In this document: positions 1-64,000 of the stretch, one piece after another
Position numbering within the stretch: position 1 is the first letter of the stretch
Layout of the letters: each line of letters begins with the position of its first letter
From: Candidatus Nanohalarchaeota archaeon
GTDB taxonomy: Archaea; Nanohalarchaeota; Nanosalinia; Nanosalinales; Nanosalinaceae
Length of the DNA: 64,000 nucleotides
Direction: 5' to 3'
Assembly (NCBI GenBank): GCA_022729235.1
Contig: JALDAJ010000001.1
Coordinates: 224,001 to 288,000, forward strand
The notes under the pieces: generated by a model
Seen by the model: only the letters and a program-made list of their open reading frames with translations
Database searches by the model: none
Told to the model about the DNA's origin: nothing
Position numbers and translations under genes: made by a program

Positions 1-1254
1 TACGGAGCCGACCACGCGGCGGTCGAACAGGCACTCCAACAGCTTGAAACATTCCAGACCCTTCTAGGAGCAGAAATTGGTTCTATCGTTACACTGGGAA
101 TCGGACCTATCGTCACAGCATCGATTGTACTACAGATGATGGTCGGATCCGACCTCCTGCCCTGGGACACCAACACCGACGAAGGCAGGGCGAAGTTCCA
201 GAGCACGCAAAAAGTACTCGCATACAGCCTCTGTGTAGTCAATGCACTAGGATTCGTTCTGACAGGGACATTCGGAAACGTTATGGGAAGTCCTTTCCTC
301 ATAGCCCTACTAACAGGACAGATAGCGCTGGGCGGAATGATAATCGTTATACTGGACGACCTCATACAGAAATGGGGCTTCGGATCAGGAGTAGGACTGT
401 TCATCGCCGCAGGAGTTTCAAAAGCAGTATTCGTCTCCGCGTTCTCACCCTTAACAACCACAGGAGAACTCTACTGGACATCCGGCGGTAACCCTGTAGG
501 CGCTCTATTCCTGTTCGCCAACACACTCGACCTGACCGCATTGATGCCTATAATCTCGGCAGCAGCAGTTTTCGCGGTCGTCGTGTACATGCAGTCGATG
601 AGAGTAGAGATACCGCTGACCTTTGGAAATGTAAGAGGATTCGGACAGAAATGGCCTCTCAAGTTCCTGTACACCAGCGTCATGCCAGTCATCCTGCTGG
701 TAGCTCTCATCGCAAATATACAGATCGCAGGAACCGCACTCGCAGGACAGGACGGATGCTCGGTACTGGGATGCTTCTCAGGCGGGCAGGCAACCTCCGG
801 ACTGGTGCTATGGCTTAACGCGCCGACAGAGGTATTTGAGAATCTTATCAGCACAGGATTCGCAGCAGTCGGTGCGATCGATATGATCCGTGTGCTCTTC
901 TACCTATCCATATACTCAATCGGAGGGATAGTCTTCTCTGTATTCTGGGCAAAAACAACCGGACAGGGCTCTGGAGACGTCGCGGAACAGATCTCCCGGA
1001 CAGGAATGAAAGTTCCAGGGTTCAGGAAGGATACAAGAATAATCAAGAAAGTACTCGACCGTTACATCCCCGGGCTCGCAGTACTGTCCGGACTCGTAGT
1101 AGGTCTCCTCGCAGCGCTCGCCGACATGACAAGGGCAGCGGGTGGAGGAATCGGTGTACTTCTTACCGTCATGATCCTCTACCGAATGTACGAACAGCTA
1201 GCGCAAAAGCATATGGAAGAGCTCCACCCTGCGATGAGAGAGTTCTTCGAATAA
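1..1254 (+). CDS. secY: Preprotein translocase SecY (5' end lies outside the window)
   Basis: Frame open from base 1 (TLGIGPIVTAS); KWGFGSGVGLFI, PLKFLYTSVMPVIL, VPGFRKD and GGIGVLLTV motifs. Confidence 0.97.
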   Translation, partial: YGADHAAVEQALQQLETFQTLLGAEIGSIVTLGIGPIVTASIVLQMMVGSDLLPWDTNTDEGRAKFQSTQKVLAYSLCVVNALGFVLTGTFGNVMGSPFLIALLTGQIALGGMIIVILDDLIQKWGFGSGVGLFIAAGVSKAVFVSAFSPLTTTGELYWTSGGNPVGALFLFANTLDLTALMPIISAAAVFAVVVYMQSMRVEIPLTFGNVRGFGQKWPLKFLYTSVMPVILLVALIANIQIAGTALAGQDGCSVLGCFSGGQATSGLVLWLNAPTEVFENLISTGFAAVGAIDMIRVLFYLSIYSIGGIVFSVFWAKTTGQGSGDVAEQISRTGMKVPGFRKDTRIIKKVLDRYIPGLAVLSGLVVGLLAALADMTRAAGGGIGVLLTVMILYRMYEQLAQKHMEELHPAMREFFE

Positions 1255-1291
1255 CTCACAATTTAAAAGCGTTCCCGCAGAGAGATTTGTT

Positions 1292-2023
1292 ATGGCTGGT
1301 ATCGAAGCACTGCTTACAGCGATGTACGGCTTCTATGACGCTATTTTCCAGCCTGTACTCCTCTTCGGACCCTATATCTCGCTCGCGTTCTTTTCCGCAG
1401 TACTGGCCGCACTTTTTTCCATAATCTACTGGTACCTGCTTGACATCGAGAAGGCAGACGAAATCAAGGATAAGCTGAGCGAACAGCAGGAAAAGATGAA
1501 AGAGGCCAGAAGTGACGATGAGAGCGACAAGGCATCAGAGCACATGCAGAAGACGATGCAGCTCAACCAGGAACTCATGAAGCTTAACCTGAAGCCTATG
1601 ATCGCCACGATGGTCTTCGTTGCACTGATATTTCCCTGGCTCAGCTACACATTCTCCCCAGCAGTAGCGCTAGAACCGGTAAATGACCATGTATTCGAGG
1701 GGGAGCTGGAGTATGCAGGACAGGTGGAACAGATACAGGTTGACAACTCGACAGATCCTGCTACGGTAACCGTTAACGGTAGCGAAGGAGAAATAGGCGG
1801 ACTAGTCGAGGCTCACAACATTGAATGGGAGCTGGTTCGTTTCGGTGAAAACGGAGGGTTCTTTGCCGTACAGGAAGGGCTTATACTCAGCGTAAGCGCA
1901 AAGTTCATCGACCTACCATTCACACTACCCTACATCGGTGGAGCACTTAACTGGCTAGGATTCTACATCCTCATCGCGATGCCCCTAACATACGGATTCC
2001 GAAAGCTTTTAGGCGTAGCATAA
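1292..2023 (+). CDS. DUF106 / EMC3-TMCO1 (Oxa1 superfamily) membrane protein
   Basis: TM, coiled coil, LKPM, TM, C-terminal WLGFYIL...FRKLLG; conserved position after secY. Confidence 0.88.
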   Translation: MAGIEALLTAMYGFYDAIFQPVLLFGPYISLAFFSAVLAALFSIIYWYLLDIEKADEIKDKLSEQQEKMKEARSDDESDKASEHMQKTMQLNQELMKLNLKPMIATMVFVALIFPWLSYTFSPAVALEPVNDHVFEGELEYAGQVEQIQVDNSTDPATVTVNGSEGEIGGLVEAHNIEWELVRFGENGGFFAVQEGLILSVSAKFIDLPFTLPYIGGALNWLGFYILIAMPLTYGFRKLLGVA

Positions 2024-2056
2024 ACCGGCTTAAAGCTTCACCCAGCATCCATCACT

Positions 2057-3022
2057 ATGACCGATAAACACTGGTACACCCGGGAAGCATCTGAACCTTC
2101 TGAAGACTACGGGACGAGACCTGAGAAAAGATCTATAGAAGAGCTTCTGGAACAAGGGATTTTGATAGTTGATAAACCGTTCGGACCGACAAGTAACCAG
2201 GTATCAGGCTGGATAAAGGAGGAGCTCGATTTAAAGAAGACAGGTCACTTCGGAACACTTGACCCGAACGCGACAGGAGTCCTACCGATAGGTGTCAACC
2301 GTGGAACCCGGATACAGGAAGCGCTTGCAAAAGCCCGGAAAGAATACGTTTTCGAGGCAGAGCTGGGCGAAGAGAAGCCAGAAGACGATATACGAGAGGC
2401 AGTAAAGAGCTTTGAAGGAGTCAACAAACAGGTACCTCCAGAAAAGAGCGCGGTCAAAAGAGAGGAACGTGAACGCGAAGCATACGAGACCGAACTGCTT
2501 GAAGTCCAGGAGAATCAAGTTCTTGGACGGGTTAGATGTGAATCAGGGTTCTACGTGCGCGTCATGATAGAACAGCTCGGAGAGAAACTTGACACATCGG
2601 CAGAGATGACCGAATTACGGCGGACAAAACAGGGAGAACTCAGCGAGGAAGACACCGCAACACTGCAGGATATAGTCGATGCATACAACTTCTACCGCAA
2701 GGAAGGTAAGGAAGAGGAAATCAGGAAAGTTTTACATCCCATCGAGAGGGCGGTCGCACACATGCCGAAAATCGTTATCAAGGATACCGCAGTCAACGCT
2801 GTCGCAAATGGTTCCGACCTCGGATCAACCGGCATCTCAAAGCTGCAGGACGGCATCCAGGAAGGCGATAGAGCGGCAATCATGACACTGAAAGGCGAAC
2901 TCGTGGCGCTCGCAACCGCGCAGATGACCTCAGAAGAGATGTACGACCAGAAAGGTACAGCAGCCACACTGGAAAGCGTTCACATGAACCCAGAAATCTA
3001 TCCGAAAAAGTGGAAACGGTAG
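2057..3022 (+). CDS. cbf5: H/ACA pseudouridine synthase Cbf5 (TruB family, PUA domain)
   Basis: VDKPFGPTS, GHFGTLDPNATGVL, CESGFYVR, MTELRRT, PUA domain. Confidence 0.96.
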   Translation: MTDKHWYTREASEPSEDYGTRPEKRSIEELLEQGILIVDKPFGPTSNQVSGWIKEELDLKKTGHFGTLDPNATGVLPIGVNRGTRIQEALAKARKEYVFEAELGEEKPEDDIREAVKSFEGVNKQVPPEKSAVKREEREREAYETELLEVQENQVLGRVRCESGFYVRVMIEQLGEKLDTSAEMTELRRTKQGELSEEDTATLQDIVDAYNFYRKEGKEEEIRKVLHPIERAVAHMPKIVIKDTAVNAVANGSDLGSTGISKLQDGIQEGDRAAIMTLKGELVALATAQMTSEEMYDQKGTAATLESVHMNPEIYPKKWKR

Positions 3023-3055
3023 AGGAATTATTAGTATGGAGGATAAAATCTTGAT

Positions 3056-3568
3056 ATGAAACTGATAATAACAGACGAGGAACCTGACCTCGACGGCGCA
3101 GCTTCCTCCTACGCGTATGCTGAATTTCTCAAAAAGAACGATGAAAAAGCAGTAGGAGCCGTATTCGGCGACCTGAACGAACAGACGGAACAGATACTTG
3201 AAGAACTTGACGAGGAGATACAGGACGCCTCTTACTACCTGTACTCCGCGGACGAAATCATCATCGTAAGCGCGAGCAGTATGGACCATATCTCACGGCG
3301 CATATCCCCTGACAAAGTCGTAGAAATCATCGACCACGAAGACGTCAGCAAGGAAGACTTCCCGGAGGCAGATATCGAGATAGAAGGCGTCAGCACCGCA
3401 TCAACCATTATCGCGGAGAAATTCCGGGACAACGACATCGAGGTAAGCAAGGGCGCAGTCACACTACTACACGCGGCGATAACTTCCACCATTGAAGAAC
3501 TGGATGACGAAGAAGTAACCGACCGCGACCGGGAAATAGTCGAGTGGCTGGAAGAACAGAAAGAATAA
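3056..3568 (+). CDS. DHH-family protein resembling the N-terminal domain of Mn-dependent pyrophosphatase; degenerate motifs
   Basis: EEPDLDG, EIIDHE in place of DHH, STASTIIAE; no DHHA2 domain. Confidence 0.65.
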   Translation: MKLIITDEEPDLDGAASSYAYAEFLKKNDEKAVGAVFGDLNEQTEQILEELDEEIQDASYYLYSADEIIIVSASSMDHISRRISPDKVVEIIDHEDVSKEDFPEADIEIEGVSTASTIIAEKFRDNDIEVSKGAVTLLHAAITSTIEELDDEEVTDRDREIVEWLEEQKE

Positions 3569-3633
3569 CTCCTCTCCAGCAGGGTAGCTTATAAGATTCT
3601 TAGTCAAGCTCTTCCTCATAGTGGCTTCCATAA

Positions 3634-3780
3634 GCCGGGGTGACTGAGTCTGGACGAAAGTGCCAGCCTGGAATAGCCGGCTCCTCTTTGAGGTGACGGC
3701 TTGAGAAGAGCTCTTCTCTTCGATCCCAGTCAGCTGGTGACCCATACCGGGTCTCCTGGGTTCAAATCCCAGCCCCGGCG
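3634..3780 (+). tRNA. tRNA-Ser(GGA) with 58-nt intron 3674-3731
   Basis: Acceptor GCCGGGG/CCCCGGC, anticodon GGA 3670-3672, long variable arm, BHB with CTGG/CCAG helix. Confidence 0.93.
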
Positions 3781-3793
3781 TCTTCGACGCCTT

Positions 3794-3908
3794 GCTGGAT
3801 TTGATTATCCTCACATCTCTCACGAGAAGTTCAGGGTTCAAATCCGAGAAATCCAGTTCTGGTTTCGAGTTGCAGAAAATCTTTTGATTTTCGAACCCAT
3901 ATCCGGCG
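3794..3908 (+). repeat. tRNA-derived inverted and direct copies plus two tandem GAA..TTC-GA hairpins
   Basis: gctggatttga (antisense T-arm), gggttcaaatcc, gagaaatccagttctggtttcga, gcagaaaatcttttgattttcgaa, degenerate 3' copy ending ccggcg. Confidence 0.7.
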
Positions 3909-3962
3909 CTTATCTAATATTCAGCCGGTTTTATAACCGAACTTCACCAAATCTTGTCCATC

Positions 3963-4811
3963 ATGAAAAAATCTATCTTACTCGCAACACTTGTACTCGC
4001 TATAGGCGTGGGATTCGCGAGTGCACAGGACGCGGAGACTCAGGAAGAACCTCAACCTGACGAGGAGGTACCTGAAGAAGTAAGTACAGGATGGTTTACA
4101 CCTGACTCAGCGCTCTACGGGCTCGAAACTGCCTGGGATAACACAGGTATGGCTCTAGGAGTCAAGTCTCCTGGCGATGTAGCCCAGAAGAGAGCTGCCG
4201 AAGCTCAAGTAATGGCTGAAGAAGGAAACTACGGGGCAGCACAGAGGGCGGCGGAAGGACTTGAGAACGCCGCATCAAGAGCCGGAGATGACGATATCGA
4301 AGGTATTGAACAGGCAACATCGACACTTGAAAGAGTGATCGAAGATGCGCCTGAAGAAGCCCTTGAAGGCCTCCAGACAGCGATGGAGAACGTGGCGGAA
4401 GCGGGTCCGGAGGATTTAGAAATCGAACCAGGACCACCGGGAGATGAACCAGGTGAAGACGTAGAACCCGGACAGCCGGATGACGAGCCTCAACCAGGTG
4501 ACCAACCGAATGGTGACGCTGAAGCAGGCGGTGAAGAAACTAGAGAGATAGTAGTAGAGAACGACGGGATGTCATTCGAAACAGGAGAAATCGAGGTTGA
4601 AGAAGGAGAAGAAGTAACTATCACATTCGCCAACCAGGGCGGTATCCACGACCTGAGAATCCCTGAACTTGAAGTAGGAACAGAGGAAATCTCAGGCGGA
4701 GAACGAGCGTCCTTCACCCACACCTTTGACGAACCAGGAACTTACGAATTTGAGTGCAGCGTCGGCAACCACGCCGAACAGGGTATGACTGGAGATATAG
4801 TAGTTGAGTAA
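3963..4811 (+). CDS. Secreted protein: DUF5667-like helical domain, acidic Pro-rich linker, cupredoxin (halocyanin-like) domain
   Basis: Signal peptide; TPDSALYGLE; type-1 Cu ligands H...C-x4-H-x4-M (HDLRI; ECSVGNHAEQGM). Confidence 0.82.
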   Translation: MKKSILLATLVLAIGVGFASAQDAETQEEPQPDEEVPEEVSTGWFTPDSALYGLETAWDNTGMALGVKSPGDVAQKRAAEAQVMAEEGNYGAAQRAAEGLENAASRAGDDDIEGIEQATSTLERVIEDAPEEALEGLQTAMENVAEAGPEDLEIEPGPPGDEPGEDVEPGQPDDEPQPGDQPNGDAEAGGEETREIVVENDGMSFETGEIEVEEGEEVTITFANQGGIHDLRIPELEVGTEEISGGERASFTHTFDEPGTYEFECSVGNHAEQGMTGDIVVE

Positions 4812-4869
4812 ACCCTGTTCCTGGGACTCCTTCCTTTATTTTTACTACTTGCGTCTTGAAGCCAGTTCT

Positions 4870-6237
4870 TTAATCTATATAGAGAGTTTTCCTATTCACG
4901 AACTCTTTGATGCCTTCCTCTCCAAGCTCTCGACCGTAGCCAGAGTTCTTCACTCCGCCAAAGGGCAGTCTAGGATCGGATTTTACTAGTTCGTTAACAA
5001 ATACATTCCCTGCTTCTAGCTCTCTACTAAGTCTTTCCGCCCTTTCCAAGTCTTGTGTCCATATTGAGGCGCCTAGACCGTATGGAGTTCTATTTGCAAT
5101 TTCAACTGCTTCTTTTTCGGAAGAAACCGTAAAGACTGAAGCTACAGGTCCGAATAGTTCTTCTTCATAAGCCGGTGTTTCCTCCGGGATATCTCTTAAA
5201 ATCGTGGGTTCGTAGAAGAATCCGTTTCTATCCGGTATGCTGCCGCCGGTAACCACTTCAGCTCCTGCTTTAACTGATTCTTCAACCTGAGCGGCAAGTT
5301 CATCTCTCAGGTCTTTCCTTGCTATAGGGCCTATATCTACATCTTCGTTCGCCGGATTTCCGATTTGCATGGATTCAAACTGATTCTTAAGCATCTCCAG
5401 GCATTCATCAGCGATGTCCTCGTGCACTATTATTCTTTTTGCGGCGATACAGCTCTGTCCGTTGTTAAGAAGCCTTGATGTCGTGGCTACCTCACATGCT
5501 TTCTCTATATCTGCATCTTCAAGAATTATGAATGGGTCGCTGCCGCCAAGTTCTAGAACCGTCTTCTTCAGGTTTTCTCCCGCCTGTCTTGCCACCGCTT
5601 TTCCAGCTCCCGTGCTTCCTGTCAGAGTTACTCCTCTGACCCGGTCATCTGCTATAATTTTGGAGGCTTGATCGTTTGTCACGTATATATTCTGGAACAC
5701 GCCCTCAGAGAACCCTGCGTCTTTAAAGATTTCTTCTATCTTCGCAGCAGTTTTCGGGACATTTGGCGCATGTTTCAATATACCTACATTCCCTGCCATC
5801 AGGTTTGGTGCGGCGAAACGCATTACCTGCCATAGAGGAAAGTTCCAGGGCATTATCGCGAATACCGGTCCTAGAGGCTCATATCTTACCGTGCTTTTCT
5901 GCGCATCTGTAGGTATATTCTTCTCCGATAAGTAAGACTCAGCATATGATGCGTAGTGTTCACATACCCACGCACATTTCTCTACCTCTGATTTTGCAGA
6001 ATTTATGGGTTTGCCCATCTCCTCTGTCATTGTTTCAGAGAGTTCCTTCGAGTTCTCTCTAAGTAAATCAGCTACTTTTCTCATTTTCTGCCTTCTTTCT
6101 TCAAACCCTGTCTTTCTCCATTCTTGGAACGTTTCCCAGCTTTTCTCCAGGACTTGTCTCACTTCTTGATCTGGAGCAGTTTCAAACTCCTCTATATTTT
6201 CCTCCGTAGCCGGGTTAACTATCCTGTATTTTGACAT
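4870..6237 (-). CDS. NAD(P)-dependent succinate-semialdehyde dehydrogenase (Sad/GabD1-like ALDH)
   Basis: IMPWNFP, LKHA, LTGS, LELGGSDP, NNGQSCIAAKR, EELFGP, PFGGVKNSGYGRELG. Confidence 0.9.
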   Translation of the reverse strand: MSKYRIVNPATEENIEEFETAPDQEVRQVLEKSWETFQEWRKTGFEERRQKMRKVADLLRENSKELSETMTEEMGKPINSAKSEVEKCAWVCEHYASYAESYLSEKNIPTDAQKSTVRYEPLGPVFAIMPWNFPLWQVMRFAAPNLMAGNVGILKHAPNVPKTAAKIEEIFKDAGFSEGVFQNIYVTNDQASKIIADDRVRGVTLTGSTGAGKAVARQAGENLKKTVLELGGSDPFIILEDADIEKACEVATTSRLLNNGQSCIAAKRIIVHEDIADECLEMLKNQFESMQIGNPANEDVDIGPIARKDLRDELAAQVEESVKAGAEVVTGGSIPDRNGFFYEPTILRDIPEETPAYEEELFGPVASVFTVSSEKEAVEIANRTPYGLGASIWTQDLERAERLSRELEAGNVFVNELVKSDPRLPFGGVKNSGYGRELGEEGIKEFVNRKTLYID

Positions 6238-6248
6238 ATCTCTCCACT

Positions 6249-7889
6249 TCAAGTTGGACAAATCATTTCTCCAAGTTTTTCAGTCAACCTGTGATTTTCC
6301 TCGGGATCCACGGGAACCTCGATTACATCTACTTCTCCACTGTCCAGCGACTTCTCCAGTATTTCTGTAAGCTGGCAGGGCGATTCAACTCTGTGACCTT
6401 GAGCACCATAGCTCTCCGCCAGCTTCACGAAGTCAGGATTGTCGAACTCTGCGCCGAACTTGTGACCGTATTCATCCACCTGTTTCCATGTTATCGCACC
6501 TAATTCCTGATCATTGAATACCAGAAGCGTCAAATCAAGATTTAGACGTGTGGCTGTTTCAAGCTCTTGGGCGTTCATAACAAAACAGCCATCCCCTATT
6601 GTAGCTACTATATTCCTCTCAGGTTCCGCCAGCTTTGCACCTATAGCTCCAGGAAGCGCTATCCCCATAGTAGCCAGTCCGTTTGAAACAATGAACGTGT
6701 TGGGTTCATAGGTAGGGTATAACCTGCTCATCCAGAGTTTATGGGCTCCCGTATCTGTTATAAGCACGTCATCATCCGCCAGATGTTCTCTAAGATCATG
6801 CACTATTCTCTGGGGCTTCATAGGAAGTGAATCATCATTTGTGTACTTGTTAAACTCGTCTTCTATAAACCTCTTCAGGTCTCTCGAATATTCAGCATCT
6901 TTTCCTTCTATATCCTCCTCTTTCAAAGTCCTCAAGGATTGTCTAATATTCCCTACCATCTGTGCTGAAGGCCTGTAATGTTTGTCGACTTCCGGAATCC
7001 GTGAATCAATATGAATGATTTCCTTATCTCTATCAGGATTCCATTTTTCAGGATAATATTCTATGTAATCCGTACCTACGGCGATAATAAGGTCGGCCTT
7101 TTCTATACCACACATCACATAATCCCGGTTCTGAAGACCGATTGTACCGATAGAAAGGTCTTCTCTAGCCGAAATAGCTCCTTTACCCATGAAAGTAGTC
7201 ACGACAGGAATATTATTCTGTTTTACAAACTGTGTGAGCTCCTCAGACGCGCCGGAACGTATAACGCCGTTACCAGCTATTATATACGGATTTTCAGAAT
7301 CCTCTATTAGTTCAGCTACTTCTCTGACAGTTTCAGCGTCCGGTTTTGTATCGCTGTCAAGTCCGGGTTTCGGCAGCAAAGGTTCGCCAATATCCTTGTT
7401 TTCCAGGACATCCGCGGGAAGCTCTATATGAGTGGCTCCCGGTTTCTCAGACTCAGCAATCTGAAAGGACTTCCTGACTATTTCAGGTATAGCCTCCGGT
7501 TTTTCCACGGACTTATTGAACTGGGTGACTTCACTTAGAATATTTACGACATCAATATACTGGTGTGATTCCTTGTGCGTCTTATCTCTTTCTAGTTGAC
7601 CCGTTAAAGCTACTAGCGCGCCTGCATCCAGGTTTGCGTCAGCGACAGCTGTAATAAGATTCGTGGCTCCCGGTCCAAGAGTTGAAAGACATACCCCTGC
7701 ATCTCCTGTCAGCCTTCCATAAACATCCGCCATGAAAGCCGCTCCTTGCTCATGCCTTGTTAAAACAAGATCGATATCGGAGCGAGAAAGTTCGTCCATT
7801 ATACTCGTGGTCTGTTCACCCGGCAAACCAAAGATGTATTCCACTCCTTCATTTTCTAATGCCTTGATGAGAAGCTCAGAGCCTCTCAT
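6249..7889 (-). CDS. ThDP-dependent acetolactate-synthase-like enzyme (2-oxoglutarate decarboxylase-like subfamily)
   Basis: FGLPGE, TRHEQGAAFMA, STLGPGATN, SNGLATMG, GDG..N motif; adjacent to SSADH. Confidence 0.85.
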   Translation of the reverse strand: MRGSELLIKALENEGVEYIFGLPGEQTTSIMDELSRSDIDLVLTRHEQGAAFMADVYGRLTGDAGVCLSTLGPGATNLITAVADANLDAGALVALTGQLERDKTHKESHQYIDVVNILSEVTQFNKSVEKPEAIPEIVRKSFQIAESEKPGATHIELPADVLENKDIGEPLLPKPGLDSDTKPDAETVREVAELIEDSENPYIIAGNGVIRSGASEELTQFVKQNNIPVVTTFMGKGAISAREDLSIGTIGLQNRDYVMCGIEKADLIIAVGTDYIEYYPEKWNPDRDKEIIHIDSRIPEVDKHYRPSAQMVGNIRQSLRTLKEEDIEGKDAEYSRDLKRFIEDEFNKYTNDDSLPMKPQRIVHDLREHLADDDVLITDTGAHKLWMSRLYPTYEPNTFIVSNGLATMGIALPGAIGAKLAEPERNIVATIGDGCFVMNAQELETATRLNLDLTLLVFNDQELGAITWKQVDEYGHKFGAEFDNPDFVKLAESYGAQGHRVESPCQLTEILEKSLDSGEVDVIEVPVDPEENHRLTEKLGEMICPT

Positions 7890-7961
7890 AATCGAATCTC
7901 TCCTCCCGGAGATTTCTGCCTATCCATACTAATGTGTAAAAATGTTGCACATTTTTAAACA

Positions 7962-8270
7962 TTAAAGTCGTTCGATTGCCTCCCTCTTTTCCTCCATCCA
8001 CAAATCCAGTTCTTTACTGGCTTTCTCCCTGAGACTCTCAGAATCCATTGAATAGACATGTTCCCTCCCATTTCTTGAAACCTTAACCAAACCTGCTTTC
8101 TTAAGTCCTGACAGGTATCTCTGAACAGTGCTTCTGTCAAGATTGATACTATCAGATAGCTCTTTAACCGTCATCTCCTCTCCACAAAGCTCCATCAGGA
8201 TATCTACATCCCTACTTTTCAGCTTGAAAACAACACTCAAGAGCTCCTCTAACTCGGGGGAACACTCCAT
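7962..8270 (-). CDS. Winged-HTH transcriptional regulator (TrmB/COG3355-like)
   Basis: MTVKELSDSINLDRSTVQRYL; same strand, upstream of the ThDP enzyme. Confidence 0.8.
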   Translation of the reverse strand: MECSPELEELLSVVFKLKSRDVDILMELCGEEMTVKELSDSINLDRSTVQRYLSGLKKAGLVKVSRNGREHVYSMDSESLREKASKELDLWMEEKREAIERL

Positions 8271-8474
8271 ACATGTAAATAAAGAAACTATACTTTTATT
8301 CTTGAAACGTATCACAGCCAGCCAGAAGCCCGAATCCCTTTAACACGACCTTAATCAGTACCTGATTAATAGCTACTAACACGCGATTTCTGCAGAAGCC
8401 GTAAGAGAAACGAGTGTTCAAGGGACACACACAACATTAATAAACTTTGCGGTAACAACAGTTCTCTTGTAACC

Positions 8475-8681
8475 ATGACAGAATGCGAAATCTGTGGTAG
8501 AACCGAGAAAGAACTCAGCGAAGAGTTCGGACGCGAGATCAAGGTTAGCGAGCATGAAGGCATGAACAAGTGCCAGAAATGCCTCAGCGAGTACCAGAGA
8601 GAGACAGGGGAAGAAAAAGTCGAAGACCTTGATAACGAGCTCGCGGAAAGTAAGGACTGGAAAGACGTCGTAACGGCGTAA
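8475..8681 (+). CDS. Small Zn-finger protein
   Basis: CEIC...CQKC, acidic tail. Confidence 0.7.
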   Translation: MTECEICGRTEKELSEEFGREIKVSEHEGMNKCQKCLSEYQRETGEEKVEDLDNELAESKDWKDVVTA

Positions 8682-8712
8682 CATTTCTATTTCTTCCTTC
8701 CAAAACTTAGAC

Positions 8713-9063
8713 ATGCCACAGCCAGAAAACTATCTCAGAACCATCTACGAACTCTCCGAGAAAGGAGAGAGTTCTACAGCCAACTCCGAAGTAGCTGAGG
8801 CTCTAGACGTATCAGACGCAAGCGCCTCGGAAGCCATACAGAAACTGGAGGAGCGAAATCTAGTGTGCAGAGCACCCTACAAAGGCATTACCCTGAGCCC
8901 ACCCGGGAAAAAGCAGGGAGAAAAACTCTCCAGAAAATACAGCGTACTTGTAAAATTCTTCGAATGGTTAGGAGTTGAAAACCCTGAAAAAGAAGCTGTT
9001 GAAATAGAACACGCGATTTCCAGTGATGCCACGGAAAAGATAGAAGAACTCGTCAACAGATAA
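8713..9063 (+). CDS. DtxR/MntR-family metal-dependent regulator
   Basis: ENYLRTIY, HTH, PYKGITL, EAVEIEHAIS. Confidence 0.9.
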   Translation: MPQPENYLRTIYELSEKGESSTANSEVAEALDVSDASASEAIQKLEERNLVCRAPYKGITLSPPGKKQGEKLSRKYSVLVKFFEWLGVENPEKEAVEIEHAISSDATEKIEELVNR

Positions 9064-9154
9064 CATGTCAACGATATCAGTCCTCCAGGAACTAGTCCCC
9101 CAAGAATAGACTGTTTTCTTAAGTGTTGCCTTCTTTCAGTAAAATGTACGAAAC

Positions 9155-9210
9155 AGCCCCCTGGTGTGAACGCAGATACGAGATCTGCTTGAAGCACACA
9201 GGAAGCAAAT
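9155..9210 (+). repeat. Direct copy of the tRNA-Gln 5' end, core hairpin (reverse orientation) and degenerate inverted copy
   Basis: agccccctggtgt at 9155 and 9211; gcagat-acgag-atctgc; acacaggaagc. Confidence 0.72.
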
Positions 9211-9343
9211 AGCCCCCTGGTGTAGCGGTCAATCATAGCGGCCTTTGGCACCTCAAGTTCTCGTCAGGGAACGAGGACTTTGAAGAGCTCTGCTCTTCAG
9301 GTGAAGATAGCCGCTGACCCAGGTTCGAATCCTGGGGGGGCTA
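9211..9343 (+). tRNA. tRNA-Gln(TTG) with 60-nt intron 9249-9308
   Basis: Acceptor AGCCCCC/GGGGGCT, anticodon TTG 9245-9247, BHB. Confidence 0.93.
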
Positions 9344-9346
9344 ACC

Positions 9347-9628
9347 ATGGCATCAGAAGTACGTGCATCCCACATCCTGGTCGACAGCAAGGAAAAAGCA
9401 CAGAACATAAAAGAACAGCTGGACAACGGAAAAAGCTTTGAACAGCTGGCAAAGGAGGCAAGCGAATGTCCCTCATCGGAGAAAGGAGGAGACCTCGGAT
9501 TTTTCGGAAAAGGTGACATGGTCAAGCCGTTCGAGAGGAAGGCGTTCAGCATGGATGTCGGCGACGTTTCCGGACCTGTCAAGACAGAGTTCGGGCATCA
9601 CCTGATCAAGAAGACTGATGAACGCTGA
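9347..9628 (+). CDS. Parvulin-type peptidyl-prolyl isomerase (PpiC/Par10-like)
   Basis: ASHILV, SECPS..KGGDLGFF, MVKPFE, VKTEFGHHLI. Confidence 0.93.
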   Translation: MASEVRASHILVDSKEKAQNIKEQLDNGKSFEQLAKEASECPSSEKGGDLGFFGKGDMVKPFERKAFSMDVGDVSGPVKTEFGHHLIKKTDER

Positions 9629-9678
9629 ACGCTGTCCACCCTTTATAAAATTTAGAGTGAAGTTGAGTGGTACGGGTT

Positions 9679-10170
9679 ATGTCTGAGACAAAAGAAGTTG
9701 TAAGAATTGCAAGAACAGATATCGACGGCACCAAGCCTGTAGCCAAAGCTATAACCTCACTGCAGGGTGTCGGCGAGACTTACGGTCACGCAGTATCACA
9801 GGTAATAGATGTAGATACAGAGACCAAGATAGGAGACCTTAGCGATGAAGAAATCGATAAAATCGAGGATACTATAAGAAGCCCGGAGGAAGCCGGAATC
9901 CCTGAATGGCTCAGAAACAGAAGAAAAGATAGGGAAGAAGGAGATGACCAGCACCTGATAGGTTCGGATCTTGAACTGAAAGAAGAATTCGATATCAGGC
10001 GCCTGAAAGAAATCGACTCGTACAAGGGCTGGAGACACGAAATCGGACTACCTGTTAGAGGACAGAAGACCAAGTCCTCGTTCAGATCAGGTTCAAAAAT
10101 CGGTGTTTCACGCGCACGCCTAAGAGAAGAAGCTTCCGAAGGCGGCGGAGACGACGAAGGTGAGGAGTAA
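9679..10170 (+). CDS. rps13: 30S ribosomal protein S13
   Basis: VRIARTDIDG, WLRNRRKD, GLPVRGQKTKS. Confidence 0.96.
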   Translation: MSETKEVVRIARTDIDGTKPVAKAITSLQGVGETYGHAVSQVIDVDTETKIGDLSDEEIDKIEDTIRSPEEAGIPEWLRNRRKDREEGDDQHLIGSDLELKEEFDIRRLKEIDSYKGWRHEIGLPVRGQKTKSSFRSGSKIGVSRARLREEASEGGGDDEGEE

Positions 10171-10192
10171 TGCACGGACAAGGTGATTTTGA

Positions 10193-10783
10193 GTGGTAAA
10201 AAAACTGAAGAAGCAGTACGAGACTCCTAACGAAGGATGGAACCAGGAAAGAATTAACAGAGAAATAGAGCTTATGGAGGAATACGGACTGAAGAACAAG
10301 GAAGAAGTCTTCAAAGCCCAGAGCCAGCTAAGAAGCCTGAGACGCGAAGCCCGTAACCTGGTAGCATCGGAAAACGAGAAGGAAAGGAAAGATCTTATTG
10401 AGAAAGCCAACCGGCTAGGGATTGTAAAAAAGGATGCAGAGCTTGAGGATATACTATCCCTAAGTGTTACAGACTTCCTTAACAGGAGACTCCAGACCGC
10501 AGTAAACAGGCGAGGATATACAGACACAGTGCAGGAGGCACGACAGCTTGTTGTTCACGGTCACGTTTACGTCAACGGACAGAGAGTAAACGTCCCGAGC
10601 TACATGCTTACACAGGAGGAAGAAAAAGGTATAGAGGTAATACTGCCTGAACCAGAAGATGAAGAAACAGAGCAGGAAGAAGATGAAGCCGAAGCAGAAA
10701 CAGGTGAAGAAGAGGAAACGGAAGAAAATGAAGAAGCAGAGGAAAAAACTGACGAAGAATCCGAAACGGAGGAAGAAGAATGA
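10193..10783 (+). CDS. rps4: 30S ribosomal protein S4 with long acidic tail
   Basis: [26 protein letters not shown]; SD GGTGA; GTG start. Confidence 0.96.
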
Positions 10784-11160
10784 CTAAAGGAATAGTTAAC
10801 ATCTACTCAAGCTTCAATAACACGATAATCCACATAACTGATGCTACAGGAGCTGAAACAATTTCCCGTATATCATCAGGCATGGTTACCGACAAAGGTC
10901 GGCTCCAGGGAGAACCGTTCCCTGCTATGAAGGCAGCGAAACAAGCAGTAGAGGAGGCACTGGAGAAAGGCATAGAAGAAGTAGACATCCAGGTAAGAGC
11001 ACCTGGAGGACAGAAACAGAAGATGCCCGGGAAAGGCGCACAGCCAGCTATCCGTGCGATTTCACGAAGCGAAATCGATGTCGGAAACATCGAAGACGTT
11101 ACACCCGAACCACACGACGGCGTAAGAGCCAAAGGCGGTAAGAGAGGTCGAAGAGTATGA
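10780..11160 (+). CDS. rps11: 30S ribosomal protein S11
   Basis: [40 protein letters not shown]. Confidence 0.97.
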
Positions 11161-11729
11161 ATATCGAAGTTGAAACAGAAGAAGACGGCGTCATGGAACT
11201 AAGACTTGAAAACGGGAACGCCGCAGTAGCGAACACTCTAAGACGCACAATGATGGCTAAAGTACCAACCCTCGCGGTACAGCACCTGGATATCGTGAAG
11301 AACGAGTCAGGTATTTTCGATGAAGTCCTGGCTAACAGGGTCGGACAGGTACCATTTACTATACCCGATAACGTTGAAGAAGGCGATACCGTGAACATCG
11401 CCCTGAAACAGGAAGGACCCGGAACAGTACTCGCTGAAGATCTCAAAACAGACAACGACGAGGCAGAACCTGTCAACCCAGAAGCTGTATTAGTCAGCCT
11501 GAAAGAAGATCAGGCACTGGAATTCGAGGCAGAAGCACAGCTAGGACGCGGTAAGGACCACACCAAACACCAGGGAGGAACAATCGGCTACGAGAAAGTC
11601 GATGAAGGAGAATTCCTCTTCAGGATAGAATCAACTTCCGGCTACAGCAACGAAGAACTCGTGGAAGCTGCGATTCAAGAAGTCAAGCAGGAACTTGATG
11701 AGTTCGAAGAAGCAGTTGAAGAGCTGTAG
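11157..11729 (+). CDS. rpoD: RNA polymerase subunit Rpo3/D (short form)
   Basis: [40 protein letters not shown]; position after rps11. Confidence 0.93.
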
Positions 11730-11814
11730 AATTTTTCTCTCATTCTGGATAACCTACCTCCCCCACTTTAAACTCTTCTACATTAATTCTCCTCTAGAGC
11801 CAGCTGTATCCAAC

Positions 11815-11965
11815 GCCGGGGTGGCCGAGTGGCTAAAGGCGCGGGACTTAAGTTCCTCAAGTTCTCCGACAGGGAGAACGAGGACCTAGAAGCGAACGCA
11901 CGTGAGCTTCGTGAGGATATCCCGTCCCCGCAGGGGGTGCGCGAGTTCAAATCTCGCCCCCGGCA
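11815..11965 (+). tRNA. tRNA-Leu(TAA) with 66-nt intron 11853-11918
   Basis: Acceptor GCCGGGG/CCCCGGC, anticodon TAA 11849-11851, long variable arm. Confidence 0.92.
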
Positions 11966-11978
11966 AATAATTTTTTCT

Positions 11979-12043
11979 GGCGAGATTTAATAAGCGGCAG
12001 AAAATCTCCGATTTTCAACCGAGTTCAAATCCCTGCCCCGGCA
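11979..12043 (+). repeat. Inverted T-arm copy, core hairpin and direct copy of the tRNA-Leu 3' end
   Basis: ggcgagatttaa; gcagaaaatc-tcc-gattttcaa; cgagttcaaatccctgccccggca. Confidence 0.8.
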
Positions 12044-12121
12044 TTTTCAGTGCTTACAAGCTGTAAGAACAGACCTTCCGAAAAGTTTAGGCAAGCCTAA
12101 AAAAGGTTGTACTCTAGTGCA

Positions 12122-12376
12122 ATGTTTGTTATGTCCTATAGTAAAGATTTCTCCCATCTTGAAGACACAGTGAAAACCTGCCTAGGAGACGGTTATGGAG
12201 TCAGTATAGGCACCAATAATGATAATTTTGAGGTCTACGTGACACCAGCAGACGGGCTAAGCAGCGAAGAGTTGGAAAAAATTGAAGAAGACGTACGTCG
12301 AGCTATCAATCCAGGAGCATACTGCGACAGTCACAGACTTGAGGAGTTCTATAGAGTGAGAATCCGCGCCCCATAG
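12122..12376 (+). CDS. Hypothetical protein inserted in the ribosomal cluster
   Basis: Acidic ORF, no recognised motif. Confidence 0.5.
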   Translation: MFVMSYSKDFSHLEDTVKTCLGDGYGVSIGTNNDNFEVYVTPADGLSSEELEKIEEDVRRAINPGAYCDSHRLEEFYRVRIRAP

Positions 12377-12452
12377 CTCTCAAACCATGACACCAGCGCA
12401 ACCGATTTATAAAGTTTTATCTCAACTGAATGACTACAGCCATCAGTGGTCT

Positions 12453-12500
12453 CGGTCGAACCTCTGGTTCGAGCCGTTGAGAAGATCTCTGATCTTCGAA
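12453..12500 (+). repeat. Two-hairpin palindromic element in the rpl18e 5' leader
   Basis: cggtcgaacc-tct-ggttcgagccg ttga-gaagatc-tct-gatcttc-ga; TATA tttataaa at about 12406. Confidence 0.8.
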
Positions 12501-12518
12501 CCGCGAGGTGAATACATC

Positions 12519-12869
12519 ATGGATAAAAACGCAGACCCAACCAACCCAGTACTTATCGAAACTCTAGATGTTCTTGAGGAGCAGGAAGCTCCTATATGGA
12601 ACTCAGTTAGAGAAAACCTTGGAAAAGTTAACCGTCAACGACCTGAAGTCAATATATCGGATATCGAAAGGATCGCAGAGGACGGAGAAACAGTTGTTGT
12701 ACCTGGTAAAGTACTTGGAGCCGGAAGACTGACAAAGAACGTTACAGTCTCCGCATTCGACGTTTCAAAAGGTGCAAGACAGAAAATCGAAGAAGACGGC
12801 GAGTTCATGTTTATCCAGGATTTAGTTGAGGAAAATCCCGAAGGAGAAGGGGTGAGAATAGTAAAATGA
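12519..12869 (+). CDS. rpl18e: 50S ribosomal protein L18e
   Basis: TNPVL, APIW, VNISDI, VVPGKVLGAG; SD GAGGTGA. Confidence 0.95.
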   Translation: MDKNADPTNPVLIETLDVLEEQEAPIWNSVRENLGKVNRQRPEVNISDIERIAEDGETVVVPGKVLGAGRLTKNVTVSAFDVSKGARQKIEEDGEFMFIQDLVEENPEGEGVRIVK

Positions 12870-13303
12870 CTGATACAGAAAATGTGGTAGTGATCAACGC
12901 TGAAGGCAAAGTAATCGGAAGACTGGCGTCAGAAATCGCGAGAAAAGTTAGAGACGGAGAAGAAGTAAGAGTTGTGAACTCTGAAAAAGTAGTTATCTCA
13001 GGCGATGAAGAAGAGATAAAAGCTGATTACAGACAGAGACACGAGAGAGGCGCAAGACACGACGGTCCTTACTTCCCAAAGAGACCTGACAAGATACTGA
13101 AGAGAACAGTCAGAGGCATGCTACCGTACAAGAACCAAGAGGGTCGAGAGGCATTCAAAAGAGTCAAGACCTACCTGGGTGTCCCTGAAGAGTTCGAAGA
13201 CTACGAAGAAGTTGAAGAGGTCAAGGAAGGAGACGAGCTGAAGAACCGGAACTATGTAAAACTTGGCGAAGTATCCAAGCACATCGGGTGGACTCCTAGA
13301 TGA
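12866..13303 (+). CDS. rpl13: 50S ribosomal protein L13
   Basis: IGRLAS, GPYFPKRPD, RTVRGMLPYK. Confidence 0.96.
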   Translation: MTDTENVVVINAEGKVIGRLASEIARKVRDGEEVRVVNSEKVVISGDEEEIKADYRQRHERGARHDGPYFPKRPDKILKRTVRGMLPYKNQEGREAFKRVKTYLGVPEEFEDYEEVEEVKEGDELKNRNYVKLGEVSKHIGWTPR

Positions 13304-13707
13304 GCGATGAAGCATTCGGAACCGGGAAAAGAAAGACAGCGAAGGCTAGAGCAAGCATAGAAGAGGGCGAAGGAACACTTAGGATTAACTCCAAGCCCCT
13401 GCACACGCTGCCCAAGATGTCCCAGCAGAGGATTAAAGAACCGCTTACCATCGCTGGCGAAGAAATAATAGAAGAAATCAGCATAGAGGTCAATAGCAAC
13501 GGGGGCGGAGTACAGGGACAGGCAGAAGCCATCAGGATGGCTATCGCCCGCGCACTAGTAGAATACACAGACAGCGACGAACTCGAAAACAAGTTCCGTG
13601 AATACGACAGGAACATGCTGGTCGAGGACCCACGAAGAACTGAGACCAGAAAACCCTCACAGTCGAGCAAAGGAGCCCGACACAAACAACAGAAGTCCTA
13701 CAGGTGA
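13300..13707 (+). CDS. rps9: 30S ribosomal protein S9
   Basis: GKRKTAKARA, GGGVQGQAEA, DPRRTE, QKSYR. Confidence 0.97.
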   Translation: MSDEAFGTGKRKTAKARASIEEGEGTLRINSKPLHTLPKMSQQRIKEPLTIAGEEIIEEISIEVNSNGGGVQGQAEAIRMAIARALVEYTDSDELENKFREYDRNMLVEDPRRTETRKPSQSSKGARHKQQKSYR

Positions 13708-13764
13708 TCAGCAGTGCATTTCACTGAAATGGACTTCGCAAAAACTCACGGAGGTGAGTTTTGA

Positions 13765-13962
13765 GTGCAGATACCAGTTAGATGTCTTTCATGCGGAAAA
13801 GTTATCGCAGACAAGTGGGAAGAATTCCAGGAACGTACAGAAGAAGGTGAGGACGCTGGAGAAGTACTTGACGACCTCGGAGTCGACAAATACTGCTGCA
13901 GAACAATCTTCCTGACCCATGTCGACACAATCGATGAAATCGGGGAACACAAGATTACTTGA
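13765..13962 (+). CDS. rpoN: RNA polymerase subunit Rpo10/N
   Basis: IPVRCLSCGKV, LDDLG..YCCR; GTG start with SD GGAGGTGA. Confidence 0.96.
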   Translation: MQIPVRCLSCGKVIADKWEEFQERTEEGEDAGEVLDDLGVDKYCCRTIFLTHVDTIDEIGEHKIT

Positions 13963-14344
13963 GTAACTTCCTCAGCGCTGGAAGAATCATCTCCAGATTA
14001 GGAGCCAGCTCTATATCCTCCAGCTTAGAGGAGTCAATCCACTCCATCTCAGAGAATTTTTCCTCTTTTATCTCCGGCTCTCCGCTCTTTATCTTCGAAA
14101 GATATCCGTGCCAGAGAAAAAGTTCTCCATCATGCTGGAACTCTCCGCTGAAAAACGGTTTCTCAAGCGCCACTTCGACACCGAGTTCCTCCCCTGCCTC
14201 CCTCACAGCGGCTTCGGTCGGCGACTCCTCGTCTTCAACCTTGCCACCAGGCACCTCCCACCAACATTCATCTTCCCTGTAAAGAAGGAGGACCTTGCCG
14301 TTCTCGACTATAACATTACCTGCAAGTTCAGTTACGCCGCTCAT
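13955..14344 (-). CDS. NUDIX hydrolase
   Basis: PGGKVE..ES..EAAVREAGEELG. Confidence 0.92.
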   Translation of the reverse strand: MSGVTELAGNVIVENGKVLLLYREDECWWEVPGGKVEDEESPTEAAVREAGEELGVEVALEKPFFSGEFQHDGELFLWHGYLSKIKSGEPEIKEEKFSEMEWIDSSKLEDIELAPNLEMILPALRKLLK

Positions 14345-14498
14345 AACTCCTCTGCACCCTCCCGGAGTTCATTTATTTCTCGATTATTTCCCGAAAACAG
14401 GCATCCTACCACCATAAAATCTCCATATCACTGGAAATTTCTTAATCTTCCGGATATATCAGTCAGGTTTTTATTCCAGCCTCCTTCAAACCTTCCTA

Positions 14499-16742
14499 AT
14501 GGGTATCGATAGTTTCCTGGACAAGCTGAAATCAAGTGATGAGGACTTCGAGGAGCAGATTGAACAGCTCCAGGAGGAGGAAACAACCGAGGTACGGAAC
14601 CAGATCAATAATGCTATCGGCGAATCACTTTCAGAGCTTGAAAATGAGTGGAAGAAGGCGTTCGAGACATACCGGAAACGCGACCAAGAACGCTTCCTTG
14701 AGGCAGTCAAGAACATAAAGAGAAATATAGTTGAGGAAATATCCGAGGAACTGGGGGAAATAACTGAACGAGAGCACGAAGAGATAGAACAGCAGATAAA
14801 AACACAGTTAGGGACTTTTGAACAGCGGCTAGGAAACGTAGAACAGGAATTAAAGCACGATATTGGTACAAAGGCAGACAGAAACTGGGTAGAAGAACTT
14901 GAAGACCGTATCGAACAGTTTCTAGAAGAAGAAAAACAGCTCGAAGAAGAATTTGACGGATTCAGGTCCGAAACCAACTCCCGCCTCAACGAGCTTCGGA
15001 CTGATACGTCAGAGAACCGAGAAATAGTGAAGAGCCTCCAGGAAAACCTGGAGAAGCATGAATCCGGCACTGATAACCGATTCGAGAAGCACCGGGATAG
15101 ACTAAACGCTGAAAGCCAGACCCGGGAAGAGATGGAGGAACGCCTCAAGAACAGGATATCCTCGCTCTCGACCGAGTTCGACTCCATGGAGGAGTCTGTA
15201 CACGAGAAGACACAGAACGTACTTGACTCGAACAAGAAGATGTCCCAGAGACTGGACAACATCCAGAAACGGATGGACGAAGCCGGGGAGGCAAGACTGA
15301 ATCTCCGTGAGGAACTTGAAAAAGAACGGGAGCAACGTCTCGAAGAAGTAAAGAACAAGGTGATAGAAAAGACACCAGATCATGAAGATGTCAACAGACT
15401 CCGGGAGAAGCATGCCTCGCTCCAGAACGAGATGGATGAGAAAGCTGAAACAACCGAGATAAGCCGGCTTGAGGAGAACATCGGATCTTTCGAGAAAAGA
15501 CTTGACAGTTTATCAGAAACATTACCGGAGAAACATGAGATTCAGAACCTTGAAGACCGGGTGGAAGAAGTCAAAGAGGAATTATACGGATCTCTGGATG
15601 AGACACGCGGAGACCTGCACGAACGGATTGAGGAGAAAGTTGCGGAGATACAGGAAGAGATAAACCAGCTCGAGGACGCGGCAGAACACGACCGGAACGA
15701 GCTCTGGGGTAAGACAAGCGAACTCGGCTCCTGGCTGGAATCCATACAGGGACGGGTTGAAGAGGTTGAAGACAACAGGGACGAGTTCTGGGACAACCTT
15801 GAGACCACGAGAGCGGAACAGCGGGAGCTAAGGCAGGATGTTGAAGAAAAAGAAGAGAATCTGTCATCTAGAATAGAGGGTGTCGAGAACTCTCTCAATT
15901 CACGGGCAGATAACCTTGAGGAAAACATGTCACAGAACAAGAGCGAGCTGGAAGCCCGGATAGAAAGGGAGACCGGAGAAGTGAGAGATAAACTATCTTC
16001 AAGAATCCAGGATGTTGAAAGCGGTGCTGAGTCAAGAATGGACTCTATACAACAGAGCATATCCGAGACAAAGAACGACTTCGAGACCCAGCTGGACAGG
16101 AAGACAAAGATGTTGAGACAGGATCTAAACGATAATTTAGAGCAGGAAGTCGAGATACTTGACAACAAAGTTGAATCCAACAGGGATAGTCGTGAATCGA
16201 TGAGAAGCGAAGTGAAAGGAGAGCTCCAGTCTGTAGAGAAGAAAGTTGACAGCCTCAACCAGGAGATGGAAGGACTGCGTTCAAGGCTCGAAGACGAAAA
16301 AGCAAACCTGAAACAGGAGCTGATGAATGTAGAAAACGAGATCGATGATCTCAGATCAGAAATAGGGAAAAAAGCGGACAAATCCCGGTTCTCAAACATC
16401 GATGTCGAAGCTCTACACCGCAATGCACAGCAGTTGCAGGAAAGAGCAGAAACCGCGCCCGGTAGCGGTACCGCACCGCCCGAAAACAACAATCAACAGG
16501 ATTTAAGCGATACTCTGAGACCCTCCGAAGTTACCTGGAACATGGAAGGTAACCGTGCAAAAGTAGAGGGAAGTTTAGAGTTCAGGAGAAATATTGACGG
16601 CAACTACCTGTACACTTTCTCAGACGGACAGGACAGCATCATAGTCAAGAGCAACTTAAGACTTGAAGAAGGACCGGAAACGCTTACAGGAAGAATAAAG
16701 ACAATGGACGACATTCTCTACCTCGAACCTGAACACGCTTAA
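14499..16742 (+). CDS. Long acidic coiled-coil protein with small C-terminal beta (OB-fold-like) domain
   Basis: About 640 aa of heptad pattern, Pro/Gly linker, then YLYTFSDGQDSIIVK; no Walker motifs. Confidence 0.75.
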   Translation: MGIDSFLDKLKSSDEDFEEQIEQLQEEETTEVRNQINNAIGESLSELENEWKKAFETYRKRDQERFLEAVKNIKRNIVEEISEELGEITEREHEEIEQQIKTQLGTFEQRLGNVEQELKHDIGTKADRNWVEELEDRIEQFLEEEKQLEEEFDGFRSETNSRLNELRTDTSENREIVKSLQENLEKHESGTDNRFEKHRDRLNAESQTREEMEERLKNRISSLSTEFDSMEESVHEKTQNVLDSNKKMSQRLDNIQKRMDEAGEARLNLREELEKEREQRLEEVKNKVIEKTPDHEDVNRLREKHASLQNEMDEKAETTEISRLEENIGSFEKRLDSLSETLPEKHEIQNLEDRVEEVKEELYGSLDETRGDLHERIEEKVAEIQEEINQLEDAAEHDRNELWGKTSELGSWLESIQGRVEEVEDNRDEFWDNLETTRAEQRELRQDVEEKEENLSSRIEGVENSLNSRADNLEENMSQNKSELEARIERETGEVRDKLSSRIQDVESGAESRMDSIQQSISETKNDFETQLDRKTKMLRQDLNDNLEQEVEILDNKVESNRDSRESMRSEVKGELQSVEKKVDSLNQEMEGLRSRLEDEKANLKQELMNVENEIDDLRSEIGKKADKSRFSNIDVEALHRNAQQLQERAETAPGSGTAPPENNNQQDLSDTLRPSEVTWNMEGNRAKVEGSLEFRRNIDGNYLYTFSDGQDSIIVKSNLRLEEGPETLTGRIKTMDDILYLEPEHA

Positions 16743-16780
16743 AAGTGTTATACTCGATTTCTTCTATACTCATTTACAAT

Positions 16781-16855
16781 GCGGCCGTGGTGTAGTCCGG
16801 TCAATCATCTCGGCCTTTCGAGCCGATCACCCGGGTTCAAATCCCGGCGGCCGCA
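16781..16855 (+). tRNA. tRNA-Glu(TTC), no intron
   Basis: GCGGCCG/CGGCCGC acceptor, TCGGC-CT-TTC-GA-GCCGA. Confidence 0.95.
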
Positions 16856-16877
16856 TAACCTTTCAGGTTCTACTTGA

Positions 16878-16911
16878 GCCGGGTTTTGAAGGAAAAATCC
16901 TGGCGGCCGCA
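16878..16911 (+). repeat. Inverted and direct copy of the tRNA-Glu 3' end
   Basis: gccgggttttgaa (antisense of ttcaaatcccggc) then aaatcctggcggccgca. Confidence 0.75.
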
Positions 16912-16932
16912 CTTAATTATCTTCTATAAACA

Positions 16933-17250
16933 CTACTCGTTATTCTGCTTATACGTGCTCCACATGTAAACCAGTCTCTTGAAACAGTTCTTCCAGTCGT
17001 CTTCTCTGGTGAAGAACATCTTCTTCCATTCACCATCAATTTTCAGCATTATAGAGGGAAAAACAGGGTCAAGCTCGAAATCCAGGTCTTCTACATCCGA
17101 ATATTTCACGGAGTCAAGTATGATCTCTCTCGAAAACATGTCCGAAATCCGCTCCCAGTCCTCCACATCTTCTCTTTCCCGGGAAATACTTCCAAGACCT
17201 AAAGTGACATCACCCAGTTTTGATTCAAAGGTCTCCTCATCTTCGTTCAT
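16933..17250 (-). CDS. Hypothetical protein
   Basis: Acidic ORF abutting the citryl-CoA lyase stop. Confidence 0.65.
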   Translation of the reverse strand: MNEDEETFESKLGDVTLGLGSISREREDVEDWERISDMFSREIILDSVKYSDVEDLDFELDPVFPSIMLKIDGEWKKMFFTREDDWKNCFKRLVYMWSTYKQNNE

Positions 17251-17952
17251 CTAATCACCGATGTACTCTCCTTCTTCACGCCGGAAGTCTTCCTCGTCCA
17301 TCTCTTCACGTACGTGCGCGACGAGTCCCGGTGTCCTCGCGATTATGAACAATCCTTTCCCAAGTTCAGGCTCCCAGCCGAGGTCAGACATAACCGAGGC
17401 GATAGCACCGTCCACATTGATAACCAGCCGTGTCTTCCTTTCTGCGAACTCTTCCTGTATCCGTCTTATCTTCTCAACGTGCTCTCCAGCGATGCCAAGT
17501 TCTTCCGCTTTCTCGAATATCTTCTCGGCTCTAGGATCCTCCTCGTCATAGACCTTATGCCCTATACCAGGGAGTTTCTCACCCCTGTCGAGGCATCCTT
17601 CAACTATCTCTTCCGCCCCGTCTTCCTGCTGGAGCATCTCCATCGCGCCCTCGATAGCGCCACCGTGCTTGTCGCCGAGCGCGAGCACGCCAGAGGCTAC
17701 ACTAGCATTCATATCGTTTCCTCCGCTCTGGACGGTGCGGGCGGAAACAGTTGACGGGTTGCCGATGCCGTGGTCGATACAGCTCGAAAGTATCGTGTTG
17801 AAAATTTCCGATTCTCCGTCGCTTGGCTCTTCCCCTCTCAGCACCAGCCAGATAGCGTCCGCGAAATCCATGTCCATCACGTCTTCCAGTAGCTCTCCTC
17901 GGACAACCGCGTCCTCACCGCTTGAAGAGATACTAGTCTCCCACTCCGACAT
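17251..17952 (-). CDS. Citryl-CoA lyase (citrate-synthase-like fold)
   Basis: DHG..PS, HGGA, PGIGH, DPRA, NVDG, ARTPGLVAH; about 233 aa. Confidence 0.87.
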   Translation of the reverse strand: MSEWETSISSSGEDAVVRGELLEDVMDMDFADAIWLVLRGEEPSDGESEIFNTILSSCIDHGIGNPSTVSARTVQSGGNDMNASVASGVLALGDKHGGAIEGAMEMLQQEDGAEEIVEGCLDRGEKLPGIGHKVYDEEDPRAEKIFEKAEELGIAGEHVEKIRRIQEEFAERKTRLVINVDGAIASVMSDLGWEPELGKGLFIIARTPGLVAHVREEMDEEDFRREEGEYIGD

Positions 17953-18355
17953 GTTCTTCACCCGATTTGTTGATCGAGATTTGTCGCATCGTAAGGTCTT
18001 CCAGTATCTCGTTTACCGATACTTCGCCTGGTTCAAGGGCTTTCAAGAGAGATGAGCCGACCCTTTTCCTCCAGACCTCATCTATTTTCTCTCGGGTCCT
18101 ACCCGAACCATCTTCATAGGTAAGCTCGATTACCGCATTTTCCTCACCGCTGGCGTAGACCTCTATAGTATGACTTGAAGAATCTATTTTCAGGTAACGC
18201 GCATCCTCTCCCAGTTGCATCTCTAGAGATTCCTCGTCCTCATATCTGTCACCGTGGTCGCGTAGTTGTGCCAAAAAACGGTTAATATCATACTCCTCAC
18301 CTATACTACTTTTCCGGTAAGCAATACCTCCTTCTCTTCCGTATAACGTCCTCAA
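17933..18355 (-). CDS. Hypothetical protein within the citrate operon
   Basis: Overlaps both neighbours; acidic. Confidence 0.55.
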   Translation of the reverse strand: MRTLYGREGGIAYRKSSIGEEYDINRFLAQLRDHGDRYEDEESLEMQLGEDARYLKIDSSSHTIEVYASGEENAVIELTYEDGSGRTREKIDEVWRKRVGSSLLKALEPGEVSVNEILEDLTMRQISINKSGEEHVGVGD

Positions 18356-19242
18356 AGTATCTCCTCCAGTTTGTCGCCTATCTCGTGGTGCACGTCTACC
18401 ACGTGTGCACCTGCGTCTTGGAGGGCTTTAACTTTACCTGACGGCGTGCCTCTTTCACCCCTTATGATGGCGCCGGCGTGCCCGTACTTCTTCTCGGGCA
18501 TCTCCTCCGTGAACTTTCCGGCGATGAAAGCAATCAGCGGCTTCGAGAACCCTCCCTTCTCCAGCAGTTCCGCGGCTTTCTCTTCGTAGGTACCGCCTAG
18601 CTCGCCGTACATGACGACCGCTTCCGTCTGAGGGTCTTCCTCGAAAAGCTTTAGCGCGTCCTCGAAGGACGTTCCGGCGATTACGTCTCCGCCGAGACCA
18701 GCTGCTGTCGAGATACCGTAGCCTTTCTGCCTGATGACCCACGCGGTCTCCGTTGTCATCCCTCCGCTCTTCGATATCACTCCTACCTTACCCGGCTCGT
18801 ATACTTTTCCAGGACTGCTTCCGCCGATAGGCCCGAGCTTGCACTCGCCCGGCGTTATTATACCGACCGAGGTCGGTCCGACAACTCTTGCGCCTTTCTC
18901 TCTTGCTTTCTCGTTTATCTTCCACGCATCTTTCGTAGGTATCCGTTCAGTCACGATGTTAAGGAGCGGTATATCGTTCTCCAGCGCCTCGAACGCTGCG
19001 TCTTTAGCCGCGAAGCTGGGTACGTACACGAGCGATGCATTAATTTCTGGGTGCTCGTTAAGCGCCTCCCTGACGGTGTCGTAGACCGGTACGCCCGTGA
19101 CTTCCTGCCCGCCTTTGCCCGGAGTCACGCCCGCGACGACGTCGGTCCCGTACTCTATCATCTCCGGTACTTTTTCGGATGCCTCCCTGCCTGTTATTCC
19201 CTGGACCAGTACCTTTGTATCCTCATCAACCAGTATACTCAT
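18352..19242 (-). CDS. Succinyl-CoA-synthetase-alpha-like / citryl-CoA synthetase small subunit
   Basis: VQGITG, GVTPGKGG, SKSGGM, GELGG, YGHAGA phospho-His. Confidence 0.88.
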   Translation of the reverse strand: MSILVDEDTKVLVQGITGREASEKVPEMIEYGTDVVAGVTPGKGGQEVTGVPVYDTVREALNEHPEINASLVYVPSFAAKDAAFEALENDIPLLNIVTERIPTKDAWKINEKAREKGARVVGPTSVGIITPGECKLGPIGGSSPGKVYEPGKVGVISKSGGMTTETAWVIRQKGYGISTAAGLGGDVIAGTSFEDALKLFEEDPQTEAVVMYGELGGTYEEKAAELLEKGGFSKPLIAFIAGKFTEEMPEKKYGHAGAIIRGERGTPSGKVKALQDAGAHVVDVHHEIGDKLEEIL

Positions 19243-19895
19243 TCTTGCGTCATCTCTTCTCGAACCGCGTCTTCGATGTTTTCAAAGCTGAGTTCTTCTA
19301 TCTGTTTCCCGTTCCAGTCGGAGCCAAATGTGTTGAACTGTTTCACCCAGACGAACTCCATGCCGACTTTCCGGCATCCTTGATCCACTCTCGCATTGTT
19401 TCCAAAATAGGTGAACTCCTCCGCGCGTTCGTCCCGGATATTGAGAAAAGCCTGGAAAATATCTCTCGATGGTTTCTCCGCGCCGACTTCTTCTGAGACA
19501 ACGTAGCCCTCGTAGTTGATGTAGTGGTTCCTGAAAACATCAATCATGAACTCTTTCTCCTCCACAGAATTGTCGCTGATGAAGCCTATAGTTCCCAGCT
19601 GAGAGTTGCACCTCATAAGGGTTTCGGGTATCTCGCTTCCCGCGATGAACCTCCGCGCCTTTCTCCTGTACGCCTCCACTATATCTTCCGGGTCTGCCTT
19701 GAGATTGTTCGACATCAGGAAATCGTGGACCTCCTGTAGCTTGAAGATGTTGTACTCGTAAATCGGGAACCTCGGTATATCCTTCTCAGGGTATCCCTGC
19801 TCCACCAAGACATCCTTCACCGCCTCGTTCATCAAACGGTCGTCCGGCAGTAAAGTGTCGCCGATGTCGAATACAGGTGTTTTAATCCTAGCCAT
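19239..19895 (-). CDS. HAD-superfamily hydrolase
   Basis: FDIGDTL, ISD, EKP, FGNN..VD. Confidence 0.75.
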   Translation of the reverse strand: MARIKTPVFDIGDTLLPDDRLMNEAVKDVLVEQGYPEKDIPRFPIYEYNIFKLQEVHDFLMSNNLKADPEDIVEAYRRKARRFIAGSEIPETLMRCNSQLGTIGFISDNSVEEKEFMIDVFRNHYINYEGYVVSEEVGAEKPSRDIFQAFLNIRDERAEEFTYFGNNARVDQGCRKVGMEFVWVKQFNTFGSDWNGKQIEELSFENIEDAVREEMTQE

Positions 19896-21057
19896 CAGTC
19901 GAAACCTCCGGTTTCTCATCCTCCGAACTCTCCGAGTTTCGTCCGTCCACCATCTCCATCAAGACCTCCGCGGTCTCAGTCATCGGAGTGTCATTCCTGA
20001 AAAGCTCCATTTCGAGCCCGAGTTTGTCGCGGGTCTCCCTCAGCAGCTCGAACGCTTTATCGGCGTTCGGTCCGTCTCGCCTCACAACTATCGGGTAGTC
20101 CGGCTCGATTTCTTCCAGCGCCTGGCAGAAGCCTTTCATGGTGCGATAGATGTCGGTGTTGTTTGCTGTTCCTCCTGCATGCCAGCAACCCTCAAGACCG
20201 GGCTTTGAAAGCACTATTTTCGATAACCGGTAGACCTTCTCCGTGGGCGGATTGCCCCCGTATTCAGTGTAGTTCGCCGGGCTTCCGCCGTACGATATCA
20301 GCGCGTCCATATTTGTCAGTGACGCGCCACCCCCGGCAAGCATCATCGCGATGTCGCCGTCCAGCTCGGTGTATTTGCCCGCGATTCCATGGTGGTCGTC
20401 CTCATCGATTCTCTCCGCTTTAATCTCTCTATCTGTTTTCTCCCTGCCGAACTCTGACCGCTCCGAATAGTCGCGGTCGTGCCTGTAGGACGCGTCATCC
20501 TCTAAATCTATCACCGCATCCAGAACCACATATCCCTCTCCCGTCTTGACGAGCGGGTTGACCTCCAGCATCCGGGCGTCCTCCTCGAAGAAGCAATGCG
20601 CCAGCTTCTCCAGCGCGGAACCCAGTTTAACGATGTCGTCGCTTTCTACACTGTTCTCCTTCAGAAACTGCCGTATCCTCCACTGCAGGACATCTTCAAG
20701 CACCAGTTTCTCGACTTCTCTATCCTCGATTCCTGTTCCACCGTCTCTAGAAAACATGAGCACAGGTTTTCTCAAATCGGTATCGTAGATTATAGCGGCG
20801 TAGTATTCCGCCGAGTAATCAACTTTCTCCTCGACCAGGACTTCCTCCACACGGCGACCATTGACCTCGCTACCTCTCATCTCCGAGGCAATTTCCTCTG
20901 CTTCCTTCCTGCTGGATGCGAACTTGACACCGCCGTGCTCCTTCCTGTTCTTCGCCAGCACCTGTGCCTTGACCACGTACTCTTCTCCGTTATCGCGGGG
21001 CGTCTCCAGACCGTAGTTTTCGAGAAGTTCCTTGGCTTCGTGTTCGAAAAGCTTCAC
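19888..21057 (-). CDS. ATP-grasp subunit of ATP-citrate lyase / citryl-CoA synthetase large subunit
   Basis: KLFEHEAK, EVNPL; ACL-type AGGGAS, ANYTEYGGNP, GGTANNTD, VRRDGPN; GTG start. Confidence 0.85.
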   Translation of the reverse strand: MKLFEHEAKELLENYGLETPRDNGEEYVVKAQVLAKNRKEHGGVKFASSRKEAEEIASEMRGSEVNGRRVEEVLVEEKVDYSAEYYAAIIYDTDLRKPVLMFSRDGGTGIEDREVEKLVLEDVLQWRIRQFLKENSVESDDIVKLGSALEKLAHCFFEEDARMLEVNPLVKTGEGYVVLDAVIDLEDDASYRHDRDYSERSEFGREKTDREIKAERIDEDDHHGIAGKYTELDGDIAMMLAGGGASLTNMDALISYGGSPANYTEYGGNPPTEKVYRLSKIVLSKPGLEGCWHAGGTANNTDIYRTMKGFCQALEEIEPDYPIVVRRDGPNADKAFELLRETRDKLGLEMELFRNDTPMTETAEVLMEMVDGRNSESSEDEKPEVSTDG

Positions 21058-21108
21058 GTTAACCGTGTTGTATCCAAAACTTAAAGCATTCACTGAGAAT
21101 CGGATACC

Positions 21109-21627
21109 ATGGTATACACCGGTCGCGGCGATAAGGGAGAAACTGATCTCGGCTCAGGCGAGAGCGTGGGAAAGGACTCGGAGAGACTTGAAGCGTACGG
21201 AACCGTCGACGAATTAAATTCTCTTCTCGGCGTGGTAGCTTCGAAGTCAGAGAGAAAAAGAGAGGATATCGAGGCGATACAGAACGAGCTGCATATTTTA
21301 CAGGCGGAGCTAGCAGACATGAACTCGGAGCACAGGATTACTGAAGAAGACATCGATAGGCTTGAAAACGAGTGTGATTCTTACCAAGAAGAACTGCCTC
21401 ATCCAGGAGGTTTCGTAATATCCGGGGGTACGGAAACTGCAAGCTATCTACATCTTGCACGTTCAGTAGCGAGGAGAGCAGAGAGAAAAATTGCGGCGCT
21501 GAGAAACGAGAAATATATCCAGCCAGAAGTATTGACGTATATTAACCGGTTGAGCGACCTGTTCTTCCTGATGGCGCGGCACGAGAACCATGTTGAAGGT
21601 GTCGAGGAGAAGAATCCGGACTACTGA
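21109..21627 (+). CDS. PduO-type cob(I)alamin adenosyltransferase
   Basis: YTGRGDKGET, AYGTVDELNS, ARSVARRAER, YINRLSD. Confidence 0.93.
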   Translation: MVYTGRGDKGETDLGSGESVGKDSERLEAYGTVDELNSLLGVVASKSERKREDIEAIQNELHILQAELADMNSEHRITEEDIDRLENECDSYQEELPHPGGFVISGGTETASYLHLARSVARRAERKIAALRNEKYIQPEVLTYINRLSDLFFLMARHENHVEGVEEKNPDY

Positions 21628-22374
21628 TTACATCTTCCGCGTCCATTCGTTGCTGGAGAACTTTTCATCAGCCAGTTCGCACGCCTCTTCAAGCTCTTCC
21701 TCGGTCAGCGAACCTTCTTTCCCACCGTATTCTTCCTTGAACTTTTGCTTCATCTCGTCGATGACTTCTTCCCGTGAATGTTCGATATAGTCCTTCATTA
21801 CCGCAACCCGTTTCTCCGCAGATTCTATCGCCTTGTCCGACACTTTCTCCTTACCGATGCGCAGAGCTTTCAGCATCTTTCTAGTATCGAGGTCGTAGCT
21901 CAGCATGGTGTGGTGCAGTACCGCGTCCTGTTTCCTCAACTGTGCGGCACCACCGATTTTCCCGTCCGGGTGCTCTATGTCGTTTAGAGGTCTCCACTCC
22001 ACGTCAAGCCCAAGAGAGTTCAGCGCCTGGATAGCCCATCTGTCAAGCTCACGGTAGCTTTTTTCGACGTCCGCCGGCACCTCCTTCTTCGGTATGTAGA
22101 GCGAGTAAGTTATCACGTTTCCAGGTTCGGCGTACATCGCACCACCGCCCGTTATACGCCGTACGACCTCTATCTCGTTCTCCGTCACATAGCCATGCTG
22201 TACCTCATCTTGGTATGCCTGGAATCTTCCAAAAGGAATCGAGGAATTCTCGCGGTGCCAGAAGCGCAGTGTCGGACGCATCTCTCCACTATCCAGCTTC
22301 TCGGTCAAAACTTCGTCGAGGGCGTGGTGCACCGCCTCCGAGTATCTTCCTTCATCTATTATACGCCACTTCAT
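21628..22374 (-). CDS. Lipoate-protein ligase A, catalytic domain
   Basis: RRITGGGA, LNDI, KIGGAAQ, LHH. Confidence 0.9.
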   Translation of the reverse strand: MKWRIIDEGRYSEAVHHALDEVLTEKLDSGEMRPTLRFWHRENSSIPFGRFQAYQDEVQHGYVTENEIEVVRRITGGGAMYAEPGNVITYSLYIPKKEVPADVEKSYRELDRWAIQALNSLGLDVEWRPLNDIEHPDGKIGGAAQLRKQDAVLHHTMLSYDLDTRKMLKALRIGKEKVSDKAIESAEKRVAVMKDYIEHSREEVIDEMKQKFKEEYGGKEGSLTEEELEEACELADEKFSSNEWTRKM

Positions 22375-22643
22375 CCAGACACCACCTTTTCCAGTGCTTC
22401 CACGACATGCTCCGGGGAGAAACCTATGAGTTCCGCGTCTACATCCTCGATAGCATCTATGACTTCTTCTTCGGAGAAGTCTGTTGGAACTCCTGTTATA
22501 GCCTCTTCTATATCTTCAAGGGCTTCAGGCGGCTGGATGAAGAAATCACCGGTTATAGAGATCTGGTTAAAGACATCGTCAAAATCAGCCTCCACTTGAA
22601 CGAGCTTACCGTCCGGTACTTTAACCGAGGCTTTCTCTGCCAT
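22371..22643 (-). CDS. Stand-alone lipoate-protein ligase C-terminal domain (LplB-like)
   Basis: KVPDGKL, ITGDFFIQPPE; overlaps the lplA start. Confidence 0.85.
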   Translation of the reverse strand: MAEKASVKVPDGKLVQVEADFDDVFNQISITGDFFIQPPEALEDIEEAITGVPTDFSEEEVIDAIEDVDAELIGFSPEHVVEALEKVVSG

Positions 22644-22699
22644 ACGTAGAACGGTTAAATCCCAATTTATATAGGTTGTCAAGACTAACTTCCGGTTAA

Positions 22700-23446
22700 A
22701 TGGGTCAGGTAGAGGGAATATCTTACCGTACAGAGAAAGGGGAAGGAACTCCTCTAGTCTTCATACACGGGTGGCTATGCTCGAAGGAGACCTGGGAACC
22801 TATAGATGACGAGCTTGAAATCGATAATCCGAAGGTGTTCTACGATTTGCGCTGTCACGGCGAATCCTCCTGTTCAAAATTCGACTTTGATATCCTGGCA
22901 GAGGATCTCAAAACCGTTATAGAAGAGCTCGGACTGGAGAATCCGGTACTGGTCGGGGACTCGATGGGAGGTATGGTTGCATTGACCTATGCCGTCCAGT
23001 ACGACGGTTTTTCAGGACTCTTTCTAACCGGGACCTGTGCCTCAACACCTGAACCCGAGAACTACTCGCCGCGTTTCTTCCTCGAAAAATTCGGTTCTAT
23101 GGACCGGCGTGCGTGGGCGATAGAGATAATCGAGAACTATGCCTCTGACACAGATAACGTGGAGGCGAAGGATGCAGCCCGTAAGACCCTTATAGAGGCG
23201 GGAGACACCGAAGTGATCTATGGTTTAGGTTCGATGATAAGCTACGATTTGAGAGACAGGTTAGAAGAGTTAGACACGTCTGCCGCGGTCGTGGCAGGAA
23301 AGAAAGACGGAGCGATAACTATGGAAAAATCAAAAGAACTAGCAGAGATTCTTGACGCAGAGTTACATAAAATCGATGCCACACACCTGATGTTCTCAGA
23401 GAAACCGGGAAAGATAGCCAGTTTACTTGAAAACTTCCTCTCCTGA
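22700..23446 (+). CDS. Alpha/beta hydrolase
   Basis: FIHGW, DLRCHGES, GDSMGG, G..D, late His. Confidence 0.88.
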   Translation: MGQVEGISYRTEKGEGTPLVFIHGWLCSKETWEPIDDELEIDNPKVFYDLRCHGESSCSKFDFDILAEDLKTVIEELGLENPVLVGDSMGGMVALTYAVQYDGFSGLFLTGTCASTPEPENYSPRFFLEKFGSMDRRAWAIEIIENYASDTDNVEAKDAARKTLIEAGDTEVIYGLGSMISYDLRDRLEELDTSAAVVAGKKDGAITMEKSKELAEILDAELHKIDATHLMFSEKPGKIASLLENFLS

Positions 23447-24322
23447 TTCTAAATCTTCAAATCCGTCATATCTACCCTGTAGAGAGAACCTGTTCCTGCT
23501 GTCTCCTGTCAGGAGGCAGAAGCCACGGTAATCCCTGCCTTCACCATCCACAGGATTTTCCAGCCACTCGTCTGTCGAGTAACGTTCCCTTCTCCAGTAA
23601 TCCATACCATCATCTGTAAGACTCTCCTCCCTATACTCAAAGGGAAACTTGTCGGCGATATGGTCCAGGAAGTGCTCCTGGTAAGACTCCTTCAATCCCG
23701 TCCTGTTTAACGCCGGATCCTCCGAAAGCGCTGGTAGGCGCTCTATATACTTTTTCTCTTCTACTTGGTGCTCCTCGCCGTCCCTGAGCCTTATCCACCT
23801 TTCCAGGTCCTCCGCAGGCCACTCCTCGAGAGAGACCATGCCAACGAAAAGGATTGAACCTGAATCATAGTCTACGTAAGTGCTGTTGCCTGACAGGGGC
23901 TTACCATCCAGCAGAACACATAGCTCGTCACTGTCTTCCGCGAGACCCAACCTCTCCTGTTCAACGCCAACATCCACGCAACTATCGATAATCGAAGGTC
24001 CTATGTAGCGTTCGAACAAGTCCTCTTTACGTCCCGGATACTCTCCTGACTCCGGGAGCGCTATCGCGTAGTGGAAGTCTCCCGGCTTTATCATTATCGC
24101 GGAGCCACCGGTCAGCCTCCTGTTAAGCGGCAGACCGTCACCCTTTATCTCCCCCTGATTCACGTGATTCAGGGGTTCCGATCTTGCAAGAGAGATTCCT
24201 TCTTTACTGAACTCCGAGACATCGACGACAGGCATACCTTCTCTCGCCCGGCTGAGATGGCGATTGTAAGCCGAGAAGACCTTCTCTATATCGCCTTCTA
24301 TACTCTGTAGTTCCGCGTCCAT
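23423..24322 (-). CDS. Divergent lipoate/biotin-ligase-family protein
   Basis: RRLTGGSA, DGKPLSGNS; catalytic Lys context altered. Confidence 0.6.
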   Translation of the reverse strand: MDAELQSIEGDIEKVFSAYNRHLSRAREGMPVVDVSEFSKEGISLARSEPLNHVNQGEIKGDGLPLNRRLTGGSAIMIKPGDFHYAIALPESGEYPGRKEDLFERYIGPSIIDSCVDVGVEQERLGLAEDSDELCVLLDGKPLSGNSTYVDYDSGSILFVGMVSLEEWPAEDLERWIRLRDGEEHQVEEKKYIERLPALSEDPALNRTGLKESYQEHFLDHIADKFPFEYREESLTDDGMDYWRRERYSTDEWLENPVDGEGRDYRGFCLLTGDSRNRFSLQGRYDGFEDLESGEEVFK

Positions 24323-24400
24323 CTTTAACCGTAGATGAAAATAGGCGACACTACCTGTTAAAAAACTAGTCACCAACTCAGTTTACAGTATTCTCCATAC

Positions 24401-24434
24401 GCGGGGGTAGCCAAGAATAGCTTGCCAACCCCCT
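24401..24434 (+). repeat. Direct and inverted copy of the tRNA-Leu(TAG) 5' end
   Basis: gcgggggtagccaag at 24401 and 24467; cttgccaaccccct is the antisense. Confidence 0.8.
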
Positions 24435-24466
24435 CCTCAAAAACAATAGGCAAGCCTTTACCCCAT

Positions 24467-24549
24467 GCGGGGGTAGCCAAGTGGCCAAAGGCGCAGGATT
24501 TAGGCTCCTGTCCTGCAGAGGTTCGCAGGTTCGAATCCTGTCCCCCGCA
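24467..24549 (+). tRNA. tRNA-Leu(TAG), no intron
   Basis: GCGGGGG/CCCCCGC, CAGGA-TT-TAG-GC-TCCTG, variable arm. Confidence 0.94.
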
Positions 24550-24615
24550 CTATTACATCTCGCTCAAGACAGCGACCTGCAAACATTCCATGTTTGCTCT
24601 ATCTCAAAAGATGTC

Positions 24616-25266
24616 TCAGGAAGCCTCCGGCAACAGTTCTGGGAGAACATCTTGAGCGGTATAGGGTGATACTGCAAAGCCTGTGTCCGGTCCCTGTCTG
24701 GCACTGATTATACCTGCTACTTCTCCTTCTTGAGTTATCATAGGTCCGCCTGAATTACCTGGTCGTATAGATGCCTCTATCCTCACCGCGTCCTCTATTG
24801 TAACACCTTCCTGGGTCATGACGGAATGGTTTAAGCCACTTACTTCTCCTATAGTAGTCTTCTTCCCCTGTCCGTGCGGATTACCTATTATAAGCAGTTC
24901 CTGGTTCTTTTCCGGAAGCTCTTCAGCTATCTCAAGTTCATCGGCTTCAGACGGTATTTCCTCCATTTCCAGCACTGCTAGGTCGCTGTCGTAGTCCCTG
25001 CCTACAATCTCCGCATTTTTCCATTCTCCCTCACCGAAGCTTACGTGTATTGTTCCCAGAGGATTGTTTCTAGGGGCTACAACATGGTTATTTGTAACGA
25101 TGTAGTTTGACTCGTAAACAAAACCTGATCCCATATTCAGCTCCTCCCCTCCCCACCCCTTGATTTCGACCACAGATTCGCTATAACTCTCGTCAAAGCC
25201 CTCAATCTCTGCTGCTGCAGGATACACCAGAAAAGCCACGATAACTAGGAGATAGACCGGTTTCAT
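24616..25266 (-). CDS. Secreted trypsin-like (HtrA-type) serine protease without PDZ domain
   Basis: Signal peptide, TNNHV, DLAVL, PGNSGGP. Confidence 0.9.
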   Translation of the reverse strand: MKPVYLLVIVAFLVYPAAAEIEGFDESYSESVVEIKGWGGEELNMGSGFVYESNYIVTNNHVVAPRNNPLGTIHVSFGEGEWKNAEIVGRDYDSDLAVLEMEEIPSEADELEIAEELPEKNQELLIIGNPHGQGKKTTIGEVSGLNHSVMTQEGVTIEDAVRIEASIRPGNSGGPMITQEGEVAGIISARQGPDTGFAVSPYTAQDVLPELLPEAS

Positions 25267-25360
25267 TGTCTTATCTATCTATATTTCTCAGTTTTGAAGA
25301 ACTCCTGTAGCGTATGTAATATTTGACGCTATATCAATTCCAGAAGAATCATATAAACCC

Positions 25361-25687
25361 TTAATAGTCATCTTCATCCTCTCTTACCTCATCCCAGAGT
25401 TCATCGAGACCGTTCTCACGGTATACCTCTCCTACCCTGTCATGCATTCCATCCATTAAACCTTCAAGCCCTTTGGCACCTACCACTGCACCGAGCATGA
25501 ACGCGCTGACAGAGTTATAATCAGAATAACTGTATAGCAATCCTGTAGCGGCTACCGGCTGGTACGTTTCTTGTCCAGCATTCCCAGGAAGTTTCCCTGC
25601 ATCATCAAGCAACCGCAGGGAACCGGCTATGCTAGCTGAAATCGTGGCTCCGGCTAGAAAGCTCCCTGCATACACAGAATCCTCCAT
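25361..25687 (-). CDS. Hypothetical membrane protein
   Basis: Hydrophobic segments, acidic C-terminus. Confidence 0.5.
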   Translation of the reverse strand: MEDSVYAGSFLAGATISASIAGSLRLLDDAGKLPGNAGQETYQPVAATGLLYSYSDYNSVSAFMLGAVVGAKGLEGLMDGMHDRVGEVYRENGLDELWDEVREDEDDY

Positions 25688-25693
25688 CGGAAA

Positions 25694-26383
25694 TCACGGG
25701 TCGATGTGCCTCCCTTTTCCAGTCACCTGTTTCTGTTCAAACCCGGCGCCGAAACCGGCGCTCAGGACGCGGGTTATAGCCTCAGTTTTCGTCTCATCGG
25801 TTCTCGTCACCCATTGCTCATCTATCTCAACGAGGAAACCGGAGGTTATATTCGGGGAGGTCGGTATAAATACAAGGTTTTGTCCTCTTTTGCACCCGTT
25901 ACCAGTCTCAAACCCGGTGATTTTCATCCCTCCTAGGTCAACTTTAACCGGGTGCCCGAAGTCAGAGCTTCCGAGGACTGTGTCAGCAGTTGTCTTTGTT
26001 GCACTGTAAACCGTGCCCAAAATAGGCGTCTTACCGATTGTCCTGTCAACACCATCCTCTAAACGTGTACCATAACCAGTACTTGCAAACTTTCCTATAC
26101 CTGCGACCGCGATACCTCCAAGTACAGAGATAACTATCAGCTTTATAGCCTGGTTAACATAGTAATAAGAGGTAATTTCCAGGAAACCTGTCGCCGGTAC
26201 ACCGCTCATAAGTCCGAGAATCCAGAAAACGATAGCCAGCGTGATTATTATCGGCGATAAGAAAATTAGACCTGCTGCCATCGAGCTACTGCTTCTCCCT
26301 AGAAACCCTGGTTCCTTTCCAGACACCGTCTTTAATTCCCTGTTCTCATCCATTTCTACCCCCTCCTCTCCAAGCGTATTCAT
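25694..26383 (-). CDS. DUF502 membrane protein
   Basis: PILGTVY, VFIPTSPNITSGF, VLSAG. Confidence 0.85.
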   Translation of the reverse strand: MNTLGEEGVEMDENRELKTVSGKEPGFLGRSSSSMAAGLIFLSPIIITLAIVFWILGLMSGVPATGFLEITSYYYVNQAIKLIVISVLGGIAVAGIGKFASTGYGTRLEDGVDRTIGKTPILGTVYSATKTTADTVLGSSDFGHPVKVDLGGMKITGFETGNGCKRGQNLVFIPTSPNITSGFLVEIDEQWVTRTDETKTEAITRVLSAGFGAGFEQKQVTGKGRHIDP

Positions 26384-26737
26384 TCTTACATGAAGACAAG
26401 GCTGGGTATCTCTGGATTAAAATAATAGTTACACCAGGAAATCCTCACTTTCAATATAGCCCTCTGAAAACCCTTGTATCCCTCCGCTTACCTCTCTATC
26501 CTCCGTCCCTCTAAAAGCTTTATACAGGCTCAGATATAGAAACAAAGAAGTAATAACAGGTTTAAAAGAATATAGCTGTAGTAAAATAGTTTTTATCATT
26601 AAATAGTTCAGTAAATAGCCTATATTAGGATTTAACTTTCTTTAAAAACTTCTTTGAAAGATAAAAGCTTTATACGTTCGGCAAAAGAGTCGAACAACCC
26701 AAAAACCACAGAAATAACTTTCATGAGGTGATACTAT

Positions 26738-27499
26738 ATGACAGACGATACAGACAGTAGTGACACGATAGATGTAGGAGAAGATGTTGACACAGATGTA
26801 AAAGGCGTAGGAGAAGACGTTGATACAACTAAAACCGAGGACAGAAATCTACGGCAACGTACCCGGGACTACTTTACAGCAGATGAAGATACAGAAGAAG
26901 GCTGGGGAGCACCCGCAGCAGGCACCCGATTCAGCAGAAGAGGATTTGTTACAGGTGCCGGAGCAGCAGTAATCGGTGCAGGAGTTCTAGGATACGGAGC
27001 CACGGAAGCAGATCTTCTAAACGAGGATCCGGCAGCACCAGCCCCTCCAGCAGTAGATGAAACACCGACACCCACCCCTGAGCCAGGAGTAGCTATAGAA
27101 AGGGAGAACGAATACCGGTTCGACTCCGAGCAAGAGTTAAAGGAAGCGACCCCGGAGGACTGGGTATGCAACCCTTCACCGGGGAACTACCTCGCCACAT
27201 TCAACTCTGACGAAGTAGAAGACTTGCTTACTGAGGGCGACCTCCACGGTACAGACCCAACTGGAACTCTAAACTCTGAAGAACGGGCAATGGACCTCGG
27301 CGACATAACGCCGCACCAAGGCCTTTACGCCCTAGACGTCGACCGGAGAAGTACCGACGATGGAGAAGAATACGGATTCTTTGTCCAGATTGTAGGTCAG
27401 GAAGAGGGAGGAGTCTACGCGACCAGGGGCGCAGCAGTCGAGATGATAGACGAACTTGAAAGACAGGACGATCTCGAAGGTTTCTACGAATGCACATGA
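26738..27499 (+). CDS. Tat-motif membrane-anchored protein with acidic N-terminal extension
   Basis: SRRGFV plus hydrophobic stretch at about aa 66; PT linker; SD GAGGTGA. Confidence 0.7.
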   Translation: MTDDTDSSDTIDVGEDVDTDVKGVGEDVDTTKTEDRNLRQRTRDYFTADEDTEEGWGAPAAGTRFSRRGFVTGAGAAVIGAGVLGYGATEADLLNEDPAAPAPPAVDETPTPTPEPGVAIERENEYRFDSEQELKEATPEDWVCNPSPGNYLATFNSDEVEDLLTEGDLHGTDPTGTLNSEERAMDLGDITPHQGLYALDVDRRSTDDGEEYGFFVQIVGQEEGGVYATRGAAVEMIDELERQDDLEGFYECT

Positions 27500-27516
27500 A
27501 GACGAGGTGAGAAGTA

Positions 27517-28824
27517 ATGAAATCTAGAAACCTCAGAGCCCCTCTTATTTTATTCTTAACCTTATTCCTGGCAGCAGGAGCTCTGGCTCTTGGAGAGGCA
27601 AGTACCTCCAGTTTCGGGAGCGACATGGAAGACAGAGACGTAGATGACGATCTCAGGTCAGGATTCGGAGATGACATCTACGATGAAGGACAGTCTGAAG
27701 AGTCAACCACGTCCAGCTCTGAGTCCACAGATTCGTCTACCCAAAGCACAGATTCAGAAAATGAAGAGACCACAGGAATCTCCTCTGAAGACTTTGGTGG
27801 AGACATAGATGACGAAGGAACATCAAGAGACGGATTCGGAGATGATATAGACGACGAGACAGGTGAGGAAGAAACCGAAGAAACAGAGGATACAGAAGTT
27901 ACGTCTGAAGACTTTGGTGAAGATATAGATGACGAAGGAACATCAAGAGACGGATTCGGAGACGACACAGATGATGAAGGATCACCAAGAGACGGATTCG
28001 GAGACGACACAGATGATGAAGGATCACCAAGAGACGGATTCGGAGACGACGTAGATGACGAATCGCCTGGCGATGGACCGGAAGATGAACCAGCTGACGA
28101 AGAGCAGGATGAAACAGAAGAAAACGAGGAAGAATCCGAGTCAGCTGCTGACGCTATAGACCCAGAACTCTCCTCTTCAGTCTGGCCCGGAACAGTGAAC
28201 ATAGGAGAGACTGTAACCGTTACAGGCAACGTCGTGGGAGTGGAAGATGAAGAGCTGACCGTCATGACCAACACAGGGATAGTCTCAACAGAACAAGTAG
28301 ATGGACAGCAGACCTTCCAGACCACGTTCACTCCTGAAGAGACAGGTACACACGAAGTAGAAGTTGTGGTAGGAGAACTCAGCGAGACCCACGATATCGA
28401 AGTACAGTCTACAGTAGATATCGAATCAATCACCTGGCCGAGTTCAGTTGAAGAAGGAGAGAGCTTCCAGGTATGCGCCGAAGTCTCTTCCGAGGAAGAC
28501 CCCGAGGTCAGACTGCTAAAGGATGGAGCACAGGTCGAGGTTAAGACAGGAGACGGCACGAAATGCTTCACGACACAGCTCCACCAGGTAGGCGACCACC
28601 AGTTAACGGTCGAAGCAGAAGTTGACGGGGACAGCGACACGGAGACAACAACAGTAAATGCCTACACAGTAGCGACCGGTACAGAACCTCAGAACAACCA
28701 GGGTATGATAGGAAGCTTCATGGACTCCATGTCCGCGAACCTCGGACTTGTGATTGCCGCTATACTGGCAGTCGCACTCGCAGGGTATGTCTACAGCAGT
28801 AGCAGAAGCCGGAGCAAAACCTGA
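27517..28824 (+). CDS. Surface protein: signal peptide, acidic FG-D repeats, two Ig-like domains, C-terminal TM anchor
   Basis: About 8 xxFGxDxDD units; beta-rich domains; TM plus basic tail. Confidence 0.78.
   Translation: MKSRNLRAPLILFLTLFLAAGALALGEASTSSFGSDMEDRDVDDDLRSGFGDDIYDEGQSEESTTSSSESTDSSTQSTDSENEETTGISSEDFGGDIDDEGTSRDGFGDDIDDETGEEETEETEDTEVTSEDFGEDIDDEGTSRDGFGDDTDDEGSPRDGFGDDTDDEGSPRDGFGDDVDDESPGDGPEDEPADEEQDETEENEEESESAADAIDPELSSSVWPGTVNIGETVTVTGNVVGVEDEELTVMTNTGIVSTEQVDGQQTFQTTFTPEETGTHEVEVVVGELSETHDIEVQSTVDIESITWPSSVEEGESFQVCAEVSSEEDPEVRLLKDGAQVEVKTGDGTKCFTTQLHQVGDHQLTVEAEVDGDSDTETTTVNAYTVATGTEPQNNQGMIGSFMDSMSANLGLVIAAILAVALAGYVYSSSRSRSKT
27947..28060 (+). repeat. 42-bp intragenic tandem repeat (DGFGDDTDDEGSPR)
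   Basis: gagacggattcggagacgacacagatgatgaaggatcaccaa, about 2.7 copies. Confidence 0.85.
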
Positions 28825-28889
28825 CAACCCCCCATTTCCTTTTCATTTTCTCCAGACAGGTACAAAGAAGGTGAAACAGGTGACCGAAG

Positions 28890-29561
28890 ATGAGAGAATA
28901 CCCAGAAAACGACAGTCAAATCCAGGAAGAAAACCCGGAGATAAACCGGAGAGACTACCTGAACGACTACGTAAAGCCTGCAGGAAAGGCTGCTCTGACA
29001 GGGAGTCTTGCAGGATGTTTCCACAGACCGACCGCTCCCAGACTGGAGGAGCGTGTCGAAGAAGTCGAAACCAGTATACGCCGGAACTTCCCCATAGGAG
29101 ACTACAACTTCAACTTTGAATGGAATACCACCGAACTAGATCTTTACCACATAGAGGAGACCAACGTACAGGACGCCAGTAACTTCGGGCTTTACGCAGA
29201 AGTAGACCTTGCCGATGACTCAGATGACCTATTTGGATGGCTGGAAGGAGCCTCCAGGGAAAGACAGGAACAGTTTTTCGAAATCCTCTCAGAACCTATG
29301 TACGACCTGAAGAACGAGATATACAGCGAGCTAAGAGACGCTACAGACCCCCAGAGACCGTTACACCGCAACCGTATAACCGAATACGGCGTACGGATAA
29401 ACGGAAGAAAATGCTCATATATCGAAGACTTCGTGCAGGGAGAAGACATGGACGAAACACTCAGGAGCGCAAGCCACTACAGAGACTACATAGGTACAGG
29501 AGAGGAAGTCCATGTAGAACTTGACAGAGGATGGCCATTCGGACTAGGATGGGTCTGCTAG
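28890..29561 (+). CDS. Putative Tat lipoprotein
   Basis: NRRDYL ... LAGC lipobox. Confidence 0.6.
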   Translation: MREYPENDSQIQEENPEINRRDYLNDYVKPAGKAALTGSLAGCFHRPTAPRLEERVEEVETSIRRNFPIGDYNFNFEWNTTELDLYHIEETNVQDASNFGLYAEVDLADDSDDLFGWLEGASRERQEQFFEILSEPMYDLKNEIYSELRDATDPQRPLHRNRITEYGVRINGRKCSYIEDFVQGEDMDETLRSASHYRDYIGTGEEVHVELDRGWPFGLGWVC

Positions 29562-29639
29562 AAATCCATCCCATAAACTTCTTGACATAATTAAAAAGAT
29601 TCACAACCTCACCCCTTATTGACGACCACGATACAACGT

Positions 29640-29714
29640 GGTGGGGGTAGGTTAGCTGGTCTATACTCCGACCTTGTGGCGGTCGGGACGCGGGTTCGAA
29701 TCCCGCCCCCCGCC
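29640..29714 (+). tRNA. tRNA-His(GTG), encoded G-1, no intron
   Basis: CGACC-TT-GTG-GC-GGTCG; C discriminator. Confidence 0.9.
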
Positions 29715-30875
29715 CTACCTTTCAACACCTGTTTCTCTCGCCGCCTCCTCTACTTTCTCCGCGACATCCATCGCCAGCTCACGATCAAGCGTTTCAGGAA
29801 CTATCTTATCTCTTTCAGACTCTACAAAATTCTTTATCGCCTCAGAGGCAGCCAGCTTCATCTCCTCGTTGATATCTGTTGCTCGGGCATCAAGCGCACC
29901 CCTGAAGACGCCCGGAAATGCAAGCGAGTTGTTCACCTGGTTGTCGAAGTCGGAGCGACCGGTCGCGGTGATGAAAGCTCCCGCGTCCCTCGCATCTTCT
30001 GGCATGATTTCGGGTTCAGGATTGGCGAGCGCGAAAACAACCGGGTCTTCTGCCATGCTCTCGATCATCTCCTCCGAGATGACACCTGCCGTAGAAAGAC
30101 CGATCACGGCGTCAGCACCCTCCATCGCGTCCTCCAGGGAACCCGACTCCTCCCTCGCAAGAGTCTTCTCCGCGAGTTCTGCCTTGTACCCATTTCCGCT
30201 CTCTGGATCCAGTACCCCCGAGGAGTCAACCGGAACAACTTTCTCCGCACCCGCGTTCACGAGAAAGTTCGCGACCGCGATTCCAGATGCTCCCGCACCT
30301 ATTATCACAATCCTCGAATCCTCCAGCGACTTCTCGGCGAGTTCGAGAGCGTTCTCCAGCGCCGCCTTAACTACTATAGCAGTGCCGTGCTGGTCGTCGT
30401 GGAAGACCGGTATATCCAGCTTCTCCTTCAAATCTTCTTCTATCTCGAAGCATTTAGGCGCGGATATATCCTCCAGGTTGATACCTCCAAACGTCGGAGC
30501 CATCCTTTCCACTGATTCGATTATTTTGTCCGTATCCTGAACATCCAGAACAACCGGGAAGCCATCGACATCTCCGAACTTTTTCATCAGGTTTGCCTTC
30601 CCTTCCATGACCGGCATCGATGCCTCCGGACCTATATCACCCAGCCCGAGTACAGCGCTTCCATCACTCACAACTGCGACCAGGTTACCCTTGCTGGTGT
30701 ACTGGTAAGCGTTCTCCCTGTCCCTATCGATCTCGTGACAGGGTTCTGCGACGCCCGGAGTGTAGACCAGTCCGAGGTCTTCCGCGTCATCTATCTCCAC
30801 GGATGGTTCGACACTGATTTTCCCAGGGTTCTTTGAGTGAAGTTCGAGAGCTTCTTCTCTATCTACCATAGACAA
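29715..30875 (-). CDS. NAD(P)-dependent malic enzyme
   Basis: [44 protein letters not shown]. Confidence 0.95.
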
Positions 30876-30961
30876 ACCTGATTATCCCAGGAATTTAATC
30901 ATACCTACTTTACCTTGAGGTCACCAAAACAGCTAAAAGATAATTTATATTACCATGTAAT

Positions 30962-32188
30962 ATGTCCGAACTGGAAGACGCGCGTCAGAACCTGGAAGAA
31001 GCATTAAACGCCATAGGTAAGGAAGAATACTACGATCACCTGAAGCACCCTGAACGTTTCGTTGAAGTGAATTTTCCTGTATCAATGGACGACGGCTCGA
31101 AAAAAGTTTTTACCGGCTACCGTTCACAGCACTCGACCGTCCGAGGTCCTGGAAAAGGAGGTATCCGTTTCTCACCCAATGTCAACGAGGAGGAAGTAAA
31201 GGCGCTGTCTATCTGGATGAGCCTGAAGTGCGCAGTAGCAGATATCCCCTACGGCGGTGCGAAAGGAGGAGTGATTGTAGACACAGAAGAGATCTCACAT
31301 GCAGAAGAAGAGCGCCTATCCCGCAGGTACATCGATGCAATAGCAGAAGTGATAGGCGTGAACCACGATGTCCCGGCGCCGGACATGAACACTACAAGCA
31401 AGCACATGGCGTGGATGATGGACGAATACAGCAGCGACAACCGGGAACACCGTCCAGGAGTAATAACCGGGAAACCCGTAGAAGCTTTCGGAAGCGAAGG
31501 CAGAGATGTCGCAACCGGATACGGTGCTGCATATGTTATAGAGAGGATAATAGAAGACGAGAATTTAAACCCTGATGAACTTACCGCTGCGATCCAGGGA
31601 TTCGGTAATGCGGCATCACCTGCGGTCAAGAAACTTATCGATATGGGTGTGAACGTCGTCGCGGTCTCCGACCACATCGGCGCCACCTACAACGAGAACG
31701 GGTTCACCCGGGAAGAGTTGACCAGCTGCGACAATGATCCGGGAATAGTATGTAAAGCCGGAGAAGACCTGGAAAACGGCGAACTCCTGGAGCTTGAAGT
31801 CGACTTCCTGGTACCCGCAGCTATCGAGAACGTGATAACGGAAGAAAACGCGGACAACGTCTCCGCGGACTACGTAGTGGAAATCGCGAACGGACCTACC
31901 ACTAGAGAGGCGGACGAGATACTGGAAGAAAAAGACATCACAATGGTCCCGGGTATCCTCGCGAACTCGGGCGGAGTAACTGTCTCCTACTACGAATGGG
32001 TTCAGAACCGGACCGGAGAGTACTGGACGAAAGAAGAAGTGCTGGAAAGACTGAGGGAAAACATCCAGAACGCCTACGAACAGTTCAGGCAGGTACAGGA
32101 GGAAGAAGATGTCTACGGACGCCAGGCAGCCTACATTATGGGTGCCAGAAAAATAGTCGAGGCACTTGAGTCACGCGAATACATGTGA
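30962..32188 (+). CDS. gdhA: Glutamate dehydrogenase (Glu/Leu/Phe/Val family)
   Basis: GPGKGGIR, PYGGAKGG, VPAPD, QGFGN, ANSGGVTVSYYEW. Confidence 0.92.
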   Translation: MSELEDARQNLEEALNAIGKEEYYDHLKHPERFVEVNFPVSMDDGSKKVFTGYRSQHSTVRGPGKGGIRFSPNVNEEEVKALSIWMSLKCAVADIPYGGAKGGVIVDTEEISHAEEERLSRRYIDAIAEVIGVNHDVPAPDMNTTSKHMAWMMDEYSSDNREHRPGVITGKPVEAFGSEGRDVATGYGAAYVIERIIEDENLNPDELTAAIQGFGNAASPAVKKLIDMGVNVVAVSDHIGATYNENGFTREELTSCDNDPGIVCKAGEDLENGELLELEVDFLVPAAIENVITEENADNVSADYVVEIANGPTTREADEILEEKDITMVPGILANSGGVTVSYYEWVQNRTGEYWTKEEVLERLRENIQNAYEQFRQVQEEEDVYGRQAAYIMGARKIVEALESREYM

Positions 32189-32230
32189 CTCCCGTCCGAT
32201 CCACATCAAACATTCAAACGAGTCTAACCC

Positions 32231-32238
32231 TTTATAAG
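32231..32238 (+). promoter_or_regulatory. Probable TATA box of the 16S rRNA transcript
   Basis: tttataag about 320 bp upstream of 16S. Confidence 0.5.
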
Positions 32239-32467
32239 ATTTAACGGCGACTGTAATCTTGCTCGCAGCGATACACAAGTTGCGGGCGTAAATGAAATGC
32301 CCAAGACATAAACTCTGTATAGAGTTTATTATCACAGGAGGCTCTCGACGAGTTTCCGGGAGGGCGAAGATGAGCGTCATATTTTTTGATGTGATGTAGG
32401 AAGAGACGGAACTTTGATAGCATCCATGCGGAGCTGTCTTATGTTTGACAGCTCCACGGTGTGTTCC

Positions 32468-32523
32468 ACGGCTTTCTCCGTTCAGGAGATAGCCGTTTGA
32501 GAAACCTGTTCTGCAGGTTTCGA
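32468..32523 (+). repeat. Two-hairpin palindromic element in the 16S leader
   Basis: acggctttctcc-gttca-ggagatagccgt ttga-gaaacctg-ttctg-caggtttc-ga. Confidence 0.78.
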
Positions 32524-32553
32524 CGTCAGAACCCTCCAACATTTGTTGGAGCA

Positions 32554-34027
<1,474 letters not shown>

Positions 34028-34196
34028 GAAAACTTAGCTTCTGCCACACAACCGGCAGAAGCCTCACACATCACTTCCAGGAACGCTATCAGCCTGGAAT
34101 GAGAATCCGTCTCTTCTTACATCCTTTACTTTTTGCTTTCTCTGAACTTTTTCCGAAAACTTTTAATACGCAGAAAAACAATGTTACTATGTTACA

Positions 34197-34613
34197 ATGA
34201 CAAAAATGAAGGATTATACAGAGCTAGCAAGTCAGGAAGAATCCGATTTGGAACTCAGAAGAGTAGAAGTAGCCGAATATAACTCGAAAGAGTGGGTATA
34301 TCAAATATGGAGAAACCAAGACACAGAGGAAGACTATGTCAGTGTCCTAGGTGAGCTAGAAAATACTAGCGAATACTGCAAAAATCACAGGTTTGAAGGA
34401 GACATAGAGGAACATATTCTGGAAGACGATAGGGTATACAAATGGAGTCCTTCAAATACTGAAACCGAAGCTACCGTAGTATCTGTCCACAAGTACGACG
34501 AAAAAGATAGACCTGAAACCGCAGCCAGCATCAAAGCATTGGACAAAAACGGAGAAGATGCCGAAGATTTAGAAACCATCTTAGAATCTAACCTAAATCA
34601 AGATCCTGTATAA
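34197..34613 (+). CDS. Hypothetical protein
   Basis: Acidic ORF, AT-rich codons. Confidence 0.6.
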   Translation: MTKMKDYTELASQEESDLELRRVEVAEYNSKEWVYQIWRNQDTEEDYVSVLGELENTSEYCKNHRFEGDIEEHILEDDRVYKWSPSNTETEATVVSVHKYDEKDRPETAASIKALDKNGEDAEDLETILESNLNQDPV

Positions 34614-34684
34614 TATACCTGTACATACCTCTGCATCCCTCAGACTGTAAAGAAGGGTTTATAAACAGTCGAGAAACCCAGTGC

Positions 34685-35029
34685 ATGAGTCACGCCGATG
34701 CCTCGACCGAGCACTCTGGAAGATCAGCCGCGTATGAAGCAACTAGAAGCCTGGAAGAAGATCTTGATCCTCTCAGACCCTCTGAAACCGACATCAATCT
34801 TTCAAGAGAGTACCGATCCGATGAAAACACATTAATCCTCAGTTACGAGGCGATCCCTACCGAGTTCGCAGAACAAGAACTCGAGGACGCTGAAAAAGCT
34901 AGCGGAAAACGCCGACTGAAACCAAAAACAGAGGAGAAAGCAAAAAATCTCTACGAAGGATGGCTAGAGGCGTTCAGCGAACTTCATGCCAGGTCAATCT
35001 TATACGAACCTTGGGACTCCAACATCTAA
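34685..35029 (+). CDS. Hypothetical protein
   Basis: Acidic ORF with upstream tttataaa. Confidence 0.55.
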   Translation: MSHADASTEHSGRSAAYEATRSLEEDLDPLRPSETDINLSREYRSDENTLILSYEAIPTEFAEQELEDAEKASGKRRLKPKTEEKAKNLYEGWLEAFSELHARSILYEPWDSNI

Positions 35030-35170
35030 GGAAACTGATTACAACCGCGTACAAGAACCATTGCATAATATTTCGCCCCCCTCAAAATGAAGCACCTGTT
35101 TTACATATCGCTGTCAACCCTCGCCGCGTTCTCCACCTGGAAGAAGCGATCGGAAACATCATAACACCTC

Positions 35171-35617
35171 ATGATAACTTTCCAGTTAATGACAGAGGAG
35201 TTATGCCGTGTAGGTATAGTGGCCGTAATCCGTGACGAAAACAACCGCTTCCTGATGGAAAAAAGAAAGAATCCGGAAGAAGAGGACAACTACTGGGGGC
35301 TAATCGCGGGCGGTAAGAAAGCAGATGAGAACAGCCTGGAAGCCGCGGAAAGAGAGGTAATGGAGGAGACCGGTACAGACTTCCACCCAGAAGAAATCGT
35401 CGGGATAGTAGAGCACAACGACCAGAGAGGAGACAGCACCTCCTGGACCGTAGTAGTAGTTGAAGGCGCCATCAACGGCGAACCAGGAAATATGGAGCCA
35501 GAGAAACGAGAAGAAATCACCTGGAAGAAAGAAGACGAATTACCGGACAACCTGCACCCTACAACAGAACTGGCGCTCGATATACTCGAAAAAGACGCGA
35601 TGCATCCGGAACTATAG
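35171..35617 (+). CDS. NUDIX hydrolase (start possibly 35189)
   Basis: AGGKK..EN..EAAEREVMEETG, NMEPEK. Confidence 0.9.
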   Translation: MITFQLMTEELCRVGIVAVIRDENNRFLMEKRKNPEEEDNYWGLIAGGKKADENSLEAAEREVMEETGTDFHPEEIVGIVEHNDQRGDSTSWTVVVVEGAINGEPGNMEPEKREEITWKKEDELPDNLHPTTELALDILEKDAMHPEL

Positions 35618-35634
35618 AAAAACAGCACAATTGA

Positions 35635-35729
35635 TGGACCCTCAGGGATTCGAAAATCGAAGATTTTCTTCTCCTCAGAACTCTGCCGAGTTCTTCAGTT
35701 TGAAGAAATCCCTGATGTAAACTGAAGAG
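35635..35729 (-). repeat. Inverted copy, hairpins and direct copy of the tRNA-Ala 3' end
   Basis: tggaccctcagggattcgaa (35635) vs tggaccctcagggatttgaa (35730); core agaaaatc-ttc-gattttcgaa on the minus strand. Confidence 0.82.
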
Positions 35730-35878
35730 TGGACCCTCAGGGATTTGAACCCTGGGCCTTCCGCTGTTTTGGCCTAATTCCGCCGTAGGCGGCGACCACC
35801 GAAGTGTGGTCCTTGCGTGCCGCACGAGCGTAACCAGGCGTGCAAAGCGGACGTTCTGCCAGGCTGAACTAAGGGCCC
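35730..35878 (-). tRNA. tRNA-Ala(TGC) with 75-nt intron 35766-35840
   Basis: GGGCCCT/AGGGTCC with G3-U70, anticodon TGC, canonical BHB. Confidence 0.93.
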
Positions 35879-35950
35879 GAACGTATACTGTTGTAGTTGG
35901 TTGGTAGTTTTTTAAAGTGAAAAGTTATCCTGGAATGACATCTGGTTACC

Positions 35951-35960
35951 TTATTTAAAG
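35951..35960 (+). promoter_or_regulatory. Probable TATA box of an independent 23S transcript
   Basis: ttatttaaag divergent from tRNA-Ala. Confidence 0.45.
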
Positions 35961-36286
35961 GTTAAGTCTGATTCTTTGGATGCGGGACAATGAAATGAGA
36001 AGGATTATCTCGGATTCGTCTTTTTGCCTATAGAGTCCCGCTCTTGTCTTCCTTGCTTGATAGGCGGGGAGGATTATCTACCTATAAGGGGCGTCCCGTT
36101 GCGGATGTCCTTAGCACGAAAATGTCGCCTGACGCGAGGAGGATGGTGACAAGTAGTGCCACGCACGAGCAGATTTTTTGCGTGAAGCAGGTCCGGCCGC
36201 AATTTTACAAGTGATCCACCGGGCGTCTGTTTCTCGGCTCTGCCGAGAGATGGAGCATATCAAGTTGGTGCCTGACGTTGGATTGC

Positions 36287-39205
36287 TGGTACACAGCCGG
36301 TTAGCGAATGGCTCGGTTCGAGAAGCCGATGAAGGACGTGGCAAGCTGCGATAAGCTTGGGTAAGGCGCATGCAGCCCTAGAGCCCAAGATTTCCTAATG
36401 CGACCTCGTAGGTCGCTTCGGCGACCTAGCCCGCAAGGGCAGGGAACGCGGTGAACTGAAACATCTTAGTAGCCGCAGGAAGAAAAATCAACTGAGATCT
36501 CCTTAGTAGTGGCGAACGAAGGGGAGATAGCGCAAACTGAATCCGCATCTGTGAAGATGCTGGACATGTGGTTCGGCCGTCCGTAGGGACCGCGTCGTGT
36601 AGTCGAAGTCCTCTGGAAAGAGGCGCCGTAGAGAGTGATAGCCTCGTAGACGATCGCGACAACGTTCTGGGACGTGCCAAGAGTAGCATGGGTTGGAAAT
36701 CCTGTGTGAACTGGGAGGCACTACCTTCCAACGCTAAATACTTCTCGAATCCGATAGCGCACTAAGTAGTGTGAACGAAAGCTGAAAAGTACCCTTTACA
36801 GGGGGTTCAAAGACCCTGAAACTAACCGGTGATAGGCTAGGCAGGGCGTGGAAGCTTCGAAACCTTTCAACGAGCCAGTCGAGAGACTGTAGTAGGACAA
36901 GGTGGAGCAGCGTCCTGTCATCCGTTTTGAAAAACGGGGCAGGGAGTGTACTGCCGTGGCGAGACTAAGTCGTTTACGCGATGGAGTCGTAGCGAAAGCA
37001 AGAAGCCCGCAGTTTACGAGGGGTCACGTGTTAACTCGCGTGAAGTCACCGCAGTACGATCCGAAACCGGTCGATCCTGGCCTGGGCAGGTTGAAGCGCA
37101 GCGAAAGCTGCGTGGAGGACCGCAAGCGGTGCTGTGATACAAGCGCTCGCGTGACCTGGGTCAAGGGGTGAAATGTCAATCGAGATCGGTGATGGCTGGT
37201 TCCTCTCAAAATGGGCCGAAGTCCAGCCTTGGACGAGCCGGCTAACGAGGTAAAGCGACTGATTCCGACTCCCTAGGGTTTCCCTAGGGCCGGAGTCAAA
37301 CTCTGAACTCGTTAGCGGTGTAGACTCCAGGAGTCAGGGACGGTGCGTAAGGTACCGTTCCGAGAGGGAAACAACCCAGAGCAAGGTTAAGGCCCCCAAT
37401 TCCTGACTAAGTGCCCATGAAGGGCGTCTCAGTTCTCAGACAGCGGGAAGGTTAGCTTAGAAGCAGCTACCCTTTAAAGAAAGCGTAACAGCTCACCCGT
37501 TGAGGACCGAGGCACCTAAAATGGACGGGGCTCAAGTCAGGAGCCGATACCTTGCCATTGTTTCTACAATGGATAGAGAGGCGATCCGTTCGGACGGAAG
37601 CATGGACGTGAGTTCGTGTGGACCGTGCGGATACGAAGATCCTGCCGGTAGTACCAGCGTCAACAAGAGTGAGAATCTCTTGCGCCGCAAGAGGAAGGGT
37701 TCCTCGGCAATGATTATCAGCTGAGGGTTAGCCGGTCCTAATCCCGCTCCTAACTGGACGCGGGAGAATTGGGAAGCAGGTTAATATTCCTGCGCCTACC
37801 CACGATAACCGACGTTTCGGGATAGCGGAAACTGCGCCTTCGCGCAGTCTAAACTGTTAATGCGGGCGAGCGTAATGCTTCGACCCCGTGAAACAGTGAA
37901 TGGCCTGGGAATTATCCCGGGTTTCCGTGAGTCCTGGAACCTTTGAAAAGGTGTGGGAGTCCGTACCCAGAACTAGCACAAGTCCTCTGGCTGATTAGGC
38001 TAAGGCGTTTCGGGCACAACTCGGCTCAGGGAATTCGGCAAGTTAGCTCCGTACCTTCGGAAGATGGAGTGCCTATCCTCTCGATAGGATAGGTCTCAGT
38101 GACCAGGGGGGCTCGACTGTTTACTAAAAACACATCCGACTGCCAGTCCGAAAGGATTTGTATAGTCGGAGACCCTTGCCCAGTGCCAGCACCTGAACAC
38201 CCCGTACATGGGGACGAAGGGCTGGTAAACGGCGGCGGTAACTATGACCGTCTTAAGGTAGCGTAGTCCCTTGCCAGTTAATTACTGGCCCGCATCAATA
38301 GGGCAACGAGGTCCCCACTGTCCCGAGCCGTGGCCCGGTGAACCCGCCGTACCGGCGCACAGGCCGGTGACTCCCGGTGGGAAGCGAAGACCCTGTGAAC
38401 CTTTACTGCAGTCTGTCGTTGCTGCGGGGGTCCAGGTGTGAAGTGTAGGTAGGAGACGTTACAGAGACGCAGGCGCTAGCCTGTCGCCCAGTCGACCATG
38501 GGACACTACCCTCTTGGAACCCTGCGGCTTACGTCTACGGACGGACAGCGGCAGCTGGGCAGTTTAACTGGGGCGGTATCCCTCTGATAACGAATCAGAG
38601 GGGTCCAAAGGTAGGCTCAGCCCGGTCAGAAATCGGGCGTAGAGTACAAGGATAAAAGCCTGCCTGACTGGAATCTTACCAATACGGATTCCAGGCGCGA
38701 AAGCGTGGCCTAGCGAACCTCTGTGTGCCAATTAGTGAGGCCCAGGTATGACAGAAAAGGTACTCCAGGGATAACTGGATTGTCTCGGGCGCGAGCTCAC
38801 ATCGACCCCGAGGCTTGTTACTTCGATGTCGGCTCTCCGTATCCTGGCTGTGCAACAGCAGCCAAGGGTGGGGGTGTTCACCCATTAAAACGGATCGTGA
38901 GCTGGGTTTAGATCGGCGTGAGCCAGATCGGTTGCTATCTGCCGGGAGTGTTTATGCGGTTTGAGAGGAAAGTCCGGACAGTACGAAAGGAACCCTGGAC
39001 TGAGGCCTCTGGTGTACCTGTCATCCGAGAGGGTGTTGCAGGGTAGCTACGCCTCACAGGCCTAAAAGCTGAAAGCATCTAAGCTTGAAGGTCTCCTCAA
39101 ACAAGAAACCGCATCCGCTCTCGTACAAGACGAGTTGATAGAGTGGCGGTGTAAGCACCAAGGCAACGAGGTGTTCAGCCGACCACTACTAATCGCGGGT
39201 TTCAC
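36287..39205 (+). rRNA. 23S rRNA (ends approximate)
   Basis: GAACTGAAACATCTTAGTA, GGGATAAC, TCGATGTCGGCTC, GTGAGCTGGGTTTAGA, SRL, GCTGAAAGCATCTAAG; processing stem 36186-36272/39223-39345. Confidence 0.98.
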
Positions 39206-39247
39206 AGCAATTCCACACGGACGGCACCAACTTGAGCTCTAACAACT

Positions 39248-39302
39248 ACGACTTACTCCCGTCAGGGAGTTGGTCGTCTGAGAAGACCTCTTTGGTCTTC
39301 GA
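39248..39302 (+). repeat. Two-hairpin palindromic element in the 23S 3' processing arm
   Basis: acgacttactcc..gggagttggtcgt ctga-gaagacc-tcttt-ggtcttc-ga. Confidence 0.85.
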
Positions 39303-39425
39303 AACAGGTGCCTGGTGGATCACTTACCCAACGGCCGGACCTGCTAAGGTATACTTTTTCTGTATTTCTATCTCTATTTACCAGATAGAGAAAGATTTTT
39401 CTGCTACAATAGGACTAAACATACT

Positions 39426-40523
39426 ATGGAAGATGTTCTGAAGGATTATCCTCATCTCTATCAATTTCTACCCGACAACTTTGTGAAAAAGGCTAAACAG
39501 AAAGAAAGAGACGTGGAACACTCCATTATAGTATCTATAAAAAATAATTCCAACTATTTAGAGGTTTTGAATGACAGAATTGAAAGCTTGAAAGGGACTC
39601 CTGGTGAGAATATACTTGACAGATATTCCTCACAAGTAGATTCAAACAAAAAGTTTCATAGCTTTCTAGCAGAAATGAATTGCTATCTTCTGCTAAATGA
39701 GATTTTTGAGGACTTAGAACCCGTTAACGAAGATAGCTTCGATGAAGGTAAAAAACCTACCGATTTCTACTCAGAGAAACACGAAATTGACATCGAAGCT
39801 ACCTCTATTAACAAACACGAACCAGAGAGCAAACTATTCAGTTTAATTAGAGACTGGATAGAAGGTTTTGAGGAAAGCTATGAAGTGAGATTAATTAAGA
39901 AAGATAACTACAACAAATTCCCTTCCAACTATAAGGAAATAGAGGAAAATAGCAAGGAAGTAGAAGAAGTAAAACGTCTCATTGAGAACACGCCTCAACC
40001 TGAGACAATTGAAACAGATGCCTTCAAGATAACAGTAGAAAAATCTGATTTTGAAGAATCTATCTTCAAAGGTTCTGGTTGGGAATCTGCTGAATTTATT
40101 CCTGAAGATCCATCAAATTCTATTCGGAATCAGATAGATTCCAAAACAGACAAAGACCCTATATCAGACCACATGCTAATCTATCTAGATATAGATGGGT
40201 TTTTCCAGATGGATCATTCTTTGACAAAAATACTTCAGGGAGGAATTACTCATTTCGAACCGCCTATAGAACCAGAAGTGTCAAAGAAACTCAACACACA
40301 ACCAGAAGCGCTGAGAAAATATATGGAGGAGAATGGATTAATTCCCTCAGAAAATCAGCCTAGTGCTATACCTCCTGACGAAGAAGGTCTGTTTAAAGAA
40401 ATCGATGACTCGATAATTGGAGTAATCGCTTATCTACCCAATAGAAAACTAGTATTTCTACCAAATGTGTATAGTCAGAACCAGAAAGTTACTGAGATAC
40501 TAAATACCTTAGAACCAGAATAA
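39426..40523 (+). CDS. AT-rich orphan, possible PD-(D/E)xK nuclease fold
   Basis: FLAE ... KPTDF ... IDIEATS; atypical composition. Confidence 0.5.
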   Translation: MEDVLKDYPHLYQFLPDNFVKKAKQKERDVEHSIIVSIKNNSNYLEVLNDRIESLKGTPGENILDRYSSQVDSNKKFHSFLAEMNCYLLLNEIFEDLEPVNEDSFDEGKKPTDFYSEKHEIDIEATSINKHEPESKLFSLIRDWIEGFEESYEVRLIKKDNYNKFPSNYKEIEENSKEVEEVKRLIENTPQPETIETDAFKITVEKSDFEESIFKGSGWESAEFIPEDPSNSIRNQIDSKTDKDPISDHMLIYLDIDGFFQMDHSLTKILQGGITHFEPPIEPEVSKKLNTQPEALRKYMEENGLIPSENQPSAIPPDEEGLFKEIDDSIIGVIAYLPNRKLVFLPNVYSQNQKVTEILNTLEPE

Positions 40524-40609
40524 GAGTCTAATATGTAGGCTAGGGGTATCTGAAAATTTCTTACAGAGATTCAGCTAGTTTTTTAGATTTTTCTGCACTA
40601 TATAGCAGT

Positions 40610-40762
40610 ATGAGCGATTCTGACGACTTTTGGAAAGTAGTGGCAGGAGCAGCAGGATTAGGAGGTCTTGCCTATCTGCTTTCTACGAAAAAGTGTCGTC
40701 AATGTGGTAAAAGAAATCCTAATGAAAACCAAAGATGCTCTAACTGCGGAGCATACCTATGA
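40610..40762 (+). CDS. 50-aa TM plus zinc-ribbon protein (not in the ORF track)
   Basis: MSDSDDFWKVVAGAAGLGGLAYLLSTKKCRQCGKRNPNENQRCSNCGAYL; ATGA overlap with next gene. Confidence 0.8.
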   Translation: MSDSDDFWKVVAGAAGLGGLAYLLSTKKCRQCGKRNPNENQRCSNCGAYL

Positions 40763-41094
40763 CCTCTCTAAAAGAGCTTCTTAGGATATCCGATATAGAA
40801 TTCTGGAAGGAATTGAGACATAACTGGAACCACGGAAGTGTCAAAGACCAGATGCTTTTCTGTCTTCTTATTACTCCAATGCTAACCTTCCTAGTATTCT
40901 ATAACAATGGAATGCCAAAAATACAGCAGTATTTTGTAGGCGGAATGCTCCTAGTACTATTTGTTTCAATTTTCAATACTTGGGCGTTTGCCAAAGGCGA
41001 ATATGAAGAAAGAAATTATAAGTGCAACAACTGTGGAAACCCTATGGAACACAAGTTAATAGAAGACCATACTTGCCCTGAAGATACAGAATAG
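40759..41094 (+). CDS. Two-TM protein with C-terminal CxxC..HxC motif
   Basis: Two hydrophobic helices, CNNC...HTC. Confidence 0.65.
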   Translation: MTSLKELLRISDIEFWKELRHNWNHGSVKDQMLFCLLITPMLTFLVFYNNGMPKIQQYFVGGMLLVLFVSIFNTWAFAKGEYEERNYKCNNCGNPMEHKLIEDHTCPEDTE

Positions 41095-41143
41095 AATGAT
41101 CGCTCTGCAAAAGATTTTATATCCTTAAGAGAAACTTGAACGC

Positions 41144-41365
41144 GTGGAAGTTGCAGAAAAAGCCAGTATAGATGCTACTTTGGGCACAGGACTTATTATT
41201 TCAGCACTGTCTTTATGGCTAATAGTTTTTCAGCTAGAGGAGACATTGTATCTCATTCATAGATCAGCTCAAGCCCTCTGGATACTAGGCATTTTCTTTA
41301 TTAGCCATAGTGTGATTGCCAGATTTACGGGCAAAGGAATAAGGGATCTCCTCAAGAGAGACTAA
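41144..41365 (+). CDS. Small two-TM protein
   Basis: Hydrophobic ORF, GTG start. Confidence 0.5.
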   Translation: MEVAEKASIDATLGTGLIISALSLWLIVFQLEETLYLIHRSAQALWILGIFFISHSVIARFTGKGIRDLLKRD

Positions 41366-41492
41366 ACAAAACTAAACACCTCCTACCTCTAGTTAAACGC
41401 TCTCCTCTGTTTTTTGAACAGAATTAAACGGTCGTTCACGGATATGGCATTTAAGCACCGCCACCCACAGTTTTGGTCGAGGTGAAACACGA

Positions 41493-41813
41493 ATGAGAAC
41501 ATTACTAATCGCACTACTAGCAATCGGGTTAACTGCAGGAGCAGCGGCGATCCCTGCACACGCACAGGACAATATGCCAGATCAGGCAACGGAGAAGATG
41601 GAGGAACACATGCACGATGAAGCAGAGCATCAGGTCCAGGAGAACCAGCAGGAACTGCCTGAAGAAGTAGAGCAGGCAGGTGAGAGTTCAGAGGAAGCGA
41701 ACAGCGAACGGCAAGGATCTCCTGAACACGTCACACGGGGACCGCCCGCGTTTGTAGCGGATAAAGTTCCTGCTCACGTGCTTGATAGAGTGCCGGCGTT
41801 TGTCTTCGGCTAA
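41493..41813 (+). CDS. Secreted acidic low-complexity protein
   Basis: SD GAGGTGA, signal peptide, GPPAFV..VPAFVFG tail. Confidence 0.72.
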   Translation: MRTLLIALLAIGLTAGAAAIPAHAQDNMPDQATEKMEEHMHDEAEHQVQENQQELPEEVEQAGESSEEANSERQGSPEHVTRGPPAFVADKVPAHVLDRVPAFVFG

Positions 41814-41912
41814 AAGAGTGGAGGAGCTCCCGATCCCTTCCCTTCTTTATTTTTGTCAGACTGTATACGCCTTTCTTAAGCAACCCCACCAAATTTGAGG
41901 ATGTGATTTAAA

Positions 41913-42464
41913 ATGAGACGAGCAATTGTCGCAGTAGCTCTCGCAGTATTTCTTGTCGCGGGAGCTACTACAGTTGCGGCGCAAGAAGAGCATAACGAGT
42001 CCGTTGAAGATCCAGTGAATGAGACTGAGGAAGAGATAGAAGCTCCAGTGAATGAAACAGAAGATGAAGTAACAGAGGCTGAAAGAGGTGAGTCCGCTCA
42101 GTTCGACGCTCGGTTGATGACCGCGATCAACACGGTCGAGGTACTTGTAGAAATCGCTCCAGACGAGGAATCGGAGCAAGCACTCCAGGATGTACTGGAC
42201 AGCCTTGAGGAAGTACAGGAGAACACTGATACAGCAAGCCTCGGACCTGAAGGAACACCGAGAGAAGTACCTGAAGACGCAGGAGAGCAAGACGGAGCAG
42301 AAGAGGAACCTGAAGAAGCAGATTCCGGAGAGGAAGCAGAAGAAGCTGGAGAAGAGACACCGGAAGAAGATGAACAACAGGGACCGCCTGAAGACCGTGG
42401 ACCTGAAGAGAACGAGAACCGGCCTGGATTCGTTAACCGGATGCTAGGCGGCATCTTCGGTTAA
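41913..42464 (+). CDS. Secreted acidic low-complexity protein
   Basis: Signal peptide, GPP, RPGFVNRMLGGIFG tail. Confidence 0.72.
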   Translation: MRRAIVAVALAVFLVAGATTVAAQEEHNESVEDPVNETEEEIEAPVNETEDEVTEAERGESAQFDARLMTAINTVEVLVEIAPDEESEQALQDVLDSLEEVQENTDTASLGPEGTPREVPEDAGEQDGAEEEPEEADSGEEAEEAGEETPEEDEQQGPPEDRGPEENENRPGFVNRMLGGIFG

Positions 42465-42528
42465 TCGACCCAGGAACCTCGGTAGCGCCGACAAACCTTT
42501 TTCTTCTTTTACTTCTCTAGTATACAGT

Positions 42529-43125
42529 ATGCCTGAGAGCCCAGAGGCGTTTTACTCACGCGGAGCCGAGAAATTTGCGGAGAAGAATTCTTTCGAGAAT
42601 ATGCCCCAGGAGTACATAGACCTTCTTGACCAGTTCATCGAACTCGTTCAAGGCGATGAAGTCTTGGACGCAGGCTGCGGGCATGGTAGAGATACAAACT
42701 ATTTTACCGAGAACGGGCTTGACACTATCGGGATCGACGTAGCGGGCGGTATGCTAGAGTACGCTAGGGAGAACCAAAAAGGAGAATATCTACGGATGGA
42801 TGTCAGAGAATTAGAATTTGAGGATAACAGGTTTGACGGCTTATGGTGCAATACCGTTCTGCTTTTCTTCCCGATAGGCGAGATGAGAGATGTGATAAAA
42901 GAACTTTCCAGAGTTACAAAAGACGACGGCGTGATTTTTGTCAGCTTCAAAATCGGAGAAAGCCCTATAATGCGCGAAAAATACGGTAGTGAAGTTAAAC
43001 ACCATCTTATACCTGAGGAAAAAGCCATAGACCTGCTTGAATCAGAAGATTTGGAGATAATCGATGTTTACAGATACGAAACTGGCGGAGGATTCAAGGT
43101 CGCCGACATCTTCTGTCGAAACTAG
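42529..43125 (+). CDS. Class I SAM-dependent methyltransferase
   Basis: VLDAGCGHGRD, GID, FDGLW. Confidence 0.9.
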   Translation: MPESPEAFYSRGAEKFAEKNSFENMPQEYIDLLDQFIELVQGDEVLDAGCGHGRDTNYFTENGLDTIGIDVAGGMLEYARENQKGEYLRMDVRELEFEDNRFDGLWCNTVLLFFPIGEMRDVIKELSRVTKDDGVIFVSFKIGESPIMREKYGSEVKHHLIPEEKAIDLLESEDLEIIDVYRYETGGGFKVADIFCRN

Positions 43126-43163
43126 CACCAGATTTTAACGTTTCTCTCACCAATAACTCCTGT

Positions 43164-43580
43164 ATGTCAAGCCATGCCCCTCCTTTCCAGAACGGTGCAG
43201 GAGGCGTTGACCCTCTAGTATTTACAGCTCTGGGAGCCTTGATTGTGATCGTCATCATGTCTTTGGCGTATATCTGGTGGCTTCATAACAGGAGGGAGAC
43301 TATCCTGCCCGAGGAAGAGCTTGAGAAAGAGGATGAAACACAGGAAGACGTGAGAATCGACCGCATGGGATTGTCAAAACGGTCGGAAGATGTTCTGGGT
43401 GTCGTGATGGACGCCCCGATGCTGCAGAACGAGCTTCCAGACGAACTCGGTGTTTCGAAAGCCACAGTCAGTAACGCTGTAAGCGAGCTTTTCGACCGTG
43501 ATCTTGTGATGAAGAAAAAGAAGGCGAACACGTACCTTATCGAGCCTAACATGGATGAGATACGGGAACAGTCCCGCTGA
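43164..43580 (+). CDS. Membrane-anchored winged-HTH regulator
   Basis: N-terminal TM; QNELPDELGVSKATVSNAV. Confidence 0.8.
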   Translation: MSSHAPPFQNGAGGVDPLVFTALGALIVIVIMSLAYIWWLHNRRETILPEEELEKEDETQEDVRIDRMGLSKRSEDVLGVVMDAPMLQNELPDELGVSKATVSNAVSELFDRDLVMKKKKANTYLIEPNMDEIREQSR

Positions 43581-43623
43581 TATCGGCGTTGAGCTTAAAA
43601 ATCTTGTCGTATAGGTTAGCGTG

Positions 43624-44110
43624 TTGGAGGCGGAGTGACCGCCACCGCTGGCGTTCGCAAATCAGAGATTTGCTTCCAACAGCGATCTCTGACGAGAACG
43701 CTGAGTGAGGAAAGTCCCGACACCGACTCAAACGTGGCAGCTGTAAGAGCTGTGGACCGGAAGGTCCTGGAGATCCATCGCAACCTCAGTAATATGAGGG
43801 TAGGTGGCTCATGGAGCAGCAGAAACGACACGTCCTGGTTCAAAGATGACGGCGTGAATGGTGGTAATGGCGTCAAAACCGACGCCACCAGCAAAAGCCA
43901 GATATTTACCAGGGATCGATGAAACGTGGCTCTGACACCCGGTGCAAGCCGAAAGAGCGCGCCGTGCAGGAACGAACCTGCCGGACCAGTCAACCTTCAC
44001 AGGTAGCCTGGTAGTTAAATGCGGTCCACGACTTACTCCTCTCGGGAGTTGGTCGTTTGAGAAGAGCTTTGCTCTTCGATAACAGAATCGGGCTTACTCC
44101 CGCCTCCACC
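43624..44110 (+). ncRNA. rnpB: RNase P RNA (about 485 nt)
   Basis: GAGGAAAGTCC, GCAGAAAC, TGAAACG, GGTGCAAG, TAGTTAAATG, AACAGAATCGGGCTTA; P1 tggaggcgg/ccgcctcca. Confidence 0.93.
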
Positions 44111-44147
44111 ACTAATACTTTTGAAGGTAGACCACGAGGTTCCAAAT

Positions 44148-44309
44148 ATGGCAAAAGACAACGAAGCACGGATGCCGACTTCACAGGGAGGACTTGTCCA
44201 GTACTATGATGCAGATACAGGGATGGAGTTCGATCCCAAGGTAATCATCGGAGGAGTCATGACAGTAGCCGTTATCGGTATCGCGCTCAACACAGGAATC
44301 CTTATTTGA
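44148..44309 (+). CDS. Preprotein translocase Sec61-beta
   Basis: MPTSQGGLVQYYD...DPK plus C-terminal TM. Confidence 0.88.
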   Translation: MAKDNEARMPTSQGGLVQYYDADTGMEFDPKVIIGGVMTVAVIGIALNTGILI

Positions 44310-44378
44310 TTCTTCAACTATCCTCCCGAAGTCAACGTTATTTAAGAATTCTATCTGTAAACTTTTCACGTAGTTCAC

Positions 44379-44569
44379 GGGTCCGTAGCTCAGCCCGGAC
44401 AGAGCACTCGGCTTCTATTCCTCAAGTTCCCAGTAGGGAACGAGGACCGAGAAGACCGCAGGGTCTTCGAAACACACCTTCTCCCCGCGGAGAAGTGTGC
44501 TCGAACGGCTTTCGTCTCAAAGCCGTAGAAGACACCGAGATGTCGAGGGTTCAAATCCCTCCGGACTCG
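44379..44569 (+). tRNA. tRNA-Arg(TCT) with 116-nt intron 44418-44533
   Basis: GGGTCCG/CGGACTC, CTCGG/CCGAG stem, anticodon TCT 44414-44416. Confidence 0.92.
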
Positions 44570-44643
44570 TTATTTTTACTCATTCCAGTAACTGCGTTGT
44601 GGTGTAAATCAGGGTTTAAGACCGCGATACCATATCACTGCTC

Positions 44644-44922
44644 ATGGGGATAATACTTGAAGGAGAACTGGTCAAGAGAAGGGACAGACAGCCTATATGC
44701 GGAGGATGTAAAGAAGCTGTGAATAAGCAGGCGACTGTATGCCAGAGCTGTGGTATAAGACTTTACACGGTGAAAGGTAAGGTGTTCCGGGCAACAGGAA
44801 CTTTATTCGGCGCAGTATATCTTACATACGGTATCGCACAGGCATCGGTAATTTCTACCCTACTAGGCTCCACATTCATGACAGTAGCTGTCTACAGCTA
44901 CTTCTTCAGACCGATGTTATAG
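44644..44922 (+). CDS. Zinc-ribbon plus two-TM protein
   Basis: CGGC...CQSC then two hydrophobic helices. Confidence 0.65.
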   Translation: MGIILEGELVKRRDRQPICGGCKEAVNKQATVCQSCGIRLYTVKGKVFRATGTLFGAVYLTYGIAQASVISTLLGSTFMTVAVYSYFFRPML

Positions 44923-44963
44923 GGTTAGAATGATTAACTTTCTGAACATAACCTCTTTTAGAG

Positions 44964-45737
44964 ATGGAAACCAGCTCCCCTGAAGACGCTGACCTGATAG
45001 TCCAGAAGCTCCCGTGTGATAACGGTATCCACAGGAATCCGCGGAAAGGAACGCTGGACGCGCCGGAGAAGATACTGGAAGACTATGAGTTCGAAAGAAG
45101 TGTCCTCGTGGACGAGGTTTTCCCCGACGAGTTCTCACTGGAGAATACGCAGAGAAGAATCGAGGATAATACAGAGGAACTGATTGAGTATGGTAAGCCC
45201 CTACTTTCTATCGGCGGCGACCACTCCGTCTCCTACCCCGTTATCCGGGCATTGAAGCGGGAGTATCCGGACATGCAGCTGGTGTGGCTCGACTCCCACC
45301 TCGACCTAAAAGAGAAGGTCGACAATCATGTATCGCACGATGTCGTAGTGCGAGAACTGCTGGCAAGAGGTTTTTCGGAGGACGAGATATGGTTTGTCGG
45401 GATTACGAGAATCGATGACGACGAGGAAGAGTTCCTGGAAAAACACGACCTAAATATATATCGCAGCAGCGAGATAGAGGAATTCAAACGAGAGTTCAAA
45501 CCTGGCGAACAAACTGTGTACCTGTCGGTCGACATCGACGCGCTGGAGGAAGAGCTGGCTCCCGGAACAGGGTATCCCGACGGAGAACTGGGATTAGAGA
45601 CCGTAGAAAAGGTCATTGACATAGTTAATCCTACTCACGCAGACCTAGTAGAAGTAGCTCCTTCTCTTGATGAAAACGGCAAAACTATCGACAGCGCAAG
45701 AGACGTACTCTCCCAGATAGAAGACAGTCTTGGCTAA
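44964..45737 (+). CDS. Arginase/agmatinase (ureohydrolase) family protein
   Basis: GGDHS, DSHLD, SVDID, APGTG, DLVEVAP. Confidence 0.88.
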   Translation: METSSPEDADLIVQKLPCDNGIHRNPRKGTLDAPEKILEDYEFERSVLVDEVFPDEFSLENTQRRIEDNTEELIEYGKPLLSIGGDHSVSYPVIRALKREYPDMQLVWLDSHLDLKEKVDNHVSHDVVVRELLARGFSEDEIWFVGITRIDDDEEEFLEKHDLNIYRSSEIEEFKREFKPGEQTVYLSVDIDALEEELAPGTGYPDGELGLETVEKVIDIVNPTHADLVEVAPSLDENGKTIDSARDVLSQIEDSLG

Positions 45738-46264
45738 AGCCTTTCCTGCAGGATTTCGAGAACCCGTGGTGCGTCCGACCTATCCACTACGAGATGAGTG
45801 TCTTCCCTGCAGGAGATAAGATGGTCTACGTTTATCCCTTCTGCAGCCAGGGAGGAAAGAATGAACTCGATAACTCCTGGCGTCTCCTCAAGCCTCACAG
45901 GGCTTACAAGAGTTACTAGTGACTGTTCTTCACCCTCGATCACATGAGTATAGCCATTCTCAGTCTTAGCCTTCACGACAGCATCCCTGTCTTCAGAGCT
46001 TTTCAACGCCTCAACGCCGTCCTCTATCTTCACCTCAGTTCTTTCAAGAACCTGTTCTACCCGCCCCCTTCTATCCGTCTGTACCTCAGATAGATAGTTT
46101 TCAAGGCGGGAAAGCGCAGCTTTTACTGCTTCAAAGCTGTCGATACCTTCATCCTCACATATCTTTCTGGCGAGAGCGCTGTAATTTACTACTCCCTGTG
46201 CCAGCGCCTCACGGAGGTACGGCTTCCTGGAAACGTAGAGTTCAACCTGAGATGCTACAGACAT
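45734..46264 (-). CDS. HTH plus ACT-domain protein, putative amino-acid-responsive regulator
   Basis: GVVNYSALAR, TPGVI, LAAEGINV..LIS; divergent from argG. Confidence 0.72.
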   Translation of the reverse strand: MSVASQVELYVSRKPYLREALAQGVVNYSALARKICEDEGIDSFEAVKAALSRLENYLSEVQTDRRGRVEQVLERTEVKIEDGVEALKSSEDRDAVVKAKTENGYTHVIEGEEQSLVTLVSPVRLEETPGVIEFILSSLAAEGINVDHLISCREDTHLVVDRSDAPRVLEILQERL

Positions 46265-46367
46265 ATGTCTTATTTAGAACACTTATGTTTTATTTGTTAC
46301 GTTCTGGTGTTTCAGGTATTAAAGAAAGACCTTTCTTAGAGAATCTCGTGATCAACAATGACTGAAC

Positions 46368-47633
46368 TTGGAGCCCAAAAGGGTGAATACGAAAGACAGT
46401 ATCGATTATCTAGCAAAACCTGAAAACATCGACAAAGTCGTTCTTCTCTACTCTGGAGGATTAGATACCTCCTGCATGGTCAAGTGGATACAGGAAGAAT
46501 ATGACGCTGATGTAGTCACGCTGACAATCGACCTGGGGCAGCCCGGTGTCGATCTGGAAGATGTGAAGCAGAAAGCGCTTGATCTCGGTGCAGTTGAGGC
46601 GTACGTTGTTGACGCCAAGAAAGAGTTCGGCGAGGATTACATAGCGAAAGCAGTGAAAGCGAACGCCGATTACCAGGGCTATCCATTGAGTACAGCGATA
46701 GCTCGCTACTTAAAATGCGAGAAAGCCGTAGAAATCGCCCACAGAGAAGACGCGGACGCAGTAGCTCACGGCGCCACCGGCAAGGGTAACGACCAGGTCC
46801 GTTTCGAGGCAGGCATCCTCTCCATCGACCCAGACATCAAACTGCTGGCGCCGGTGCGCGAGTGGAGCATGACCCGTGATAAAGAGATAGAGTACGCTGA
46901 GGAGCACGGAATCGATGTGGAGGTAGAGAAAGACTCGCCCTATTCGACAGATGAGAACCTGTGGGGTAAAAGCTCCGAGTGCGGACCTCTCGAAGAACCG
47001 GATAAGGAGCCGCCAGGAGATGTCTTCCAGTTCGTGAATACGCCCGAAGAGGCGTCCGAAGAACCAGAGTACGTCGAGATAAAGTTCGAGAAAGGTGTCC
47101 CTGTAGCGCTTGACGGGGAGAAAATGATGGTTCACGAGCTAGTCGACAAGCTTAACTCGATAGCAGGAGAACACGGCGTCGGTATCATCGACATGATGGA
47201 AGACCGTGTAGTAGGGCTCAAGTCCCGCGAAGTATACGAGTGCCCCGCCGCGGTAACTCTCCTTGAGGCGCATGAACATCTGGAGAATTACTGCAGCACA
47301 AAGCACGAGAACCAGATCAAGAAATTCGTAGACCAGAAGTGGGCGGAGATGGCGTATTCGGGGCTCTGGTTCGACCCGCTGATAGACCATCTCAACGAAT
47401 TTATCGACTCCATGAACCAGAATGTCACCGGCACAGTAAAAATGAAACTGTACAAGGGTAAGGCGCAAGTCGTTGGACGCGAGTCAGAGAACGCGCTCTA
47501 CAACCATCAGCTCGCGAGCTACGACGAGGGAGAAACATTCAACCAGGAGGCATCACCAGGATTTATCCAGCTCTGGAGCCTACAGACCAAGCTCATCAAC
47601 GAACAGGTGAACGGAGATGCTCTGGGAAACTGA
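46368..47633 (+). CDS. argG: Argininosuccinate synthase (start uncertain)
   Basis: LYSGGLDTS, HGATGKGNDQVRF, YSTDENLWG, KSREVYE. Confidence 0.97.
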   Translation: MEPKRVNTKDSIDYLAKPENIDKVVLLYSGGLDTSCMVKWIQEEYDADVVTLTIDLGQPGVDLEDVKQKALDLGAVEAYVVDAKKEFGEDYIAKAVKANADYQGYPLSTAIARYLKCEKAVEIAHREDADAVAHGATGKGNDQVRFEAGILSIDPDIKLLAPVREWSMTRDKEIEYAEEHGIDVEVEKDSPYSTDENLWGKSSECGPLEEPDKEPPGDVFQFVNTPEEASEEPEYVEIKFEKGVPVALDGEKMMVHELVDKLNSIAGEHGVGIIDMMEDRVVGLKSREVYECPAAVTLLEAHEHLENYCSTKHENQIKKFVDQKWAEMAYSGLWFDPLIDHLNEFIDSMNQNVTGTVKMKLYKGKAQVVGRESENALYNHQLASYDEGETFNQEASPGFIQLWSLQTKLINEQVNGDALGN

Positions 47634-48867
47634 CGAATTGGTGAAGGATAGCGTACTCTCGTACACCCAGGAAGAGACGATACTGGAGCAGAAGCTCCTT
47701 CCCTACGATCTTCTAGGTACTGCGGCACACGCGAAGATGCTGGAGAGCCAGGGCTACCTAGAAAAAGGAGAGCTTGAAGAGGTGATGGAGAAACTATCCG
47801 AAATGTACGATGAACAGCATGAAATCGAGGGCGAAGATGTCCACACGTTCATCGAGGAGAAGGTTACAGAGTATACGGACGCTGGGAAGAAGATTCACAC
47901 CGGTCGGTCGCGGAACGATCAGGTGGTTATCGCGACACGGTTGCTGATGAAGGACTCCTGTATCGAGATATCCCTGGAACTCCTGGAGCTCGTGAAAGAA
48001 CTTGGAGAATTCGCGGAAAACGAGAACCAACCCATACCTGGCTACACACACCAGCAGCAGGCAATGCCATCAAGCACCGGGCTCTGGGCGTCGAGTTACG
48101 TCGACGCGCTTGTAGATGACCTTAAACTCCTGCAGTCTGCCTACGAAGTAATCGATCAGAATCCACTTGGTGCGGCAGCAGGGTACGGAACCGTGCTCGA
48201 TATCGACCGTGATAAGACAACCAAGCTCCTAGGTTTCAAGTCGAAGCAGGAGAACCCCATTTACTGCGTTAACCGGGGGAAGCATGAGCTCATGCTTTTG
48301 CAGGCATTGAACCACGTGATGCTTGACGTCCAGAAGCTGTCGGAGGACCTCATCAACTTCTCGGAGGACCAGAAGTTCTTCGATATCCCGAAAGAATTTT
48401 GCACCGGAAGCAGTATCATGCCGCAGAAGAAGAACCCGGATGTACTTGAGATAGCGCGAGCGAAGGCAGACGAAGTAGCCTCTCACGAACACGCGATACG
48501 CTCGATAATAGGAAAGCTACCGCACGGCTACAACCGCGACACCCAACAGACTAAGAAACCCTTGGTAGAGTCGATAGGGACGACCCTGGCGACACTGGAG
48601 ATACTGGCTGACTTGGTAGCCGAACTGGAGGTTTCGGACAGCTTCGAAATACATGACGACATACACGCCGCCGATACAGCGAACAAAATGGTTGAAGACG
48701 ACCTTTCCTTCCGAGAAGCCTACCAAGAAGTGAAGCAGAAACAGGAATATTGCTCCGGAGACAGCATCAAAGAACCAGTACACCAACAGTATGTAGAACT
48801 AGAAAAATTCTGGAAAGCAGAGAAATCAAGTTTTGAGAGAACTAAGGAAAGCCTACTGGACTCGTAA
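47617..48867 (+). CDS. argH: Argininosuccinate lyase (compact)
   Basis: HTGRSRNDQ, PGYTH, GSSIMPQKKNPD, GYNRD. Confidence 0.95.
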   Translation: MLWETDELVKDSVLSYTQEETILEQKLLPYDLLGTAAHAKMLESQGYLEKGELEEVMEKLSEMYDEQHEIEGEDVHTFIEEKVTEYTDAGKKIHTGRSRNDQVVIATRLLMKDSCIEISLELLELVKELGEFAENENQPIPGYTHQQQAMPSSTGLWASSYVDALVDDLKLLQSAYEVIDQNPLGAAAGYGTVLDIDRDKTTKLLGFKSKQENPIYCVNRGKHELMLLQALNHVMLDVQKLSEDLINFSEDQKFFDIPKEFCTGSSIMPQKKNPDVLEIARAKADEVASHEHAIRSIIGKLPHGYNRDTQQTKKPLVESIGTTLATLEILADLVAELEVSDSFEIHDDIHAADTANKMVEDDLSFREAYQEVKQKQEYCSGDSIKEPVHQQYVELEKFWKAEKSSFERTKESLLDS

Positions 48868-48915
48868 GAACTCAGCAAGTTTACCTTATTAAGCATCACT
48901 GCGGAGAAGATAATC

Positions 48916-50742
48916 ATGAAAGAACTGAAACAAAAACTGGCAGAAGAACTCTCCGAAACACTGGAAACGGAAGTAGAAGTAAACGATATTGAAGTTCCAG
49001 AGCCAGAGCACGGGGACTTCGCCTATCCAGCGATGAGAGCTGCCTCACAAATCGGTAAGCAGCCACGAGAACTGGCGGAAGAATCAGCGGAAGAACTTCA
49101 AGAGAAAGAAATAGATCTCGTGGAGAAAGTAGAGGTTGCAGGACCGGGCTATCTGAACTTCTACCTTGACAGAGAAGAACTCGGTGCGGACATAATAGAA
49201 AACGTATCAAATCTCAAGTTCAAGGATAAGGGAGAAAAGGTGAGCGTTGAACATACCTCACCTAATCCTAACAAACCTTTGCACATGGGAACCATGCGTA
49301 CTGCTTTACTCGGAGACACCATCTCGCGTATAGCCGAGAAGATAGGGTACGATGTAGAAGTTATAGACCTTATCAATGACCTGGGTCGGCAAAGCGCCAG
49401 AACTATCTATGCATACAAGAACTTCCTGGACGAGCTAGACGATGAAGACAAGCAGAAGAAGGCAGATTTCTGGATAGGACTGCTTTACTCGAAGGCCGGC
49501 CAGTACCTGGAGGAAAACCCAGAGGATGAAGAAAAAGTCCAGCAGGTAATACAGGACATAGAGGAAGGTGATAATAAGAACTTCGAACTCATGGAAGACC
49601 TGGTATCCAAGTCAGTTCACGGGCAGCTGGAGACAGCATACCGGAGCAACGTGTTCTATGACCTGGTCACGTTCGAGAGAGATATCGTCGCCTCAAACCT
49701 GCTTAACGAATGTGTAGACAAGCTCAGGGATCTTGACAGGGTATACGAGATAGAGAACGGCGAGGATGAGGGATGTATCGTTATAGAGCTCTCGGATTAC
49801 GAGGACGAACTTGGAGGACTCAAGAAGCCATACAAGATACTGTTCCGGAGCGACGGCACCGCTACATACACCGCGAAAGATATCGCTCTGACTATGTGGA
49901 AATTTGGACTCCTCGAATCAAATTTTGAATACAAGGAGTTCGATCAGCAACCTAACAGTGAAACACTATGGAGCACAGGAGGAGACCGGGAGAAAGACTT
50001 CGGAGACGCCGACCACCACATAAACGTGGTCGGAGAACCTCAGAGCTATGTCATGAAGATTCTGGAGCTATCCCTGGAGGCGCTCGGATTCGAAGAAGAG
50101 GCGGAGAACTTCAGTCACATGAGTTTCGAGTTCGTCTACCTCCCCGGCAAAGAGTCGTACTCAGGTAGGAAAGGGAACTGGGTTGGCAAGCACGCTGACG
50201 CAGTCCTAGACAGAGCAAAAGACCTTGCCCTGGAAGAGATACAGGACCGGTACGATTTCAGCCAAGAAAAAGAGGAGGAAATAGCAGAGAAAGTCGCTGT
50301 AGCCGCGGTACGCTACTTCATACTCAAGTTCACACGTGACAAAGACATCAACTTCTCATTTGAAAAGGCGCTGAACTGGGAAGGAGACTCCGGACCATAC
50401 CTGCTCTACACTGTTGCGCGGGCATATGGGATAAAAGACAAGATAGACGCAGAGACTCAATTCACCACATATGAGAAAGATGTAGAATACGAGCTTCTGC
50501 GAAAAATGTCGGAGTTTGAGAAAGTCCTGGAGGAAAGCTTCGAGTCTCAGGAACCCGCCAAGCTGACCCATTATGTGAAAGAAACAGCAGAAAAGTTCAA
50601 CTCCTTCTACCACAAGTGCCCCGTAAAAGATGCGGAGACGGAAGAACTGAAGAAGTCACGGACCGCGATTATCGACACCTACCTAGAGGTTATGGAACAG
50701 GGTCTAGAACTCCTGGGGATCGAACCGTTGGAGGAGATGTAA
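48916..50742 (+). CDS. argS: Arginyl-tRNA synthetase
   Basis: GPGYLNF, SPNPNKPLHMG, RSDGTATY, SGRKG, GPYLLY, FNSFY, C-terminal Met. Confidence 0.96.
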   Translation: MKELKQKLAEELSETLETEVEVNDIEVPEPEHGDFAYPAMRAASQIGKQPRELAEESAEELQEKEIDLVEKVEVAGPGYLNFYLDREELGADIIENVSNLKFKDKGEKVSVEHTSPNPNKPLHMGTMRTALLGDTISRIAEKIGYDVEVIDLINDLGRQSARTIYAYKNFLDELDDEDKQKKADFWIGLLYSKAGQYLEENPEDEEKVQQVIQDIEEGDNKNFELMEDLVSKSVHGQLETAYRSNVFYDLVTFERDIVASNLLNECVDKLRDLDRVYEIENGEDEGCIVIELSDYEDELGGLKKPYKILFRSDGTATYTAKDIALTMWKFGLLESNFEYKEFDQQPNSETLWSTGGDREKDFGDADHHINVVGEPQSYVMKILELSLEALGFEEEAENFSHMSFEFVYLPGKESYSGRKGNWVGKHADAVLDRAKDLALEEIQDRYDFSQEKEEEIAEKVAVAAVRYFILKFTRDKDINFSFEKALNWEGDSGPYLLYTVARAYGIKDKIDAETQFTTYEKDVEYELLRKMSEFEKVLEESFESQEPAKLTHYVKETAEKFNSFYHKCPVKDAETEELKKSRTAIIDTYLEVMEQGLELLGIEPLEEM

Positions 50743-50812
50743 TTCTTCCCGTGGAGAAAGATGCGTCAACCATTTCTATTATTAACAAGCCGGAGTAGTT
50801 TTTTACAGGGCT

Positions 50813-52750
50813 ATGTCTCTCCTAGGAAGTCTCAAGAACACGTTTGTATCCGGCGGTGAGGACAAGAGAGATCTTGCTTTCGAGACTTCAGAGGAACTGG
50901 ATTTCACGTTGAGCGAGAAGAAGGATGTAAAGATCACGGCCAAAGTCGACAAGCTGGCGGATGTAGACGTCAAGTATCCTCTTATCAAGCCTTTTGCGTA
51001 CGCACATATCAAGTGGGACGAGGAGAAAAAGGAGATTATCTATAACCTGGAGGAGCCTTCTCTCAGCGATGAAGAGGAGGATATGCTGGAAACTATAAAA
51101 GACAACTTATCCGAGAAGCTTGATGTCTCGCTGAGCTCGATGGGAGACAGGGAAAAGGTAATAGGGTTCTTGGAGGAAAAAATCAACGAGCTTCTTCTAG
51201 AACTTGGAATCGAGATGACCGAGAAACAGCACAACAAGATAATGTACTACATATACCGCGATTTTGTCGGATTAGGGAAAATCGAGCCTTTCATGCATGA
51301 CCCATACATAGAGGACCTAGGGGCGGACGGAACCGGCATCCCTATCTTCGCTGTTCACTCCGAATTCGGGTCTGTGAAAAGCGATGTTGTATTCAAAGAT
51401 CAAGAAGACCTGAAGAACCTGGTCATAAAACTGGCTGAGCGGTGCGGAAAATACGTTTCCTACGCCAACCCTCTGCTCGATGGTGCGCTACCAGACGGGT
51501 CCCGTGTCAATGCTTCACTGACGGAGGATGTAACCTCTCACGGTCCGACATTCTCGATAAGAAAGTTCCAGGAAACACCGTTCTCTGCAATCGACATAAT
51601 GGACCTTGGAACAGCAAACGCAGATCTCATGGCTTACATGTGGATACTGATGCAGTACCAGCAGTCATTGCTGATAGTAGGGGGTACCGCTACAGGTAAA
51701 ACATCGTTCCTGAACGCCTGCGTCTCGTTCATCCCGCCAGAGGACAAAATCGTGTCGATCGAGGACACGCGCGAGCTCAGGCTTCCGCACGAGAACTGGA
51801 TCCCCTCTGTCACAAGAGAGATGTTTGGTACACAGAACTCAAGCGATGTGGACATGAATCAGCTCCTGAAAGAGTCGTTCCGTGAGAACCCGGACTACGT
51901 CATCGTCGGAGAAGTCAGGGGAGAGGAAGCGTCTGTACTGTTCCAGGGTATGGCATCCGGGCACCCTTCAATCGGTACTATGCACGCCTCGGGACCGAAC
52001 GATGTCGTGAAAAGGCTCGTGACACCCCCTATCTCGCTTTCACCCGCTCTCGTAGAGTCGCTCGATGCTATCGTGGTCATGACACACGCGAAGGGTGTAG
52101 AAAAATCTGCTAGGAGAGCAAGGAATATACACGAGGTCCAGAAGATAATGGGTGACTCCCGGAGTGCAAGAACTAACACTGCTTTCTCATGGACTGCCAG
52201 AGATGATTCGTTCACGGGAGATGAAGACCCGTACCTTTTCAGCCAGATAAGCACGGATTTCGGCATAACAAAAGAGGAGCTCCGGCAGGAACTGGTAGAC
52301 CGGGCTGCGGTACTGGAGTGGCTGCAGGAGAAAGGAGTAAAGAACTTCAACAAGGTATCAAAGATAATAGCGGAGTACTACAAGAACAAGGACGAGATAA
52401 TGAAGATGGTTAATGCTGAAGCGGGAGAATACTCGTTGAAAGAAGTTATAGAAGCTGAAGACAAGGTAGATATCTCACACACGGAAAGACTGGACTCCGC
52501 GATGGAAAGAGAAAGCGATAGAGACGTACAGGAGCTTGAATCAGAACTCAAGGATATGGACAGGGATCTGGATGGAAGTGATAGTCTGGAGAAGAAGATT
52601 AGTTCAGAAGAAAACCCTGTTGAAGACCTCGAGAAAATCCTCAGGGATGAAAGAAAGAAGATAGAGGATATAAGAGGGAAGAAACCCGGAGAAGGAGACC
52701 CGTTCAACGACTCTGATGTCGAAGTCGAGACCGACCCCTTTGAGGCGTAA
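50813..52750 (+). CDS. Type IV pilus assembly ATPase (FlaI/TadA family)
   Basis: GGTATGKT, SIEDTREL, RENPDYVIVGEVRG, GH..TMHA. Confidence 0.93.
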   Translation: MSLLGSLKNTFVSGGEDKRDLAFETSEELDFTLSEKKDVKITAKVDKLADVDVKYPLIKPFAYAHIKWDEEKKEIIYNLEEPSLSDEEEDMLETIKDNLSEKLDVSLSSMGDREKVIGFLEEKINELLLELGIEMTEKQHNKIMYYIYRDFVGLGKIEPFMHDPYIEDLGADGTGIPIFAVHSEFGSVKSDVVFKDQEDLKNLVIKLAERCGKYVSYANPLLDGALPDGSRVNASLTEDVTSHGPTFSIRKFQETPFSAIDIMDLGTANADLMAYMWILMQYQQSLLIVGGTATGKTSFLNACVSFIPPEDKIVSIEDTRELRLPHENWIPSVTREMFGTQNSSDVDMNQLLKESFRENPDYVIVGEVRGEEASVLFQGMASGHPSIGTMHASGPNDVVKRLVTPPISLSPALVESLDAIVVMTHAKGVEKSARRARNIHEVQKIMGDSRSARTNTAFSWTARDDSFTGDEDPYLFSQISTDFGITKEELRQELVDRAAVLEWLQEKGVKNFNKVSKIIAEYYKNKDEIMKMVNAEAGEYSLKEVIEAEDKVDISHTERLDSAMERESDRDVQELESELKDMDRDLDGSDSLEKKISSEENPVEDLEKILRDERKKIEDIRGKKPGEGDPFNDSDVEVETDPFEA

Positions 52751-52752
52751 AA

Positions 52753-53391
52753 ATGGAAAGAGTAAAATCCGGTATAAACAACTTTGATCGCCTACTGGGA
52801 GGAGGTCTACCCAAAAGACAGCTGGTTCTAGTGGAAGGTGCGCCCGGATGCGGCAAGTCCAACCTGGGGCTGGAGTTCCTTTACAGAGGAGCTCAGAAAG
52901 GAGAGCACGGTCTGTATGTCTCATTCCAGGACACTCAACCTGAGGTTATCAGGACCACGACCTTTGACTGGGAGTTCGAGAAAATGGTTGAAAATAACCG
53001 GATAAACATCAGGAAATTCGATCCATACCGTTACGAGCATATAGCCGAGATGCTGCGTACAGCTGTCAAAGAGAATAACGCTGATAGAGTCGTTCTAGAC
53101 CCCATAACAGACCTTGATCTCTACATCGACACGAGAAAAGATCAGCGGAAAAACCTGTTGCAAATAAAAAAGGAAATCCGGGAACTGGACTGTACAACGA
53201 TTCTTATAGCGGAGAAAGAAGAGGCTACAGAACTCGAGGAAGAAGTCGCAGACGCTATCATAGAACTGGAGCTTTTGAGAGAAGAAGGAATGGTAAAAAG
53301 GCATATATTCGTGAAAAAGTTAAAGGGATCTGACTACAACCACGGCGTCCATAACTACATAATCAACAGCGACGGAATAAAGATACAATGA
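52753..53391 (+). CDS. KaiC/RAD55-like ATPase
   Basis: SGINNFDRLLGGG, GAPGCGKS, RVVLD, VKKLKGS. Confidence 0.9.
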   Translation: MERVKSGINNFDRLLGGGLPKRQLVLVEGAPGCGKSNLGLEFLYRGAQKGEHGLYVSFQDTQPEVIRTTTFDWEFEKMVENNRINIRKFDPYRYEHIAEMLRTAVKENNADRVVLDPITDLDLYIDTRKDQRKNLLQIKKEIRELDCTTILIAEKEEATELEEEVADAIIELELLREEGMVKRHIFVKKLKGSDYNHGVHNYIINSDGIKIQ

Positions 53392-53443
53392 CTGACCGAA
53401 TCCGTGAGTTGTTCGTACCAGTAAACACGGACGGTGTAACCGT

Positions 53444-54367
53444 ATGACATCAGACCCCTTCCGATCTACCGTTAGAAAACGGGTAAAAAACGCCCTCAAA
53501 ACAAACAGTTTGTCCGCGGCGTCAAACGCCCTTTTCGGGTCGACAGCTGATAAACACAGCGAACATTTTGAAGACCTCAAAGAAGACCTGAAAAAAGCGG
53601 ATATGGACGTTCTCTACCGCACCTACGTGTCAAAGATGTTCCTGTATACAACCCTCGCCTTCATTTTCTCCACGGTAATGGGTCTGGGATACAGCATGGT
53701 GAATAGCCTGGCGCCTCTACAGGCAGTAAGGTTCTCAATCGGATTACCTCTCGCATTTTCAGTTCTGGTATTCGGATTAATGTACCTGTATCCTTCCCAG
53801 AGAGCGAAGAGACGGAAGAGAAACATAGAGGAAAACCTTCCCTTCGCACTCAACCACCTCAGCGCCATCGCAACCTCAGGAATACCTCCCAGTTCGATGT
53901 TCCAGCTCCTGCACGGGTTCGAAGAATACGGGGCGATTTCAGAAGAGGCTGGAGAGATCTCCCGGCGTGTTAACGTCTTCGGGGAGGATCTTACAACAGC
54001 ACTAAGAGAAGTTGCTGAAAGATCACCCAGCCAAGACTGGAGCGAGATTCTATACGGTATGCTGTCAACGATAGAGACCGGAGGAAATATCGATGAATAC
54101 ATGAGACAGAAAGCAGACGAGGCACTCTTCGATCTTAAGATAGAGCGCGAGAAGGAGATCGAACGTATAAGCACCTATGCATCTTTCTATACCGCCATCC
54201 TGATTGCAGCACCAGTCTTCCTCGTAGTTATCCTTGCAGTGATGAACCTGCTCGGTGGTCGGCTAATGGGTTTCGAGATAAGAGACCTGATGTGGCTCGG
54301 CGTCCACGTGATTATCCCTGTGATAAACACCCTATTCATAATATTCCTGGCACTGAAGGTGGACTAG
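53444..54367 (+). CDS. Pilus membrane platform protein (TadC/FlaJ-like)
   Basis: YP..RA..R, LPFAL, FGEDL, ETGG. Confidence 0.9.
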   Translation: MTSDPFRSTVRKRVKNALKTNSLSAASNALFGSTADKHSEHFEDLKEDLKKADMDVLYRTYVSKMFLYTTLAFIFSTVMGLGYSMVNSLAPLQAVRFSIGLPLAFSVLVFGLMYLYPSQRAKRRKRNIEENLPFALNHLSAIATSGIPPSSMFQLLHGFEEYGAISEEAGEISRRVNVFGEDLTTALREVAERSPSQDWSEILYGMLSTIETGGNIDEYMRQKADEALFDLKIEREKEIERISTYASFYTAILIAAPVFLVVILAVMNLLGGRLMGFEIRDLMWLGVHVIIPVINTLFIIFLALKVD

Positions 54368-55585
54368 ATGGAGAAAAGCACTAAAGAGAAGTACGAACTG
54401 AAGATCAAGAACTTCTGGCGGCGAAATGAGAGGCTGATAGTTCTTATCGCCGCCGCAGCTATCGCAGGACTTATGCTTGCATTAGCAAATACATGGTACT
54501 ACAACCATACGACAAACAAGTTCACGCTCGACCAGCCCCAGGTAATCGATAACGAGAACGACGCAACGTTCAGCTTTGAACTCGAAAACCCCAGGGTAAC
54601 CACTGAAACAATTATAGAACTTGAGTTACAGAACGTCAGGAGAGACTCTGATGTACATATCTCCGTGAATGGAGAGACACTGCAGCAGATAACAAGCGAA
54701 GAAACCGTTATCAGCGTCCCTCCCGAGTTACTTGAAAACAATAACCAGGTCAGAATCTACAGGGAAACTATAGGATTTGACACCCAGGAACTAGTCGCTG
54801 CAGAAGTCGTCTCACACACGAACTTTCAGCAACTGATGTTCGTACTCCTCAACCTCTCCGCTTTTATCCTGATATTCATCCCCCTGGGTTACGTAAAATA
54901 CCAGGAATACGTGGAAAGGAAGAAAATAGAAGACCAGTTCCCCTCCTTCCTCCGGGATATCGTCCAGGGTAACCGCGCCGGCATGTCACTACCCCAGGCA
55001 ATACAGAACACACAGAACAGTAGCTATGGTCCTCTAGACGACCATATACAGAAGATGTCCGCCCAGATAGAATGGGGTGTACCCTTCGACGAAGTACTCA
55101 AGAACTTTGGAAATGAAGTTGGCTCACCGCTCATAAAGAGGAGTGCTGACACTATAATACAGGCCTATACCTCCGGAGGTAACATACAGGATGTTCTGGA
55201 ATCCGTTGGAGAAAACATTCGCTCAATCAAGCAGTTGAAAGAGGAGCGTACAAGCCAGCTGTACGGCGAAATGATAACCGGGTACATAGTCTACTTTATC
55301 TTCATCGGCATCCTTGTCGCACTGATGACATTCCTTCTACCAAATCTTGCAGACGCATCCGAGGCAATGGGTGGCGGAATAGGCATACTTGGAGAAAGCG
55401 GAGGTGGAGATCTGCAGGAAAACATCTCTCTATACGAAGTCTGGTTCTCAAGACTAGTATTTATACAGGCACTCTTCTCCGGCGTAATAATCGGGAAACT
55501 CGCCGAGGGCGAACTCAAGGCAGGACTGAAACACTCCGCGATACTGTTCGCAGTAGGATACCTTTCCGTCACGTTCTTCCTGTGA
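54368..55585 (+). CDS. Second TadC-like platform protein with an inserted extracytoplasmic domain
   Basis: FPSFLRD, WGVPF, SGG, IIGK..EG...GLKH; about 110-aa beta-rich loop after TM1. Confidence 0.88.
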   Translation: MEKSTKEKYELKIKNFWRRNERLIVLIAAAAIAGLMLALANTWYYNHTTNKFTLDQPQVIDNENDATFSFELENPRVTTETIIELELQNVRRDSDVHISVNGETLQQITSEETVISVPPELLENNNQVRIYRETIGFDTQELVAAEVVSHTNFQQLMFVLLNLSAFILIFIPLGYVKYQEYVERKKIEDQFPSFLRDIVQGNRAGMSLPQAIQNTQNSSYGPLDDHIQKMSAQIEWGVPFDEVLKNFGNEVGSPLIKRSADTIIQAYTSGGNIQDVLESVGENIRSIKQLKEERTSQLYGEMITGYIVYFIFIGILVALMTFLLPNLADASEAMGGGIGILGESGGGDLQENISLYEVWFSRLVFIQALFSGVIIGKLAEGELKAGLKHSAILFAVGYLSVTFFL

Positions 55586-55625
55586 CACGTACCAAATAAA
55601 AACAAGCTCTCACAAACGCAAGTAT

Positions 55626-56051
55626 ATGCGAAAAGGTATTTCTCCACTGATAGCTTCCGTGTTACTCCTGGCAGTTACCCTATCGATTGCAAGCATCTTC
55701 TCGGGCTGGGGACCTGACATCGTAAGAACAGTAACTGACGAAACAGGAAACCAGACGGAGCAAACAATCAGCTGCAACCAGGCATCTCTAAGTATCGAAT
55801 CGGCAAAGTACTTCACGGGTGACGGTGAAACCTCCGTAGTAATCAGAAATACCGGTACATCTAATCTGGACGAAGTCCTGGTCTCCGCCTGGCAGGACAA
55901 TCTTCCGATGGAAGATGCAGAGGAGACAGTAGAAGTAGATCGGGGAGACTTTGAAACCATAAATCTGACAACTACGTCCGGTCCTGATAGAATTGAAGCA
56001 TTCTCCAGACAGTGTTCAGACGTATGGGATGATGAGGAAGAGATAAACTAA
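55626..56051 (+). CDS. Type IV pilin
   Basis: Class III signal RKG/ISPLIASVLL. Confidence 0.9.
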   Translation: MRKGISPLIASVLLLAVTLSIASIFSGWGPDIVRTVTDETGNQTEQTISCNQASLSIESAKYFTGDGETSVVIRNTGTSNLDEVLVSAWQDNLPMEDAEETVEVDRGDFETINLTTTSGPDRIEAFSRQCSDVWDDEEEIN

Positions 56052-56060
56052 AGTGATCCG

Positions 56061-56489
56061 ATGAAAGGTATTTCACACATAGTATCCGCAGTAATCGTGC
56101 TTGCAGTCGGCATCACAGCAGTATCCATATATGCAGAATGGGCTCCCTATCTAGCCGAGAATATCGCGGGAGATGCAGCTGAACAAACCGATCAAGAGAT
56201 AAAATGCCGGAACGCAGCTATTACAGTTGAAAACGCAGAATACAGCCAGAGCGGGCAAATAGCTTTCTTTGACCTGGAAAACACAGGTACAATAAGACTG
56301 TCAGATGGACTTAATGTTGGCGCCCTCACCTCATCAACCGTCCTGAACAGAACCACTGTGTCCTCCCTAGATGTCGGAGAGACACAGCACATAACCATCA
56401 GAACCGATAGAACTCCAGAACGTCTCATGGTCAGCAGCATTGACTGTCCAGAAATAAAAGCCGAGACAGAGAGAATCGATATAGATTAA
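56061..56489 (+). CDS. Type IV pilin
   Basis: Class III signal KG/ISHIVSAVIV. Confidence 0.85.
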   Translation: MKGISHIVSAVIVLAVGITAVSIYAEWAPYLAENIAGDAAEQTDQEIKCRNAAITVENAEYSQSGQIAFFDLENTGTIRLSDGLNVGALTSSTVLNRTTVSSLDVGETQHITIRTDRTPERLMVSSIDCPEIKAETERIDID

Positions 56490-56544
56490 ATCTGAGCCGT
56501 CTACAGTAGTAAAAAATGTAAATACAAACCACATATCTTCTTCT

Positions 56545-56742
56545 ATGACAGAGAATTTCTGGATAATAGAGCTCTACAACGATGAAACAGCGAACATCTC
56601 AGTAACCTCTAAAGCAGAGATAGAAGCGCTGGAGAAAAACGGAGATATCGAAGACTGGCAGTGGGAACCTGCCTCAGAAGCCTCGGAGGACGACATGATC
56701 GAGAGAGCGGAAGACCACGGCTACGAACACGACCCGTGGTAA
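56545..56742 (+). CDS. Small acidic hypothetical protein
   Basis: Typical codon usage, 65 aa. Confidence 0.6.
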   Translation: MTENFWIIELYNDETANISVTSKAEIEALEKNGDIEDWQWEPASEASEDDMIERAEDHGYEHDPW

Positions 56743-56940
56743 CCCTATAGAAACTCAGTACCGTACTGCGCCATTATGTCCGCAGATTCGTGGTACATTC
56801 CAGGGTTCTCAAGATAGTGTTCTACCACCCCGTCAACTAAACCATCCACCCCATAAGCAATACCTTCAAAATATTCTAGACATGACTCCCCAAGAGACTC
56901 CTCTGTATATAACTCCAGTTCGACAAAATTCAGGACACGA

Positions 56941-56998
56941 AGTGTAGCCGAGCCCGGATTTGAATTCGAAGACAAGTCTTCTGCAACCAAATGCGGGC
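56941..56998 (-). repeat. Inverted copy, core hairpin and 24-nt direct copy of the tRNA-Phe 3' end
   Basis: agtgtagccgagcccggatttgaa (56941) vs agtgtggccgagcccggatttgaa (57011); minus-strand gcagaagac-tt-gtcttcgaa. Confidence 0.85.
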
Positions 56999-57014
56999 AT
57001 AGGCACACAAAGTG

Positions 57015-57132
57015 TGGCCGAGCCCGGATTTGAACCGGGGACAACTGCATAGCTGAACTACGTTCACCGAAACACCGACTGGATGTCGGCGTGTCTTCAG
57101 TGCAGCGCTCTCCCAGGCTGAGCTACTCGGCC
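57015..57132 (-). tRNA. tRNA-Phe(GAA) with 44-nt intron 57051-57094
   Basis: GGCCGAG/CTCGGCC, CTGCA/TGCAG stem, anticodon GAA. Confidence 0.92.
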
Positions 57133-57225
57133 GCAAAACTCTCTGTAACTCTAGTTTGATAGGTGAGTTTTAAGAATTGAAAGCATAGCATCGTTCTCAT
57201 AAATCTTCTTCTTCAAAGCCCAATT

Positions 57226-58218
57226 ATGACAGAAGAAACCAGGGACCACGTCCTGCCGGGAACGGAAGAGGAGCATCTCGGAGAAGAAGTGAAGGGGTAC
57301 GACTTCAGAGGCGAGTTCGACCTTGAAGAGATGCTGGAGAGCTACGAGACCACCGGCTTCCAGGCCACACACCTGAAAGAGGCTATCGATCTCGTGAAGA
57401 AGATGCGAGAGGAAGATGCAAAGATATTCCTGACCTTTACATCCAATATAATCTCATCCGGTCTCCGGGAGACTATCGCATACCTTGCCCGTGAAGACTT
57501 TGTGGATGTAATGATAACCTCCTCTGGCTCCCATACAGAAGACGTTATCAAGACCGCGAAGGAGTTCAAGATGGGAGACTGGGACGCCAACGAGGCGGAG
57601 CTGCGCGAACAGGGCATCAACCGGCTCGGCAACATCTACGTAGAGTCAGACTGCTACGTCTGGCTGGAAAAATGGCTCAACGACGAGTTCTTCCCAGACT
57701 TCTTCGACGAAGAAAAAATCAGGACGCCTACAGAGGTCGCACAGGAGCTCGGTAGAAAGGTCGGAGCGGACAGCGACCTTGATGGAAGCGATTCCTTCCT
57801 CTACCACGCCTCCGAAAACGATATACCGGTCTACTGTCCCGCGCTAATCGATGCGGAAATCGGCGACTTCCTGTTCTACTACCGGCAGGAGGTCGATGCG
57901 GAGATAGGTATTGAGATACTTGATGACTGGGACTCACTTATCCACGAAGCCGTTGAAGCCGAAAAGACAGGTATTATCGCGGTCGGTGACGGCGTCCCAA
58001 AACACCAGGCAATCATGTCCAACCTGTTCAAGGGCGGCAGCGACTACGCAGTCTACATATCGACAGGAATGGAGGGAGACGGCTCCCTCTCAGGCGCACC
58101 ACCTAAAGAAGCCGTTTCCTGGGGCAAGATAAAGGAGAACACAAGGAACTACACGCAGGTCGAGGCAGAAGCAACGCTCGTGTTTCCATTACTGGTTGCA
58201 GCGGCGTTCAAGCGTTAA
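57226..58218 (+). CDS. Deoxyhypusine synthase
   Basis: TGFQA, TSNIISSGLR, GINRLGN, GVPKH, DGSLSGA, EAVSWGK, EATLVFPL. Confidence 0.95.
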   Translation: MTEETRDHVLPGTEEEHLGEEVKGYDFRGEFDLEEMLESYETTGFQATHLKEAIDLVKKMREEDAKIFLTFTSNIISSGLRETIAYLAREDFVDVMITSSGSHTEDVIKTAKEFKMGDWDANEAELREQGINRLGNIYVESDCYVWLEKWLNDEFFPDFFDEEKIRTPTEVAQELGRKVGADSDLDGSDSFLYHASENDIPVYCPALIDAEIGDFLFYYRQEVDAEIGIEILDDWDSLIHEAVEAEKTGIIAVGDGVPKHQAIMSNLFKGGSDYAVYISTGMEGDGSLSGAPPKEAVSWGKIKENTRNYTQVEAEATLVFPLLVAAAFKR

Positions 58219-58267
58219 CAGGCGAAAAACTTAAAAAAATAGTCTTCTTTCCCGATTATTACGATAT

Positions 58268-59110
58268 ATGTCGACAAGTACATCTCAAGGTATAGAAGAG
58301 TCTGTAGAATTGCCCGAGGAATTAGAATGGCTTGAAGATAGAGACCGCTATCATTCGGAGTCTATTCTGTCTCCCGACAGCAACTTTCCAGACAGGATTC
58401 TAGTAGATGAAGACGTGTTCGAAAAGCTACCTCTATCCAGACAAGGACAAATGACACTCAGCTATGAGAATCCCGATTCTCAAGAGTTCTTGCAGTTTAT
58501 ACATCCCTTCCTAGATGATGAAGACCACAGTTATAAAGAAAGATTGCTGCAGGCAGTAGTAAGAATCCATAACAACGAAAAGATGAGAGAACTGGGAATC
58601 ACACCTCTGGTTAGATATGACGACGACAGTATAGAACATATACCATTTGGAATGGACAACTTCGTCGCAATACGTGGAGAACTAGTAAACGAGGATGACT
58701 TCTTCCACGATCCTCCCCCAAAATTAATAGGAGAGTACCGTGACGAATTCGAAGATGTAGGATGGAAGATGTATGACGCCATAAGGCAGGGAGAGATCGC
58801 ATATATAGAAGGAAAAGGGTCTTGGATTGAAGATCTTCTCAGCAACAGAGCTATTTACAACCAAAAAGTTGTAGTAACAGATATGGGCGAACTCGGTCCC
58901 GAGATGTTTAGATATTTCCAGGAGTTGGATTCATCAGTACGAGACTTCGTATTCGACGAATTTGACGAGGCACCATTTTACAACGAATTAGAATTTCTAG
59001 GAGAGCCTAACCTGATAGAAAGATTCCTTGAGCACTATAATACACCTATGGACCATAACAAGAATGCCATGTCTCTCCAAGAAGATCAAACTAGATCCCA
59101 CTTTTATTAG
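58268..59110 (+). CDS. Hypothetical protein with weak kinase-like motif
   Basis: EDLLSN...VVVTDMGE. Confidence 0.55.
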   Translation: MSTSTSQGIEESVELPEELEWLEDRDRYHSESILSPDSNFPDRILVDEDVFEKLPLSRQGQMTLSYENPDSQEFLQFIHPFLDDEDHSYKERLLQAVVRIHNNEKMRELGITPLVRYDDDSIEHIPFGMDNFVAIRGELVNEDDFFHDPPPKLIGEYRDEFEDVGWKMYDAIRQGEIAYIEGKGSWIEDLLSNRAIYNQKVVVTDMGELGPEMFRYFQELDSSVRDFVFDEFDEAPFYNELEFLGEPNLIERFLEHYNTPMDHNKNAMSLQEDQTRSHFY

Positions 59111-59176
59111 AAGTCTTCAAGAACATACTCTTCTCCAACAACGAAATTAAATAGGGCTCTTCAGGATAAAAATACC

Positions 59177-59995
59177 ATGAAGTACGTCGAGATGCAGGGT
59201 GAGAAAGTCCCGGCGCTCGGGTTCGGTACGTGGCAGATAAAAGGGAGAAACTGTGTGGAAGGTGTAAAGGATGCGCTTGACATGGGCTACCGGCACATCG
59301 ACACGGCGCAGGCGTACGGCAATGAGGCGGAGGTAGGAAAGGCTATCGCGGAGTCGGATGTTTCCCGGGAGAACATCTGGCTGACCACCAAGGTATGGCG
59401 TGACAACTTGAACCGCGAGAACCTTAAAGACTCTGTTGAGAAAAGCCTTGAGAAACTGGGAACCAACTACGTTGATTTACTACTCATACACTGGCCCTTC
59501 CCGGAGATAGAACTTGAACCTGTCCTGGAAGAGATGAACGACCTCGTGGAAGAGAACCAGGCGTTCAACATCGGGGTCAGCAACTTTACTGCAGAGCAAA
59601 TAGAGAGGGTGCAGGAGTTATCCCGTGTAAAACTCCTGGCGAACCAGGCGGAGTATCACCCGTTCCTGAGTCAGGAAAAGGTTCTCGAAACATGCAGGGC
59701 GCACGACATGATGCTGACCGCGTATTCCCCGCTGGCGAGAGGCGACGTTATAGGAAACGAGACCCTGGAAGAGATAGGTTCGCGCTACGGTAAGACTGAG
59801 GCACAGATCGCTCTCCGTTGGCTGGTGCAGCAGGAAGGTGTCAGTGCGATACCAAAAGCTGCGAGCCATGTTCACCGGGAGGATAACTTCAATATCTTCG
59901 ACTTCGAGTTAACCAGTGAAGAGATGGAGCGTATCCATAACCTCACAAGAGGCGACAGGAAGGTAAATCCCTCGTTTGCACCCGACCGGGACTGA
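59177..59995 (+). CDS. Aldo/keto reductase
   Basis: GFGTW, GYRHIDTAQAY, DLLLIHWP, IGVSNF, AYSPL, IPK. Confidence 0.95.
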   Translation: MKYVEMQGEKVPALGFGTWQIKGRNCVEGVKDALDMGYRHIDTAQAYGNEAEVGKAIAESDVSRENIWLTTKVWRDNLNRENLKDSVEKSLEKLGTNYVDLLLIHWPFPEIELEPVLEEMNDLVEENQAFNIGVSNFTAEQIERVQELSRVKLLANQAEYHPFLSQEKVLETCRAHDMMLTAYSPLARGDVIGNETLEEIGSRYGKTEAQIALRWLVQQEGVSAIPKAASHVHREDNFNIFDFELTSEEMERIHNLTRGDRKVNPSFAPDRD

Positions 59996-60085
59996 GATAT
60001 ATCTCTGCACAGGCTAGCATCTGTCCTTCTATAGTTACCGAGTTAAGGAGAACCGGACCAGTTACATACCAGATCGAATTCAAGG

Positions 60086-60556
60086 GTGTCGCCATTGGAC
60101 AAGACCACTATCTCCGCGAGACTGCCGACAAAGCTAGTGAAGCTGATAGACAACATGTCAGACAACCGTACCGAGTTCTTGACAGAGGCTGTTATACGCA
60201 GAATCCACGACGAGGAACTCGTGAGAGAGGAAATCGAGAGGCAGAAAAGGGAGCGCGACCAGCTCATCAATGAGAAGCAGAGGATAGAGAAAGAGATAGA
60301 GGAGAAACGCGACGATATAAGGGAGTTGGAGAACATACTGACCGAGGTTCGGTCGCTTAACAAGGTCAGGGACAAGATACCTGACCAGGAGATACATAAG
60401 ATAAGGAAGATTGTCCGGAAGAACAAGTACGACAACGACCCGCGCAGCCTTTCTCCCCAGGCAGTTATCGAACACAACGCAGATAACCTAGCTAACCGGT
60501 ACGATGTTGAAAAAGAGAAAGTGGTGGAAATACTCAAGATACAGGCGTCTACGTAA
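60086..60556 (+). CDS. Ribbon-helix-helix plus coiled-coil protein
   Basis: TTISARLP..LV..ID....RTEFL.EAV, then coiled coil. Confidence 0.7.
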   Translation: MSPLDKTTISARLPTKLVKLIDNMSDNRTEFLTEAVIRRIHDEELVREEIERQKRERDQLINEKQRIEKEIEEKRDDIRELENILTEVRSLNKVRDKIPDQEIHKIRKIVRKNKYDNDPRSLSPQAVIEHNADNLANRYDVEKEKVVEILKIQAST

Positions 60557-60831
60557 CACAGCCTCTTATCATTATTACATCACCGCATGATTCTCTCCCT
60601 AACCTGTTTTAGTCCAGAGAAACCGCGTCATAAATACAAGACCTCTTCTGTAATAGCTCCCGACCCTCGATGTAAAACATCTCTCTGTATTATTACGAAG
60701 AGTACCCGGTAATAATACACAACAAGATAATATCACAAGGTCAAGGAAACAACTCTACTCCCAGGAGAATTTAATACGAGATACCAAAGGTAATAAAGAG
60801 AGTTACGTGCAAAAAATCCGATAAAAACTTA

Positions 60832-60978
60832 TCAATCTTCCTGCGAGTCCTCGTACTTCTCCGCCTTTCTGATAAGCTCCTCGATAACACCGGAGAAGCT
60901 CTGTCCCGGTCGCTTCCTTTCCTTCAATCTCTCATAAATCTGGTTTTTAATCCCTATATTCGTTGTATACTTACCCAT
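60832..60978 (-). CDS. 48-aa RHH / VapB-antitoxin-like protein (not in the ORF track)
   Basis: MGKYTTNIGIKNQIYERLKERKRPGQSFSGVIEELIRKAEKYEDSQED. Confidence 0.78.
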   Translation of the reverse strand: MGKYTTNIGIKNQIYERLKERKRPGQSFSGVIEELIRKAEKYEDSQED

Positions 60979-61066
60979 GAGTAATACTTAATCCGTTACG
61001 TAAAAAAGACCACAACAAAGACAGTTATAAACATACACGATTCCTTGTGTAGTTAAAGTGATCTAA

Positions 61067-61264
61067 ATGGAGTTCTCGAAACTATCGATGAGAAAAATCA
61101 TCCGTTCACAGGGTGACAAACGAATCTCGGAAAAAAGCACTGGAAAACTCGGAGAGGTACTGGACAGGTTCGCAGGCGATGTAGCTGAAGAAGCCATCGC
61201 AGTAGCCAGAGAGAATGGAAGAAAGACTGTCCGGGCTGAGGATATCAAGCAAGCGCTGAAATAA
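61067..61264 (+). CDS. Archaeal histone (HMf-like singlet)
   Basis: RIS.K, A..A...A...GRKTVRAEDI. Confidence 0.93.
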   Translation: MEFSKLSMRKIIRSQGDKRISEKSTGKLGEVLDRFAGDVAEEAIAVARENGRKTVRAEDIKQALK

Positions 61265-61340
61265 TTGTAATACAAAACCTCTTTTATTCAGCACTATACC
61301 TCTATATGTATTACAAGATAGCAGAACCAAGAGAATAAAG

Positions 61341-61525
61341 CGCCCAGGCCAGGGCTCGAACCTGGGACCACGACGTTGCTGTACCGAAGACCAGTGATCA
61401 CACCGTTTCCTAGAAACGGTGTTCGAGCATCGCTCTTGAAGAACGATGCGATCTTCTTGAACACCATTCTCGGCGAGAATGGCGTGTTTAACAGCGTCGC
61501 GCTCTACCTGCTGAGCTACCTGGGC
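61341..61525 (-). tRNA. tRNA-Asn(GTT) with 112-nt intron 61377-61488
   Basis: GCCCAGG/CCTGGGC, CGACG/CGTCG stem, anticodon GTT, CTGT/ACAG helix. Confidence 0.92.
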
Positions 61526-61669
61526 GTGGAACTGTAAAGACGAGATTGCTAGCTATTTTTTTAAACGTGAATGAAAGATAAAGGGAAAAATCCGGGACCG
61601 GTTAGTCCGTCGGATCAGCCGTAACTACTGATTAGCCCGGGAAACACATCACGAGTTTCGGACGGCAGG

Positions 61670-62800
61670 TTAGTCGAGGAAGTTCTTGTTCTCTATCTTC
61701 TCTGGCAGGTAGGTGTTAGCCACGAATTCAAGTGACTGCGAAGCAAGTGCCTGCTGTTCCACTCTTACACCCATGTCAATCATCTTCTGGAACTGGTTCT
61801 GCCATTCCTCGGTCTGCATCCAGTCGTACTCCATGACATCCTGGATTCTCTTGTAGTCCTTCGTCGGACCTCCTGCATCCTTCGGCTTGCCCTTTAGGTT
61901 TTCGGTGACGTTGTGGAGGTCGTACTCTTCTATATCCTCCATTGTCATACCGATGAGCTTGGCTTCCGGCGTCGCTAACCTATCCGACTGGAATGCTAGT
62001 GACATCGAACCGGATTTGAGGACTGAGTAGATGTAGTATCCCCATGGGTCGCCGTCCGTGAAGACGTAGACGGGTAGATCCAGCTCGTTATTCATCATGT
62101 TGATGAGTCTTCTGGCACCTCTTGCAGGCTGTCCTCCTGTCCCTATGATTATAGCGTTGTGGTCCTTGTGGAAGTCCTCTTCAACCAGCCTGTTAACCAT
62201 CGCCGAGGTCTCGACTACGAGGACGAAGTCTGCATTGCATTCTACGAACTCGAAGTGGTCAACGATAGAGTTGATAGCCATTCCGGAGGTTCCCATGTTC
62301 ATTCCATCGATTTCGTCACCGGAGTCATTGATGACTATAGGTCCGAAAAGCCGTCCTTTCGGCTCAGCGAATAGGTGCAGATCTTCCCTGATAGCTCCTG
62401 TCGCAGTCTCTATGTCAACAACAACGTTGTTGGACTCGTCCTGGTCATCGAACGTGTTTTCGTCCAGCCCAGGCACACTGTGCTTGAGCTGGTAGTATAC
62501 CTCTCTGATTGCCGCTGTTCTTCCCTGTTCGACCAACTCCTTGGTCTTTGAGGCAACCATCAGCGTCTGCATGAACTTTCTCGCGTGAGAGATATTCAGG
62601 AATTTCCTTGTTGAGTAGCTGTCTCCAAGCTCTAACCGTCCATCTTCTTCATCGTACTCGACGTTACTCTTGGACCTGACCTTTGTCTCTATCGTAAGGT
62701 TGTCCTCTTCAGGATCGTCAAGCTGTCTCTGGATTTTCTTTCCCAGCCGGGTCAGTTTATCTACCGTCCGTTCATCGTTCTCAAATTCTTTCTTTGGCAT
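61670..62800 (-). CDS. top6A: DNA topoisomerase VI subunit A
   Basis: REVYY, VVET, GQPARGAR, TDGDPWG, EQQAL. Confidence 0.97.
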   Translation of the reverse strand: MPKKEFENDERTVDKLTRLGKKIQRQLDDPEEDNLTIETKVRSKSNVEYDEEDGRLELGDSYSTRKFLNISHARKFMQTLMVASKTKELVEQGRTAAIREVYYQLKHSVPGLDENTFDDQDESNNVVVDIETATGAIREDLHLFAEPKGRLFGPIVINDSGDEIDGMNMGTSGMAINSIVDHFEFVECNADFVLVVETSAMVNRLVEEDFHKDHNAIIIGTGGQPARGARRLINMMNNELDLPVYVFTDGDPWGYYIYSVLKSGSMSLAFQSDRLATPEAKLIGMTMEDIEEYDLHNVTENLKGKPKDAGGPTKDYKRIQDVMEYDWMQTEEWQNQFQKMIDMGVRVEQQALASQSLEFVANTYLPEKIENKNFLD

Positions 62801-62869
62801 TTCAGATACACCTCGTGTTTCTGAATCCGAGAAGATCTCTGATCTTCGTTGTTCTCATTTTCATCACCT

Positions 62870-64000
62870 CTAGAGCTGTTCGGGGTTGTAGTCCCGTTCA
62901 ACTAGTTTCTGGATTTTGTTCTCCATCTCTTCTTCGTCACCTTCTCCAGCTAACTGGGCGATAGCCGGCGCCATCTCCTTCGCGTAGCTGGTAAGCTTTC
63001 GTTTCTTCTTCTCCTGTATCTTCTGTCTTTCCTTTCTTCCGATGTAGCGCCCGAGTTTTCTACCTGCTTCCTGTAGCGCGAGCCTCATCTCCTTCCTGAT
63101 ATCATCATAGTTCGCTACAGCTTCTTTACCTTCCGAAGTGAAAGGCACCCAGACCGAGGCGATGTGTACCAGAACGTATAGCGGTCCCTGAGGTCTACCT
63201 CCCGACTGGGATATGTTGTACCGGCTCCAGTCCACTTCTTCTATGGCTTTTGTCGTGACACAGGCAGATTTCTTGTATAGTAGAGGAACCTTGTTAGCGT
63301 ACCTGAGCTCGTCGAAGCTTCCTTCCTCTTCTATGTCGCCTCCCCATGCAAGTCCGACCTCTACAACGAACGGGTTGCCCTTGTATACCGTCGGCTTTCT
63401 CGTAATCGCAGTACTGAATTCCGGGTTAAGCTCCTTCTTCAGACCTTTCAGCACCAGGTCTTCACCAATCGGTGATAGGCAGTCCGTCGGCGGCGACTGG
63501 AGTTTTACGCGTTCTGCTGCGTTAAGAATCTGCTCGATCTCATCTTTTTCAAGCGTGTTAGGTCGCCTACCATCATCTACACCTGCCTCATCACATATCT
63601 CCTGCGCGCTCGTACGTCCAACACGGGTGAACTCCTGCTGCAGGAACGAGGATACCGTCCTTGCGCTTGAGCTTTCCACCATCCTCATCACGACACCGAG
63701 TTCGACGCCGTGAAGGTGTGGCTTGATCTCCTTCGGCTTCTCAGGAAGCTCCTTTGATACTCGCGGGTACTCTATCTTGTTCCCGCTCGGCTCCCTGAGC
63801 ACTATACGGGCGTACGGGTTCATGATAGCCGTGTGCTTCAGGTAGTTACGAACAGAGTGGTGTCCCTTCGTGTATTTTGCCTCGATATCCATTTCGATAG
63901 TCGTCCCGTGGTCGAAGTAGTAATCCTTGTCTCCAGGGAACTCGTCACTATCTTCATCGATAACCTCATCCTCAATAATTTCCGGCTCGTTTTCCTCCGT
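62870..64000 (-). CDS. top6B: DNA topoisomerase VI subunit B (5' end lies outside the window)
   Basis: NPYARI, KPHLHGVE, CLSPIG, RYANKVPL, VPFTSEGKE. Confidence 0.96.
   Translation of the reverse strand, partial: TEENEPEIIEDEVIDEDSDEFPGDKDYYFDHGTTIEMDIEAKYTKGHHSVRNYLKHTAIMNPYARIVLREPSGNKIEYPRVSKELPEKPKEIKPHLHGVELGVVMRMVESSSARTVSSFLQQEFTRVGRTSAQEICDEAGVDDGRRPNTLEKDEIEQILNAAERVKLQSPPTDCLSPIGEDLVLKGLKKELNPEFSTAITRKPTVYKGNPFVVEVGLAWGGDIEEEGSFDELRYANKVPLLYKKSACVTTKAIEEVDWSRYNISQSGGRPQGPLYVLVHIASVWVPFTSEGKEAVANYDDIRKEMRLALQEAGRKLGRYIGRKERQKIQEKKKRKLTSYAKEMAPAIAQLAGEGDEEEMENKIQKLVERDYNPEQL

Follow-up and report, generated by a model that had tools for sequence, protein, structure and literature searches.

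Transposition of introns among tRNA genes has been reported for the Thermoproteales, where the mechanism is described as unknown (PMC4090602). Highly similar introns were found there in tRNA genes of different identity, the bodies of which are not close relatives, and the same text implies that introns were gained by copying between tRNA genes, with the bulge-helix-bulge motif as a constraint (PMC4090602). In Asgard archaea, tRNA introns were gained repeatedly, in many cases independently, and the accessible part of that study reports neither a general route of arrival nor copying between tRNA genes (10.64898/2026.10.13.758758).

We analyzed a stretch of 64,000 nt (hereafter, the window) from a Candidatus Nanohalarchaeota archaeon (assembly GCA_022729235.1, contig JALDAJ010000001.1, positions 224,001 to 288,000), together with the rest of its genome (G000) and related genomes. 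As in the Asgard archaea, introns were gained here many times independently and where the splicing motif can form, but copying between tRNA genes is directly visible here. The similarity to the Thermoproteales is closer. Near-alike introns reside in unrelated tRNA genes, copying is implied in both cases, and by this analogy the nanohaloarchaeal introns may be regarded as a variant of the Thermoproteales type of intron transposition. There are, however, several differences. The present lineage belongs to DPANN (Nanohaloarchaea); all of its introns occupy the canonical 37/38 position, whereas canonical and non-canonical sites are described for the Thermoproteales; and its splicing endonuclease is encoded by a single alpha4-like gene, whereas the type described there is (alpha-beta)2. 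Furthermore, the unit in common here is a hairpin module that was retained, with compensatory changes, from family to family; the introns differ by hairpin blocks; and one class of hairpins is also encountered in RNase P RNA and in the flanks of rRNAs and tRNAs.

Intron positions and architecture

ARAGORN (with introns allowed) and Rfam located 10 tRNA genes in the window. Seven of them possess introns, every one at 37/38 after the boundaries were re-derived, with lengths of 58, 60, 66, 75, 116, 44, and 112 nt; the range of 44–116 nt given in the initial annotation for seven of ten tRNAs thus holds. The genes for tRNA-Glu, tRNA-Leu(UAG), and tRNA-His are intron-less. Two ARAGORN calls, Cys at 35729-35878(-) and Ala at 61340-61525(-), were rejected, as exon matches to the tRNAs of relatives identified the genes as Ala(UGC) and Asn(GUU), respectively. 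Genome-wide (1.03 Mb), 20 of 35 tRNAs have a 37/38 intron of 30–203 nt. For tRNA-Gln(UUG), metagenome contigs of other organisms join 9248 to 9309, omitting exactly the 60 nt of the intron (9249-9308).

The introns are built as strings of 1–7 hairpins. Nucleotides 32–35 of the anticodon loop pair with intron positions -6 to -3 in a 4-bp closing helix, with all four pairs present in 18 of the 20 introns and three of four in the other two. When a loop was cross-paired with the intron end of another tRNA, four pairs were obtained in 13.7% of cases, which confirms the earlier proposal that the splice-site helix is tailored to each anticodon loop. Each intron forms a multi-branch loop of short hairpins shut by this helix, and the bulge at the 3' splice site consists of two further intron nucleotides and nt 38. 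The position, the closing helix, and the 3-nt bulge carrying the 3' cut are those of canonical bulge-helix-bulge introns processed by EndA and RtcB, and the genome contains one endonuclease gene (181 aa, both Pfam domains present) and an RtcB ligase gene. Unlike canonical introns, those described here are long, and extra hairpins break the strand facing the 5' bulge in 17 of the 20; a continuous inner helix exists only in the Gln, Ala, and Asp introns. With this strand interrupted, the inner helix is expected to come from a self-contained hairpin and not from the two intron ends. The alpha4-type endonuclease has been described as requiring a strict motif. The 17 introns without a continuous inner helix speak against ordinary splicing in this respect; it may be that a stacked first hairpin is enough, that this enzyme is more tolerant, or that an undetected factor assists.

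In Haloferax volcanii, a box C/D guide RNA resides inside the pre-tRNA-Trp intron, and such guides follow the N+5 rule. Two introns of G000, those of Trp (102 nt) and Met, resemble it. In both, a stretch complementary to the own anticodon loop stops 1 nt before a D'-like AUGA box, the partner of C34 is the fifth nucleotide upstream of that box, and a C'-like GAUGAUU box follows the apical hairpin. In contrast to the Haloferax intron, the Trp and Met introns showed no terminal C and D boxes, an Rfam search of the introns gave no match, the hairpin between the two boxes is in G000 enlarged by about 100 nt of extra hairpins, and the introns of the window with modules A and B (see below) possess no such guide. 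The layout would correspond to a one-guide "half" RNA.

A hairpin module in introns of unrelated tRNAs

A hairpin of the form CCTCAAGTYC-loop-GRACGRGGAC, designated module A, opens seven introns in unrelated tRNAs (Gln, Leu, Lys, Thr, and three Arg). It folds into a CCUC/GRGG helix with an AA bulge, followed by a variable stem-loop. The common opening noted earlier for the Gln, Leu(UAA), and Arg introns was recovered in all three: CCTCAAGTTC-loop-GAACGAGGAC lies at 9251-9278, 11855-11885, and 44420-44447, and each time a GAAG hairpin comes next. These account for the three exact matches of CCTCAAGTTC in the window, where 17 matches were found with at most one mismatch (5.8 expected).

In tRNA-Gln(UUG) (9210-9347, plus strand), the intron, the first base of which is 9249, contains a B-type hairpin (defined below) at 9282-9298 after module A; AGGT at 9299-9302 pairs with ACCT at 9250-9253 to give a continuous inner helix, and GAAG at 9303-9306 pairs with loop nucleotides 32–35. 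In tRNA-Leu(UAA) (11815-11965, plus strand; intron 11853-11918, 66 nt), module A is followed by the hairpin GAAGC-GA-ACG..CGT-GA-GCTTC at 11889-11910. The intron of tRNA-Arg(UCU) (44378-44570, plus strand; intron 44418-44533, 116 nt, the last base being 44533) has four hairpins, namely, module A, a B-type hairpin at 44451-44468, and two others at 44473-44499 and 44507-44524, and its GAAG at 44528-44531 pairs with the loop.

A fuzzy pattern and a covariance model agreed that all seven copies of module A in the genome are intronic; no copy was found outside tRNA introns by either. By manual count over the 25 copies with a readable anticodon loop, the module starts 2 nt past nt 37 in 22 copies, 3 nt in one, and 4 nt in two. 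An alignment of 30 copies from 17 genomes demonstrated covariation by compensatory changes. In this alignment, 98.3% of cells are paired; the pair 11-28, whose positions were left free in the search pattern, is UA in 19 copies, CG in 11, and unpaired in none; and the covariation score was reached by none of 500 shuffles. The covariance model detected module A in 32 of the 70 genomes of the class (families f1, 26/49; f3, 2/10; f4, 3/8), with 0–7 copies per genome and at least 14 isoacceptors as hosts, although these counts rest on related, non-independent genomes. Among the hosts elsewhere are Pro(UGG), Gly(UCC), Leu(UAG), and Ser(UGA), all of them without an intron in G000. The Arg(UCG) intron of one relative (L019) has two tandem copies, and the orthologues of Gln and Lys in the congeneric genome G001 have diverged versions. 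Since 13 of the 20 introns lack module A, it is not required. The invariance of CCUCAAG...ACGRGGAC across families exceeds the need of a helix and points to something beyond it, be it binding by a protein, a function of the intron after excision, or a spread in the very recent past. The module is predicted to provide the inner helix beside the bulge at the 5' splice site, which would create a bulge-helix-bulge-like substrate for the 181-aa endonuclease despite the hairpins branching off the opposite strand.

Other introns are related in different ways. The hairpin ACACGCC...GGTGTT occurs in exactly two copies genome-wide, at the starts of the Phe intron (gene 57014-57132, minus strand; intron 57051-57094, 44 nt) and the Asn(GUU) intron (gene 61340-61525, minus strand; intron 61377-61488, about 110–112 nt), as had been observed earlier; in the latter, a long stem around two hairpins follows. 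The GCTCGAAC linker proposed to be common to the Arg and Asn introns is present in Arg at 44499-44506, but this 8-mer has 53 copies genome-wide and carries little weight by itself. The solid relationship of the Asn intron is instead its long stem with the two hairpins, a block of 65 nt that shares 85% identity with a portion of the Met intron. The tRNA-Ala(UGC) intron (gene 35729-35878, minus strand; intron 35766-35840, 75 nt) belongs to "family C", whose members start with CTGGTTACGCTCG, and shares 93% identity over 61 nt with the intron of Thr(GGU), a gene located outside the window. The intron of tRNA-Ser(GGA) (gene 3634-3780, plus strand; intron 3674-3731, 58 nt) has two hairpins, the second being B-type (3705-3721).

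Intron turnover among relatives

Orthologous tRNAs of G000 and G001 have exons that are 96–99% identical (71/72 to 74/77), whereas orthologous introns within the genus are 47–79% identical (with position counts such as 33/62 and 44/56), replaced, absent, or different by hairpin blocks. A 61-nt block of three hairpins in Ile(UAU) exists only in G001, and a 29-nt block in Arg(UCU), comprising a linker and the fourth hairpin, only in G000 and not in its G001 orthologue. The Met intron is 203 nt in G000, compared to 92 nt in G011 and 91 nt in G015. This orthologue comparison bears out the earlier suggestion that introns grow by modules. Furthermore, the Leu(UAA) intron of G000 and the Gly(UCC) intron of G001 are identical at 54 of 66 positions (82%), whereas their exons are identical at 49 of 70. 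In a comparison of four genomes, the presence of an intron varies at Arg(UCG), Thr(CGU), Thr(UGU), Phe, and Val(GAC). For G001, G011, and G015, this comparison covered 27, 30, and 31 tRNAs, respectively, collected from up to 30 loci and with ARAGORN, a missing entry meaning a tRNA not recovered and not an absence. These results support copying of introns between tRNA genes and growth by hairpin blocks.

Hairpins outside introns

The generic B-type class, (G/C)A-GAAR-stem-loop-YTTC-GA, is found outside introns as well, namely, in RNase P RNA, on both flanks of the rRNAs, in tRNA trailers, and in the leaders of some mRNAs. The RNase P RNA (43625-44108, plus strand; 484 nt, compared to a 288-position model) contains an insert of two hairpins at about 44027-44079, the B-type one at 44061-44077, just 5' of the conserved ACAGAA. 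Some relatives have this insert and others lack it; G000, G001, G012, G024, G009, and G011 keep it with changed stem sequences. A near-identical unit lies just 3' of the 23S rRNA at 39249-39307 (plus strand), with CGACTTACTCC...GGTCG, a B-type hairpin at 39282-39300, and GAAACAG in this order. Another B-type hairpin (32501-32521, plus strand) is about 35 nt upstream of the 5' end of the 16S rRNA. The trailer of tRNA-Ser(GGA) (3781-3908, plus strand) contains, in this order, an anti-T-loop segment, a T-loop copy, one B-type hairpin at 3848-3866 and another at 3875-3892, and the tRNA 3' end in a degenerate copy; it is very similar to the trailer of Ser(UGA), which lies at a distance of 360 kb. 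B-type hairpins also lie 10–25 nt upstream of several translation-related genes. The one at 12481-12497 (plus strand) precedes the start codon of an ORF of 116 aa by 21 nt; judged by eye, the product of this ORF resembles ribosomal protein L18e. The initial annotation held that intron modules also occur outside tRNAs. In this genome, this is true of the generic B-type hairpin only: module A and ACACGCC...GGTGTT are exclusively intronic, and of the three copies of the 12-mer CTGGTTAYGCTC, two are intronic and the third, inside a coding frame, looks like a chance match.

Discussion

We consider these to be ordinary enzyme-spliced archaeal tRNA introns at the canonical site with an unusual build and history, and assign this reading a probability of roughly 0.6, splicing itself being inferred from sequence.

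It is conceivable, although we rather doubt it, that the hairpins are selected functional RNA modules, namely, sites for a general RNA-binding protein such as L7Ae, which binds K-turns, or portions of guide RNAs. That they recur in many stable RNAs would then mean that one protein serves in the maturation of tRNA, rRNA, and RNase P RNA and not that introns are mobile, a proposal compatible with our main explanation. The occurrence of B-type hairpins in introns and at the sites described above, the retention of the RNase P insert in six genomes, and the presence of L7Ae and fibrillarin genes are in line with it, as is the guide-like layout of the Trp and Met introns, which is kept in G011 and G015. 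The K-turn in a three-way junction has a defined strand layout, and many of the hairpins, which begin 2–3 nt after the preceding helix with GA on both sides, may by analogy adopt such a layout. Hairpins flanked by GA on both sides numbered 25, compared to one in the reversed genome. However, in the set of 577 GAA...TTC hairpins, a CA/GA flank (23) is no less common than GA/GA (19), which argues against a canonical K-turn because CA cannot form tandem sheared G-A pairs. After module A, 19 of the 30 copies have an NGA linker and most of the remaining ones NAA, NTA, or NCA, and the lack of any Rfam match also counts against this proposal. Selection does not explain the 82% identity of the Leu and Gly introns in sister species and leaves intron loss and replacement unaccounted for.

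It seems unlikely that the hairpins constitute a tiny non-coding mobile element inserting into loops of stable-RNA genes, of which introns would be the spliceable insertions in anticodon loops, with other insertions surviving in flanks. Some observations suit such an element. Exact copies (at least 11 nt) of the own 3' end are found within 400 nt downstream of 12 of the 35 tRNAs, and copies of the own 5' end upstream of five, with none of the 35 in swapped orientation. Ahead of the copy lie a hairpin and a segment that is complementary to the T-loop and changes with the T-loop variant. The units of G001 are at Ala GGC, Met, Tyr, Glu CUC, and Leu GAG, tRNAs other than those with units in G000; two hairpins split the T-loop of a 5'-truncated tRNA-Pro copy; Gly(GCC) in G000 and G001 has a 59-nt D-loop insertion flanked by a 9-nt repeat; RNase P RNA and the 23S flank have the near-identical two-hairpin unit; and the contigs of relatives often end at these introns, as they do at repeats. 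On the other hand, neither a transposase nor terminal inverted repeats are linked to the units, the duplications range in length between 9 and 24 nt, in contrast to target-site duplications of fixed size, and module A is never outside introns. Canonical introns lack flanking duplications, and no pair of occupied and empty sites was obtained from a single species.

Duplication of intron-bearing tRNAs with subsequent change of the anticodon is highly improbable and largely refuted: the exons of Arg(UCU) and Arg(UCG), both with module A, are 84% identical and the near-identical leaders of Leu(UAG) and Leu(GAG) indicate that some tRNA genes were duplicated with their flanks, but the mean exon identity of the seven module-A hosts (0.62) equals the background among other intron-bearing tRNAs (0.625) while the first 42 intron nucleotides are 0.75 identical compared to 0.52, so that module sharing does not stem from tRNA paralogy, and the diversity of hosts across genomes and the unrelated or missing introns in orthologous tRNAs also contradict it.

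According to our preferred reading of enzyme-spliced introns, whole introns or 5' modules would be copied, probably at the DNA level, between non-homologous tRNA genes within Nanohaloarchaea. Against this stands that the intron borders showed no direct trace of a copying event, for example a target duplication. After copying, only the last few nucleotides would have to fit the new anticodon loop, and the introns would afterwards gain, lose, or duplicate hairpin blocks and often be replaced or lost. Most tRNA genes of this very small salt-lake archaeon bear introns assembled from a few families of hairpins that were apparently copied between unrelated tRNA genes, and the organism thus offers good prospects for studying the spread of introns of this kind.

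Results

The source genome (G000) is a single contig of 1,027,595 bp with 48.5% G+C, and archaeal 16S and 23S rRNA genes lie within the window. We treated the organism as a nanohaloarchaeon (DPANN) and compared it with a class set of 70 genomes of 0.5–1.7 Mb. ARAGORN, with introns allowed, found 35 tRNA genes in G000, 10 of which are within the window; Rfam recovers eight of these ten. Two of the ARAGORN names were wrong: the two exons at 35729-35878(-) match the Ala(UGC) tRNA of G015, a relative in another genus, at 100%, and the exons at 61340-61525(-) match the Asn(GUU) tRNAs of relatives. The intron borders were re-derived from the anticodon stem, giving 20 introns of 30–203 nt genome-wide, all 20 inserted between nt 37 and 38 (37/38) of the anticodon loop, the canonical archaeal site. 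The initial annotation had assigned 37/38 introns of 44–116 nt to seven of the ten window tRNAs; the re-derived borders confirm this (58, 60, 66, 75, 116, 44, and 112 nt), and every hairpin motif that it quoted is present at the position it gave. For the Gln intron only, the borders are independently confirmed by intron-less metagenome contigs from other, abundant organisms, which join 9248 to 9309 and skip 60 nt. The Ala and Asn borders agree with exon matches to the tRNAs of relatives. Among the metagenome contigs aligned to the window, no insertion polymorphism was found for the source organism.

A scan of G000 for intact T-arms found 33, all within the 35 annotated tRNAs and none elsewhere, so that a hidden tRNA gene with an intact T-arm cannot explain the hairpins found outside tRNAs. 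BLAST searches of G000 using the Gln(CUG), Glu(CUC), Lys(CUU), and Pro(CGG) tRNAs of relatives as queries matched only the U34 paralogues; several C34 isoacceptors were thus not found in G000. The tRNA-Ala(UGC) gene at 35729-35878(-) sits in the 2.25-kb spacer between the 16S rRNA (32554-34027, +) and the 23S rRNA (36280-39213, +), on the strand opposite to the rRNAs.

The splice-site helix had been described as tailored to each anticodon loop, and this proved to be correct and strict. Nucleotides 32–35 pair with intron positions −6 to −3 at all four positions in 18 of the 20 introns and at three of the four in the other two, whereas a loop set against the intron end of another tRNA shows 4/4 pairing in 13.7% of cases. 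The 3′ bulge consists of two further intron nucleotides and nt 38, and the central helix together with this bulge was found in 18 of the 20 introns. The strict hBHBh′ motif comprises two 3-nt bulges, a 4-bp helix between them, and flanking helices on both sides. A continuous classical inner helix exists in only three of the 20 introns (Gln, Ala(UGC), and Asp). The remaining 17 have a multi-branch loop with 1–7 hairpins where the 5′ bulge opens, and a separate hairpin (e.g., module A, described below) begins after the bulge.

G000 contains one splicing endonuclease ORF (181 aa), which matches both PF02778 and PF01974; a second copy was not found in this genome. A lone 181-aa protein with both domains has the predicted layout of the homotetrameric α4 type, which fits every intron being at 37/38. 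RtcB (PF01139) is also encoded, as are L7Ae and fibrillarin. In their position and in the accompanying splicing and ligation genes, the introns correspond to canonical archaeal BHB tRNA introns, and their removal from the transcript is predicted. RtcB matches in two pieces in one 966-aa open frame (G000:C1:586267-588984(-)), which suggests an intein or other large insertion.

Seven introns of G000 open with the same hairpin, here called module A: Gln, Leu(UAA), Arg(UCU), Arg(GCG), Thr(CGU), Lys(UUU), and Arg(UCG). Its consensus is CCTCAAGTYC-loop-GRACGRGGAC, which folds so that a 4-bp helix (CCUC/GRGG) and an AA bulge precede a variable stem-loop. No copy was found outside the introns of G000, either with a pattern allowing up to two substitutions per arm or with a covariance model. 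When 30 copies from 17 genomes were aligned, standard pairs filled 98.3% of the pair cells, compared with 43–58% in slid controls. Pair 11–28, both positions of which had been left free in the search pattern, is U-A in 19 copies, C-G in 11, and unpaired in none. The alignment has 14 invariant columns, and the sequence conservation of module A exceeds what the helix needs. By manual count, the module starts 2 nt past nt 37 in 22 of the 25 copies with a readable anticodon loop, which places its lower helix exactly where the BHB inner helix should begin. Because of this coincidence, we infer that module A is a portable inner helix. On inspection, its sequence does not fit a K-turn, a loop E, or an H/ACA element.

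The covariance model detected module A in 32 of the 70 class genomes, in three families and with 0–7 copies per genome. Its hosts across genomes comprise at least 14 isoacceptors and include Pro(UGG), Gly(UCC), Leu(UAG), and Ser(UGA), which are intron-less in G000. U34 tRNAs make up 10 of the 14 host isoacceptors versus 14 of the 35 tRNAs of G000, which, being a manual count over related genomes that are not independent, is only a hint of a host bias towards U34 tRNAs. Among the matches listed, the search pattern hit at least 119 loci, of which at least nine are inside an ARAGORN tRNA and are recorded as Nanohaloarchaea, Asbonarchaeaceae, or uncultured archaeon; most of the others are bacterial chance matches, since the pattern does not enforce pairing. 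The Arg(UCG) intron of one relative carries two copies of module A in tandem. Several contigs of metagenome-assembled relatives (loci L001, L010, L011, L013, L018, and L019) end approximately 50–250 nt from a module A intron, as expected if the introns act as assembly-breaking repeats, and the intron counts in such genomes are thus underestimates.

Sequence sharing extends to other introns. The Ala(UGC) and Thr(GGU) introns of G000 are 93% identical over 61 nt, and their opening, CTGGTTAYGCTCGG...ACGCAA, recurs in two introns of G015, those of Ala(CGC) and Lys(CUU), and in a looser form in the Arg(GCG) intron of G011, a relative in a further genus. The Asn and Met introns have 65 nt in common at 85% identity, CGATGATTAAAAC is common to the Met and Trp introns, and the ACACGCC hairpin is common to those of Phe and Asn. 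The linker GCTCGAAC reported for Arg and Asn is present, but it adds little alone, this 8-mer having 53 copies in the genome. A third CTGGTTAYGCTC site, which lies within a coding frame, was taken as chance. The mean exon identity is 0.62 among the seven module A hosts and 0.625 among the other intron-bearing tRNAs, whereas the first 42 nt of the introns are 0.75 identical among the hosts versus 0.52. The shared modules are hence not explained by tRNA paralogy.

Comparison with G001, a congeneric genome, revealed how introns differ between orthologues. The orthologous exons are identical at 71/72 to 74/77 positions. The Arg(GCG) introns are essentially unrelated (33/62), and the Gln introns are identical at 33/60 positions. 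The Arg(UCU) introns (41/87) have another hairpin in place of module A, together with a 29-nt block (linker and fourth hairpin) in G000 only, and the Ile(UAU) introns (44/56) are distinguished by a 61-nt block of three hairpins in G001 only. Whole hairpin blocks thus differ between orthologues. The Arg(UCG) gene is interrupted in G000, whereas its counterparts in G001 and G011 are intron-less. The Leu(UAA) intron of G000 is identical to the Gly(UCC) intron of G001 at 54/66 positions, versus 38/60 for the Leu(UAA) intron of G011; it diverges from the Gly(UCC) intron chiefly at the final nucleotides, where each intron pairs with its own loop. The tRNA sets of the relatives are incomplete (27, 30, and 31 tRNAs from at most 30 loci each), and, the genomes being related, counts across them are not independent events. 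Module sharing among non-paralogous hosts and the turnover of introns together support the view that introns have probably been copied between unrelated tRNA genes and have grown or shrunk by hairpin blocks. On the sequence comparisons made here, the finding of shared-module introns is real, with good support from comparative genomics.

In many introns, the second hairpin is a member of a less strictly defined class, (G/C)A-GAAR-stem-loop-YTTC-GA, referred to here as B-type hairpins. With GA on both sides, 25 such hairpins occur in the genome, six of them in tRNA introns, versus one in the reversed sequence. A tighter census counted 577 GAA...TTC hairpins versus 361 in the reversed genome; their commonest flanks were CA/GA (23) and GA/GA (19, versus none in the control). 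The palindrome GAAAATC-N3-5-GATTTTC occurs at 14 loci versus none in the control, and eight of these loci follow a tRNA gene by no more than 100 nt. In the window, B-type hairpins are found at 32501 (35 nt upstream of the 16S rRNA), at 39282 (directly 3′ of the 23S rRNA), at 3848 and 3875 (in the Ser(GGA) trailer), at 12481-12497 (21 nt upstream of an ORF that is L18e-like by eye), and at 44061, inside the RNase P RNA. The one at 12481-12497 and others at G000:C1:626239, 620597, 217859, and 585844 lie 10–75 nt upstream of the start codons of genes with apparent links to translation; by eye, these genes encode L18e-like, PheRS beta-like, and GlyRS-like products and, in two cases, a small basic protein.

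The RNase P RNA (43625-44108) is 484 nt long against a 288-position model and scores 79.8 bits, the Rfam cut-off being 84; its length across relatives is 254–465 nt. Directly 5′ of the conserved ACAGAA, it carries an insert of two hairpins. The insert is present with other stem sequences in the related genomes G001, G012, G024, G009, and G011 and is missing in G008, G017, G006, G018, and G019. A near-identical copy of the G000 insert lies 3′ of the 23S rRNA (39249-39307). The claim that intron modules also occur outside tRNAs therefore held for one hairpin class, found in the RNase P RNA and in rRNA and tRNA flanks, but not for the specific intron-opening modules. In a 5′-truncated tRNA-Pro copy (G000:C1:158640-158900(-)), located approximately 850 nt from the intact Pro(UGG) gene, the T-loop is split by two B-type hairpins.

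Exact copies (at least 11 nt) of the tRNA's own 3′ end were found within 400 nt downstream of 12 of the 35 tRNAs, and copies of the own 5′ end were found upstream of five; the swapped orientation occurs at none of the 35. The downstream unit consists, in order, of a spacer, an anti-T-loop segment, a B-type hairpin, and a copy of the stretch from the T-loop to the 3′ end. The upstream unit mirrors it, with the 5′-end copy followed by a hairpin and a complement. The anti-T-loop segment varies with the T-loop variant. In the window, own-end copies are present in the trailers of Ser(GGA) (3781-3908), Leu(UAA) (11966-12045), Ala(UGC) (35635-35728, − strand), and Phe (56947-57013, − strand) and in the leaders of Gln (9155-9209) and Leu(UAG) (24401-24466). 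Where the copies differ, as in Ser(GGA) and Leu(UAA), the copy within the tRNA is intact. A break in the source assembly falls within the Ser(GGA) trailer, as would be predicted for a repeat, and G001 has such units at other tRNAs than G000. We considered and rejected T-loop introns as an explanation of the T-loop duplications: no BHB could be drawn, and the first copy is intact in Ser(GGA) and Leu(UAA). Off-target CRISPR-like integration was weighed as another conceivable origin of the duplications.

In the Gly(GCC) gene (locus L287, G000:C1:41250-41700(-)), the D-loop is split by a 59-nt insertion with a 9-nt repeat on either side, for which reason the gene scores below the cut-off of Rfam. 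Only the outer (upstream) 5′ copy fits the 3′ strand of the acceptor, and the arrangement is conserved in G001. The insert is the sole non-canonical insertion seen and has no module in common with the 37/38 introns. It is possibly a non-canonical intron, here in a genome whose endonuclease is α4-like.

The introns of Trp (locus L285, G000:C1:921928-922103(-)) and Met (locus L286, G000:C1:92052-92328(+)), both outside the window, have a guide-like layout. By manual reading, a complement of the own anticodon loop ends 1 nt before an AUGA; this AUGA is D′-like, with C34 at the fifth position upstream, and a C′-like GAUGAUU (GAUGAUUAAAAC box) follows the apical hairpin. G011 and G015 retain this layout, and the Met intron is 203 nt long in G000 versus 92 and 91 nt in two other genera. 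Box C/D RNAs are defined by a C box (RUGAUGA), a D box (CUGA), and a target at the fifth nucleotide upstream of D or D′. In the Trp and Met introns, no terminal C or D box was found, and Rfam at a loose threshold returned no family except tRNA for the Trp, Met, Gly, Ser, and Lys loci. These two introns look like candidate one-guide box C/D RNAs. No guide was found in the module A and B introns.

Discussion

The closest precedent is in Thermoproteales, where intron transposition was inferred with its mechanism unknown (PMC4090602). Both cases have near-identical introns in tRNAs that differ in identity and whose exons are not closely related. They differ in that the Thermoproteales type combines canonical and non-canonical sites with a broad-specificity (αβ)2 endonuclease, whereas all 20 introns here are at 37/38 and the endonuclease gene is α4-like. 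For Asgard archaea, a 2026 preprint reported repeated intron gains, left the route of arrival open, and reported no tRNA-to-tRNA copying (10.64898/2026.10.13.758758). In contrast to the latter, copying between unrelated tRNA genes appears plainly visible here. A limited literature search found no paper on tRNA introns or RNase P RNA of Nanohaloarchaea.

The hairpins outside tRNA introns could be explained in more than one way. They do not resemble a MITE or insertion sequence: no terminal inverted repeats were seen at the hairpin units, the flank duplications vary between 9 and 24 nt and are not a target-site duplication of fixed length, and no transposase is linked to them, one transposase-like fragment lying near one hairpin. 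B-type hairpins may be protein sites of the L7Ae/K-turn kind. L7Ae is both a K-turn binder and a subunit of RNase P, and many B-type hairpins begin 2–3 nt after the preceding helix with GA on both sides, an arrangement of strands as in a K-turn within a three-way junction. A K-turn has tandem sheared G-A pairs beside a 3-nt bulge between two helices; however, CA/GA flanks are as common as GA/GA flanks (23 and 19, respectively), and only 19 of the 30 module A copies are followed by an NGA linker. We thus regard the protein-site explanation as rather doubtful, although it is compatible with mobility of the hairpins.

The flank units with tRNA-end copies led us to a different proposal, to which we give a probability of only about one in five: Nanohaloarchaea may harbour a new, very small, non-coding mobile module that is defined by structure, namely the (G/C)A...GA-clamped hairpin. 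Such modules would insert into loops of stable-RNA genes. Insertions into the anticodon loop would become spliceable introns, and those on the T-loop or D-loop side would accompany duplication of the tRNA end, leaving units of anti-loop segment, hairpin, and tRNA-end copy. The same modules would expand RNase P RNA and rRNA spacers. After duplication, either copy of the tRNA end would be free to decay; if decay struck the inner copy, as in Gly(GCC), removal of the insert would become necessary, and an intron would be born at a new site. The modules may have a further role in bringing a single RNA-binding protein to every RNA of the translation apparatus.

The route by which archaeal tRNA introns are gained is an open question that this lineage makes testable. 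Copying and, within a single genus, turnover are visible, the genomes are approximately 1 Mb, and just one small endonuclease is encoded. Co-culture is possible for some relatives. The questions raised are what an intron must carry in order to move, how little retailoring of its 3′ end is needed, and whether an α4-type enzyme accepts a branched substrate. If the hairpins outside tRNAs share the same process, the finding would also bear on how RNase P RNA and other stable RNAs gain their expansion segments.

What the first reader, a model, noticed from the sequence alone, without database searches (positions are those of the whole stretch)
11815..12043. Target - inverted copy - core hairpin - direct copy signature at tRNA 3' ends (type example tRNA-Leu)
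Seen: after tRNA-Leu(TAA) come an antisense copy of its own T-arm (ggcgagatttaa, 11979), the core hairpin (11997-12018) and a direct copy of its 3' end (12020-12043). The same order, each time using that tRNA's own sequence, occurs after Ser, Ala and Phe, and after Glu without a clear core. Classical attR duplications from tyrosine integrases give only a direct repeat flanking kb-scale cargo; here the unit is under 130 bp and includes an inverted copy. Inference: insertion uses fold-back or template-switch synthesis that copies target DNA into both arms.
Basis: partly seen in the sequence, partly recalled or inferred. Interest (0 to 1): 0.88.

Follow-up and report, generated by a model that had tools for sequence, protein, structure and literature searches.

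The report
Hairpin units that copy gene ends
Behind many tRNA genes (and a few protein genes) of this tiny salt-loving archaeon sits a short non-coding unit made of a backward copy and a forward copy of the gene's own end around a conserved hairpin, a layout found across its phylum that fits no described mobile element and whose origin is still open.

Summary
tRNA-Leu(TAA) (11815-11965) is followed by a reverse-complement copy of its T-loop/T-stem (X', 11979-11990), a hairpin (11997-12018) and a direct copy of its last 24 nt (X, 12020-12043, 21/24 identical). In the window the same layout follows tRNA-Ser, Glu, Ala(TGC) and Phe. Genome-wide, 13 of 35 tRNAs have a downstream copy of their own 3' end, against 0 of 35 upstream.

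It is wider than reported:
- The exact hairpin core occurs in 49 of 70 genomes of the phylum (Nanohaloarchaeota).
- The same "gene end, inverted copy, hairpin, direct copy" layout sits at the thermosome gene's stop codon in 8 of 29 genomes, at the end of ribosomal protein L14, and in mirror image at some tRNA 5' ends.
- Related hairpin modules sit inside tRNA introns.
- Units differ between two species of one genus.

No transposase, reverse transcriptase or Cas1 is encoded here, and the only integrases lie in a 32-kb island.

Best reading (about 0.45): DNA-level palindromic insertion/duplication units made by strand-switch copying around hairpins.

Rivals: guide-directed single-strand transposition, a selected structure, or integration scars. 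Nothing shows how they move.

The parts
11815..11965 (+). tRNA-Leu(TAA), intact, with 66-nt intron at the canonical position
   Evidence: ARAGORN -i; Rfam tRNA 46.8 bits
11966..11978 (+). trailer with a T6 run (likely terminator of the tRNA gene)
   Evidence: sequence
11979..11990 (+). X': reverse complement of T-loop 3' part plus T-stem 3' strand of the tRNA (GCGAG 5/5 cognate)
11997..12018 (+). conserved core hairpin GCA-GAAAATC-TCC-GATTTTC-AA
12020..12043 (+). X: direct copy of the last 24 nt of the tRNA (21/24), ends at the discriminator base
3794..3908 (+). unit behind tRNA-Ser(GGA) 3634-3780: X' 3794-3804, T-loop copy 3834-3845, two hairpins 3846-3869 and 3872-3895 lying inside the copy, rest of X 3896-3908
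   Evidence: (Ser(TGA) twin), 63
16879..16911 (+). unit behind tRNA-Glu(TTC) 16780-16856 without core: X' 16879-16890, X 16895-16911
35635..35714 (-). unit behind tRNA-Ala(TGC) c35729-35878: X' 35705-35714, extra hairpin 35678-35693, core 35649-35668, X 35635-35648 (14/14; 16/16 if the last two bases of the core flank are counted)
56933..57008 (-). unit behind tRNA-Phe c57014-57132: full reverse-complement copy of the tRNA end 56987-57008, core 56965-56984, X plus copied trailer 56933-56964
24401..24435 (+). mirror-image case upstream of tRNA-Leu(TAG) 24467-24550: direct copy of its first 15 nt (24401-24415) and an inverted copy (24421-24435, 12/15)
9155..9167 (+). direct copy of the first 13 nt of tRNA-Gln(TTG) (9210-9347), 55 nt upstream of it

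Best explanation
What it is: a family of very small (about 55-130 bp), non-coding, hairpin-cored palindromic units, specific to the phylum Nanohaloarchaeota. Each unit lies just outside the intact end of a conserved, probably highly expressed gene.

Layout of each unit, in order:
1. The gene end.
2. A short palindrome that includes the last 2-4 bases of the gene.
3. A reverse-complement copy of part of the gene end (X').
4. A conserved hairpin of the shape (G)CA/GA-GAARAnC-loop-GnTYTTC-GA(A).
5. A direct copy of the last 7-25 nt of the gene (X), which ends at the discriminator base or the stop codon.
X' and X pair, so the unit is one long imperfect hairpin with the conserved hairpin at its tip.

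How it most likely arises (inferred, not shown):
- It arises at DNA level by copy-choice synthesis. A growing strand that has copied the gene end turns back on itself and copies it backwards (X').
- It turns again at, or switches into, a hairpin module that already exists at other loci. The T-loop and the TTCGAA end of the module offer the microhomology.
- It then copies the gene end forwards once more (X) before running on into the flank.
- Modules are afterwards exchanged between loci, and units are lost by recombination between the gene end and X.

Shown: the architecture, its specificity for the neighbouring gene, its spread in the phylum, its turnover between species, its presence at protein genes, and the lack of an encoded transposase, reverse transcriptase or Cas1.
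Inferred: every step of the mechanism.
For: Geometry:
- Direct-inverted-direct order with two palindromic pivots at tRNA 3' ends, the thermosome 3' end, the L14 3' end and tRNA 5' ends.
- The Phe unit holds a reverse-complement copy of the whole 3' end plus 2 trailer bases.
- In the Trp, Lys and Gly units the stretch between the tRNA end and the core has the length expected of such a copy (by eye).
- The left and right linkers beside the core vary together in length: 5/4, 4/3, 9/8, 8/7, 7/6 (by eye).

Specificity for the neighbouring gene:
- X' fits the cognate T-stem (70 against 56.9 matches, 3 of 20,000 permutations as high).
- X' follows a rare TTCGAAT T-loop (Leu(GAG) of G001).
- X' follows the lineage's own thermosome codons: TCCCGCC, TCATTCC, CATCTTCC, ATTCCTTCC.

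Turnover:
- G000 and the same-genus G001 carry units at mostly different tRNAs.
- The Leu(TAA) site carries X in 3 of 10 syntenic relatives.
- tRNA-Phe carries X in 10 of 28 genomes.

No dedicated enzyme in G000: no Y1 transposase, RT, Cas1 or rve, and only a sub-threshold DDE fragment. The two tyrosine recombinases lie inside a 32-kb low-GC island.

Not an artefact: the same layout is seen in more than 20 separately assembled genomes.
Against: - The hairpin, its unequal flanks (GCA against GAA) and trailer modules are shared between loci and genera. TCGCTTTCAGCGCTG follows Gly and Phe genes; TATCAGAGATATGCT follows Trp and Lys. A fresh fold-back would not make them.
- X' is imperfect even where X is perfect (19-24 of 19-24), often with an extra or wrong pyrimidine two bases before ATTTGA. 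It is therefore not a faithful copy at birth.
- X sometimes looks like another allele rather than a decayed copy. In the thermosome case X differs by an in-frame 9-nt gap, a synonymous change and another stop codon. Behind Gly(TCC) the X copies carry the ACGCCGCA end that 20 of 30 relatives have, not G000's ACTCCGCA.
- The ends of X coincide with the discriminator base or the stop codon more sharply than random switch points should.
- Units of G000 and G024 (Phe), and of G000, G007 and G055 (thermosome), keep structure with compensatory stem changes while spacers diverge. That also fits selection.
- No read-level presence/absence was seen; only the source sample's contigs were available.
Confidence: 0.45

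Rival explanations
1. Guide-directed single-strand transposition, working like IS200/IS605 elements and their miniature derivatives. The mobile unit would be trailer + X' + hairpin + X. An enzyme would recognise the hairpin. X' would act as a long guide that pairs with the target, and the unit would be pasted immediately 3' of a chromosomal sequence that equals its own right end X. Gene ends would be the targets because they are conserved and safe.
For: - The topology equals an IS200/IS605 left end: target, about 15-20 nt, guide, imperfect hairpin (recalled knowledge of IS608).
- The insertion point lies exactly at the end of the sequence that X repeats.
- The same trailer + X' module sits at tRNAs with like T-stems, namely Gly(TCC), Gly(GCC) and Phe.
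- X is sometimes of another allele type.
- Tandem arrays occur at Lys, Gly, Pro and the thermosome gene of G055.
- The hairpin has conserved asymmetries and is the same across the phylum.
Against: - The Y1 transposase family has no match in G000 and matches in only 4 of 70 genomes of the phylum.
- The four IS200/IS605 loci inspected carry no core-like hairpin within 1.5 kb.
- Retargeting would need X' and X to change together.
- The core is at chance level in viral contigs: 29 single hits, against about 30 by my rough estimate.
Confidence: 0.2
2. A selected structure rather than a parasite: a module at the ends of highly expressed genes in which X' can pair either with the real gene end or with the decoy X. 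Such a switch could serve RNA 3'-end stability or processing, or some DNA-level role.
For: - Between genera the X', hairpin shape, spacing (15, 15, 15 and 17 nt from stop codon to X') and X are kept at the thermosome gene while spacers are scrambled.
- There is a compensatory stem change, GAAGAC/GTCTTC to GAAAAC/GTTTTC, between the Phe units of G000 and G024.
- The targets are tRNAs, the thermosome gene and L14.
- Of 51 hairpins of this shape, 43 lie outside called ORFs in a genome that is about 90% coding.
Against: - The units are dispensable and patchy: thermosome 8 of 29 genomes, Phe 10 of 28, Leu 3 of 10.
- T-runs right after several tRNAs should stop transcription before X'.
- At least 2 well-oriented hairpins lie antisense to their flanking genes.
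- No Rfam family matches.
- The fold of the type example is not exceptional.
Confidence: 0.15
3. Scars of site-specific or Campbell-type integration: att-like repeats left by larger mobile elements, or by small circular or dumbbell DNA carrying a copy of the gene end, with the cargo since deleted. The folded X'-hairpin-X would be comparable to an integron attC site.
For: - Copies that begin in the T-loop and end at the tRNA end are what tRNA-integrating elements leave (recalled, Williams 2002).
- tRNA-Pro(TGG) is followed by a 3.1-kb island with toxin-antitoxin-like genes and two more copies of its 3' end, one next to core hairpins.
- tRNA-Thr(GGT) flanks a 32-kb low-GC island with an integrase and a 13-nt repeat.
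- X copies can look like foreign or older alleles.
Against: - There are at least 13 different targets, each needing its own attP, yet the units share arms.
- There is no cargo in the units, and circles of about 75 bp are too small for duplex recombination.
- The two half-sites (X and X') lie 23-27 nt apart at tRNAs.
- Integron-integrase models score far below cut-off.
- The archaeal integron paper does not mention this phylum (search listing: 0 occurrences).
Confidence: 0.1
4. Chance resemblance or an assembly artefact.
For: The type example alone is weak: 21/24 identity, a non-cognate tail scoring as well, and fold z about -1. The only read data are contigs of the likely source sample.
Against: Controls give 13/35 downstream against 0/35 upstream and 1/700 random windows. 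The layout recurs in many independent assemblies. The core is in 49 of 70 genomes, with 0 hits for the reversed control pattern.
Confidence: 0.01

Closest known systems
REP elements / REPINs and IS200/IS605-derived palindrome-associated elements (PATEs)
   Same: Short imperfect palindromes with conserved unpaired flanks. They occur in many copies, in intergenic DNA, often just behind genes. They are non-autonomous and have single-strand hairpin logic, and the position of X' equals that of an IS200/IS605 guide.
   Different: There is no Y1 transposase or RAYT in this genome, and only 4 of 70 genomes of the phylum have one. The arms are made of the neighbouring gene's own end. A 7-25-nt copy of the target lies on the far side.
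att repeats of tRNA-integrating elements (tyrosine integrases)
   Same: A direct copy of the tRNA 3' part that begins in the T-loop and ends at the tRNA end. Arrays of such copies occur. Real islands of this kind exist in the same genome.
   Different: The units have no cargo or integrase, carry an inverted copy, share a hairpin across at least 13 targets, and also sit at protein-gene ends and tRNA 5' ends.
Templated-insertion and fold-back scars of template switching (quasi-palindrome mutation, DUP-TRP/INV-DUP, polymerase-theta-type snap-back repair)
   Same: Direct-inverted-direct order, palindromic junctions with short loops, and use of microhomology.
   Different: Those are one-off scars. 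Here the second junction always holds a conserved hairpin, and the events recur at the same kind of site across a phylum.
Transposed BHB introns of archaeal tRNAs (Thermoproteales); seen here only as titles and abstracts in a search listing
   Same: Hairpin modules of the units also occur inside the long tRNA introns of these genomes.
   Different: The units lie outside an intact tRNA. By inspection no bulge-helix-bulge can be drawn at their borders (not formally tested).
Integron attC sites
   Same: An imperfect folded hairpin whose two outer arms are inverted copies, with tandem arrays next to a primary site.
   Different: Here the outer arms vary and the centre is conserved, the reverse of attC. 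There is no integron integrase and no GTTRRRY core.

Membership tests
Classical tRNA-integrating element (tyrosine integrase, attL/attR) | Direct repeat of the tRNA 3' part on both sides of the insert | tested here: met
   13 of 35 tRNAs, against 0 of 35 upstream
Classical tRNA-integrating element (tyrosine integrase, attL/attR) | Integrase gene and cargo between the repeats | tested here: not met
   Inserts are 35-110 nt without an ORF. Both recombinase genes lie at 841 and 863 kb in a 32-kb island.
MITE | Terminal inverted repeats that are the same in all copies | tested here: not met
   The inverted arms X'/X differ by locus and follow the neighbouring gene.
MITE | Target-site duplication of fixed length | tested here: not met
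   X is 7-25 nt. Hairpins nested in pseudo-copies show 5-8-nt repeats.
MITE | Autonomous element with the same ends | tested here: not met
   PF01797 and PF00665 gave no match in G000, and PF01609 only a fragment below cut-off. Other transposase families were not searched.
IS200/IS605 derivative (PATE) or REP/RAYT | Y1 (HUH) transposase in the genome or its kin | tested here: not met
   No match in G000. 4 of 70 genomes of the phylum have one, and the 4 loci inspected lack the core hairpin.
IS200/IS605 derivative (PATE) or REP/RAYT | Subterminal imperfect hairpin, with insertion 3' of a sequence matched by an internal guide | tested here: inconclusive
   The topology fits, but pairing is 9-13 nt and no cleavage is known.
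BHB (splicing-endonuclease) intron | Interrupts the RNA gene, with a bulge-helix-bulge at both borders | tested here: not met
   The tRNA upstream is complete. No BHB could be drawn by inspection of the folds; no dedicated BHB search was run.
Integron cassette site (attC) | Integron integrase and R''/R' core sites GTTRRRY | tested here: not met
   Integron-integrase models score 31 and 23 bits against cut-offs of 265 and 435. The arms are gene-specific.
Diversity-generating retroelement (repeat at a gene's 3' end plus hairpin) | Reverse transcriptase and template/variable repeats of about 100 bp | tested here: not met
   No RVT_1 match in G000. The repeats are 7-25 nt.
CRISPR-like or casposon-like Cas1 integration (long duplications) | Cas1 | tested here: not met
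   No Cas1 match in G000.

The most novel reading that the evidence does not exclude
A so far undescribed way of moving DNA in a DPANN phylum. Hairpin-cored units of under 130 bp would either be written next to gene termini by host replication or repair enzymes through programmed strand switching, or be pasted there by an unknown hairpin-recognising enzyme that uses a 9-13-nt internal guide (X'). Each event would leave a spare copy of the gene's end. The same modules would also have built the unusually long tRNA introns of these genomes.
Probability: 0.3. Interest if true: 0.85.

Novelty: new variant of a known kind. Interest (0 to 1): 0.7.

Why it matters
- If these units are made without a transposase, they would be a clean natural case of template-switch mutagenesis working as a recurrent, site-directed process in archaea. 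If they are placed by a long internal guide, they would point to a new programmable insertion system.
- They mark tRNA and conserved protein-gene ends as turnover hot spots in 1-Mb symbiont genomes.
- They leave fossils of older gene ends that can be used to date changes in tRNAs.
- They share modules with tRNA introns, which bears on how archaeal tRNA introns grow and spread.
- For annotation, they explain pseudo-tRNA 3' fragments and breaks in the assembly graph next to tRNAs in Nanohaloarchaeota.

Tried and rejected
- Read-level presence/absence: the look-up of sequencing runs listed 3 runs of one soda-lake study. Only X1 holds the stretch, it may be the source, and no RNA holder was listed. 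Read laying on window 1-20000 gave contigs only and no joints. One contig covers 3870-20000 without a difference. This says nothing about strain variation.
- Known RNA families: only tRNA and rRNA at gathering thresholds. Nothing else of note at E<=1 on four loci.
- Viral origin: core plus T-loop pattern, 0 hits in viral contigs. Core alone, 29 single hits, about what I estimate by chance. Those loci were not examined.
- K-turn, box C/D, H/ACA and BHB readings of the hairpin were considered by eye on the sequences and dropped. The required GA positions, boxes or 3-nt bulges four base pairs apart are not there.
- tRNA made by splicing to the downstream copy: dropped, because the upstream tRNA is complete and the Leu copy could not pair with its T-stem.
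- Gly(TCC) copies as imports from Gly(GCC): dropped after one search showed they fit the commonest Gly(TCC) end of relatives.
- Literature: searches found no description of such units. I saw search listings only, except the abstract and outline of PMC3293823 and found passages of bioRxiv 10.1101/2025.02.15.638363. Supplements were closed and not asked for.
- A covariance model of the unit, and structure or complex predictions, were not run.
Full report
**Setting.** The window is bases 224001-288000 of a single 1,027,595-base contig with 48.5% G+C. It holds an archaeal rRNA operon. An exact 20-base version of the hairpin found here occurs in 8 public contigs. Seven are archaeal: four are titled Candidatus Nanohaloarchaea, Nanosalina or Nanohalobium, and three 'uncultured archaeon'. 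One is bacterial, which is about the chance expectation. The organism is therefore a member of the Nanohaloarchaeota. The only sequencing run that holds the stretch is a soda-lake metagenome.

**The observation.**
- ARAGORN without introns sees 3 tRNAs in the window. With introns it sees 10, and Rfam confirms 8 of them.
- tRNA-Leu(TAA), 11815-11965, has a 66-nt intron and is complete.
- It is followed by AATAATTTTTTCT, then GGCGAGATTTAA (11979-11990). This is the reverse complement of TTAAATCTCGCC and differs from the tRNA's own TTCAAATCTCGCC by one base missing in the loop part.
- Next comes the hairpin GCA-GAAAATC-TCC-GATTTTC-AA (11997-12018), then CGAGTTCAAATCCCTGCCCCGGCA (12020-12043). That copy matches 21 of the last 24 bases of the tRNA and stops at the discriminator base.
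- The same order follows Ser(GGA), Glu(TTC) (no central hairpin), Phe(GAA) and the tRNA at c35729-35878. ARAGORN calls that last tRNA Cys(GCA). I read it as Ala(TGC): stem TCCGC/GCGGA, loop TTTGCAA, G3:U70.
- His(GTG), Arg(TCT), Leu(TAG), Gln(TTG) and the tRNA at c61340 have no such 3' unit. ARAGORN calls the last one Ala(AGC); by its loop CTGTTAA it is Asn(GTT).

**Is it more than chance?**
- Across the genome, 13 of 35 tRNAs have a copy of their own last 32 nt (score at least 11.5) within 200 nt downstream. The controls give 0 of 35 upstream and 1 of 700 random windows, that one being a tRNA.
- The cognate tail ranks first for Gly(GCC), Glu, Ala(TGC), Phe, Pro(GGG), Lys(TTT) and Trp. For Leu(TAA) the Ser(GGA) tail scores 17.5 against 16.5, because the copy has decayed in the T-stem.
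- The inverted piece is short. Its loop part (GGATTTGA) would fit any tRNA, so only the 5 bases facing the T-stem are informative.
- Over 23 units from G000 and relatives these 5 bases match the cognate tRNA at 70 positions against 56.9 expected. 3 of 20,000 label permutations reach 70.
- That test is ungapped. It mis-anchors the Ala unit (truly CAGGG, 5/5), and it contains several related tRNA-Phe rows, so it is a rough figure.
- Telling cases are GCGAG for Leu(TAA), CAGGG for Ala, CCCGATTTG for a Tyr tRNA with a CGGGG stem, and ATTCGA where the tRNA has the rarer TTCGAAT loop.
- The type example is not a strong fold (z -1.1 as RNA, -1.4 as DNA). Younger units fold into one long hairpin in which X' pairs with the start of X and the conserved hairpin forms the tip.

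**Anatomy, from about 40 units.**
1. The intact gene end.
2. 8-23 nt that usually start with a small palindrome including the last 2-4 bases of the tRNA. Examples: CCA|TATC-AGA-GATA-TG, GCA|TCGC-TTTCA-GCGC-TGC, CCAC|AC-TTT-GT-GTG. They often contain a T-run.
3. X', 9-13 nt, the reverse complement of the T-loop 3' part and T-stem 3' strand. In Phe it extends over the acceptor strand, and in an Ala(GGC) unit of G001 it also covers six acceptor bases.
4. 2-10 nt of linker.
5. The hairpin, nearly always preceded by A and followed by G: (G)CA or GA, GAARAnC, a loop rich in T and C, GnTYTTC, GA(A).
6. A linker about one base shorter than the left one.
7. X, which begins in the T-stem 5' strand, the T-loop or later, and ends at the discriminator. 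In Phe and Lys it also copies some trailer.

Other points of anatomy:
- X' usually has 1-2 mismatches even when X is perfect, often an extra or wrong pyrimidine two bases before ATTTGA.
- Arrays of two or three units occur: Lys(TTT), Gly(TCC), Pro(GGG).
- Further hairpins can lie inside X, splitting it. This is seen in the four Ser genes, in a Phe unit of G001, in a Pro unit in L107, and in the displaced tRNA-Pro copy. Short 5-8-nt repeats lie at their sides.

**Beyond tRNA 3' ends.** Hairpins of the shape GAA-N4-loop-N4-TTC with perfect stems number 39 loci in G000 with loops of 3-4 nt. Three mononucleotide shuffles gave 0 to 8 strand-hits, against 78 strand-hits observed. With loops of 3-5 nt they number 51:

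| Position in G000 | Hairpins |
|---|---|
| Within 160 nt 3' of a tRNA | 11 |
| In tRNA introns | 4 |
| Within 160 nt 5' of a tRNA | 3 |
| Between my crude ORF calls | 25 |
| Inside my crude ORF calls | 8 |

Two non-tRNA sites in G000 show the full layout.
- *Thermosome gene.* The only thermosome gene ends ...GGAATGGGCGGCATGGGAGGAATGATGTGA. It is followed by 15 nt, CATCTTCC (an inverted copy of GGAATGATG with one base missing), 9 nt of linker ending in GCA, the hairpin GAAGATC-CCT-GATCTTC, and GAATGGGCGGTATGATGTAG. That last piece is a shorter, in-frame version of the gene end with its own stop codon.
- *Ribosomal protein L14 gene* (named by eye from the translation). It ends in GTGGTGTAA. It is followed by a fold-back (GTAAAATCAT-GACA-ATGATTTTAC), the hairpin, and GTGGTGTAAAA just before the start of the L24 gene.
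- *Relatives.* Of 29 loci of relatives fetched, 28 showed the thermosome gene end. 7 of these, plus G000, carry such a unit: G001, G006, G007, G014 (partly masked), G051, G055 (two units) and G023 (decayed). X always stops at the stop-codon position, which reads TAG, TAA or TGG. X' follows each lineage's own last codons.
- *tRNA 5' ends.* Mirror-image cases lie upstream of tRNAs. A copy of the leader plus the first 13-16 nt of the tRNA is followed by an inverted copy or hairpins, for Leu(TAG), Leu(GAG), Tyr, Gln, Pro(TGG) and Ser(TGA).
- *Another genome.* One locus has the same layout at the 5' end of a protein gene (L104).

**Distribution and turnover.**
- The exact core GAAAATC-NNN-GATTTTC occurs in 49 of 70 genomes of the phylum, with up to 15 copies. 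The reversed control pattern occurs in none.
- The same-genus genome G001 has units at Ala(GGC), Glu(CTC), Met, Tyr, Phe, Lys(CTT), Leu(GAG) and Lys(TTT). It shares only Phe and Lys(TTT) with G000. Only 24 tRNA loci of G001 were fetched.
- At the syntenic tRNA-Leu, 3 of 10 relatives have an X copy and 7 do not.
- At tRNA-Phe, 10 of 28 genomes have one.
- The Phe units of G000 and G024 are alike along their whole length (the BLAST match is 91% over 192 nt including the tRNA). They differ in the hairpin by a compensatory pair, GAAGAC/GTCTTC against GAAAAC/GTTTTC.
- The thermosome units of G000, G007 and G055 keep X', spacing and hairpin shape while the spacers differ.
- Trailer modules recur at different tRNAs. 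TATCAGAGATATGCT follows Trp and Lys. TCGCTTTCAGCGCTG follows Gly(TCC), Gly(GCC) and Phe in several genera.
- A module CTGGTTACGCT...CACGCAAGG lies in the introns of tRNA-Ala(TGC) and Thr(GGT) of G000. It also lies in 3' units of tRNA-Phe in G049 and G051.

**Age of the copies.** Behind Gly(TCC) of G000 the copies read ...GACGCCGCA while the tRNA now ends ...GACTCCGCA. Among 30 tRNA-Gly genes of the family, 20 end in GACGCCGCA and 3 in GACTCCGCA. So the copies keep the common, probably older, state. A Leu unit of G008 likewise keeps a CTCCG T-stem that other genera have. X is thus not kept identical to the gene. It is a fossil, or it came from elsewhere.

**Enzymes.**
- G000 gives no match to Y1 transposase, RVT_1, Cas1 or rve. 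It gives only a DDE_Tnp_1 fragment below cut-off and a weak TnpB-type zinc ribbon.
- Two tyrosine recombinases exist. Both lie in a stretch of about 40% G+C between 830 and 862 kb, beside tRNA-Thr(GGT), which has a 13-nt repeat of the tRNA end at its far side. Neither reaches the XerA or integron-integrase cut-offs.
- Y1 transposases occur in 4 of 70 genomes of the phylum. The four loci inspected have TnpA and TnpB-like ORFs but no core-like hairpin within 1.5 kb.

**Reading.**
- Classical att pairs do exist in this genome: the Thr island, and a 3.1-kb island behind tRNA-Pro(TGG) with two further copies of the tRNA end. They differ from the units, which have no cargo, always hold an inverted copy, and share a hairpin over many targets.
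- The order 'gene end, inverted copy, direct copy', with a small palindrome at the first turn and the hairpin at the second, is the geometry of two strand switches. The Phe unit and the matching lengths in other units speak for copying of the target in both directions. I therefore rank a DNA-level copy-choice origin first (0.45), with exchange of hairpin and trailer modules between loci.
- Against a pure fold-back stand five points: the conserved asymmetric hairpin, the shared modules, the imperfect X' in young units, the allele-like X at the thermosome gene, and the sharp ends at discriminator and stop codon.
- These points fit an element that carries X' and X and chooses its target by pairing, as IS200/IS605 elements do on a smaller scale (0.2). 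But no enzyme is in sight.
- Conservation with compensatory change could also mean a selected structure (0.15), yet the units are patchy and often lie behind a T-run.
- Integration scars (0.1) and chance or artefact (0.01) follow.

**Novelty.** My six literature searches found no description of such units in Nanohaloarchaeota or elsewhere. The library lacks most subscription papers, and supplements were closed. The nearest kinds are REP/PATE-type palindromes and template-switch scars. Each fails on a defining feature tested here.

Noticed in passing
window 3634-3780, 9210-9347, 11815-11965, 35729-35878, 44378-44570, 57014-57132, 61340-61525: 7 of 10 tRNAs in the window have long introns (44-116 nt) at or near the canonical position. 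Several share a first hairpin (CCTCAAGTTCTC...GAGAACGAGGAC) followed by a GA-GAAGAnC...TTC-GA hairpin. This suggests one intron family spread over different tRNAs.
   Followed up: partly
window 35729-35878 (-) and 61340-61525 (-): ARAGORN mislabels two intron-bearing tRNAs. The first reads as Ala(TGC) with G3:U70, not Cys(GCA). The second reads as Asn(GTT), not Ala(AGC) (my reading).
   Followed up: partly
G000:C1:921928-922103 and 92052-92328 (outside the window): The introns of tRNA-Trp (102 nt) and one tRNA-Met (203 nt) contain box C/D-like motifs (ATGAGGA, CTGA, GATGATTAA). This recalls the guide RNAs in these introns of other archaea (recalled). Not tested.
   Followed up: no
G000:C1:about 830000-863900 (outside the window): A stretch of about 32 kb at about 40% G+C beside tRNA-Thr(GGT). 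It holds two tyrosine recombinase genes and a 13-nt repeat of the tRNA end at 831263. It is a likely integrated virus or plasmid.
   Followed up: partly
L037 (G000:C1:155500-160500): Behind tRNA-Pro(TGG) lies a 3.1-kb islet. By eye from the translations it holds a nucleotidyltransferase/HEPN-like pair and an RHH/RelE-like pair. It is bounded by two more copies of the tRNA 3' part. The nearer copy keeps 41 nt of the tRNA body and has two hairpins inside its T-loop.
   Followed up: partly
window 39282-39300 and 44061-44077: Hairpins of the same shape (GA-GAAGACC...GGTCTTC-GAA; GA-GAAGAGC-TTT-GCTCTTC-GA) lie just after the 23S rRNA gene and further downstream. Each is preceded by CGACTTACTCC...GGGAGTTGGTCG.
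   Followed up: no
G000:C1:217816-217900 (outside the window): The unit between the L14 and L24 genes duplicates the ribosome-binding region and an ATG. This creates a 19-codon reading frame that ends in ATGA overlapping the L24 start.
   Followed up: no
window 3753-3899: The source sample's contig graph breaks here and shows 3 single-base variants. This is probably because the Ser(GGA) unit is nearly identical to the unit behind Ser(TGA) at 590.6 kb.
   Followed up: no
L110-L115 (G039, G055, G042, G056): IS200/IS605-type elements (Y1 transposase with a TnpB-like ORF) exist in 4 of 70 genomes of the phylum, one of them with in-frame stops.
   Followed up: partly

What the first reader, a model, noticed from the sequence alone, without database searches (positions are those of the whole stretch)
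39248..44079. Near-identical 52-55 nt insert in the 23S processing arm and inside RNase P RNA
Seen: acgacttactcc (12/12), gggagttggtcgt (13/13), tgagaaga and tcttcga are identical between 39248-39302 and 44028-44079. Differences are confined to loops, one linker base and one compensatory pair. In rnpB the insert lies between the P2 3' strand and CR-V (the variable P19 position); in the pre-23S it loops out of the processing stem. Inference: recent copying between unrelated RNA genes, the best evidence here for mobility.
Basis: partly seen in the sequence, partly recalled or inferred. Interest (0 to 1): 0.85.

Follow-up and report, generated by a model that had tools for sequence, protein, structure and literature searches.

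The report
Shared two-hairpin module, RNase P and pre-23S
The two look-alike stretches are resident copies of a conserved two-hairpin RNA module that nanohaloarchaea carry in tRNA introns, rRNA processing stems and RNase P RNA, and only one hairpin was recently made identical between them.

Summary
39248-39302 (35 nt after the 23S 3' end) and 44028-44079 (inside RNase P RNA, between the P2 3' strand and ACAGAA) share hairpin H1 (25 of 25 stem bases), a 2-nt linker and a GA-flanked hairpin H2.

It is not a recent insertion. The same module sits at the same rnpB site in 6 of 11 relatives' rnpB genes. It sits at the same 23S-trailer site in 4 of 16 relatives, with compensatory changes. In the sister species each locus keeps its own H2 stem, but the H1 hairpins differ. 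So only H1 was homogenised in this genome, most likely copied from the 23S trailer into rnpB.

The module belongs to a phylum-wide family. A model built from three window copies hits 33 of 70 nanohaloarchaeal genomes, mostly in canonical tRNA introns next to the bulge-helix-bulge splice motif. It also hits 16S leaders and, in other genera, two further rnpB sites.

Its junction reads helix, YY, G·A/A·G, helix, which is k-turn-like. I propose a protein-binding (L7Ae-type) folding platform, but this function is untested. No Rfam family matches it, and my searches found no paper describing it.

The parts
39248..39277 (+). H1 hairpin of the 23S-trailer module. It is a 12-bp stem with a U-G pair and a U.U mismatch, and the loop is CGUCA.
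   Evidence: The stem bases are identical to 44028-44056.
39278..39302 (+). Linker CU, then GA, then hairpin H2 (GAAGACC / GGUCUUC, loop UCUUU), then GA.
   Evidence: The H2 stem is identical in the 23S trailer of sister species G001.
44028..44056 (+). H1 hairpin of the rnpB module, loop UCUC.
   Evidence: It departs from the rnpB-type H1 kept by G001, G024, G012 and G009.
44057..44079 (+). Linker UU, then GA, then hairpin H2 (GAAGAGC / GCUCUUC, loop UUU), then GA.
   Evidence: The H2 stem is identical in the rnpB of G001.
43625..44108 (+). RNase P RNA gene (archaeal type). The module is a 51-nt insert between the P2 3' strand and CR-V.
   Evidence: RF00373, 79.8 bits, E 2.9e-22.
36280..39213 (+). 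23S rRNA.
   Evidence: RF02540, 2648.5 bits.
36248..36272 (+). Leader half of the 23S bulge-helix-bulge motif: AGAUG, GAGC, bulge AUA, UCAAGUUGGUGCC.
   Evidence: Conserved with a compensatory change in relatives.
39223..39247 (+). [quoted passage not shown] The module starts at the next base.
36211..36232 (+). Leader strand of the outer processing helix. It pairs with about 39303-39323, just after the module.
   Evidence: (co-fold).
32468..32523 (+). Third copy of the same module type, in the 16S leader, ending 30 nt before the 16S 5' end. Its H1 is 72-73% identical to the two copies.
44419..44470 (+). Module of the tRNA-intron subtype (H1 CCUCAAGUUC..GAACGAGGA) inside the 116-nt intron of tRNA-Arg(UCU), about 300 nt downstream of rnpB.
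3675..3725 (+). Module inside the intron of tRNA-Ser(GGA).
   Evidence: (E 3.7e-5 genome-wide).
61434..61486 (-). Module-like match inside the intron of tRNA-Ala.
   Evidence: (27.1 bits).

Best explanation
The two stretches are long-resident copies of one conserved RNA module of Nanohaloarchaea.

The module is a hairpin H1 (consensus AC-nnnn-U-UCUCC..GGAGA-U-nnnn-GU), two pyrimidines, and a second hairpin H2 whose base is flanked by GA on each side (GA-GAAGA..UCUUC-GA).

In the pre-23S RNA it branches off directly outside the bulge-helix-bulge (BHB) cleavage motif, on the side that is discarded. In tRNA introns the same module abuts the BHB in the same way. In RNase P RNA it is a peripheral expansion at the P19 position.

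Shown:
- Both sites are old.
- Both hairpins are kept by compensatory changes.
- Each locus has its own H2 lineage.
- In this genome the rnpB H1 has been replaced by the H1 version found 4.8 kb upstream in the 23S trailer.

Inferred:
- The replacement was a short-tract, non-reciprocal copying event (gene conversion or template switching). It was seeded by the shared ACG and YUGAGAAGA flanks, with the 23S trailer as donor.
- The module works as a rigid, k-turn-like junction (helix, short bulge, tandem G.A/A.G, helix). It nucleates local folding and binds a protein, most likely L7Ae, which is already a subunit of archaeal RNase P.
- It presents the BHB in introns and pre-rRNA, and braces the P2/P4 region in RNase P.
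- The rnpB copy is retained in the mature RNA.
For: Age of the two sites:
- rnpB insert present in G000, G001, G012, G024, G009 and G011. Absent in G005, G008, G006, G017 and G003. That is 6 of the 11 rnpB genes recovered from 41 genomes.
- 23S-trailer module present in G000, G001, G005 and G007 of 16 trailers read by eye. G011 has H1 with a decayed H2.

H1-only homogenisation:
- G000 and G001 share the rnpB H2 stem and, separately, the 23S H2 stem. Their H1 hairpins are 62% (rnpB) and 50% (23S) identical.
- G000 rnpB H1 versus G000 23S H1 is 27/30.
- G001 rnpB H1 is 83% identical to that of G024, a different genus.

Donor: the U-G / U.U interruption of H1 is shared by the 23S and 16S spacer copies (G000, G005, G011). 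It is lacking in the rnpB H1 of G001, G024, G009 and G012.

Family:
- Model R1 hits 24 of 41 relatives at E<=0.01 and 33 of 70 genomes of the phylum set at E<=0.001.
- 17 of 26 relatives' hits lie in canonical tRNA introns.

Structure: 16 of 17 pairs have double changes and 96.5% of cells are paired, against 33-55% when the partners are slid.

Junction letters: G 47/51, A 49/51, G 50/51, A 47/51, and the first H2 pair is G-C in 47/47.

BHB next to the module.

L7Ae:
- An L7Ae-family gene is present.
- L7Ae binds k-turns in archaeal RNase P RNA (abstracts of PMC4245976 and PMC5499556).
Against: - The linker is 2 nt, not the 3-nt bulge of a standard k-turn. The A-U pair that would have to open covaries (AU 35, other standard pairs 7, unpaired 5 of 47).
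- The rnpB copy has no third helix.
- The H1 loops of the two copies differ (CGUCA against UCUC) while 25 stem bases are identical. A single clean conversion tract does not predict this. It could instead mean selection on the stem sequence.
- The same lower-stem variant occurs in 4 of 47 family members, including introns of G001 and G004. A draw from a limited repertoire, or a donor other than the 23S trailer, is therefore not excluded.
- The letter and pair counts come from hits selected by, and aligned to, a model built from three copies of this genome. They lean towards that model.
- There is no binding, expression or processing data of any kind.
Confidence: 0.6

Rival explanations
1. One reading: a small mobile element recently inserted into both the 23S trailer and rnpB.
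For: - The two copies are near-identical.
- The family is patchy across genomes and sites: rnpB J5/7 in G001, G005 and G011, and P12 in G024.
- A module-like match in antisense orientation lies in the rnpB P3 region, 43653-43705.
Against: - Orthologous modules occupy both sites in other genera.
- The H2 stems are orthologous locus by locus with G001.
- I saw no target duplication or terminal repeats.
- No Y1 transposase was found (0 matches), and the only TnpB-like match is below the cut-off.
- Copies differ by compensatory changes rather than being near-identical repeats.
Confidence: 0.07
2. No copying took place. Both H1 hairpins independently reached or kept the same sequence, because a sequence-specific partner constrains H1 or because the family has only a few allowed variants.
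For: - The H1 consensus is strongly sequence-conserved (UCUCC..GGAGA and the U.U mismatch).
- The lower-stem variant of the pair recurs in 4 of 47 members.
- The loops differ although the stems are identical.
Against: - The rnpB H1 of G001, G024, G009 and G012 forms a distinct, shorter type without the U.U mismatch. G000 would therefore have needed 10 or more coordinated changes, while the rest of the rnpB 3' part stayed about 95% identical to G001.
- Only these two places in the genome carry this H1.
Confidence: 0.2
3. The rnpB copy is an intron-like insert. It would be cut out of the RNase P RNA precursor by the splicing endonuclease, as its relatives in tRNA genes are.
For: - The module type is mainly an intron component (17 of 26 hits).
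- Small circular segments of RNase P RNA were reported in Sulfolobus (passages of PMC3326292).
Against: - I found no bulge-helix-bulge around the insert. The flanks AAAUGCGGUC and UAACAGAA do not pair in register in any of the 6 orthologues (read by eye).
- The only splicing endonuclease gene is a single 198-aa frame. That looks like the homotetramer type, which by recalled knowledge needs a canonical motif.
- P19, J5/7 and P12 are positions that tolerate extra helices.
Confidence: 0.1
4. Assembly artefact that duplicated a stretch.
For: None found.
Against: - The genome is a single contig.
- The copies differ at loops, linker and one base pair.
- Both sites have orthologues in independent assemblies.
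Confidence: 0.01

Closest known systems
K-turns and k-junctions bound by L7Ae, including those of archaeal RNase P RNA (P12, P16). Sources: abstracts of PMC4245976, PMC5499556 and PMC10573300.
   Same: - Helix, short bulge, tandem G.A/A.G, then a second helix whose first pair is Watson-Crick.
- In introns and the 23S stem, a third helix leaves from the non-bulged strand, as in a k-junction.
- It occurs in RNase P RNA.
   Different: - The bulge is 2 nt.
- The site in RNase P RNA is P19, or J5/7, not P12/P16.
- Both helices are capped hairpins, so the strand enters and leaves at the junction.
- Binding is untested.
Helix P19 of bacterial RNase P RNAs (recalled, not from a call).
   Same: An optional peripheral element between the P2 3' strand and the P4 3' strand.
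   Different: P19 is a single hairpin. This is a two-hairpin junction, homologous to intron and spacer modules.
Similar introns at many tRNA sites in Thermoproteales, read as intron transposition. Source: Fujishima 2010, as described in a passage of PMC4090602.
   Same: Related intervening sequences in different RNA genes of one lineage, tied to the bulge-helix-bulge motif.
   Different: - Here all tRNA copies are at the canonical position.
- The module also sits in pre-rRNA spacers and, without a splice motif, in RNase P RNA.
Bulge-helix-bulge processing stems of archaeal pre-rRNA. Source: abstract of PMC7714728.
   Same: The 23S stem has a canonical 3-nt bulge / 4-bp helix / 3-nt bulge motif with covariation.
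   Different: My searches found no description of a conserved two-hairpin branch starting 5 nt outside the motif.
L7Ae-responsive k-turn in the 5' leader of its own mRNA. Source: abstract of PMC6298567.
   Same: - A k-turn whose 3b.3n pair does not allow folding without the protein.
- In this genome, GA-flanked hairpins holding the Shine-Dalgarno letters lie right before start codons of ribosomal protein genes.
   Different: Those leader hairpins mostly have C, not G, at the first position, and R1 does not score them.

Membership tests
K-turn / k-junction | Watson-Crick C helix on the 5' side of the bulge | tested here: met
   All 11 pairs of H1 show double changes, and 94-97% of cells are paired.
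K-turn / k-junction | Three-nucleotide bulge | tested here: not met
   The linker is 2 nt in both copies, with family columns 67-68 reading U then Y. Three nt would require opening the A-U pair, which covaries.
K-turn / k-junction | Tandem G.A and A.G pairs opening the NC helix | tested here: inconclusive
   The letters fit: G 47/51, A 49/51 on the 5' side and G 50/51, A 47/51 on the 3' side. Sheared pairing itself cannot be shown from sequence. In the wider hairpin family the first letter is G 14, C 21, U 4, A 5 of 44 (my tally).
K-turn / k-junction | Third helix on the non-bulged strand (k-junction) | tested here: inconclusive
   Present for the 23S copy (outer processing helix) and in tRNA introns. 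Absent for the rnpB copy.
K-turn / k-junction | Binding of an L7Ae-family protein | not testable with these tools
   An L7Ae-family gene exists in the genome.
Archaeal bulge-helix-bulge intron | Two 3-nt bulges separated by a 4-bp helix at the insert's two ends | tested here: not met
   rnpB: I found no such pairing of the flanks in the 6 orthologues (by eye). 23S: the motif exists but the module lies outside it.
RNase P helix P19 | Element between the P2 3' strand and the P4 3' strand | tested here: met
   Rfam alignment, insert after model position 257.
RNase P helix P19 | Single hairpin | tested here: not met
   Two hairpins.
Transposase-driven hairpin repeats (REP, IS200/IS605-derived) | Cognate Y1 transposase or TnpB in the genome, and near-identical copies | tested here: not met
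   PF01797: 0 matches. PF07282: 20.4 bits, below the cut-off. The copies differ by compensatory changes.
Box C/D sRNA | Box C (RUGAUGA) and box D (CUGA) pair | tested here: not met
   There is no box C in either copy. CUGA occurs only in copy 1, at the linker.
Any Rfam family | Match at or near the gathering score | tested here: not met
   Nothing at gathering score on the window apart from rRNA and tRNA. For 39214-39350 the best match is 15.5 bits, E 0.69.

The most novel reading that the evidence does not exclude
Nanohaloarchaea harbour a so far undescribed modular RNA element: a k-turn-like two-hairpin junction. It forms the core of most of their long tRNA introns. Over evolutionary time it has been planted into other stable RNAs, namely both rRNA processing stems and at least three different sites of RNase P RNA. 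Its hairpins can still be exchanged between loci. It would serve as a common protein-binding handle (L7Ae or an unknown partner) that couples tRNA splicing, rRNA excision and RNase P assembly.
Probability: 0.3. Interest if true: 0.8.

Novelty: new variant of a known kind. Interest (0 to 1): 0.62.

Why it matters
- It turns an apparent jumping insert into something more useful: a defined, phylum-wide RNA building block, shared by three RNA maturation pathways of a reduced, host-dependent archaeal lineage.
- It gives a concrete candidate for an extra protein site in RNase P RNA.
- It offers a natural case of an intron-type module fixed, apparently unspliced, in a ribozyme.
- It gives a datable example of short-tract sequence exchange between unrelated RNA genes.
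- It explains why Rfam scores this RNase P RNA below threshold.
- It supplies a model that can improve annotation of nanohaloarchaeal tRNA introns and rnpB.

Tried and rejected
- RNA evidence: the look-up of sequencing runs listed no RNA holder for 43625-44108. Retention of the insert remains open.
- Metagenome scan for the H1 core: 15 stretches, none followed by an H2 hairpin, all read as chance matches.
- Genome-collection scan for H2 followed by CR-V: 9 stretches, 6 from nanohaloarchaeal or uncultured archaeal MAGs and 3 bacterial chance matches. It was used only to name the lineage.
- Generic descriptor 'two hairpins + A..GA': 52 hits against 26-52 in shuffles, so uninformative and dropped.
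- Descriptor A-GAA..UUC-GA with a stem of 7 bp or more: 44 hits against 0-3 in 10 block shuffles. R1 does not score the mRNA-leader members, so I do not claim they are the same family.
- MAFFT alignment of 11 modules misaligned H1. RNAalifold recovered only H2.
- Hammerhead core, box C/D, T-loop, tRNA-like minihelix and RNase Z/RNase P substrate mimicry were considered from the letters and dropped, because the defining letters or lengths do not fit.
- Literature searches for Nanohaloarchaea with tRNA intron, for Nanohaloarchaeota with RNase P, and for bulge-helix-bulge with kink-turn/L7Ae/pre-rRNA listed no paper on such a module. Supplements were not seen.
- Classification of 23S trailers, 16S leaders and L14/L24 leaders of relatives was by eye.

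Full report
**Setting**

The window is G000:C1:224001-288000 of a single-contig 1,027,595-bp archaeal genome, GC 48.5%. Record titles of relatives that share a diagnostic rnpB pattern read Candidatus Nanohaloarchaea.

Rfam places 16S at 32554-34027, 23S at 36280-39213 and several intron-bearing tRNAs in the window. With the permissive threshold, archaeal RNase P RNA aligns at 43625-44108. It scores 79.8 bits against a gathering score of 84, E 2.9e-22.

**Observation**

Both stretches are as described. Each is made of:
- a hairpin H1 of 12 bp, interrupted by a U-G pair and a U.U mismatch;
- a 2-nt pyrimidine linker;
- a 7-bp hairpin H2 flanked by GA on both sides (z -5.1 and -4.0).

The 25 stem bases of H1 are identical. 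The copies differ in both loops, one linker base and one C-G/G-C pair of H2.

Evidence against chance:
- Genome-wide BLAST gives E 3.4e-11.
- No third place carries this H1.

Position:
- In rnpB the 51 extra bases follow the P2 3' strand and precede gaUAACAGAA.
- After the 23S the module starts 35 nt past the mature end.

**The 23S processing stem**

Co-folding leader and trailer gives helix 1 of 23S, then a 13-bp helix, then a canonical bulge-helix-bulge (BHB):
- Leader 36248-36272: AGAUG / GAGC / bulge AUA / UCAAG...
- Trailer 39223-39247...CUUGA / GCUC / bulge UAA / CAACU.

In five relatives' leaders paired with their trailers, the 4-bp helix and both 3-nt bulges are kept. G015 has AAGC/GCUU, a double change.

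The module begins at the base after CAACU. It is followed by a 22-bp outer helix with 36211-36232. So it lies just outside the cleavage motif, on the side that is discarded and, by established knowledge of archaeal rRNA processing, ligated (abstract of PMC7714728).

**Relatives: rnpB**

Of 41 genomes searched, 12 gave a match, counting this genome itself. For 11 of these I could read the span from CR-I to CR-V.
- Six have a two-hairpin insert at exactly this site: G000, G001, G012, G024, G009 and G011, from four genera.
- Five have only 5 nt there: G005, G008, G006, G017 and G003.

The inserts differ by compensatory changes in both hairpins.

**Relatives: 23S trailer and 16S leader**

Of 17 loci with the 23S 3' end, the anchor was found in 16. 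Reading by eye:
- G000, G001, G005 and G007 have H1 plus H2 at the same place. G007's H2 ends in GG.
- G011 has H1 with a decayed H2.
- G023 and G002 have only an H2-like hairpin.
- Nine have nothing similar.

A third copy sits in the 16S leader, 32468-32523. It has counterparts, again by eye, in 6 of 15 leaders, and further upstream in G003.

**What is recent**

G001 is the only other species of the genus in the set.
- Its rnpB H2 stem equals that of G000, and its 23S H2 stem equals that of G000. The C-G/G-C difference between the two G000 copies therefore predates the two species.
- Its H1 hairpins are unlike those of G000 (62% and 50% identity) and unlike each other.
- G001's rnpB H1 is 83% identical to that of G024, a different genus. 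The rnpB H1 of G001, G024, G009 and G012 is a shorter helix without the U.U mismatch.
- The G000 rnpB H1 has the interrupted 12-bp form typical of the spacer copies (G000 16S and 23S, G005 and G011 23S).

Hence H1 of rnpB was replaced in the G000 lineage. The only other place with this H1 is the 23S trailer, 4.8 kb upstream on the same strand.

I read this as short-tract copying between ACG on the left and YUGAGAAGA on the right.

Two reservations:
- The loops differ although the stems do not.
- The same lower-stem variant occurs in 4 of 47 family members. Selection on a small repertoire, or another donor, cannot be excluded.

**The family**

Twenty of them have introns of 30-116 nt at the canonical site, and many contain H1 plus H2.

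A covariance model (R1) was built from the three window copies in rnpB, the 23S trailer and the 16S leader.
- In this genome it also finds the introns of tRNA-Ser(GGA) and tRNA-Arg(GCG), at E 3.7e-5 and 9.7e-4.
- It finds matches in 24 of 41 relatives at E<=0.01.
- It finds matches in 33 of the 70 genomes held for the phylum at E<=0.001, in three of five families.
- Of 26 hits in relatives that I had not yet placed, 17 lie inside canonical tRNA introns. Two are 16S leaders. One lies 350 nt after a 23S end. The rest have no Rfam gene nearby.

In the model-based alignment of 51 hits (47 distinct):
- 16 of 17 pairs show double changes, and 96.5% of cells pair, against 33-55% when the partners are slid.
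- The consensus is CAC-nnnn-U-UCUCC..GGAGA-U-nnnn-GU-UY-GA-GAAGA..UCUUC-GA.

These counts lean towards the model, which was built from this genome.

A separate H1 subtype, CUCAAGUYC..GRACGRGGAC, is in 7 introns of G000 and in 15 of 41 genomes. The reversed control pattern gave 0.

**Other rnpB sites**

Relatives' RNase P RNAs carry the same module elsewhere: at J5/7 in G001, G005 and G011, and inside P12 in G024. Their presence is patchy. This is the real evidence for spread on a long time scale.

No Y1 transposase and no TnpB above the cut-off is encoded. I saw no terminal repeats or target duplications.

**Mechanism**

At the junction the letters read: helix, UY, G-A, then G-C, A-U..., and on the return strand ...C, G-A. 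That is the k-turn pattern of C helix, bulge, tandem G.A/A.G and NC helix. The strand enters and leaves where a k-junction has its third helix (definitions from passages of PMC4919917, and the abstract of PMC10573300).

The first NC pair is always Watson-Crick. According to the abstract listing of PMC4382518, that prevents folding without protein.

L7Ae is encoded in the genome, and it is a known RNase P subunit that binds k-turns.

Against this reading, the bulge is 2 nt and the closing A-U pair covaries.

I therefore propose, at about 35-40% for the L7Ae part, a protein-bound folding platform. It would present the BHB in introns and pre-rRNA and brace P2/P4 in RNase P.

The single splicing-endonuclease gene is a 198-aa frame. 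That fits canonical motifs only, a point I recall rather than tested.

I found no BHB around the rnpB insert, so I take it to be retained. No RNA data could be obtained.

**Known or new**

No Rfam family matches the module. Three literature searches listed nothing on it.

The closest known things are:
- L7Ae k-turns of RNase P RNA;
- bacterial helix P19;
- intron transposition in Thermoproteales (passage of PMC4090602);
- BHB processing stems.

**Verdict**

The element is a new variant of known kinds, namely a structured expansion or intron-core module with k-turn-like features. The recent event is a hairpin swap, not an insertion.

Noticed in passing
G000:C1 217405-217430, 217858-217877, 236480-236499 (= window 12480-12499), 487314-487335, 487861-487884, 583036-583059, 585842-585863, 605405-605428, 620595-620616, 626238-626259: GA-flanked hairpins (mostly preceded by UCG-CA), each with an upstream hairpin, end 0-27 nt (73 nt for GlyRS) before start codons. 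The genes are L14, L24, an L18e/L15-family protein, L1, L11, S19, L3, RpoB, GlyRS and PheRS-beta, and all 10 of 10 tested are translation or transcription genes. The Shine-Dalgarno letters (GGUGAU) often lie in the 3' strand. Presence is patchy in relatives. R1 does not score most of them.
   Followed up: partly
window 35650-35700 (-), 56966-57010 (-), 3780-3900 (+): Just downstream of tRNA-Cys, tRNA-Phe and tRNA-Ser lies a second copy of the tRNA's T-loop-to-3'-end letters. It is preceded by one or two GA-flanked hairpins. This could be a remnant of an integration site or an unrecognised exon.
   Followed up: no
window 43653-43705 (-): The 54-nt expansion of P3 in this RNase P RNA scores as a module on the antisense strand (26.6 bits). 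If real, it points to insertion at the DNA level in either orientation.
   Followed up: no
window 44093-44100 versus 44032-44039 and 39252-39259: The 8-mer CUUACUCC of the H1 5' strand also occurs in the P4/P1 3' strand of rnpB. The new H1 3' strand could therefore mispair with the RNase P 3' end.
   Followed up: no
window 34028-36279: 16S and 23S are 2.2 kb apart, with a minus-strand intron-bearing tRNA-Cys (35730-35878) between them. No 5S rRNA was found in the window. Each rRNA has its own processing stem.
   Followed up: no
whole genome: 20 of 34 ARAGORN-called tRNAs carry introns of 30-116 nt at the canonical position. With only 34 called, further tRNAs are probably missed.
   Followed up: partly
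G000:C1:61957-62030 (-): The leader of the L7Ae-family gene contains CCGAUGACG..UCGAGGUG, a box-C-like k-turn candidate overlapping the Shine-Dalgarno letters. This matches published L7Ae autoregulation (abstract of PMC6298567).
   Followed up: no
L007, L014, L006 (rnpB of G005, G003, G012): A different paired-hairpin insert (GCAUUUCGAAGAAAUGC ... GCAAAUCUUCGAUUUGC) sits in the P15-P17 region of these RNase P RNAs.
   Followed up: no
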